This document shows, in pieces, positions 1 through 22,322 of a stretch of DNA of 22,322 nucleotides. Made by a program: the position numbers and the translations under genes. Where the stretch lies: contig QPGO01000005.1 in the NCBI GenBank assembly GCA_008632985.1, positions 1,199,607-1,221,928 on the forward strand, in the 5' to 3' direction. This stretch comes from Psammoneis japonica (lineage: Eukaryota). Under the pieces are notes generated by a model. It did not search any database and was not told the DNA's origin. It worked only from the letters and a program-made list of their open reading frames with translations. Numbering within the stretch: the first letter of the stretch is position 1; every line of letters begins with the position of its first letter.

Positions 1-2220
1 GATGGCCTGGTGCACTTTTTGTGCAGAAGCTGCACGAGAGCCAAGCATGTGCATTCCTGCACAGACACAGCACAAAAACAGAAAACAGAAAGCATGGCAC
101 GCCCATCAGCGACTCACGACAACACCACGTGATGACCATGCATCAAAATGGCGTCATCTGCATCTTTCTGTGGCTCCTCTTTCACTTGCCCGATTGCCCC
201 AAAAGGGCCAGGGAAAGCTTGCACACTTCTGTCATGATGGATCAATGCAAGCTGAAGTTGTTCTTTTCACTCCACAACATCAGAATGCAGCGCAACAGAT
301 TGTCAAGGCACGCCCGCATGTTGGCTGTGCTGTCAGCCAAATCAACACCATTTGCCATTCGCTCACTTGGCAAATTACAAAGCCAACGACTCTTGTTGGC
401 TGAAGCTCTTGAGCCACTTTTGAGACTTGACACAATGGCCCACTTGTCCCGTTCTTCACCCTCTGTGATTCATCAGAGGCGGCAATGCAGTGTTGCTCAC
501 TTTCCTTTGCAAATTTTGGAACACTGAATTGCACAAAAGTGCGTTGTTGTTGTTCAGCTTCAATTTCAATTTTAAGAGTCAAGTTGAATTTGTTGTTTCC
601 TTTTTGTGTGTGCAATTGTCACCTTTTTGTTTTGATTTAAATTCGCTGAAGACTTTCAACATGTGCTTCATTGTCGAAAAACAAGTTTTGTTTTGACGAA
701 TTTGTCGCACATGTGTCAAAAACCAACGAACCTCTTTTTGCACATGCCTTGTTTGAAGAGTGTCATTTGTGGCAACTTGCAATGATTGGCCAATGGCAAA
801 GGTGGTTGAACTCCATTTGTGCTTGATGCATCAACTTGGAGAGTGGGGGTCTGGGGTGTTTGTGCATTCCTTTGTGCTGCACAAGCCAAGCTGAGCCTCC
901 TGTGTTTGTGAAGGTCATTGTGCAGCTGCAAGGAATGTGTGCTTCATGGGTGGTGGCTTGTCTTCTGGGTTGCTTGGGCAGTTGGGGCATGCCAGCTTGG
1001 ATGGCATGGGAGGAATGGGAGGCATGAACTTCTTTTTTCACACCAGCTCTTCTCACACTGTTGGGAGAGGACCCTGCACAGCAGAGAAGCAGGGGTGCTT
1101 CTAGAAAGGGACAAAGACTGGCCTGGGCTTGCTCTGAGAAAAAAGTTTCTTGAAGCAGAAATGAGCCAGCTTTTTCCCAGCTGGTGTTCTCGGGGTTGTT
1201 CTCCAACTGGTGCAAGTGCTTTGGGCACACCACTTCAATGGCTTCACCACCAGCAAAGCAGAAGCAGTGACAATGAGGTGCCACAATTTTTCTGCACAAA
1301 ATCTGCCCCAGTGCACGTGCATCTCTGTTCGCACTCGAAGTTTTGGACAGCGCGCCTGCCCCATGCTGTTCTCAAAGACACTCGAGAATGGTGCAGAAGA
1401 AAAAAACGCCAAAAGTTGTTGAATGGATCGCCTGACAATTGTGCTGCAAAGCGATGCAAAATTTCTCCAAAATCACTCAGAAATGCACGTGCGCGACATG
1501 CGACGCGATTCAAAAAACTGTCGATGTCACAGTTCAGCAGTGCGAGGTCCCACCCAGACCTGGAGCGTGTCTGCCACGCTCTGCCACAATCTTCCTGCAA
1601 AAAATCCTCCCTCTTGCATTTCCTGGGTGCACTCCCTTCAGCATCTCCGTTCTTGGAGTTCCCTGTCGTGAAGTGCTCCAGGCATCTCGCGCACTTTCGT
1701 GCAAACAAGTCACGTGTTTCCAGGTTGTGAACTGCCTCACAGCCAAAAGAAGCAATCTTTGCCTTTGGAGTCACCATGATGCACTGGTCTGCCAAATCAA
1801 ACTCAGCATCACCATGGACAGTCGGGGAGAAATGTCATCAAAACTGCGTGATGATGTGTTTGAGCTCTTGAGAGCTCACCCAGCTTAAGACATCATGGCT
1901 CCAAGTCGCCGTGTTTGTCGTGAACTCTTCCTGATGCTGTGTCTGTGACTTGGCTTCATCGTTGAATTGCCGTGGCCATCGCACTTCAGAGATGACATTC
2001 TTGACAAGAAAAAGTGTCCCTGGGATGCCTCATGACAACGGAGACCCCACAGAACAAAAGAGCAGTGCAGAAAGAGAAATTGCGTGCAAACCAAACAGCC
2101 ACAAACATGCAAAGCCTCGACAAAACACACAGCACGAATGGCAGCGCACAAGGTTGGTCGTGGCGCAACAGAAGCAACGTTGTCAATGCGAACCTTCAAC
2201 AAGAATTTTTGCCACAATCT
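1..2220 (+). repeat. Tandem segmental duplication, copy 1 (cut by window start; unit ~2313 bp)
   Basis: Matches 2316-4533 at an offset of 2313-2315 (ORFs 242..433 vs 2556..2747; 1423..1671 vs 3736..3984). Ends at ...TTTTGCCACAATCT (2220). Confidence 0.95.
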
Positions 2221-4533
2221 GGTGATGCCGGTTGAGGACGTGCAAAACCAACAATTTGACTGCAATGTAAAAAGTTGACTCCATCATGATGCTCCATTTG
2301 AGAGGGCAGTCTGGAGATGGCCTGGTGCACTTTTTGTGCAGAAGCTGCACGAGAGCCAAGCATGTGCATTCCTGCACAGACACAGCACAAAAACAGAAAC
2401 AGAAAGCATGGCACGCCCATCAGCGACTCACGACAACACCACGTGATGACCATGCATCAAAATGGCGTCATCTGCATCTTTCTGTGGCTCCTCTTTCACT
2501 TGCCCGATTGCCCCAAAAGGGCCAGGGAAAGCTTGCACACTTCTGTCATGATGGATCAATGCAAGCTGAAGTTGTTCTTTTCACTCCACAACATCAGAAT
2601 GCAGCGCAACAGATTGTCAAGGCACGCCCGCATGTTGGCTGTGCTGTCAGCCAAATCAACGCCATTTGCCATTCGCTCACTTGGCAAATTACAAAGCCAA
2701 CGACTCTTGTTGGCTGAAGCTCTTGAGCCACTTTTGAGACTTGACACAATGGCCCACTTGTCCCGTTCTTCACCCTCTGTGTTTCATCAGAGGCGGCAAT
2801 GCAGTGTTGCTCACTTTCCTTTGTAAATTTTGGAACACTGAATTGCACAAAAGTGCGTTGTTGTTGTTCAGCTTCAATTTCAATTTTAAGAGTCAAGTTG
2901 AATTTGTTGTTTCCTTTTTGTGTGTGCAATTGTCACCTTTTTGTTTTGATTTAAATTCGCCGAAGACTTTCAACATGTGCTTCATTGTCGAAAAACAAGT
3001 TTTGTTTTGACGAATTTGTCGCACATGTGTCAAAAACCAACGAACCTCTTTTTGCACATGCCTTGTTTGAAGAGTGTCATTTGTGGCAACTTGCAATGAT
3101 TGGCCAATGGCAAAGGTGGTTGAACTCCATTTGTGCTTGATGCATCAACTTGGAGAGTGGGGGTCTGGGGTGTTTGTGCATTCCTTTGTGCTGCACAAGC
3201 CAAGCTGAGCCTCCTGTGTTTGTGAAGGTCATTGTGCAGCTGCAAGGAATGTGTGCTTCATGGGTGGTGGCTTGTCTTCTGGGTTGCTTGGGCAGTTGGG
3301 GCATGCCAGCTTGGATGGCATGGGAGGAATGGGAGGCATGAACTTCTTTTTTCACACCAGCTCTTCTCACACTGTTGGGAGAGGACCCTGCACAGCAGAG
3401 AAGCAGGGGTGCTTCTAGAAAGGGACAAAGACTGGCCTGGGCTTGCTCTGAGAAAAAAGTTTCTTGAAGCAGAAATGAGCCAGCTTTTTCCCAGCTGGTG
3501 TTCTCGGGGTTGTTCTCCAACTGGTGCAAGTGCTTTGGGCACACCACTTCAATGGCTTCACCACCAGCAAAGCAGAAGCAGTGACAATGAGGTGCCACAA
3601 TTTTTCTGCACAAAATCTGCCCCAGTGCACGTGCATCTCTGTTCGCACTCGAAGTTTTGGACAGCACGCCTGCCCCATGCTGTTCTCAAGACACTCGAGA
3701 ATGGTGCAGAAGAAAAAAACGCCAAAAGTTGTTGAATGGATCACCTGACAATTGTGCTACAAAGCGATGCAAAATTTTACCAAAATCACTTGGAAATGCA
3801 CGTGCACGACATGCGAAGCAATTCAAAAAACTGTCGATGTCACAGTTCAGCAGTGCGAGGCCCCACCCAGACCCACAGCACGTCTGCAGCGCTCTGCCAC
3901 AATCTTCCTGCAAAAAATCCTCCCTCTTGCGTTTCCTGGGTGCACTCCCTTCCGCATCTCCGTTCTTGGAGTTCCCTGCTGTGAAGTGCTCCAGGCATCT
4001 TGCACACTTTTGTGCAAACAAGTCACATGTTTCCAGGTTGTGAACTGCCTCACAGCCAAAAGAAGCAATCTTTGCCTTTAGAGTCACCATGATGCGCTGG
4101 TCTGCCAAATCAAACTCAGCATCACCATGGACAGTCGGGGAGAAATGTTGTCAAAACTGCGTGATGATGTGTTTGAGCTCTTGAGAGCTCACCCAGCTTA
4201 AGACATCATGGCTCCAAGTCACCGTGTTTGTCACAAACTTTTCCTGATGCTGTGTCTGTGACTTGGCTTCGTCGTTGAATTGCCGTGGCCATCGCACTTC
4301 AGAGATGACATTCTTGACAAGAAAAAGTGTCCCTGGGATGCCTCATGACAACGGAGACCCCACAGAACAAAAGAGCAGCGCAGAAAGAGAAATTGCGTGC
4401 AAACCAAACAGCCACAAACATGCAAAGCCTCGACAAAACACACAGCACGAATGGCAGCGCACAAGGTTGGTCGTGGCGCAACAGAAGCAACGTTGTCAAT
4501 GCGAACCTTCAACAAGAATTTTTGCCACAATCT
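2221..4533 (+). repeat. Tandem segmental duplication, copy 2
   Basis: Starts GGTGATGCCGGTTGAGGACG (same as 8090) and ends TTTTGCCACAATCT at 4533, after which the sequence differs from copy 1's continuation. Confidence 0.95.
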
Positions 4534-5096
4534 GCCCATGCAAACGTGGGTGTTCTCAAGCTTGTCTCGTGTGAGATGACACAATTGCACCGAGCTCCAT
4601 TGAGAGCATCCAGGTTCCAACCTCAGAGACAATCGCATTTGTCAATTTGGCGAAACGCCATTGTCCGTGCCATTTTGTGTGTCATTTTGAGCCGTGAGCC
4701 AGAAAACACTCCCAAAAACTGCTCTGCAGGGCAAAATGTGCTGAACCTGCACAGGTTTGGGTTGCACCAGGCCGCGCAGAAAGTGAGCGGGCCAAAAACT
4801 CCGGCGCACCCACCCAAACACATTCAACAACTGACTGACAACAGACTGGTTGACTGGCTTCCCAAGGCACCACTTGCATTGTGCCCTTCCCCAGCTGCTC
4901 TCCAGCTGGCACCGTGGAATGCAGTCATTTAATTTAGATTGTGTCTGCAACATCATTTGCAACAAACGTGACTGCCGCTTTTCACACATTGTCTGCCAAA
5001 CAGGTGTTGGCTCCAGCTCATGTGTCTCAGTGCAACCCACCATGTGGCTTTCCTCATCCCCCAACCCACTGCCCCCCTCCTCCACTTTCCTGTCAT

Positions 5097-5215
5097 GCTC
5101 TGCCACAATCTTCCTGCAAAAATCCTCCCTCTTGCATTTCCTGGGTGCACTCCCTTCCGCATCTCCGTTCTTGGAGTTCCCTGCCGTGAAGTGCTTCAGG
5201 CATCTCATGCACTTT
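5097..5215 (+). repeat. Dispersed partial copy of 1578-1697 / 3891-4010
   Basis: GCTCTGCCACAATCTTCCTGCAAAAATCCTCCCTCTTGCATTTCCTGGGTGCACTCCC... recurs; the minus-strand peptide HFTAGNSKNGDAEGSAPRKCKREDF is shared. Confidence 0.9.
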
Positions 5216-5281
5216 TCTCTCCTTTGCCCCACGTTCTTCATTGGGCAGGTTCTTGTTGTTCTGCAGCTCTGTCGTGACCAG

Positions 5282-6004
5282 CAAAATGGCCAAGGGCACA
5301 AAATCAAAAAGGACAAAAAATGTCTGTTGAGGGCACCAAATCACAAAGGGCACAAACCAGGCAGGGGCAAAAAATTGCTGAGGTCACAAAATGACTGAGG
5401 GTGCAAAATGGTGGCTGAGGGCACAAAGCTGCCAAGGGCAAAAAATCAGAAAGGGTCCAAAATGGCAAAGGGCACAAAACCACAATGGCCAAAAATTGCT
5501 GAAGGCACAAAATCATGAGGGGCACCAAATGCGGCTGAGGGCCCAAAGCCAAAAAAGGCACAAAATGGACAAGGGCACAAAGTCACAAAGGGCGCAAAAT
5601 GGCCAAGGGCACAAAACCACGAAAAGCACAAAATGCTCAAGGGCGCAAAAAAAGGAAAGGGCGCAAAACAGCCAAGGGCACAAAAAGGTCAAGGGCACAA
5701 AATCAAGAACTGCGCAACATGACTGAGGGCACAAAATCTCAATGGTGCAAAGTGGCCAAGGGCACAAAACAAAAAATGACAAAAAATGGGAGTTGAGGGC
5801 ACAAAATCACAAAGGGCACAAACTTTCCTGGGGCACAAAAAAAATCACTGAATGGAGTGAGAGTGCAAAATGGCAGCTGAGGGCTCAAAGTTGCAAAGGG
5901 CGCAAATTGGCCAAGGGCAGCGCAAAAGGCACAAAGGGCACAAAGTGGCCAACGGCAAAAAACCAGGAAGAGCAAAAGTGCAAAGTGGCCAAGGGCACAA
6001 AATC
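5282..6004. repeat. Degenerate minisatellite with core AGGGCACAAAA, spacing ~16-20 bp
   Basis: Dozens of GGGCACAAA/GGGCGCAAA cores joined by recurring short linkers (TGGCCA, TCACAA, TGACTG). Confidence 0.9.
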
Positions 6005-6429
6005 ATGAATGGAAAAATGGCGGTGGCAGCGGCAGCAGTTGTGCCACCCTTGTGACTCAAGATGTTGTCGCAGCTGCCCTCACGCTGTCATTGTTGCACT
6101 TTGCAAAAAAGCCAAGATGCAGTGTGCGAGGGGACAAATCGGTGAAATCCGTCTCTGCATCATGGGGAAGCCCATTTGTCCCCCATGATGCGCTCATCCT
6201 CGGCTCTGCATGTCGGGGGTCACAGCATGTTGGGTGAGCATGTCAACCTCTCTCCCCCAACACGCCATTCCCGTGCCATGCACGCTTTTGTTGACATGCC
6301 ACAGAAGCCATTTTGCTTGGCCTGGCTTCATCATGAGTGTTCTTTGATCCACAGCTGCAGGATGTCACCCTTTTTTGTGGCGTCCTCTTTTGTTGCTGAT
6401 GTGTCCACTCCACGTCAGCTCCATTTTTG

Positions 6430-6662
6430 TGGGCGCGACGCGTTCCAGGTCCAGGTGGGACCTCGCACTGCTGAACTGTGACATCGACAGTTTTTTGAAT
6501 CACGTCGCATGTCGCACACGCAGATTTGCGTCATTTTGCGGTGCACTTGTTGAGCGATCCATCCAACAACTTTTGACATTTTTTGTTGCAGCGCGATTCT
6601 ACAATGTCTTGAGAATGCGTGGGGCAGGTGCACTTGCAAAAACGTTGAGTGGCAAGAGGCAC
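6430..6662 (-). repeat. Inverted, diverged copy of 1315-1575 / 3629-3890
   Basis: GGGACCTCGCACTGCTGAACTGTGACATCGACAGTTTTTTGAATC at ~6457 is the reverse complement of ~1508-1552. Peptide WDLALLNCDIDSFLN appears in ORF 6375..6722(+) and ORF 1244..1795(-). Confidence 0.9.
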
Positions 6663-7100
6663 AATTGCACCACAAACTTGGCCGTTCATTTGATGTTGAA
6701 GACAAATGTGTCCATCAATTAATTCTGCTGCGGAGCTCGCACGCAGAATTCTGTGGGCCCAATGTCACACGGAGTCCCGCCTGGTGCTGGAGCGCATCGC
6801 GCATGCCTCCTCGTCTCCTTCCCTTGTGTTGCCGTCCGTGCCACCGGCGCTGCACTCCATTCTGCCCAAACACATGTGTTGTTTGAAGCAACAAACCCTG
6901 CTCTGCTTTCCCAAGGCATTTGCGGCAGTTGTCCCATTGGCTTTGCTCCAGTGCCCCCAGCGCCAAACACTTGCACCACAAATCTTGTTTGATCAGTGCC
7001 CTTGCCAGCGGGCTGTGTCCCTTCAGTGCCCCCCTGCAACACGCGGCGGGTCATGTGCAAAGATTGTCCTCGATTTAAAGACGCCTTTGGAGCTTCATGG

Positions 7101-7440
7101 AAGTGCGCAAATGCACAAGTGCGCAAACGCAGAAGTGCAAAAATGCAAAAATGCAAAAATGCGAAAAATGCGGAAATGCAAAAATGCAAAAATGCGGAAA
7201 TGCGGAAAGCGAAAATGCGGAAATGCAAAAATGCAAAAATGCAAAAATGCTGAAATGCGGAAATCCGAAAGTGCAAAAATGCGAAAATGCGAAAATGCGA
7301 AATGCAGAAATGCAGAAATGCGAAAATGCAGAAATGCAGAAATGCAGAAATGCAGAAATGCAGAAATGCAAAAATGCAAAAATGCGGGAATGCAGAAAAG
7401 CACGAAAATGCAGAAATGTGGAAATGCGAAAATGCAAAAA
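7101..7440. repeat. 8-bp tandem repeat (AAATGCRR)n, about 40 units
   Basis: AAATGCAA/AAATGCGG/AAATGCAG/AAATGCGA units in mostly 8-bp phase. Confidence 0.95.
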
Positions 7441-7491
7441 GGGCCAGGGTTGGGGTCAGGGTTGGGTTTGGGGCTGGGGTCAGGGTTGGGG
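7441..7491 (+). repeat. Degenerate interstitial telomere-type array derived from (TTAGGG)n, 8 hexamers
   Basis: GGG CCAGGG TTGGGG TCAGGG TTGGGT TTGGGG CTGGGG TCAGGG TTGGGG. The 6-bp phase is exact, and the TA position is TG or CA in every unit. Confidence 0.8.
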
Positions 7492-7494
7492 TTT

Positions 7495-8104
7495 GTCTCT
7501 GAATCTTTGGCACATGACATCTTGTCTGTCAACATGACAATGTTTTTTGTGTGTTGGTTTCATGACAAGGTGCTGTGCTCAGCAAATGTCCGCCAAAGTG
7601 CTGTGGCGGTGTTTCAAGCTCAAGACGAAATTGGTTGGAGACAGATTTTTGATGGGCGCTTCTCATCTTTGTGGAACAAAGCTCAGCCATCATGCTCGCT
7701 GTCAGCTGGATTGTGCCGCTCCTTGTCGAACATGGAAAAGCGCTCAGATTGGGCCGCTGCGATTGGCAGTTTTGTGTGGCCCCAATGGCGGGAACTCTCC
7801 ATGACGGCACTGCACATGGGCACAATTTGGGCACAAGAAAGTCCTCACAGCACCATGACGCCAAGGCCGAAGCACGAGCCATCCACTCCAAGGCAGACAT
7901 TGTTCAGCTTGCAATGGATCCGAGTTGCTCAGCTCAGCGGAGGAGCACCTCACTTGTTTGACCCACAGGTTGCACAGCTGGTTGGCCATGGCTCAACCAG
8001 TGTTCAAGTCAAGCATCCACGAAGCCTGGCATCTGGCAGCGAGGGGCACTGGCGCCACTGCAAGTTGTTTTGGCACAACATCACCTCAGGGTGATGCCGG
8101 TTGA
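7495..8104 (+). mobile_element. Decayed 3' end of a non-LTR retrotransposon ORF2 (diatom-type, possibly Ambal-like)
   Basis: AQDEIGWRQIFDGRFSSLWNKAQ...WAAAIGSFVWPQWREL, then after frameshifts HGHNLGTRK...ARAIHSK and EHLT...LHSWLAMAQPVFKSSIHEAWHLAARGTGATASCF...GDAG* (TGA 8102-8104). Matches, from memory, the Q-x2-IGW-x5-GR-x-S-x2-W...W...RN..HG...I.SYF C-terminal pattern of such elements. Confidence 0.7.
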
Positions 8105-10308
8105 GGACGTGCAAAACCAACAATTTGACTGCAATGCAAAAAGTTGACTCCGTCATGATGCTCCATTTGAGAGGGCAGTCTGGAGATGGCCTGGTGCACT
8201 TTTGTGCAGAAGCTGCGCGAGAGCCAAGCACGTGCATTCCTGCACAGACGCAGCACAAAAACAGAAAACAGAGAGCATGGCACGCCCGTCAGCGACTCAC
8301 GACAACACCACGTGACGACCATGCATCAAAATGGCGTCATCCGCATCTTTCTGTGGCTCCTCTTTCACTTGCCCGATTGCCCCAAAAGGGCCAGGGAAAG
8401 CTCGCGCACTTCTGTCATGATGGATCAATGCAAGCTGAAGCTGTTCTTTTCATTCCACAACATCAGAATGCAGCGCAACAGATTGTCAAGGTGCGCCCGC
8501 ATGTTGACTGTGCTGTCAGCCAAATCAATGCCATTTGCCGTTCACTCACTTGGCGAGTTACAAAGCCAACGACTCTTGTTGGCTGAAGCTCTTGAGCCAC
8601 TTTTGAGACTTGACACAATGGCCCACTTGTCCCGTTCTTCACCCTCTGTGTTTCATCAGAGGCGGCAATGCAGTGTTGCTCACTTTCCTTTGTAAATTTT
8701 GGAACACTGAATTGCACAAAAGTGTGTTGTTGTTGTTCAGCTTCAGTTTCAATTTTAAGAGTCAAGTTGAATTTGTTGTTTCCTTTTTGTGTGTGCAATT
8801 GTCACCTTTTTGTTTTGATTTAAATTTGCCAAAGACTTTCAACATGTGTTTCATTGTCGAAAAACAAGTTTTGTTTTGATGAATTTGTTGCACATGTGTC
8901 AAAAACCAACGAACCTCTTTTTGCACATGCCTTGTTTGAAGAGTGTCATTTGTGGCAACTTTGCAATGATTGGCCAATGGCAAAGGTGGTTGAACTCCAT
9001 TTGTGCTTGATGCATCAACTTGGAGAGTGGGGGTCTGGGGTGTTTGTGCACTCCTTTGTGCTGCACAAGCCAAGCTGAGCCTCCTGTGTTTGTGAAGGTC
9101 ATTGTGCAGTTGCAAGGAATGTGTGCTTCATGGGTGGTGGCTTGTCTTCTGGGTTGCTTGGGCAGTTGGGGCATGCCAGCTTGGATGCATGGGAGGCATG
9201 GGAGGCATGAACTTCTTTTTTCACACCCTGTGGCTGGCGGTGCCTCTCAGCAAAATGGCTGCAGATTGAGCAAATGCAGACACCCGTGCAGTGTTTCTAA
9301 ATTGCCTTTTTGTCTCTGGCTTTGGTGCAAGAGTGCACTCCCGTTGCCCAGCCAACTGTTGGGCACTGACCAAGAGTGACCCCCTCAACACTCCACTGTC
9401 CACAGATGAGTTGGGAAACTCAGAAAAGCTTGCCTCCACATCAACCTGACTGGGGCTGGAGTTGGGAGAGCCTGGCAGACCTGGAGACATGAAAAAACTC
9501 TTGGCTGGGGAGACTGCCTTGCCAAGCATTTGTGTGCTTTTCCTTCCAATGTGCGATGGAGACAACTGCAACACCCTGGCTGTTTTGGCTGGAGCTTGGC
9601 CAGCTCTCAACCCAAATGGGGAAAAATCTGCTTGAGCAGGAGAAGCTGACAGCCTGCCAAGGTTGGGAGGTGCAGAGCAGGTGCCTGTTGCTCTGCTCAC
9701 CATTGCAAGAGTGCCCCTTTGGTGCTGATCAAAACTCCATCCTGTCAAGCAAAAGCTTGGGCTGCACAAACTGAGAAAAGAAATCTTGCTGCTCTGGGGC
9801 TGGGCCATCATGCCCATCCTCAGGTTTGCTGTCTGAGGAACTCATGGTTGAGATGAGCAAGGTGCTCAAAAGTGTTGGTTGTGTTGTGAGGGCTGGAGTT
9901 GAGAGTTTCTGTTGAAAATGAAAATTTGGGCCGCCACGTCCGGCAGGTGGGTCAGACTTCCTTTTGCAAAAATGCAAAGAACAGAAAAAAGCTGCCAAGT
10001 TGAGATGGAACTCACCAAGCAGTGCTTGCACTGGGCTCAGCTCTTCTCGCGCTGTTGGGAGAGGACCCTGCACAGCAGAGAAGCAGGGGGGGCTTCTAGA
10101 AAGGGACAAAGACTGGCCTGGGCTTGCTCTGAGAAAAAAGTTTCTTGAAGCAGAAATGAGCCAGCTTTTTCCCAGCTGGTGTTCTCGGGGTTGTTCTCTA
10201 ACTGGTGCAAGTGCTTTGCGCACACCACTTCAATGGCTTCACCACCAGCAAAGCAGAAGCAGTGACAATGAGGTGCCACAATTTTTCTGCACAAAATCTG
10301 CCCCAGTG
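8090..10308 (+). repeat. Third, more complete copy of the duplicated segment, with ~810 bp (9228-10037) absent from copies 1 and 2
   Basis: 8090-9227 aligns to 2221-3358 and 10038-10308 aligns to 1044-1313. It diverges from copies 1 and 2 after CTGCCCCAGTG. Confidence 0.9.
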
Positions 10309-11323
10309 TCCTGTGGAAACAGCTTTCTGGGCAGAAAATTCCAGACACAAAATGAAAAAAAAACAAGTGCTGTTGAATTCTTTGTGTCACCTGAATTTCT
10401 GGTGAGTTTTGGTGAAGAGCAGAGAGGAGACAAGGAGTTGGTTGTGGCAGAAATGAAGCACCTGATGGTTGGTGTTGATTTGCTGTTTCAGGGTTTTGTG
10501 GTTCGGCATCATGCCAAAAGTCATGGACTCAATGCACAGTGTAGAAAGCAGTGCAGCATGCATTGGAGACAGTGGCAGGATTGAACAGAAAAGCTTGTTT
10601 TGAACTCTGGTTGCATGGACGTTGGTGCAAAATGTCACGCTGCAAACTTGTTTCCTTTTTTGCATCAATTTGGTCACAAAATCAGTGGATTCTACATGAC
10701 TTTGCACCAGCAGGAGGCCATTTGAAAATGATTTTAAGTGTGCAAAGGGGCAGCGCAAAAGGAGAAACAAGTGTGCTCTCAAGTGTGCAGTCGTTGAGCA
10801 AAAATCAAGTTCAAGTGTGTGAAACCCGGAAACATGTCATGCAGAGTCTGCAAAAGGAGCCAGTGCTTGCACACTTTCACGCACTTAAAATGCACTCATC
10901 TCACTTTGCTGCATCAACCTGAGCTGCCCACATGATGTCGTGTCAACTTGAGCCAACCCACATGACATGGCATTCTCCTGCAGAAGCACAGACAAAGACC
11001 AAAGGAAAACAAGAGGTTGAGAAAACAAAAAAGTGCGCTGGGTCAATGCAATCCATCAAAATGCCATGGAGTGATTCACCAAATGAGGGTGTGAGAATGA
11101 AGTGGGGCAGTGTGATGACAGAAGCAGTTTTTGTTCATTTTTGGACTTTCTCTCACACCTGTCTTTTCACAGATGCACTCATCAGAGCAAAACAAATCAT
11201 GTCATGCAATGGCATTGTTGGTGGGAAAAGATTTTGGTGGCAAAATCTGGCAATGGTTGATGATGCCATCATGGTGGCATCAGCGGTGGTTGACAGTTGG
11301 CAGTGGTGTGTTTTGAAATGGGA

Positions 11324-11640
11324 GGGGAAATCTGACCTTGTTTCATGACATTGCATGACGTTTGCCATGGTCCATGGTGTGCCAGAATCTGACATTGTGT
11401 TGGTGACATCAGCAGTCATGTGGAAACAGCATGAAAAATGAGCAACAGAGGGAAATCTGACCTTGTGTTGTGACATTGCATGACGTTTCACTGTGGTGAG
11501 CCAGAGCCCAACATTGTGGTGGTGACATCAGCAGCTGCATGAGAACAGTGGGAAAAACAAGCAACAGAGGGAAATCTGACCTTGCGTCATGACATTGCAT
11601 GATGTTTTGCCATGGTGAGCCAGGGTCTGACATTGTGTGG
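11324..11640. repeat. ~120-bp tandem repeat, about 2.6 units
   Basis: AAATCTGACCTTG..TGACATTGCATGA starts at 11328, 11453 and 11572 (spacing 125 and 119). Confidence 0.9.
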
Positions 11641-12552
11641 CACAGGCATCCCCACCGTGGCCACCGACGACGCCACTTTCCTGCATCTGCAGGCTGTCCG
11701 CAGCAATGCTGATCCTGCAGAAGCGTGCTGCAGAAAGCACGACTCCCAGTGCGAGACCTGCAATGGGCCACAGGAGTGACCCACATGACTGAGACCTGTG
11801 CAGCTGGCCATCGCGCAAGTGGCTTGCCTTGTGTGAAGGGTCTGCGCAGGATGCATGCAGCGCCAAGCATGAGCCTGTGAATTGGCTCCGCATGAGCATC
11901 AATCAAGTGTTGCAAAAGACTCAGGCTCAAATCTTTCCAATGACTCATCATGTAAAAAGAACTCCCATTTCTTGGAAAAAGACACCATCGTGCATCTGCA
12001 CTCTAGCCAGCTAAAACAATCTCACAATTTTTGCACACACACAAAACAAATCTCCATCTCTGTGGTTCAAGTGCTTGTCCCCCATTTCTGCATGGGTCAA
12101 CTGCAGCCATGACATTGCAGCATGTGTCAAAATGGGGGGGAAGTGATTGCCAACTGCCAAGGTTTCATTGCAGCCAACACAAGCCATGAAAACTCTCATC
12201 TAAAATGAGGGCATGCTTGCTGAAATGTCCAGACAGGAACACATCAAAATGTGGCTGTTGATTGGAAAAAGTTTTGTGTGACATGGCCAAGTGGAGATGT
12301 GTCAACATGAGGGAGGTTTGGGAGTGAAGTCACTTGAGACGGTGCTCCCCTGACATGGACACCCAACATGAGGGACTCCCTTGAGATCAAGTCCCTTGCA
12401 ATGGAAAAACACCCTCAAACTGTGAAAAGTCTGGTTAAACCCATTTCCTGTGTGCTGCTGAGAGATGGGGAAAGCCAGTCCGCTGTCTCAAGCATTTGAG
12501 CCAGACACCAAACCAAGTTGCTGCATTGAGTGCAAAGGGACCCCTCCAAGCA

Positions 12553-12950
12553 ATCAAGTGGCATGTGGGCACATCATTTGCAGTGCTGCATCCAGACTTT
12601 ATGAGCTGCACAAGAGGGGCTGTGACCACAAGCAATGGAGCAGTGCAGGCTGCATTGAAACACCAGAAGCTGAGCACCCAAAGCAGCACAGAGGCTGAAC
12701 TTGTGGGAGTCAATGATGCAATGATGATGACTCTGTGGATGAAGTTGTTGTTCGTGGAGCATCAGGTGCATCTAATTGACAAGAACAATGTCCTGCATCA
12801 AGGCAACAAGAGTGCTGGGCCATCAGAAGCTGCAATCTCAGAGCACAGCATTGTCCAGCCAATGACGTGCTTGTTGGAGTCCTCTTGACTGAGAAACCAT
12901 TGCAGGGCAAGAAGTTTTGAAAGCTCAAATGAGACATTGCGGGCTGTTGA
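12553..12950 (+). mobile_element. Decayed Ty1/copia (CoDi-like) pol RNase H C-terminal fragment
   Basis: IKWHVGTSFAVLHPDFMSCT...QKLSTQSSTEAELVGVNDAM..TLW..LF.EHQVH...NVLHQGNKSA, then QHCP..D......KPLQGKKF*KLK*DIAG. Recalled copia consensus: WYVDASFAVHPD.KSHTG...KQKLNT.SSTEAELV..DD......W...F.E.QGY....ILYQDNKSA...EYCPT.EM..DF.TKPLQG..FRKFR..I.G. Confidence 0.92.
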
Positions 12951-15900
12951 CTTTGAGCATGACAAAAGCAGCTCCTGTTTGTGACATCAGACAAGAACTC
13001 CGATGCACGTGGGCAAAAGATCCCTGCAACCCAGAAAGGGTCATGAGCCACACAGTTCAGCCAGCTGCACTTCAGAGCATCATCAGCCATGAACAAACTT
13101 GGATGAAAATGAGTTTGCTTTGCAGCACAACAGTGTGGTGGCCCAGCAATGGCTGTGGGACTGCTGCTCTGGAGCAAGTTTCACAAACTTGCAGACTTGG
13201 CAGGAGATGAAAGATGAGTGGTTGTGGACAAGGATCATTGTGGCAGAGCATCAAAAGAGCCAATGAAATGGATCAGAAGCAGCAAGATGAGGTTGACTCA
13301 ACCCATGTCTCCACCATGATGTCACAGACCTGTCTCATGTTCTGGGAGACATCATTGATGAAACAAAGAGAGACTCTGCAGACACACCTTCCTGTTGGCT
13401 GTTGGGGGGGAACCAGGCAATGCTTTGGTTTTGTGGCAAGACCCGCAGATGAATGGGTGCCAGTTGATGAAGGAGGTGGACAAGGAAATGCAATGAGAGT
13501 GGAGTCTTGAAGTGCACAAATGTGTGTCTGCTGTCACACCAATGTTCTCCATCCACAATGATCTGAGGAGAGCATCTGAGATTCAACATCATGATTGCAA
13601 AGCACACAAAGACCAAAGAACATTGGCAAATCATGGGAGGCCAAGCCGGGGGGCAAGATGAGCTGTGTTGTTGCAGACAACACAATGATGGCAAGGAGCA
13701 CATGAGAAATGAGTGCGCCACCAGATCAATGGACAATGAGTGTTGCAGCTGGCCCTGGAAAAGAGCAACATCTGTGACCCATGCAAGATGTTGAGCATCA
13801 GTTTTCCCACCTGTGGTGCAGACAAATGTGGAGCATGTGGTCCCTTTGTGGGTTGTTCTGCTGTGGAATGGAGTTCTTTGATTTGACTCCTGAGATGGCC
13901 AGCGGTTGGATTGTGGACCTGATTGATGGCTCAAACAGCAAAGTTGCAAAAGAGGAGATTTTGTCATGCTTGTGTGGAGCATTTTGTGGAGTGTGTCACC
14001 CTTGTTTGACTGCATGGTTGATCACTCTGATGATGGGCAGCGCACCAGCTTGCACATTTCTGAGTTGCAGGGTGTCAGCTGCAGGGCAAGAGGTGAACAT
14101 GACACCAACTTGCTTGGTCACTGCACCAGATGGATCTGTTTTCCTCAATGTCAGCCAGACCTGTCTGGCCAGCAAAACATTGATGCAAGTGGCAAGAGTG
14201 CATTGGAAGGAGCCTGGCTTTCTCTCAGATCACCATGGCCAATGTTGAGCTCCCGGGGCCTGTCTTTTTGAGTGGCTTGACTGCACTGGCCCACAGCCAT
14301 TGTTGTCACACTGGCACCACTGTGCTGCACAGGCATTGTTTCAGAAGGCAAAAAACAATGTGTGCTGCTTGGTGTGGTGAGTGAAATCAAATTGTCTGAT
14401 TTGTGCTCATGCTTTGTTGCACTGGAACTCTGTCAATGGGCCAAAGAACAGGCACTCCTGCTGGGTGTTGTAGGGTGCTCACTCAAGATCCAACAGCCCC
14501 CCTGTTGTTGTTGACAGCACCATTTGTCGGCTTGTGACTGAGTGCATGTTTAAAAGTGGCATGACCAGCTGCTCTTCACTGCTCTCTGATGGTCTGTTTT
14601 GTCCAAGTTGGCAACAAACAGACACAGGAGAGGATGACAGCTGCAGCTTGGTCACACACTGCACCCACACTCAGCATCAGATTGATGTGCCAAGCGGCAC
14701 ATGCAGAGCTCTCGTCCTTTCAAATGGTCTTGCCATGTGGCAACTTCCTGCCTCTGCAGATTTGGAAAACAAGGGGACACTGGGATGGAGCCACCCAGCA
14801 TGTGCACAAATGCTGGTGGCAACTGGCATGACAAATTGTGCCCCGAGCTGCAGCACTTCAATCTGATGAGCTGCCATCACCTGCCACCTGCTCCTGGCCA
14901 AGGCTGTCAAACTTAAAATGCTGGTGCAAAATGGCTCCTCCTCCTCATGTTTCAAACAGCTGACACCACCTGTGGCAGAGCTGCAATGAGCACAGTGTGA
15001 CCCTGCCAAAAAAGTCTCAGATGCTGGCACGCCAATGTCCACACTGTTGTTTGATGACAGAAGCCCTCCCACTTTGGCAAACAACCTCAGAGCACTTTGC
15101 AGAGATGCAGCCAGCCAGCTTGCTTTTTGACAAATGTGTCTGAGTTCAAACCAGTGGCACTCACACTGCAAGCTGAGGAAAGTGGAAAAATTGGGACAAC
15201 TCCACTGTGTGAGAAAGAAGTGCACTGAAATCTGCAAAAGCAGGCAATTGCTGCAACCATGTGTGGCTCTTGGAGCCTGGCAGGTTTTGCAATCTTTCTT
15301 GTGTTGTTCTGTTTTTTCAACATTTTCAAAAAGCCACATCATGGCAAACCTTCAAGAACCTGCCTGGAAGGTTCAATGCCATTGTGCAATGAGCTGTGGC
15401 CAACACCATTGCTTGGCACTCCTCTCTTTCTGTCAACCACACACTTGGCAGAACATTCCTCTGGGCCCTTGATTTCTCAGCTTTGTGGCTTTGCAAACTT
15501 CCAAATTTTGATGCCAGCACCAGCACCATGTTTGCTCTCCAATGGGAACTGTCATGTCAGGATTTGGCATCATTGCTGAAACAAAGTTGTCATTTTCATC
15601 AACCCAGACAGACAAGAAAGGAAGGTGGGCACATTCCATCCCCAGCCAACTCAAAAAAATGGTGGGAGGGGTGCCATTGACCCAGTGCTTGTGCAGCAAT
15701 GGCATGGGCATGTGGCCTTTGCAGCTGAGTGCAAGAGAAAAAGGCTCACTTTCATGGCAAGCACAGTTCTTCTTCAAGCTCTGGGAGGCATTTTCCCCTG
15801 TCATTGCTGTGCAGGAAATCCCAGCATCAGCAGCACGGGGTTTGCCCCCAAAGTGTCAGCAAGCACTTCAAACCCAGTGTGTCAGCAAGCACTGTTGAAG

Positions 15901-16980
15901 TCACTGCCACATTGACTGTGCATCTCCAGTTTGGAGAGAACTTCTCTTGAAGAGAGCCTGATGCTGGCAAGTTTGACCTTGGGAAAACCTGCACATGCCC
16001 CACGGACACTGCCACCTTGATGATGCACTCTCTGGCCGTGCTGGAAGAAGATCCCAATGTCTGTGTTCCAAACGTTGGTGAATTTGAGAAAGGCACTGTG
16101 ACAAAATGAAGGCATTGCAGACTTTGCAGACTGCCATGATCTGCTTGCTTCAGTGCCCATGTGTCATGACAATTGGCGGTGTGACACATCTGCATCAAAG
16201 AAAGCAGAGCTGAGAAGCCATCAACCAAAACAATTCATTCATGATTTTTTTTAGAAAAGAAGAGCTGAGCATGCCAAAAGTGGCAGTGCTGTGCAAGCAG
16301 CACTTGGTCTGTCTTTTGTGCCAGAAGCTCAGCTCAGGGAGAACAAAGGAGATTTTTGGAGGTGTGCCAAAGTCCCTGACTGGCTCAAACTCCATGATCA
16401 AGTTCTCTGTCCATTTGCAGGTTGGCCAAGAAGGTGTCACAAAGCATGCATCTTTGAAGATCCCGCAAAGGATGGCATGGTTTTGGGCAGCTGCTCTTTC
16501 AAAAGAAATTGTCTGAGCCACTCAGATGTGATGGCATCTTGGTTGGGCTGCTGTTGCACCACTGATGATTGTGAGGTTCTGTGGGCTCTCCTCATGCTTG
16601 CGCACAAAGTGGGCAACACTGTTTGCTGCATTTGTGTTCTCTTTAGAACAGCAAAAACACAAGACAACTGCAGAACAATTTTCTTGGGACAAAAAAATCT
16701 TCTGTCCAAATCTCAGGTGGAAGTGGCACTCCTTGTCCACCAGAGAATGGCAGGGGAACAGAAAAAAGAAAGTGCCTTGGCTGCACCCATTTTCCAGTGG
16801 AGCATGGAAAGAATCCAAGAAGTGACATCTGAGCTGCTCACAATGACATGTGTCCCTGCAGGGGCCAGCCATGAGAAACTTTGACCCATGTCTGTTTGAC
16901 CTTGATCACCGCTGCTGCACACCAAAGGAGTCAATGGTCACGGCCCATCTCTGAGGATCAAAGGCATGCTGGGCAACATG

Positions 16981-17150
16981 AAAGTGAAGGCTTGTTCCAA
17001 TCATGGGTGCAACTGCTTTGGGAGTTGGCCAAAGGCATTGCTGGGGTGCTCCAGCTGCAGAAAGACCATCACTGCTCAGCAGACTGCCAGGTGAAAGACT
17101 GGAAAGAGGGTGGCCACAAGAAAGCATGTAGAAAGAAAGAGCAAACTGCA
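16981..17150 (+). pseudogene. Decayed MYND zinc-finger gene fragment; upstream ORF 16291..16884 is in frame with its N-half and may belong to it
   Basis: KACSNHGCNCFGSWPKALLGCSSCRKT, frameshift, then HCSADCQVKDWKEGGHKKACRK. Fits MYND pattern C..C...CxxC....YCSxxCQxxxW...HKxxC with the conserved Tyr read as His (CAC 17070-17072). Confidence 0.85.
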
Positions 17151-17669
17151 CGCCAACACGTTCATGAGAGCAGCTTTCCTTGCTTCATGACAATGACAAG
17201 CAACAACCAATCATTGCAACTCTCATGCTTTTGTTTCCACCACGATGTGTGAACTCATTTGCAGAACCAAGAGATGTGCTTTAATTCTCTTGCTTCCAGC
17301 TTCAGTGGTGAGGCTTTCTCCAATCTTGCTGCAGAGCCAGATTGAATTTGGACCTGTCCACAGATCCGTCTTCACCAGCTTGGCACACTCTTCAGGTGCA
17401 AGGAACAACTTTTGTCTGCCAAACTGACGCACAGTGCTTGCATCCAAACATGTCACAAATGGCATTGCCAGGCACTTCAACACTGGGACAATGATCTGTT
17501 CCTGGCTCTGAGGGGGTCAAAGTCCACATTTGTTGTCAAAACGCAATGACACCCTCACAACGTCAGACAGTTGAGCAATGCAATCCATTCAATTGCTGTT
17601 CCCTCACTCAAAAAAACAAGCACCCCTGTGCCATCTAAGATCCCTGCAATCAATCTGAAAAGACTTGGC

Positions 17670-18125
17670 GCACCTTGTGATCCAGGCGGACATCCAGCAC
17701 CCTTCTGTGTGGTTCAATGCCATTCAGCTCTTGAGCGGCATTCTCCACATTGCTCTTCTGATGGAGTTGTGTGGCACCAAATCCTTTCTTCCTGCCATCT
17801 GTGGTCTCCATGACTTTGGCTCATTTCACATTGCCACATGTCCCAAAGTGATCCTTGAGATCTTGCCAAGTGGTGCTGCAGGAAAGGTTTCCAACAAAAA
17901 GTTGGAAACCGCTGCTGCCACCACCATGTCCTCTGCTTTGGTGTCCACCTTGAGAATGTCCACCACTGCCTCCAAATTGGTTTTGGTCTTCACAAATGGA
18001 AATCTCACATCCATTGAGCTCTGAATTCTGAAGCTCACAAATGGCCCTTGCAGCCTGTTGTGGGTGCTGACAAACAACAACTCCACAACCAATCAAACGT
18101 CCATCATGGTCACTGAGCATTGATG
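17670..18125 (-). pseudogene. Decayed fragment of a Gbp2/hnRNP-M-like multi-RRM RNA-binding protein gene
   Basis: GRLIGCGVVVCQHPQQAARAICELQNSELNGCEISICED, Gly-rich linker, QLFVGNLSCSTTWQDLKDHFGTCGNVK*AKVMETTDGRKKGFGATQLH...AAQELNGIEPHRRVLDVRLDHK. RNP2/RNP1 motifs are present, and the frame continues through an in-frame TGA (17821-17823) where Arg is expected. Confidence 0.88.
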
Positions 18126-18360
18126 CCTGCATTTGCAAAGAGATGCAGAGGCACCAGGTTCAGCAACCTCAAAACAAACAAAACAAAGTTGCAATGATCA
18201 TTGCCTGTGAAACCAACCTGGTCAATGTTTCCAGCTGCATGCATGTGATCTTTTAGAGTCTGCCAGTGTGCATTGCAGGGCAGGTTCCAAACATGCCCTG
18301 AAGTCCCCTGACAACAGCCTCCGCCATTGCAAAAGCCACCAGTTGCTCCACTGCTTGTCT

Positions 18361-19330
18361 CTCAGTCTTGCCATCCACTGCAGTTTCTTGAAACTCACAT
18401 GACCAAATTGTTGGTGGCATTTTAGGAGTGGTGATGCCCCAGCAGTTCCTTGGTGGTGCTCTTCATCCTTTGCCACCATTGGTGGCTCAGAGACTTTGTC
18501 CTGCACCACAGTTGGTTTGAGGTTGAACTTGGCAAGTTGTCCATGTCTCCCTCATGCTTGCCACTCATCTTTGGTCTGTCTGAGTCAAAAACTGCTGCTG
18601 TCAAAAACTGCTGCTGTGGACCCATCACCTTTCCCAGGAGCCAACTCTGAGTCTTGCAATTGGTTTTGGCCTGTGGGTTTTCATTCTCTGTGCAGCACTT
18701 GCATTTTCTCCCTCAGCCTTGTCTTGGTCCTCATTGTCACTTGCAGTGGTGGCCTCTTTGGCAGGTGCAGCATCCTTGACTTTGTGCACTGGGTCAATGT
18801 CAGCCTTGGCACAGAATGCCTTGCACATCTGATGTTGTGGTTCCAAGTGAAATGTTGCCACATTGCTCATCTCACTCACTGGCACAGGTCGGTGTTTCTT
18901 CTGGCTCATCCAACAGAGGGCACCTGCTTTGAGTCAGTCTTGCTGCCAGCCCCTCTTCTCTGAATTTGTCATCCCACTGGGTTTTAGCCCGGTGTTGAGG
19001 GCTGCACAACGTGACCTTCCTGCTTGGTGAGCAAAACAAGTTTGGCATCTTGAGCTTGTGTGCTCCACCTTCATCATCATTGCACCTCTTCAGCAGGGTG
19101 CTGACCTTGACTCCTGTTGCTTGAGAACCATCTGAAACCTTTTGTGGTCCTGTTGCAATCTTGCAGTTCACAGATGAAGTCTTCTGCACAATTGGATGTG
19201 CAACCTGCAGCCTGATTGTCAACTCTGACTGGTCCAGAATCAGTGTCAAAGGCCACTGTGTGCTCCAAGATGCTCTTGTGCTGAGCTTGCATTGCCGCCA
19301 CAACCACAGCCAATGCTGCGGCACAATGTC
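18361..19330 (-). mobile_element. Decayed Ty1/copia (CoDi-like) polyprotein fragment: protease region to GAG-pre-integrase
   Basis: Across frameshifts: VAFDTDSGPVRVDNQAAGCTS..AEDFI.EL.DCNRTTKGF, VKVSTLL...DDEG.AHKLKMPN.....KVTLCSPQH, SNVATFHLEPQH...AFCA, LLKCHQQFGHVSFKKLQWMARL. These match recalled FDTDS..IG.DN, LLSPQHW, NVATF and H.RFGH.SF.KL..MA motifs. Confidence 0.85.
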
Positions 19331-19764
19331 CTGATTGCTTTGGGCTCTTGAGCTTGTCTGTGGACTGGCAGAGTCTTTGGATCCCCCCTCTTCTGTGCAA
19401 GTCAGCTTCAATGGAGTGCGCAACTGGCAAATGCAATGGGCAATTGACTTTCCTCAAACATCAGGAAACTGGCATGAGAACACCTCAATCTGATTGGATG
19501 ATTGGCTTGCAAGACACAATGAGAGGGAGTGTGAAGATTGTCAAATCATCGTGACAGTCATTGTGCCTCACCATTTTGATGACTTGTGTCATCAGGGCCA
19601 GCATCATTCAAAACACTCCAAAGAGAGGATGCACTGCATGCAGTCTCTAGAGAGCTTCCTCTCCTTACAATCTCAATTTAGTCGCTGCAACACCAGCACC
19701 TGGAACCACCCCAATTGCCCCAATGTCCTTTGTTCATCACCACACTTTCTCTGTTGACTTTGCT

Positions 19765-20593
19765 CTGGACATCACAACACTTGATGGCCCATCAACATTG
19801 GGTCTTGTGTGTGAGTGCAGCAAGAGTCTGGCATTGTCTGGCATGGGTCAAATCACAATGCTTGCAAATGATGATGCCAAAACAGGGCCAGAAGATGTGC
19901 ACCACAACAAAGAGCTGGACAACTCAGGTCGGGGATGTTAAAAAGCTGCTCAATCAGCCAGGTGTTGAGGTGGAGGAGGAGACTGATGAGACTGATGTTC
20001 TTGTGAATTGTTTGCATGGATTGAACCCTTCTGTTTGTGTTTCAAAAATGATTGGATCACAATTGAAAGAGAGACAAGATGCAGAGGGTGGGATGCTTGC
20101 ATGCATGGATCACCCAAACTCCACTCAAATGAATCTGAACTGTGTTTGCCGTGAAAAGAGCATGCCTTTTGTTGCCTCAAAGACTGCAGGCATGTGCGGA
20201 TGCACATTTTGTGACTTCAGTCCCCCTTTGTTTCAAGCAGTTGGCTCCAATGGTGAAACTCCACTCATCATGCCGCCAGGTCATGTCAAGACAGTGGGAG
20301 ACAAGCCAAAGGTTGGATGTCTCAAGGGCAAAAAACATGATGTTTCCAAGGGTGGCAAAATTGTTTTCTGGCTTGGGAATGGCAGCAAGAAGATGCCAAG
20401 TTGTTGCATGGTGATGGGCGCCCTCAATCTAACAACTTTTGCCACTCTGTTGGAATCAACTGAGGGAGTCCCAGAGACTGACCTGGTCAACAAAATCAAT
20501 GACAATGCACCATGCTTCAGCCGAGCTAAAATTCTCACCTCAAAAAGTTGCATTCAAGCTGCTGGAAAAAGGGGGACAAATCTGCGGATCTGA
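19765..20593 (+). pseudogene. Decayed ubiquitin-activating enzyme E1 (UBA1/ThiF-family) N-terminal fragment
   Basis: GLVCECSKSLALSGMGQIT (cf. G...E.AKNL.L.GV), frameshift, then L.GLNPSV.V and LNCVCREKSMPFVASKTAGMCGCTFCDFSPPLF....NGETP (cf. N..CR.....F......G..G..FCDFG..F...D.DGE.P of UBA1). Confidence 0.75.
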
Positions 20594-21929
20594 CTCTGTC
20601 CATTTTGTTCCCCGGCACTGTGTGAACAGACCAGGTGGCTGCCAATGCATTGTGCGAAGTGGAGGCATCAGAGCCAGCCAGAAAAGAGAAAAAAATGGAG
20701 TTGAAACCAGAGCTGGAACCCCCACCACAAAACGTGGTGGGGGCCCATGCTGGAATCAAAAACAGTCAAACAGGTCAAATTGAGTCATGACACCACATCA
20801 TGCGTGCATCTCCAAGAATGGCCATGACAGCAGTGAACCCATCCAATGAGGTTGAGGCTTTTGAACAAATGCTGGCACACTGTCATGAATGTGGGCAGTT
20901 GTGTGCCATTGGCGATTGGTCCACTGTTGCTTGTTTGGTGGTCCCAGCAGCATGGCATCTCACAATTCTAGAACCTGTTGATGCTGTTCAACACTCTGTT
21001 TTGTCTTGCACCCAATTCTCAGCTGTCATGGCAGCATTTGTTCACTTCATCAGAGCCAATGCACTGTGATGTTCATCACCTGGAATGGGCATTGTGAACA
21101 GTGCAACAGTGTTGTTGCGATTGATCAATTTTTGTGGTGAGTGCCATGTTGGTCCCATGGTTGCTCACACAATCGCTGAGTCCTTTACATGCGTTGATGT
21201 TCATGCGCATGAATGACATGCTCCAGGAGGCCAGAGCTGCAATCCGTTGGACATGACATTGAGAAATGAAATGTTTGATCCCATGAATGGAGTGTGCAGG
21301 CTAAGACATGCAAACATGCATGAGAGAAGGTTGACATGACAATTCATGTGTGGAGGTCTGTCATTTGACCATGTGCATTTGTTCAAGCAGAATCCGTTGA
21401 CATGACACCTGCACACTGCACATGTGGATGCATGCCTGTTGGAAATTGTTGCTCAGAAGTCACCTTGCCTGCTCGCAGGTTCGCTGAGCAGAAATTGCCA
21501 AAGCGACACAAGAAACACACAAATCTCCTCTCACACAAGTGCATCAGAGTGCACGAAATGTCAAAAATGTGAAGATTCACACAATGACAATTTGTCGAAA
21601 TGTTGCAAAAAATTGTTGTCATGCAATGACAGGCCAACCTCTGGTCACAAGTTTGCTGTGCCAACACTGCAATGACTTGCCAAGAATTGTGTGTGCCATT
21701 TTTCACTGTGTCCACATCACTGCATCTGCCTCCACCTTGTTGCCATGTGCCAATGCATGGTTGCATTGCCGCACAATCCTTGGTTTGTCAATTTTTGCAA
21801 ACATCATTTTAAACAAGAAAAGCATTTCATCGGTTGGGTCAATCCCTTGTTGCATCTGCAGTGCAGTGACCGAGTGCCATGTTAACTGTGCACACATTTT
21901 CTTGCTGCAACTCTCTCAAACCAAGCCAA

Positions 21930-22322
21930 CGATCATCATCGGACTCGTCCACATCGGACTCGTCTCCTCCGTTGTTCATTTTGCCTTTTGCACCTTCCTC
22001 CTGCTCATCGTTGTTGCTGTTGTCATCCCTGCTGCTCTCCACCATTGGGCTGTTCATTGCCTTCACCTTCTCTGCATCGCCGGTTGGTGCTTTCTTCTTC
22101 TTCTTTTTTGCTTCTCCGGACTTCTCGCAATCGCTTTTCTTGATCTCCGTGTGCCACTTTTCAAACTCCTTGCCCTCCTTGGAGTCTCCATCTTTTGTCA
22201 CCTCTTTGCACAAATCGTTGAACCGATTGATTCCGTTGTCTCCCCAAGACACTGGTTGTTTCTTTGGCTTCATGCACCGAGGGGCAGGCCTTGTTTCTTC
22301 GGGCTCCATTTCCTCACCCAAT
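21930..22322 (-). pseudogene. C-terminal remnant of an uncharacterised Lys-rich/acidic-tailed protein, probably repeat-associated
   Basis: SWGDNGINRFNDLCKEVTKDGDSKEGKEFEKWH, then KKKKKK and a DESDVDESDDD tail. Composition is protein-like, unlike the neighbouring spurious ORFs; no TA in the segment; family not identified. Confidence 0.45.

Follow-up and report, generated by a model that had tools for sequence, protein, structure and literature searches.

The question raised by this locus is what process could have removed one dinucleotide, TpA, from an entire stretch of DNA (22,322 nucleotides, here called the window), and on what kind of DNA that process acted.

Loss of TpA from the window

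With base counts of A 5794, T 5641, G 5488 and C 5399, the window is expected to contain 1464.2 TA dinucleotides and contains 60 (O/E 0.041), so that the count of about 60 made by eye in the original prediction was exact. About 96% of the expected TA is gone, a shortfall of about 38 standard deviations (binomial SD about 37, by arithmetic on the window counts), leaving a TpA frequency of 60/22321 = 0.0027. Over the whole window, CA (2409, O/E 1.72) and TG (2523, O/E 1.82) are both above expectation, while AT (1191, O/E 0.81), AA (2046, O/E 1.36) and TT (1728, O/E 1.21) are still abundant, as had also been claimed. Every 1-kb bin holds between 0 and 6 TA, each of the 22 one-kb windows is TpA-depleted (Rho TpA at most 0.09, Rho CpA+TpG at least 1.56), and the TA O/E is 0.041 both in positions 1-9000 and in positions 9001-22322. 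The TpA-depletion signature is real, and neither border of the depleted domain is visible because the depletion occupies the entire window.

Contents and origin of the DNA

The recognisable contents of the window are repeats (tandem repeats and microsatellites), a remnant of a copia element, a fragment of an RRM gene that is now dead and an interstitial telomere-like tract (Table 1); the larger part of the window is unidentifiable. Copy A of the largest repeat has no recognisable coding content, and searches for Pfam families and for protein homologues identified neither. Among the 264 orfs of at least 55 amino acids in the window, no deaminase or polymerase domain was found, as expected from the original prediction that the responsible enzyme is not encoded here, and no viral family. 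In TpA-depleted domains, TGA is the sole stop codon and tyrosine codons are almost absent; the TGA-only stops therefore permit long spurious orfs, by which gene callers, and binning methods that rely on composition, can be led astray.

Table 1. Coordinates of the features of the window.
Feature	Coordinates	Strand	Basis
TpA-depleted, CpA/TpG-enriched domain	1..22322	.	dinucleotide counts; 22/22 one-kb windows
~2.3-kb tandem repeat, copy A	1..2315	+	1-2221 matches 2316-4534 at 98.1%
2.3-kb repeat, copy B	2316..4534	+	match to copy A
Degenerate 17/34-nt tandem repeat, GGGCACAAAA-type, family D7	5282..5918	+	
8-nt microsatellite AAATGCAA/AAATGCAG/AAATGCGA, ~41 units, family D1	7100..7440	+	
Interstitial telomere-like tract, eight units	7441..7495	+	sequence reading
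2.3-kb repeat, copy C	8090..10308 (8090-9227 and 10038-10308)	+	96.6-97.8% identity to A and B
810-bp CpG-poor insertion splitting copy C	9228-10037		CpG Rho 0.11 in 9001-10000
119-nt tandem repeat, 2.6 copies	11325..11640	+	
Ty1/copia-type retrotransposon remnant (RT C-terminus + RNase H region)	12445..12819	+	protein matches, tblastn
Pseudogene fragment, diatom-type four-RRM RNA-binding protein, RRM3 + RRM4 only	17671..18304	-	RRM_1 E 3.4e-10

Only about 375 bp of the copia element is recognisable. Its three protein matches (P0113-P0115) have 35-44% sequence identity and tblastn E values of 1e-18 to 1e-12; the alignment is limited to a fragment on the RNase H side (E 1e-18), and the homologue P0113 has a weak, sub-threshold match to RVT_2 (19.4 bits, cut-off 31.6). 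Nothing further of the element was found upstream, nor was any RT, integrase or LTR found in the window.

The RRM pseudogene, which has 112 homologues (best E 1e-88), contains an intron-like gap of about 85 nt (18130-18214) and an in-frame TGA (17821-17823) where homologues carry arginine (CGA>TGA). All of the named homologues with at least 42% identity are from diatoms, and a Ditylum protein belongs to the cluster of P0007. In the phylogenetic tree, the pseudogene is found in a six-row clade (97/94) with Seminavis and a Bacillariaceae MAG, and the enclosing clade (95/98) leaves out Prymnesium and Cymbomonas. The pseudogene probably nests among pennate-diatom proteins, to judge from one decayed fragment of 160 residues on a long branch (0.88). 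The window is likely to be unconstrained, gene-poor and repeat-rich nuclear DNA of a diatom-like organism (probably a pennate diatom), a view that shares the strength of the whole explanation preferred below.

Everything recognisable in the window is non-functional, depletion is equal over all sequence classes, and there is no border within the window. The same would be seen if TpA>TpG/CpA were the dominant neutral mutation everywhere in the genome, untargeted, with dead DNA drifting to near-zero TA because selection retains TA in functional sequence only. Such a genome-wide bias is nevertheless unlikely, since a rate about 80-fold above that of the reverse change would be expected to burden tyrosine, isoleucine, leucine and stop codons, and since loci around diatom-like orthologues of the RRM gene have an ordinary TpA content. 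The comparison set of 246 one-kb windows, drawn from 79 metagenome loci around relatives of that gene that are mostly coding and belong to other species, has a median Rho TpA of 0.63 and a minimum of 0.117. Where the same signature has been described in Bigelowiella natans, moreover, the text of the preprint presents it as regional, at a rate about 1000-fold above that of the remaining genome (10.64898/2026.01.13.699255).

Direction of the change

The direction TA>TG/CA, already proposed in the original prediction, is supported in three ways that appear in the sequences themselves: tyrosine codons, the telomere-like tract and variability between paralogues. All three conserved tyrosine positions of the RRM pseudogene are now TGY or CAY (Cys, His, Cys): Y30, conserved in 12 of 12 homologues, is TGT (Cys), and the two tyrosines of the RRM3 motif VYxxNLxY are His and Cys. 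The 169-residue translation of the fragment has no tyrosine at all.

The units of the telomere-like tract are, in order, CCAGGG, TTGGGG, TCAGGG, TTGGG, TTTGGGG, CTGGGG, TCAGGG and TTGGGG, and TYRGGGTYRGGG has two matches versus 0.02 expected by shuffling. None of the eight units retains TTAGGG, and units of the TG type and the CA type are interleaved within 55 bp; both strands are affected, as the first reading had it, and here within tens of bases. Sequences that are not derived from retroelements are affected too.

No class of site differs between repeat copies A and B as often as TA (4/9, versus 21/71 for CG and 3/203 for AA), and TA sites appear to remain hypermutable. One TA change among the paralogues can be polarised by an outgroup copy: alignment column 509, which is CA in copy A and TA in copies B and C (TA>CA). 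Four dinucleotides are discordant between A and B as TG versus CA, a kind of site that an ancestral CG could also yield.

CpG decay as a second process

CG is also scarce in the window (403 observed, O/E 0.30), but its loss is uneven, with an O/E of 0.51 in positions 1-9000 versus 0.165 in positions 9001-22322 and values down to 0.03-0.2 across 9-21 kb. Because the TA O/E is uniform over the same two parts while the CG O/E varies, TA loss is independent of CpG decay. The deficits of TA (1404) and CG (924) add up to 2,328, close to the excesses of TG (1136) and CA (1008), which add up to 2144. CpG decay accounts for 924/2,328 (roughly 40%) of the combined deficit; the original prediction, which read the whole pattern as one process, was right about the TA>TG/CA signature but overlooked the part of the CA/TG excess that comes from CpG decay. 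Ordinary decay of the 5-methylcytosine type, CpG>TpG/CpA, would have been overlaid unevenly and would have enlarged that excess. The presence of CpG decay is a likeness to methylated transposons, in which deamination of 5-methylcytosine removes CG, not TA; along the window, however, TA loss is even whereas CpG loss is patchy. Decay of this type was rejected as the sole cause, since the CG deficit of 924 falls short of the TG+CA excess (2144) and TA has a deficit of its own (1404).

CpG decay leads the recent divergence. The 41 substitutions between copies A and B comprise 19 of CpG type, 4 of TA type, 12 other transitions and 6 transversions, and the 32 changes in the RRM pseudogene include 15 of CpG type and 3 of TA type. 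Since TA-type events are so few among the datable changes (4/41 and 3/32), most of the TA loss would be older than the changes that can be polarised.

Sequence context of the remaining TpA sites

When the contexts of retained TA were compared, with native and CpG-derived TG and CA included in the denominators, retention was 0/1230 for RTAY, 17/2598 for mixed contexts and 43/1164 for YTAR (Fisher p 2e-15). The mixed contexts split into those with TAT on one strand (1/1278) and those with TAC (16/1320), and the best-retained contexts are TAG and TAA. The residual TAs fit one rule, namely that 5′-TAY is converted faster than 5′-TAR.

A context dependence of this kind could also be a k-mer-specific effect of base calling, if a modified base in TpA were miscalled (T as C, A as G) and the true DNA kept its TA; in addition, the sequence was found in one DNA run only, perhaps the source of the assembly and so non-independent. 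A technical artefact is nonetheless very unlikely. The presence of 85% of the sampled 31-mers in the contigs of that run suggests accurate reads rather than noisy long ones, normal calls were made at 60 TAs, five of which repeat copies A and B have in common, and TA miscalling leaves unexplained the conventional decay of the same DNA (the CGA>TGA stop, the 15 CpG-type changes and the truncation of the gene).

Proposed mechanism

The explanation that we favour, and consider likely, is that a TpA-specific process of A:T>G:C transition acted in place on the DNA of a diatom-like eukaryote and left its saturated footprint in the window. TpA would become TpG through a hit on the A of one strand, and CpA through a hit on the A of the opposite strand. 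The process would act on the DNA itself, in situ, because depletion is as strong in the tandem repeats, in the gene fragment with its intron and in the telomere-like tract as it is in the copia remnant. It may be a regional process of genome defence against silent or foreign chromatin, and its agent may be an adenine deaminase of the ADAT2/TadA type that acts on DNA. In every substrate tRNA of ADAT2/3 and TadA, the target A34 comes after U33, and early base editors derived from TadA favour YAC; the preference for TAY over TAR seen in the window resembles the tRNA context U33-A34 and agrees with YAC. To our knowledge, ADAT2 is universal in eukaryotes, and therefore its presence would discriminate nothing; we also know of no natural ADAT proven to act on chromatin-embedded double-stranded DNA. 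DNA editing has been reported for amphioxus BjADAT2, as cited in the B. natans preprint (10.64898/2026.01.13.699255).

Because TpA is palindromic, finished sequence does not distinguish A>G on one strand from T>C on the opposite strand, and the same regional signature could arise by other chemistry: modification of the T of TpA (TET/JBP-type hydroxylation to 5hmU, or base-J-like), after which it mispairs or repair turns it into C, or repeated rounds of error-prone, Pol-eta-like patch repair at WA motifs, with G written opposite T. Dinoflagellate 5hmU is concentrated at TpA and TpC, but we know of no 5hmU or base-J pathway in diatoms. T:G mismatches able to recruit patch repair would come from the heavy CpG decay that this DNA also shows, yet TA loss shows no correlation with CpG loss along the window, and mutagenesis by Pol-eta at WA motifs (A>G at TpA and ApA) should erode ApA too, which is enriched; WA-motif mutagenesis was rejected for that reason. 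Taken together, the other chemistries are quite improbable.

Far less credible is ADAR-type A-to-I hyperediting of retroelement double-stranded RNA intermediates that was fixed by reverse transcription, an idea prompted by the copia remnant and by the preference of ADAR for a 5′ U (noted in the Discussion of 10.64898/2026.01.13.699255). Depletion is equal in sequences other than retroelements (the tandem repeats, the telomere-like tract and the gene fragment with its intron), both strands are affected within 55 bp, AA is undepleted and a conversion of 96% would be above the yield of editing in one RNA generation. ADAR also prefers a 3′ G, whereas TAG is, with TAA, among the best-retained contexts. 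ADAR hyperediting was rejected on these grounds (both strands, non-retroelement sequence, AA and TAG/TAA retention).

Comparison with known systems

Fungal RIP, which changes C to T at CpA, enriches TpA and needs duplicated sequence and a premeiotic stage, resembles the process proposed here by analogy only, as DNA-level transitions in a dinucleotide context that flood silent or repeated DNA and ruin its coding capacity. RIP was rejected as the cause, its polarity being opposite to the low TpA and high CpA and TpG of the window. The AID/APOBEC cytidine deaminases are another example of deamination-based defence editing that leaves context-specific clusters of transitions, but they target C (C>T, G>A) on single-stranded DNA and leave a different dinucleotide signature.

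The original prediction held that no eukaryotic system with this signature had been described; that claim falls with a preprint on the alga B. natans, in which TpA>TpG/CpA hypermutation was measured directly in mutation-accumulation lines and, according to the text, occurs only in viral DNA that is integrated and silent (Mettrop et al., bioRxiv 10.64898/2026.01.13.699255, 2026). Two viral regions received 231 of the 302 new mutations, of which 230 were A>G or T>C, all said to be at TpA; a subgroup of 324 CDS has a TpA frequency of 0.0018, and 124 depleted clusters are given (10.64898/2026.01.13.699255). As far as that text describes it, the signature is the same as in the window, with TpA loss and CpA+TpG gain over successive 1-kb windows. 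The cluster thresholds of the preprint are passed by each of the 22 one-kb windows here and by only 2 of the 246 comparison windows, both from one locus. The TpA frequency of the window is close to that of the depleted CDS subgroup, and in both cases the depleted sequences include elements of the RT type.

The two cases also differ. The host of the one is a chlorarachniophyte rhizarian and that of the other a diatom-like stramenopile; the window is saturated (Rho 0.04), whereas the actively mutating NCLDV insert of B. natans is given a Rho of 0.45. The preprint presents viral genes as the targets, whereas in the window the depletion falls on tandem repeats, part of a host gene, the telomere-like tract and what is left of a copia element. 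A mutation rate was measured in B. natans, whereas the window is known from finished sequence. The preference for TAY over TAR is seen in the window; the main text of the preprint does not use the terms flanking, trinucleotide or context.

Implications

TpA-specific hypermutation has been reported once before, in an unrelated alga, and the window is probably a further case, in a diatom. A saturated diatom-like footprint would mean that the process is not peculiar to one species, and its targets would extend past viral inserts to the remains of transposons, to tandem repeats and to defunct genes of the host. A bolder possibility, put forward tentatively and with a good deal of doubt, is a conserved DNA adenine-editing defence that spans SAR, and may be wider, with a chlorarachniophyte and a diatom as its examples. 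Such a defence would act on silent, repeated or foreign chromatin, convert nearly every TpA independently of cytosine methylation, and owe its preference for TAY over TAR to tRNA A34 deaminases; in diatoms, its saturated domains would extend over at least 22 kb and consume duplicates of host genes. With two distant hosts, the question of the enzyme would become tractable through the deaminases that are common to, or expanded in, the species that bear the signature, and the context rule, by which RTAY has vanished and YTAR survives best, sets a specificity that every candidate enzyme has to show. Since diatoms are important primary producers, some of them open to genetic manipulation, a knock-out test would be realistic.

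TpA depletion and its extent

From the base counts of the window (5794 A, 5641 T, 5488 G, 5399 C), 1464 TA dinucleotides are expected and 60 are observed (observed/expected ratio, O/E, 0.041), so that the figures of the original prediction, about 60 against 1,500, were close to the exact ones. As it also stated, AT, AA and TT are still abundant, with ordinary O/E values of 0.81, 1.36 and 1.21, and CA and TG are in strong surplus (1.72 and 1.82). Mutagenesis of WA motifs by Pol-eta fits this profile poorly, since AA is enriched. TA makes up 0.27% of the dinucleotides and TG plus CA 22%; if these frequencies are those of an equilibrium, each TA would be converted at a rate some 80 times that at which each TG or CA reverts. 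The GC dinucleotide is also over-represented (O/E 1.29).

The depletion is continuous. Every 1-kb bin contains between 0 and 6 TAs, and 22 of 22 consecutive 1-kb windows were classed as depleted by Rho TpA as well as by Rho CpA+TpG, the cluster criteria of Mettrop et al. (bioRxiv 10.64898/2026.01.13.699255), the highest Rho TpA being 0.09. The baseline was taken from 79 loci that surround relatives of the window's single recognisable gene, which encodes RNA recognition motifs (RRMs); the loci were divided into 246 one-kb windows. These loci, most of which are short and coding and therefore an imperfect neutral control, have a median Rho TpA of 0.63 and a minimum of 0.117; two of the 246 windows, both within one locus, were depleted by both criteria. 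A neutral bias of the whole genome, in place of regional targeting, would agree with the lack of a border of depletion within the window, and is considered unlikely.

Sequence content of the window

Features and their coordinates are collected in the table.

Features of the window (window coordinates)
Feature	Position	Strand	Basis or remark
Unit of ~2.3 kb, three copies (A, B, C)	1-2315, 2316-4534, 8090-10308 (with 810-bp insertion)		Copies 96.6-98.1% identical
Degenerate 17/34-nt array	5282-5918		
8-nt microsatellite, ~41 units	7100-7440		Directly abuts telomere-like tract
Telomere-like tract	7441-7495		
119-nt tandem repeat	11325-11640		
Copia-type RT/RNase H fragment, ~375 bp	12445-12819	+	Alignment to three database proteins
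RRM_1 ORFs	17.65-18.16 kb	-	Pfam, E 3.4e-10 and 1.2e-3
Fragment of four-RRM protein, RRM3 and RRM4 only	17671-18304	-	tblastn

The plus-strand stop triplets of the window are 524 TGA, 33 TAA and 17 TAG. Because stops are almost exclusively TGA, many orfs of 150-300 codons are expected by chance, at about one stop per 40 codons, and the 35 stop-to-stop orfs of at least 150 codons, spread over all six frames, were not accepted as genes. A 464-codon orf, likewise rejected, spans the 8-nt microsatellite. Cys, His, Gln and Trp abound in the translations of the long orfs, from which Tyr is missing. Only two of 264 stop-to-stop orfs of at least 55 codons have meaningful Pfam matches, both to RRM_1: the 60 orfs of at least 120 codons gave two sub-threshold chance matches, the 103 orfs of 55-119 codons at 10.2-22.3 kb gave the two RRM_1 matches and seven weak sub-threshold ones, and the 101 orfs of 55-119 codons at 1-10.1 kb gave nothing. 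TpA-depleted domains are a trap for gene callers. Neither Rfam families (E <= 0.1) nor tRNA genes were found in the window.

The microsatellite units vary mainly by A or G at two positions (AAATGCAA, AAATGCAG, AAATGCGA, AAATGCGG). An exact 32-mer of the 2.3-kb repeat had no match in viral or metagenome contigs, and a 272-codon orf within the repeat had no homologue. A 91-nt segment of the repeat (1481-1571, 3794-3884) is found inverted at 6437-6527 (90% and 82% complementary), and a piece of 98-127 nt recurs directly at 5090-5215; therefore, the spacer between the copies holds rearranged repeat fragments.

The copia-type fragment has 35-44% identity to three database proteins (tblastn E 1e-18 to 1e-12). 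It does not offer enough sequence for a census of tyrosines, and is the only recognisable part of such an element in the window. Copia-type elements dominate the transposons of diatoms, and the remnant fits this background.

The RRM sequence consists of the beginning of RRM3 (18304-18215), a GT...AG-like gap of about 85 nt, and the end of RRM3 with RRM4 (18129-17671), which is the C-terminal half of a four-RRM protein. Because an intron-like gap splits RRM3, this is a fragment of a genomic copy and not a retro-copy; it is interpreted as a duplicate of a host gene that decayed inside the depleted domain. Its translation, with X at the single in-frame stop, matched 112 proteins (best E 1e-88, 46-52% identity). 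The named matches of at least 42% identity are all from diatoms (Cyclotella, Discostella, Seminavis, Skeletonema and a Bacillariaceae MAG), a Ditylum protein belongs to the cluster of one database homologue (P0007), and matches from Prymnesium and Cymbomonas are 34-36% identical. A tree of the C-terminal 190 residues was built from the window and 23 of the 112 matches (all named, the best and some distant ones, 89 being omitted). In this tree, the fragment lies on a long branch (0.88) in a clade of six rows together with Seminavis robusta and the Bacillariaceae MAG (support 97/94), nested within a clade of all named diatoms (95/98), with Prymnesium and Cymbomonas outside. Over the same columns, identity is 49-57% between the fragment and 12 aligned homologues, and 56-92% among the homologues themselves. 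The fragment, though a single decayed sequence, probably derives from a pennate diatom or from something closely related to one; an origin from Bigelowiella (B. natans) was rejected on the basis of this placement among pennate diatoms and the fact that none of the 112 matches is a Bigelowiella protein.

Direction of the change

The RRM fragment and the telomere-like tract both point to loss of TA. The invariant tyrosine of the motif GCGIVxYQ (12 of 12 homologues) is TGT (Cys) in the window, and the RRM3 motif VY..NL.Y reads GHVWNLPC, with His and Cys in place of two tyrosines. All three conserved tyrosine positions have thus been converted in the manner predicted, and no tyrosine is left in the 169-residue translation. 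The telomere-like units are, in order, CCAGGG, TTGGGG, TCAGGG, TTGGG, TTTGGGG, CTGGGG, TCAGGG and TTGGGG, and the doubled motif TYRGGGTYRGGG occurs twice against an expectation of 0.02. As the original prediction proposed, the tract reads as a putative (TTAGGG)n array in which each TA has become TG or CA, both outcomes being interleaved within 55 bp of a single element. The telomere repeat of diatoms is TTAGGG, with which this reading is consistent.

In the comparison of paralogues, offered as a third control, TA sites have the highest rate of difference between copies A and B (4 of 9; CG sites, 21 of 71; AA sites, 3 of 203). Of the 41 substitutions, four exchange TA with TG or CA, the others being 19 exchanges of CG with TG or CA, 12 other transitions and six transversions. 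At one site copy C gives the direction of change, which is TA>CA in copy A. Four dinucleotides read TG in one of the two copies but CA in its partner, as would follow from independent resolution, after duplication, of an ancestral TA or of an ancestral CG.

At 105 columns of the pseudogene alignment, at least nine of 12 homologues agree; the pseudogene is unchanged at 73 of these columns and differs at 32 (four of the 32 in the first seven residues, which are probably intron-derived). A single CpG-type step explains 15 of the differences, including a CGA>TGA stop, a TA-type step three and another single step five, and nine require more than one step. Because CpG-type changes outnumber TA-type changes in this way, most of the datable recent change is CpG decay; in all sequence to which a date can be given, the erasure of TA is older or had already run to completion.

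CpG decay as a second process

CpG loss, which did not figure in the original prediction, is considerable: 403 CG dinucleotides are present (O/E 0.30). The ratio is 0.51 at 1-9000 and 0.165 at 9001-22322, dropping to 0.03 in individual 1-kb windows, and that of TA is 0.041 in both parts; along the window, neither loss follows the other. The deficits of TA (1404) and CG (924) together nearly equal the excesses of TG (1136) and CA (1008), and therefore the surplus of CA and TG is the joint product of both losses. The tandem-repeat part (1-9000) looks younger or less methylated than the part with the pseudogene and the transposon (9001-22322). Transposons of diatoms carry CpG methylation, which fits the CpG loss in the window. 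The 810-bp insertion in the third 2.3-kb copy (9228-10037) is far poorer in CpG than the surrounding repeat: Rho CpG is 0.11 at 9001-10000, which holds most of the insertion, and about 0.57 at 8001-9000.

It is possible but unlikely that the depletion is an artefact of a modified base at TpA. Of the words sampled from the window, 85% occur in one DNA run, no RNA run being listed, and this only run may be the source of the assembly itself; however, the same DNA also shows independent conventional decay, and 60 TAs were called normally, five of them common to copies A and B. The phenomenon is, with high probability, real.

Context of the surviving TAs

The 60 remaining TAs were compared with the tetranucleotides that contain TG or CA between the same flanks. 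TA is kept in 0 of 1230 RTAY contexts, 17 of 2598 mixed contexts and 43 of 1164 YTAR contexts (YTAR versus the rest, Fisher p 2e-15), proportions that are indices and not survival rates because the denominators include native and CpG-derived TG and CA. Singly, the YTAR contexts kept 20 of 354 (TTAA), 17 of 569 (CTAA/TTAG) and 6 of 241 (CTAG); among the mixed contexts, those with TAT on one strand kept 1 of 1278 and those with TAC 16 of 1320 (p 3e-4). Because TpA is self-complementary, one strand-wise rule covers all contexts: A is converted more readily in 5'-TAY than in 5'-TAR. TATA is absent from the window, and the seven tetranucleotides in greatest excess include all four sequences that it could give rise to: TGCA (which ranks first, with 354 copies, 4.1-fold over mononucleotide expectation with the microsatellite masked), TGTG, CACA and CATG. 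This pattern is consistent with conversion of TATA-type sequence to these four.

A 7.6-kb diatom-like metagenome contig (L008) has an intact four-RRM gene with ordinary TpA (1270-2841) and, adjoining it, a patch (3501-7000) with Rho TpA of 0.15-0.40, Rho CpA+TpG of 1.3-1.6 and low CpG. A reading frame with 'HA' helicase-associated domains in the patch is broken by two in-frame stops. The patch may represent the same process at a milder or earlier stage, its border being visible; since Tyr codons are still there and YTAR bias is lacking, it was not counted as a second instance.

Precedent and possible mechanism

The original prediction was right about conversion of TA to TG and CA on both strands, but its claim that no such eukaryotic system had been described is out of date, and its inference anticipated the published finding well. 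TpA hypermutation has been reported in B. natans (Mettrop et al., bioRxiv 10.64898/2026.01.13.699255, dated 2026-04-14), where 231 of 302 new single-nucleotide mutations in mutation-accumulation lines fell in two integrated viral regions, an NCLDV insert of 186 kb and a virophage insert of 25 kb; A>G and T>C changes made up 230 of the 231, all of them on TpA according to the text. The same preprint describes, across the genome, 324 coding sequences whose TpA frequency is 0.0018 and in which DDE endonuclease and reverse-transcriptase domains are enriched, and 124 clusters of depleted 1-kb windows, and its authors propose an ADAT2-like DNA adenine deaminase (Bn78255) from structural similarity only. 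No other report of the signature was found in a full-text literature search that had most subscription journals outside its scope.

The dinucleotide signature reported for B. natans is that of the window, but B. natans is a rhizarian and the host of the window probably a stramenopile. The NCLDV insert is given a Rho of 0.45 and is still mutating, whereas the window is saturated (Rho 0.04). The reported targets are viral inserts, whereas the window contains tandem repeats, a fragment of a host gene, a telomere-like tract and the remnant of a copia element, without viral genes. The flanking-base rule is seen in the window, whereas the main text of the preprint does not use the terms flanking, trinucleotide or context; data that bear on it may stand in Table S2 of the preprint.

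In the window, a transition process specific for TA acted on both DNA strands, on sequence classes that have no RNA intermediate, and uniformly over at least 22 kb independently of CpG loss. By analogy with B. natans, the process would be regional, with silent or foreign chromatin as its target. The TA context suggests that the agent might be an adenine deaminase of the tRNA-A34 type. The natural substrates of tRNA-A34 deaminases all have the target A directly after U33, and early TadA-derived base editors favour YAC. ADAR editing fits poorly: ADAR favours a 3' G, should also erode AA and acts on RNA. A minor alternative is that TpA chemistry begins with thymine modification of the 5hmU type (as with 5hmU of dinoflagellates, or base J), since in sequence T>C and A>G at TpA mirror each other. 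The process in the window is thus of a kind described only in 2026, found here in a new lineage, at saturation and with a new detail of its specificity.

Follow-up and report, generated by a model that had tools for sequence, protein, structure and literature searches.

Hypermutation of DNA directed specifically at TpA was, to our knowledge, first reported in 2026, and in one alga only. According to the main text of that report, TpA is converted to TpG or CpA in integrated viral and other foreign DNA of Bigelowiella natans, 231 TA→TG/CA events are documented in its lines, and an ADAT2 homolog is proposed as the enzyme (Mettrop et al., bioRxiv 10.64898/2026.01.13.699255). The words 'context', 'flanking', 'trinucleotide' and 'tetranucleotide' are absent from this main text; Fig. 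2B and Table S2 of the paper may contain the flanks. The window, which is the whole stretch of 22,322 nucleotides analysed here, carries the same dinucleotide signature. By exact count it contains 60 TA dinucleotides (observed/expected ratio, O/E, 0.04), and the O/E values of CG, CA and TG are 0.30, 1.72 and 1.82. Approximately 96% of TA is gone to TG or CA across this degenerate 22-kb eukaryotic stretch. All 22 full 1-kb bins, with rho(TA) of 0.00-0.09 and rho(TG+CA) of 1.56-2.03, fall within the cluster thresholds given in the main text of the B. natans paper, with the reservation that the rho formula used here may differ slightly from theirs; the values of the last bin, of 322 bases, are 0 and 1.48. 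The TpA frequency (0.0027) is similar to that quoted there for the low-TpA CDS subgroup (0.0018), and the majority of the sequence is unannotatable in both cases. In contrast, their active NCLDV region, with a Rho of 0.45, is far less deeply depleted than the window. The regions described in that text are viral- or transposon-derived, whereas no such domain is detected in 266 reading frames of the window. The process acting on the window may be the one described in B. natans.

Fungal RIP likewise introduces dinucleotide-specific transitions at the DNA level, by which repeats or foreign sequences are destroyed and acquire a strongly skewed dinucleotide composition. However, RIP turns CpA into TpA and so enriches TA, whereas the skew is opposite here (TA O/E 0.04, CA/TG 1.7-1.8). 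In addition, depletion in the window is as strong in unique sequence as in repeats, unlike in RIP. CpG methylation-deamination decay also feeds TG and CA. It runs alongside the loss of TA in the tract, as CG O/E falls to 0.03 in single 1-kb bins and the recent differences between repeat copies, among them those of copy C from A and B, are mostly CG versus TG/CA. However, it is a separate process that acts on the other self-complementary YR dinucleotide and cannot remove TA.

The features of the window, which include tandem and dispersed repeats, are summarised in Table 1. Viral or transposon Pfam families are not detected at E≤0.001 in 116 frames of at least 90 aa and 150 of the 156 frames of 50-89 aa, and no deaminase domain is found in these 266 frames. 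The only real Pfam match is RRM_1, and the intron-bearing RRM pseudogene is the sole recognisable gene. It resembles the C-terminal two RRMs of proteins of 400-600 aa, with identity of up to 52%, and its named best homologs are from diatoms.

Table 1. Coordinates of features in the window (1..22322)
Feature	Position	Strand	Remarks
TpA-depleted, CpA+TpG-enriched tract, continuous	1..22322	.	covers the whole window; both boundaries lie outside it
Repeat copy A, tandem with copy B	1..2221	+	98.06% identical to 2316-4534 (41 mismatches/2221)
Remaining TA, 60 (50 independent without repeat-copy duplicates)	376..21884	.	consensus T-Y-TA-R-A
Repeat copy B	2316..4534	+	four TA absent from copy A: 2824, 3758, 3778, 4079
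Degenerate short-period repeat, GGGCACAAAA-like (family D7)	5281..6020	+	repeat search
8-nt satellite, GCAAAAAT-like (family D1)	7084..7450	+	repeat search
Repeat copy C (8185-9227 + 10038-10308)	8185..10308	+	96.6-97.8% identical to A and B; split by ~810 bases of other sequence (9228-10037)
Second exon of broken multi-RRM gene fragment	17671..18126	-	RRM_1, E 3.4e-10; 0 Tyr
GT..AG intron of RRM fragment, 91 nt	18127..18217	-	exon junctions agree with homolog alignment
Upstream exon piece of RRM fragment	18218..18304	-	conserved Tyr now His (CAT) and Cys (TGC)

The RRM fragment retains traces of the conversion. TGT, TGC and CAT stand in place of three conserved Tyr codons, at sites where Tyr is present in 118/120, 87/120 and 111/111 aligned homologs, the latter two being residues 10 (Cys) and 4 (His) of the upstream exon. 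In 155 aa the fragment contains no Tyr, 7 Cys and 9 His, compared with means of 3.4, 2.5 and 4.3 in 52 homolog segments. Its second exon is interrupted by an in-frame TGA at read-through residue 105, and its changes from the homolog consensus include R>C (three), R>Q (two) and R>X. One further loss, TA→CA, is polarised by the repeats: at position 510 copy A has lost the GTAA that copies B (2824) and C (8693) retain. These A→G/T→C events, one in a repeat and three in Tyr codons, are too few for a spectrum. Because an A→G change on one strand looks the same as a T→C change on its complement, taking A as the substrate is an assumption; the lesion may be a deaminated adenine. Some sequencing platforms make systematic miscalls at modified motifs, and on this basis TA with a modified base could be misread throughout, the apparent survivors being unmodified TA. 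This explanation is very improbable, because the CpG decay, the in-frame stop and the R>C/Q changes of the RRM fragment point to real degeneration, and because the conversions are divided between TG and CA. Moreover, 0.85 of the sampled words are present in contigs of run X1 that were assembled from exact 31-letter words, although this run may itself be the source data.

The remaining TA sit almost exclusively at junctions of T-rich and A-rich sequence, such as TTTAAA or TTCTAGAA. YTAR accounts for 43 of them (TTAA 20, CTAA 9, TTAG 8, CTAG 6) and GTA/TAC-type sites for 16 (TTAC 6, GTAA 4, CTAC 3, GTAG 3). TTAT occurs once, at 12600, and the other seven NTAN tetranucleotides are absent. The totals given in the earlier note (about 60, 43 and 16, with a single TTAT) are exact, and its seven example positions are correct as well. 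When compared with 100 dinucleotide-preserving shuffles of the window, YTAR is in excess (19.46±3.99 in the shuffles, none of which reaches 43), ATA/TAT is nearly lost (1 vs 24.99±4.66), and RTAY is missing (0 vs 10.56±3.07), as had been claimed for sites that expose TAY on both strands. Within the three repeat copies, ten of the 60 sites duplicate others. For the 50 non-redundant sites, a small sample from one window, expected numbers were derived either from flanking frequencies or from NCAN+NTGN contexts. YTAR is found at 36 sites (16.2 or 11.4 expected), RTAY at none (9.3 or 12.3) and ATA/TAT at one (19.1 or 21.1; binomial p 1e-9 to 5e-11). These departures refute, for the window, the explanation that NTAN survivors merely mirror base composition. 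This explanation deserves practically no credence, because the survivors are incompatible with the background null (G 81.8, 9 df, p 7e-14) and the YTAR and TARA counts are matched by 0/100 shuffles. Thus, the flank bias of the remaining TA is confirmed not to be due to chance, and it is independent of repeat duplication.

The bias is not limited to the adjacent bases. The motif reaches ±2 and ±3 (TA-R-A-W), and its +2/−2 component, which the earlier note overlooked, is at least equal to that at +1/−1. A occupies +2 in 68/100 half-sites (25 expected), T occupies −2 in 68/100, where C is depleted (12 vs 23 expected), and TARA is present in 67/120 half-sites compared with 18.9 in shuffles. At least one TARA half is present at 42 of the 50 sites, exactly one at 28 and none at 8. 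The TARA status of the two halves fits independence, with 14/28/8 sites observed and 15.7/24.6/9.7 expected. The 10 tetranucleotide classes are fitted by a model in which the survival values of the two half-sites are multiplied (G 3.3, 6 df, p 0.77); these values, s(A,G,C,T), are 1, 0.65, 0.22 and 0.018.

These results are best explained, with a probability of roughly 0.6, by a TpA-directed transition process that is near completion in a tract of 22 kb or more of eukaryotic nuclear DNA, rich in repeats and for the most part non-coding, and whose context dependence is reported by the remaining flanks. TA→TG on one strand would be TA→CA on the other, and the process would have run almost to completion. 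Present-day TA would represent a balance between directed loss and the slow formation of new sites through ordinary mutation, and its flanks would report the context of loss because of this balance. The flank bias would thus stem from the specificity of the mutator: TA with a 5' A or a 3' T (ATA/TAT) would essentially never be left, GTA/TAC would be left at reduced frequency, loss would be slowest at the T-run/A-run junction (T-Y-TA-R-A), and the two half-sites would contribute independently.

The products give a second view of the context. The fraction converted on the context-bearing strand correlates negatively with survival (Spearman −0.63, p 0.011, 15 contexts). With the 8-nt satellite masked, pairwise contests give TAC>TAA 1.86, TAG>TAA 1.55, TAC>TAG 1.43 and TAT>TAA 1.40. 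Native and CpG-derived TG/CA dilute the product pools. The order obtained from product ratios and polarised events is TAC ≥ TAT ≈ TAG > TAA. All tests agree that TAA, and above all TA-R-A, is the least favourable context. The earlier note had proposed that the A in TAY is the preferred substrate, most strongly in TAT. TAC is indeed a good target (TTGC 330 vs TCAC 177; CTGC 324 vs CCAC 226), and the conversion of the invariant Tyr codon to CAT beside a G represents a hit on a TAC half. However, the rank of TAC over TAG depends on the model. The primacy of TAT appears among the survivors only, and the strand hit provides no preference for TAT over TAC or TAG (GTGT 199 vs GCAT 252; CTGT 209 vs CCAT 211). 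Thus, a simple model in which the 3' neighbour of the A determines the outcome is incomplete, because the survivors single out TAT and the strand-of-hit data do not. A T at +1 may accelerate loss whichever strand is hit.

Such a whole-site effect, which removes sites without asymmetry in the strand hit, is what would be seen if all TA were attacked equally and T-Y-TA-R-A were shielded by a DNA-binding factor, a base modification that recognises this sequence or the unusual shape of the T-run/A-run junction. The near-palindromic survivor motif of at least 6 bp would also suit a factor that reads the duplex. Nevertheless, shielding is quite improbable. The factor is hypothetical, the two halves do not act as a single palindromic unit but independently of each other, and the asymmetry of products (TG·AA 203 vs CA·AA 460) reveals a strand-specific component that is not predicted by whole-site shielding.

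The pattern might alternatively reflect the making of TA rather than its sparing. Most standing TA would then be new, formed where a pyrimidine run undergoes C→T at its 3' end (T-Y-C-A→T-Y-T-A, or T-G-R-A→T-A-R-A on the other strand) through dipyrimidine (UV-type) damage or run-extension errors. This is unlikely, but it has support. The TA at 3758 in copy B was newly made by G→A, because copy A and a diverged inverted copy both carry G, so that, contrary to the earlier note, not every remaining TA is a survivor. A model of creation at dipyrimidines accounts for the lack of RTAY and exceeds the null (lnL −91.1 vs −117.8). The large share of sites with at least one TARA half, or exactly one, is in accordance with it, and a mixture with one obligatory TARA half fits as well as independent halves do (lnL −48.72 vs −49.18), at the cost of one more parameter. 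However, a model with creation only is rejected (G 28.3, 9 df, p 8e-4). Under this model ~13 ATAR/YTAT sites are predicted where one is seen, and a loss specific for TAT/ATA is still needed. The change at 3758 (CTGC→CTAC), the sole proven new TA, did not arise from a dipyrimidine. Six TA families are older than the duplication, because they are common to repeat copies that differ by 2-3.5%. Eight sites have no TARA half, and the base at −2 is specifically T, with C depleted, rather than any pyrimidine. When creation is combined with loss, the fit is slightly better than that of loss with unbiased origin of TA (AIC 161.2 vs 163.1), and the preference for TAC over TAG is erased: A, C, G and T contexts are lost at relative rates of 1, 9.9, 2.3 and 178 when the origin is unbiased, and 1, 1.9, 2.3 and 51 when new TA arise at dipyrimidines.

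If the directed process is enzymatic deamination, the contexts reported for known deaminases fit the tract poorly. As for TadA/ADAT, the target A follows T, and TA alone is depleted among the NA dinucleotides (AA 1.36, CA 1.72, GA 0.90, TA 0.04), although a T→C change in TA of the opposite strand looks identical. The 3' context differs from that of this family, in that TAG and TAA are spared, TAT is most fully removed and GA shows no depletion. The genetic code places G or A at position 35 of seven of the eight tRNAs on which ADAT2/3 acts, and never U. These natural substrates are tRNA Ala, Arg, Ile, Leu, Pro, Ser, Thr and Val, as listed in the consulted part of PMC11802342. Their anticodon-loop contexts are UAG, UAA and UAC, and the UAG/UAA contexts of seven of the eight are the reverse of what the tract has lost. 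TadA acts on tRNA-Arg(ACG) only, in agreement with the earlier note, as that part of PMC11802342 states; its UACG is matched by TAC as a good target here, but not by TAT as the most fully removed context. Amphioxus ADAT2 (BjADAT2) favours 5'-GAA-3' for deamination of A in E. coli DNA, according to the section consulted of PMC10354150, whereas GA is not depleted here. The substrate of ADAR hyperediting is dsRNA, whereas the changes in the window are fixed in DNA. ADAR favours a 3' G (UAG), which does not fit, because TAG is one of the better spared contexts (31/100 half-sites vs 22.7 expected), as the earlier note had remarked. A→G changes by ADAR are described with a 5' U preference in the main text of the B. 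natans paper (bioRxiv 10.64898/2026.01.13.699255). Because the specificity matches none of the contexts compared, the mutator could be a new kind of DNA-editing enzyme, or no adenine deaminase at all, for example a chemistry at the T of TpA. It would read at least 6 bp, erase TA in alternating A/T sequence (ATA/TAT) and beside G/C (GTA/TAC) and largely skip T-Y-TA-R-A. We regard this extension as tentative. The interpretation offered in the earlier note is, as a whole, partly supported.

The flanking-base footprint is the cheapest discriminator among candidate enzymes. For oligonucleotide assays it predicts TAT/TAC > TAG > TAA, with TA-R-A most resistant. It also argues that the proposed ADAT2-type activity would have to prefer contexts other than those of its tRNA substrates or of the amphioxus enzyme. 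The value of these results is that of a testable lead to the specificity, from one window with 50 independent sites. Beyond dinucleotide skew, they provide a search pattern, namely near-absence of ATA/TAT, retention of TTYTARAA and TGCA as the top tetranucleotide. If the mutator does read at least 6 bp, the survivor motif would be a signature by which the agent, and the same genome-defence process in other eukaryotes, may be found.

Only 60 TA dinucleotides are found in the 22,322 bases of the window by exact count (observed/expected ratio, O/E, 0.04). The O/E of CG is 0.30, and there is an excess of CA (1.72) and of TG (1.82). YTAR accounts for 43 of the remaining TA (TTAA 20, CTAA 9, TTAG 8, CTAG 6), 16 have G or C on one flank (TTAC 6, GTAA 4, CTAC 3, GTAG 3), one is TTAT at 12600, and no other NTAN tetranucleotide occurs. 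The counts and example positions of the earlier note are therefore all correct. When the window is shuffled 100 times with its dinucleotides preserved, YTAR occurs 19.46 ± 3.99 times and no shuffle gets to 43, ATA/TAT occurs 24.99 ± 4.66 times against the one seen, and RTAY occurs 10.56 ± 3.07 times against none. Because a ~2.2-kb repeat unit is present in three copies (A-C), ten of the 60 TA duplicate others. The 50 independent sites were compared with a non-redundant background, with expectations from flank frequencies or from NCAN+NTGN contexts. YTAR is observed 36 times (expected 16.2 or 11.4, respectively), ATA/TAT-bearing sites once (19.1 or 21.1; binomial p 1e-9 to 5e-11) and RTAY not at all (9.3 or 12.3), so that sites exposing TAY on both strands are never left, as had been claimed. 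The flank bias of the remaining TA is genuine and far past chance.

This bias extends further from the dinucleotide. Each TA site was read as two half-sites, T-A-N1-N2-N3 on either strand, so that the 50 independent sites yield 100 half-sites; expectations were taken from product-site contexts. N1 is A in 55 (expected 21.7), G in 31 (22.7), C in 13 (31.9) and T in one (23.8); N2 is A in 68 (25.4), G in 12 (23.1), C in 13 (27.5) and T in seven (24.0); N3 is A in 45, G in 14, C in 10 and T in 31. The effect of N1 remains given N2, and that of N2 given N1, in a conditional test. TA-R-A is found in 56 of the 100 half-sites, as compared with 10 expected, and at least once in 42 of the 50 sites; in the whole window it occupies 67 of 120 half-sites, a number attained by no shuffle (18.89 ± 3.36). 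The consensus of the survivors is T-Y-TA-R-A, as in TTTTAAAA and TTCTAGAA. The motif of the earlier note, which was confined to ±1, holds up and reaches out to ±2/±3. The data agree with the two halves of a site carrying TARA independently of each other: 14, 28 and 8 sites have it in both, one and neither half, as compared with 15.7, 24.6 and 9.7 expected.

Models were fitted to the 10 reverse-complement classes of NTAN. The null model, in which survivors are proportional to their flanking background in this window, is rejected (G 81.8, p 7e-14). A multiplicative model of half-site survival fits (p 0.77), with s(A) 1, s(G) 0.65, s(C) 0.22 and s(T) 0.018. An equilibrium of loss and creation with unbiased origin also fits (p 0.39), with loss rates of 1 for A, 2.3 for G, 9.9 for C and 178 for T. 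Creation of TA by C->T change at dipyrimidines as the only cause of the bias is rejected (G 28.3, p 8e-4), because it predicts ~13 ATAR/YTAT sites and one is seen. When such creation is combined with loss, the model is the best one (AIC 161.2 vs 163.1; rates A 1, C 1.9, G 2.3, T 51). This comparison indicates that the near-total removal of ATA/TAT is robust across models, and that the greater vulnerability of TAC than of TAG depends on the model.

The strand that is hit can be read from the conversion products, because conversion of a TA puts TG in front of the half-site that was hit and CA in front of its partner. The count of TG·AA is 203 and that of CA·AA 460, and the TG fraction drops as survival climbs across 15 N1N2 contexts (Spearman -0.63, p 0.011). 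Pairwise contests were counted in non-redundant, satellite-masked sequence, in pools diluted by native and CpG-derived TG and CA. TAC is preferred over TAA (330:177, ratio 1.86) and over TAG (324:226, 1.43), and TAG (272:175, 1.55) and TAT (348:249, 1.40) are preferred over TAA; TAT stands at 209:211 (0.99) against TAG and at 199:252 (0.79) against TAC. These results from diluted pools are consistent with the order TAC ≥ TAT ≈ TAG > TAA. Duplex nearest-neighbour stability would predict TAT>TAA>TAG>TAC, does not match this ranking, and is rejected as its cause. TGCA shows the top tetranucleotide excess of the whole window (O/E 4.18), and TGC/GCA the top trinucleotide excess (2.25), which is the residue expected of TAC->TGC, GTA->GCA and TATA->TGCA conversions. 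The O/E of the GC dinucleotide is 1.29.

Features of the window
Feature	Positions	Strand	Description
Copy A, ~2.2-kb unit	1-2221		98.06% identical to copy B
Copy B, ~2.2-kb unit	2316-4534		
Copy C, ~2.2-kb unit	8185-9227 + 10038-10308		
Insert splitting copy C	9228-10037		~810 bases, not in copies A/B; single TA at 9298
Inverted part-copy of unit	1332-1571 vs 6437-6651		~74% identical
Degenerate repeat field	5281-6020		GGGCACAAAA-like
8-nt satellite	7084-7450		GCAAAAAT-like, at least 32 units
RRM_1 match	~17.8-18.2 kb	-	Pfam E 3.4e-10
Intron-bearing RRM fragment	17671-18304	-	two exons + 91-nt GT..AG intron
Right end	21900-22322		rho(CG) 0.64 in last 322 bases; zero TA; 160-aa open frame (-)

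The changes can also be followed in a broken gene. The RRM fragment aligns with no more than the two C-terminal RRMs of proteins 400-600 residues long, with top identities of ~52%; the few relatives that carry a name are diatoms. The fragment is a piece of a host-type gene within the hypermutated tract, neither viral nor transposon DNA. TGA stands in frame where the homologs carry Arg, R is replaced by C three times and by Q twice, and no Tyr is left, the average over 52 segments of homologs being 3.4. Tyr residues kept in 118/120, 87/120 and 111/111 aligned homologs are represented by TGT, TGC and CAT. Judged from these alignments, the fragment appears to be damaged as the dinucleotide skews predict, which argues that TA->TG/CA and CG->TG/CA changes truly occurred in the tract. 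TA depletion is not a property of functional genes, because such genes need Tyr codons.

Four events can be polarised. At 510 in copy A, G-TA-A is changed to G-CA-A, indicating that the TAC half, not the TAA half, was struck. At the conserved Tyr codons, TAC won over TAG (C-TAC to TGC), TAT over TAA (T-TAT to TGT) and TAC over TAT (G-TAT to CAT). All four fit the product order, and the last goes against TAT being the strongest target.

Most differences between the repeat copies are CG vs TG/CA. TA sites differ by one clear loss (510), one clear gain (3758), two unpolarised changes (4079 and 10199) and one complex change (3778); a majority vote is not a reliable way to polarise the differences of copy C, since its two comparators, A and B, are sisters. 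Copy B reads CTAC at 3758, where copy A and the diverged inverted copy have G, indicating that a G->A change created this TA. Six TA families are common to copies 2-3.5% apart, which places their origin before the duplication. The TA that stand today are best described as the outcome of loss balanced by re-creation, and the term survivor is apt only in part. The inverted part-copy serves as the outgroup for one site, and its divergence indicates that older generations of the repeat are present in the tract. The insert in copy C is as TA-poor as the rest of the window, and the satellite and the degenerate field consist of CA/TG-rich words without TA.

The earlier note took the substrate to be the A of 5'-TAY-3', with TAT the strongest. 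This interpretation is partly supported: TAC is a good target and ATA/TAT is all but gone, but TAT is not favoured in its contests with TAG and TAC, and G-TAT became CAT. Models, products and polarised events agree in making TAC a good context and TA-A, most of all TA-R-A, a poor one. Sites bearing T at +1 or A at -1 vanish entirely, the single TTAT apart, without a corresponding strand bias. This suggests that T at the +1 flank hastens loss whichever strand is hit; seen from the opposite-strand target, this flank would be A at -2, i.e. A-T-A.

Adenine deamination as the mutational step stays a hypothesis, because A->G and T->C on opposite strands are indistinguishable in duplex DNA. The 5' T requirement of TadA/ADAT-type enzymes agrees with the footprint. 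ADAR, which prefers a 3' G, fits poorly because TAG is relatively spared, and RIP acts in the opposite direction to the TA loss. By the genetic code, the base after A34 in the ADAT2/3 anticodons is G or A in seven of eight and never U, the opposite of the contexts removed in the window. The natural ADAT2/3 substrates are given as tRNA Ala, Arg, Ile, Leu, Pro, Ser, Thr and Val, and TadA is described as acting on Arg(ACG) only (PMC11802342). Amphioxus ADAT2, shown to deaminate DNA, is described as favouring GAA for adenine (PMC10354150), whereas GA is undepleted in the window (O/E 0.90). The footprint is matched by none of the known contexts compared (TadA, ADAT2/3, amphioxus ADAT2 and ADAR).

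TA loss is uniform, with rho(TA) of 0.00-0.09 and rho(TG+CA) of 1.56-2.03 in all 22 full 1-kb bins, and the depleted tract has no edge within the window. CpG loss is uneven (rho(CG) 0.03 to 0.70 per bin), and the two decay processes are therefore uncoupled bin by bin. The 9-21 kb bins have rho(CG) of 0.03-0.32 and the 1-9 kb bins 0.23-0.70. The right end, richer in CpG, may lead towards DNA that was treated differently; the Pfam matches of its open frame are all sub-threshold. Stop-free frames of at least 90 aa number 116 over six frames, nearly all without a family match. With hardly any TAA or TAG to close them, long open frames are abundant, and they are not genes. RRM_1 is the only Pfam family in 25 ORFs, these 116 frames and 150 of 156 frames of 50-89 aa (outside redundant copies), all other matches being under curated cut-offs, and Rfam gives no match in the whole window at gathering thresholds. 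In TA-depleted tracts of this kind, gene callers would predict too many ORFs.

The B. natans (Bigelowiella natans) preprint of Mettrop et al. was the only report found on extreme TpA depletion or TpA hypermutation, with none for dinoflagellates. It reports that 231 of 302 nuclear mutations in mutation-accumulation lines lie in two integrated viral regions, that all but one of the 231 are A->G or T->C, that these GC-biased changes are all on TpA, that the genome has 124 clusters of TpA-depleted, CpA+TpG-enriched 1-kb windows, and that a low-TpA CDS subgroup has a TpA frequency of 0.0018 (bioRxiv 10.64898/2026.01.13.699255). The NCLDV and virophage regions of B. natans retain 6169 and 2300 TA, respectively, and the preprint names an ADAT2 homolog as the candidate deaminase. 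The window (TpA frequency 0.0027) lies within its cluster thresholds throughout. The words 'context', 'flanking', 'trinucleotide' and 'tetranucleotide' do not occur in its main text, and its Fig. 2B and supplementary tables may carry flank data. Thus, the phenomenon is already in that preprint, and what one window with 50 independent sites adds is a testable specificity footprint.

What the first reader, a model, noticed from the sequence alone, without database searches (positions are those of the whole stretch)
7441..7491. Fossil (TTAGGG)n array with every TA mutated: a built-in record of mutation direction
Seen: eight in-phase hexamers CCAGGG, TTGGGG, TCAGGG, TTGGGT, TTGGGG, CTGGGG, TCAGGG, TTGGGG. 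Positions 2-3 are always TG or CA. Known: TTAGGG is the widespread eukaryotic telomere repeat, also used by model diatoms. Inference: TA is the plausible common ancestor, giving five TA>TG and three TA>CA events in 51 bp. Both strands were hit, and even the relatively resistant TTAG context was saturated here.
Basis: partly seen in the sequence, partly recalled or inferred. Interest (0 to 1): 0.75.

Follow-up and report, generated by a model that had tools for sequence, protein, structure and literature searches.

The report
Telomere repeats rewritten by TA-mutation
A short stranded piece of telomere repeat in a diatom has lost every TA step to TG or CA, and the same rewriting covers the inner part of real chromosome-end repeats up to an abrupt edge, so a repeat-directed mutation process so far described in one unrelated alga appears to reach the host's own telomeres.

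Summary
The eight hexamers are real (0 of 300 shuffles give even three). Direction TA to TG/CA holds. Four contig ends carry TTAGGG (400 of 402 distal units), two end in about 0.5 kb of converted units (129 of 134, no TTA or TCG), and at C536 sixteen converted units switch to intact repeats within one unit. A gene copy in the window lost 37 of 40 parental TAs this way. An independent read set holds the TA-free sequence.

One correction: the array belongs to a repeat family (13 arrays seen, none with TTAGGG) whose copies share the same variants. The changes predate the copying, so eight events is an upper bound.

Best reading: a telomere relic in a diatom's repeat compartment, erased by A:T to G:C mutation at TpA, probably adenine deamination (inferred). 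Precedent: Bigelowiella natans preprint, which does not mention telomeres or diatoms. The scan noted this process, and relic arrays, before on other pieces of this genome. Added here: the two-zone telomere with a sharp edge, and the order of events.

The parts
7441..7491 (+). Telomere-derived array: GGG plus eight hexamers, all TA steps converted (5 TG, 3 CA); G-rich strand points to the end of contig C1, about 14.8 kb away
7109..7440 (+). 8-bp satellite (41 copies, no TA) that abuts the array; present without the array in other copies (C1 upstream units, C3, C52, C400)
7492..7551 (+). About 60-bp linker shared by the array-bearing copies; origin not identified; partly deleted in the C189 copy
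7552..8100 (+). 3' end of a 5'-truncated non-LTR retrotransposon ORF (about the last 250 residues of 1,900-2,000-aa endonuclease-reverse transcriptase proteins), broken and TA-depleted
   Evidence: 59 of 77 long homologues hit 7555-8071 by tblastn, best E 1.6e-10; homologues carry PF03372, some PF00078 or PF13966; relatives diverge upstream of 7552
16342..18363 (-). Duplicated copy of C185:97845-99881, holding the 3' half of an apparently intron-bearing RRM gene; used as the polarised control for mutation direction
1..22322 (.). TpA-erased repeat domain: whole window, continuing about 26 kb upstream in C1 to a boundary near C1:1,173,500

Best explanation
The array is a relic of a former chromosome end. 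Telomerase added TTAGGG to a break in the 8-bp satellite (inferred). Most of the tract was later lost and other DNA, including a truncated retrotransposon end, was joined beyond it (inferred). In this diatom a domain-directed process changes A:T to G:C at TpA on either strand across repeat-rich DNA and spares genes (shown). It erased the array's TA steps once, in the ancestor of a block later copied to at least 13 places (shown by shared variants). The same process has rewritten the inner part of terminal telomere arrays to TTGGGG and TCAGGG, while the outer 0.5-1.0 kb is pure TTAGGG, with a one-unit step at the one junction fully visible (shown for C536). The outer zone is intact because telomerase renews it or because end chromatin excludes the mutator (inferred, not separated). 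The most likely chemistry is deamination of the A to inosine by a TadA/ADAT-type enzyme recruited to CpG-methylated silent chromatin (inferred; about 45% for this step alone). The confidence given is for ancestry, direction and order of events, not for the enzyme.
For: Terminal repeat: 85 of 85, 67 of 67, 145 of 147 and 103 of 103 GGG-flanked distal units are TTA at C108, C297, C531, C536; one telomerase RBD gene in an open frame of over 1,000 codons. Converted ends C56 and C275: TTG 75, TCA 35, CCA 14, CTG 5 of 134 units, no TTA, TCG or TGA. Junction: 16 converted units then intact to the end of C536; a TCAGGG unit directly before TTAGGG has 0 matches genome-wide. Partly converted arrays exist at C87 (on the edge of a TA-free domain), C36 and the first units of C531. 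Polarised control: 37 of 40 parental TAs became TG (19) or CA (18), against 20 of 440 transitions at other A/T. Outgroup check: of 12 conserved Tyr columns in a related retroelement ORF, 6 read Cys and 1 His. Compartments: TpA o/e about 0.45-0.75 in gene-bearing kb, mostly 0-0.1 in repeats. A four-rate model fitted on dispersed DNA (3' base T 3.1, C 2.0, G 1.05, A 0.52) predicts 67% TG in TTAG; observed 80 of 129 (62%; p 0.26 versus the model, 0.008 versus 50%). Non-TA A-to-G changes favour a 3' pyrimidine (113 of 5,789 versus 53 of 9,453 copy-sites) and are rarest after a 5' A, like the YAY preference of TadA-derived editors (PMC10188366, passages). Order: copies 92-94% alike over about 570 bp differ by TG versus CA at only 0-3 of about 125-133 sites.
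Against: No copy of this element keeps TTAGGG (0 of 13). The rate model fails on strand choice in the gene copy (14 of 28 sites agree; likelihood worse than 50:50). Array units are not independent (slippage), which weakens the 62% versus 67% match. Only one junction is fully visible; runs of N cover part of the array at all four capped ends, and C56 and C275 stop before any intact repeat. The end of C1 is not shown to be a chromosome end. One of seven arrays in contigs over 100 kb (C181) points away from the nearer end. The deaminases found show no expansion or chromatin-reader fusion in the frames examined, and none is tied to the process. Sequence cannot tell whether the A or the paired T is the base attacked. 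CCAGGG is far commoner among CA units (14 of 49) than CTGGGG among TG units (5 of 80; p 0.0008), and context rates do not explain it (GAC 19 versus AAC 18 per 1,000).
Confidence: 0.75

Rival explanations
1. Ordinary telomere variant repeats: old proximal repeats escape telomerase turnover, mutate at background rates, and a few variants spread by slippage and recombination, as in human proximal telomeres.
For: Human proximal telomeres are rich in TTGGGG, TCAGGG and TGAGGG (PMC3919612, passages). Copies here show slippage and shared variants. The two-zone layout and sharp edge may have this cause whatever the mutagen.
Against: No TGAGGG and no surviving TTAGGG in 134 units. Flanking non-telomeric DNA has the same TA loss. 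The gene copy shows the same change at 37 of 40 sites.
Confidence: 0.07
2. Same history, other chemistry: the T of TpA is modified (for example oxidised) so that it pairs with G, or error-prone repair synthesis set off by methyl-CpG mismatches puts in the changes.
For: CpG decays in the same domains (49 of 58 parental CpGs became TG or CA), so methylation and repair are likely present there. Strand symmetry cannot identify the base attacked. No candidate deaminase stood out.
Against: A polymerase-eta-like process should also favour AA (WA motif, recalled), but AA is enriched (o/e 1.36) and a 5' A gives the lowest A-to-G rate (43 of 5,281). Transversions at TA are rare (2 of 40 sites).
Confidence: 0.35
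3. CpG decay from an ancestral TCGGGG unit.
For: CpG is depleted in the domain (o/e 0.30) and gives the same TG/CA products; no intact copy of this array exists to exclude it directly.
Against: 0 TCG and 1 CCG in 134 units; converted units run directly into TTAGGG at C536 and mix with it at C87, C36 and C531.
Confidence: 0.03
4. RNA editing fixed by reverse transcription, or telomerase template errors.
For: A retroelement fragment lies 60 bp from the array; the genome has two PF02137 deaminase genes.
Against: Both strands are hit within one array and within a duplicated gene copy that keeps its apparent intron and downstream flank; the distal tracts are 400 of 402 TTA with no TCA.
Confidence: 0.04
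5. Base-calling or polishing artefact in repeats.
For: Nanopore reads miscall CCCTAA as CCCTGG (10.1101/2022.01.11.475254, abstract), the complement of one variant seen here. G-run lengths in the long arrays look error-prone. The library type of run X1 is not on record, and X1 may be the data behind the assembly.
Against: Contigs of run X1 at depth about 53-59 match single-copy TA-free parts with 0-4 differences per 490-830 bases, including the gene copy (2 in 655). Separate loci share identical arrays, and identical contexts give different products within arrays.
Confidence: 0.04

Closest known systems
TpA hypermutation of integrated NCLDV and virophage DNA in Bigelowiella natans (Mettrop et al., bioRxiv 10.64898/2026.01.13.699255; abstract to conclusion read)
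   Same: A:T to G:C at TpA on both strands, confined to regions; TpA-poor, CpA/TpG-rich windows; adenosine deaminase proposed but not shown.
   Different: There a rate was measured in lines and TpA is only partly lost (Rho 0.45 in the viral region). Here the end state is nearly complete (0.04), covers retroelements, satellites, a host gene copy and telomere repeats, goes with CpG decay, and is in a diatom. The main text has no mention of telomeres, diatoms or CpG. No rate was measured here.
Repeat-induced point mutation (RIP) of ascomycetes (PMC2621366, start of abstract in listing)
   Same: Repeat-restricted, dinucleotide-specific transitions on both strands that spare genes.
   Different: RIP is C:G to T:A, mostly at CpA, and creates TpA; this destroys it. 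Dependence on pairing, on the sexual cycle or on a RID-type methyltransferase (recalled) was not tested.
Proximal telomere variant repeats of human telomeres (PMC3919612, passages)
   Same: Degenerate inner zone with TTGGGG and TCAGGG, canonical outer zone made by telomerase.
   Different: No TGAGGG, no canonical unit left in 134, and the same change in all surrounding repeat DNA.
Interstitial telomere relics beside truncated retroelements, as with MoTeR relics of Magnaporthe (PMC7367193, passages)
   Same: Short telomere tract at the 5' truncation point of a non-LTR element, carried inside segmental duplications.
   Different: The element here is a dispersed endonuclease-RT family with many interior copies; no telomere tract was seen at its 3' end, so it is not shown to target telomeres.

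Membership tests
B. natans-type TpA hypermutation | A:T to G:C transitions concentrated at TpA on both strands | tested here: met
   37 of 40 TAs versus 20 of 440 other A/T; arrays 80 TG, 49 CA
B. natans-type TpA hypermutation | Confined to regions, genes spared | tested here: met
   Bimodal TpA o/e along C1 samples and other loci
B. natans-type TpA hypermutation | Exclusively TpA | tested here: not met
   Weaker A-to-G at non-T-A-pyrimidine sites; first-position change in 20 of 130 units. The preprint saw 231 events over a short time, so a leak could be missed there.
B. natans-type TpA hypermutation | Targets of viral or foreign origin | tested here: not met
   Host telomere repeats, satellites and a host gene copy are hit
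B. natans-type TpA hypermutation | About 1,000-fold raised rate, active in some lines only | not testable with these tools
   Needs mutation-accumulation lines
B. natans-type TpA hypermutation | ADAT2-like deaminase present (candidate only) | tested here: inconclusive
   ADAT2-like exon at C26 and TadA-like gene at C38, named by motif from recall; such genes are universal
Fungal RIP | C:G to T:A at CpA, raising TpA | tested here: not met
   TpA 0.04, CpA 1.72; 1 of 146 parental TG/CA sites became TA
Fungal RIP | Triggered by duplication, in the sexual cycle, RID-dependent | not tested
   The parent RRM gene at C185 is intact while its copy is erased, which fits domain targeting better than mutual pairing, but no direct test was made
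Interstitial telomere relic | Unit matches the organism's terminal repeat | tested here: met
   Same unit set as tracts continuous with TTAGGG
Interstitial telomere relic | Near, and pointing to, a chromosome end | tested here: inconclusive
   7 of 7 arrays in contigs over 100 kb lie within about 42 kb of a contig end and 6 of 7 point to it; none of these ends is shown to be capped, and contigs tend to break in repeats
Telomere-targeting retroelement (MoTeR-like) | Telomere repeats at the 3' end; full copies only in telomeres | tested here: not met
   Relatives lie in contig interiors and no array follows the fragment

The most novel reading that the evidence does not exclude
Telomeres of this diatom are two-zoned. 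A TpA-specific DNA mutator that silences repeats also erases the telomere repeat from the inside, stops at a sharp edge, and leaves only a telomerase-renewed or protected outer 0.5-1 kb as TTAGGG. The mutator would then be guided by silent chromatin rather than by foreignness, telomerase would act as a repair against the host's own defence, and the edge would record either the reach of the mutator or telomere length at the last mutagenic episode.
Probability: 0.55. Interest if true: 0.82.

Novelty: new variant of a known kind. Interest (0 to 1): 0.66.

Why it matters
Telomere repeats are a reporter with a known ancestor and one fixed context, so they give direction, strand balance and leakiness of the mutator without an outgroup. 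They show that the process hits host sequence, which bears on the preprint's proposal of a defence against foreign DNA. The one-unit edge at a chromosome end makes targeting directly testable with per-read telomere sequence and methylation maps. Converted relics are invisible to TTAGGG searches, and TA-erased elements escape domain searches (2 Pfam hits in 44 frames, neither a mobile-element family). The 51-bp array alone is a minor, inherited exhibit; the weight lies in the chromosome ends.

Tried and rejected
Search for an unconverted copy of the element: all 30 loci from the DNA search have TpA o/e 0.10 or less (40 of 70 candidates scored), and ten distant relatives of the retroelement fragment are depleted at the match too. 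Eight independent events: rejected. Strand-choice test of the rate model on the gene copy: failed (14 of 28); its 6:1 Cys:His split at Tyr columns fits the model, so the result is mixed. Sequential-context explanation of the CCAGGG excess: not supported. Pfam gave no family for the retroelement frames; the Atlas gave only a 0.90 RVT_1 lead with about 115 shared features, and homologue search settled it. The Atlas search for lineage was uninformative. Lineage rests: the seven rows of 120 that show an organism name all read as diatoms (two names cut short; placement recalled). One of five TTGGGG-before-TTAGGG hits (C3) lies in normal DNA and looks like chance. Read depth at 7401-7770 is a sum over copies and was not used as copy number; 40 of 113 differences were listed, none inside 7441-7491, which does not prove identity there. 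Literature searches that found no paper on TpA loss in diatom repeats or telomeres: (open-licence PMC and bioRxiv only). Scan look-ups with no result.

Full report
Observation. Window 7441-7491 is GGG plus the eight hexamers reported. No run of three such units arose in 300 dinucleotide-preserving shuffles. The whole window lacks TpA (o/e 0.04; 60 sites in 22 kb) with CpA 1.72, TpG 1.82 and CpG 0.30, so the array is one exhibit of a wider state. The window is the last 22 kb of contig C1 in a 91-Mb assembly. The seven rows of 120 with a visible organism name in a homologue search with a C1 gene read as diatoms (two names cut short, placement recalled). TTAGGG is reported for Thalassiosira and Phaeodactylum (PMC3622300, passages).

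Terminal repeat. Four contigs end in TTAGGG with the G strand outward. Counting units flanked by GGG on both sides, the distal tracts are 85 of 85, 67 of 67, 145 of 147 and 103 of 103 TTA, with no TCA; irregular units were left out. One telomerase RBD gene lies in normal DNA in an open frame of over 1,000 codons.

Converted telomere tracts. C56 and C275 end in about 500 and 450 bp of variant units: TTG 75, TCA 35, CCA 14, CTG 5 and five others, with no TTA, TCG or TGA in 134. At 21% survival, zero of 130 has p about 3e-14 if units were independent, which they are not fully. At C536, 16 converted units pass into intact repeats within one unit, near position 8922. C108 and C531 begin with converted units, C531 with one survivor among the first twelve. 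Runs of N cover part of the array at all four capped ends, so the width of the converted zone is open there. A TCAGGG unit directly before TTAGGG has no match in the genome, and the TTGGGG equivalent has five, so no mixed zone was found in the readable consensus. Partly converted short arrays occur at C87, on the edge of a TA-free domain, and at C36. These facts fix the ancestral unit as TTAGGG and exclude TCGGGG decay for the telomeres.

Independent direction test. Window 16342-18363 is a copy of C185:97845-99881, whose gene part is intact. Over 1,120 columns, 40 scorable parental TAs became TG 19, CA 18, other 2, unchanged 1. Of 58 CpGs, 49 became TG or CA. Other A/T and G/C sites changed by transition at 20 of 440 and 24 of 401, and 1 of 146 parental TG/CA became TA (p 4e-21 for TA versus other A/T bases). 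The copy keeps its apparent intron and flank and both strands are hit, so the change is at DNA level. Against homologues from other sources, 12 conserved Tyr columns of a related retroelement frame read Cys 6, His 1, Trp 1, Phe 2, Tyr 2. Sampling along C1 shows two states, TpA about 0.45-0.75 with CpG near 1, or mostly 0-0.1 with CpG 0.05-0.9, switching within about a kilobase.

Not an artefact of the assembly. Run X1 holds 82% of sampled words of window 11000-20000. Its single-copy contigs match with 0-4 differences per 490-830 bases. Its library is not on record and it may be the assembly's own data.

Anatomy and order of events. The array sits between an 8-bp satellite (7109-7440) and, after a 60-bp linker, the 3' end of a truncated non-LTR retrotransposon (7552-8100). 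Twelve arrays of this block were parsed and a thirteenth seen at C189; some on small contigs may be allelic, and the C502 pair is a tandem duplicate. Unit 1 is CA and unit 2 TG in all 13, and five copies share the window's order at all eight units. Copies 92-94% alike differ by TG versus CA at 0-3 of about 125-133 sites but by CG versus TG/CA at 16-20. TA erasure therefore came before the copying. No copy keeps TTAGGG. Copies of the satellite without the array exist. The junction into the array ends in A-A-G-G-G, as at the C108 and C531 ends, which fits addition onto a short seed as described for de novo telomeres in Magnaporthe (PMC7367193, passages); this is inference from few cases. Seven of seven arrays in contigs over 100 kb lie within about 42 kb of a contig end and six point to it, but these ends are not shown to be capped.

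Context and mechanism. In 241 depleted versus 88 normal kb, survival was TTAA 0.34, TTAG 0.21, CTAG 0.11, down to ATAT 0, which confirms that TTAG is relatively resistant. Four rates for the base 3' of the A reproduce all ten counts and predict 67% TG in TTAG; the long arrays give 62% and the window 5 of 8. The same model does not predict strand choice in the gene copy (14 of 28). Among repeat copies, private A-to-G changes outside TpA are about 3.5 times commoner before a pyrimidine and least common after A (18 of 200 versus 2 of 240 in the gene copy). This leak accounts for CCAGGG and CTGGGG in kind, and homologous arrays differing by that one base show that it can follow the TA change. It does not explain why CA units carry it far more often (14 of 49 versus 5 of 80); paired hits on one strand or a base-calling share remain open. 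The preference resembles TadA-derived editors, which favour YAY and disfavour AAA (PMC10188366, passages), and does not resemble the WA motif of polymerase eta (recalled). I therefore favour adenine deamination in silent chromatin at about 45%, with attack on the T or error-prone repair at about 35%. CG methylation of transposons by DNMT5 is shown in Phaeodactylum (PMC9998398, passages) and was not measured here. The genome has TadA-like, ADAT2-like, dCMP-type and two PF02137 genes plus a deaminase-oxygenase frame (names partly from recalled motifs); none is linked to the process.

Comparison and novelty. The closest system is TpA hypermutation in Bigelowiella natans (10.64898/2026.01.13.699255; parts 1-3 of 5 read; methods and supplements not seen): same change, measured rate, viral targets, partial depletion, and no mention of telomeres or diatoms. 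It works like RIP but fails RIP's defining direction. Human proximal telomeres hold two of the same variants along with TGAGGG (PMC3919612, passages), so a two-zone layout is known, but complete conversion by a genome-wide repeat mutator did not appear in seven searches. The scan's own notes report the process, relic arrays and the TAY preference on other pieces of this genome; they gave me the preprint and are not counted as evidence. Their few lines do not mention a sharp junction at a capped end or inherited variants.

Verdict. Real feature; direction right; event count overstated. New variant of a known kind. Interest 0.66, carried by the chromosome ends more than by these 51 bases.

Noticed in passing
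window 16342-18363 (-); parent G000:C185:97845-99881: Segmental copy of the 3' half of a multi-RRM gene (Gbp2/hnRNP-M-like by recall) plus flank; the copy is TA- and CG-erased while the parent gene is intact, so a duplicate need not harm its source.
   Followed up: yes
L131/L132 (G000:C79:344558-345390) and L130 (G000:C40:112674-113392): Two PF02137 adenosine-deaminase genes; one looks like ADAT1 by recall, the second is a paralogue of unknown role and a candidate worth testing.
   Followed up: partly
L127:319-1791 (-): Zinc deaminase domain in one open frame with a 2OG-Fe(II) oxygenase; the start of the gene was not resolved.
   Followed up: no
window 7453-7466, table 5c: A depth-8 contig of run X1 carries seven-base units with intact TA between matches to the array; another organism or a minority form.
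   Followed up: no
L065:1454-1556, L093 (-) 5034-5129, L097:4214-4312: A second family of converted arrays; those on C297 and C110 are followed by one shared flank after different upstream DNA. More families at C214, C133, C36, C180 and C67.
   Followed up: no
L063:3891-3955 (G000:C87:90890): Partly intact array exactly at the edge of a TA-free domain; TA counts fall from about 8 per 200 bp to 0 within 300 bp.
   Followed up: partly
window 5282-6020; window 1-10500 and L086-L088: 17-bp satellite and several tandem 2.3-6 kb units, 92-99% alike, across the last 50 kb of C1.
   Followed up: partly
window 21541-22322 (-): Open frame for an acidic, lysine-rich protein end; related DNA lies near the C531 telomere and the C56 end, which hints that C1 stops in subtelomeric DNA.
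   Followed up: no
L031, last 120 bases: Six units with T in place of the first G at the very tip of the C108 telomere; read error or a distal variant.
   Followed up: no
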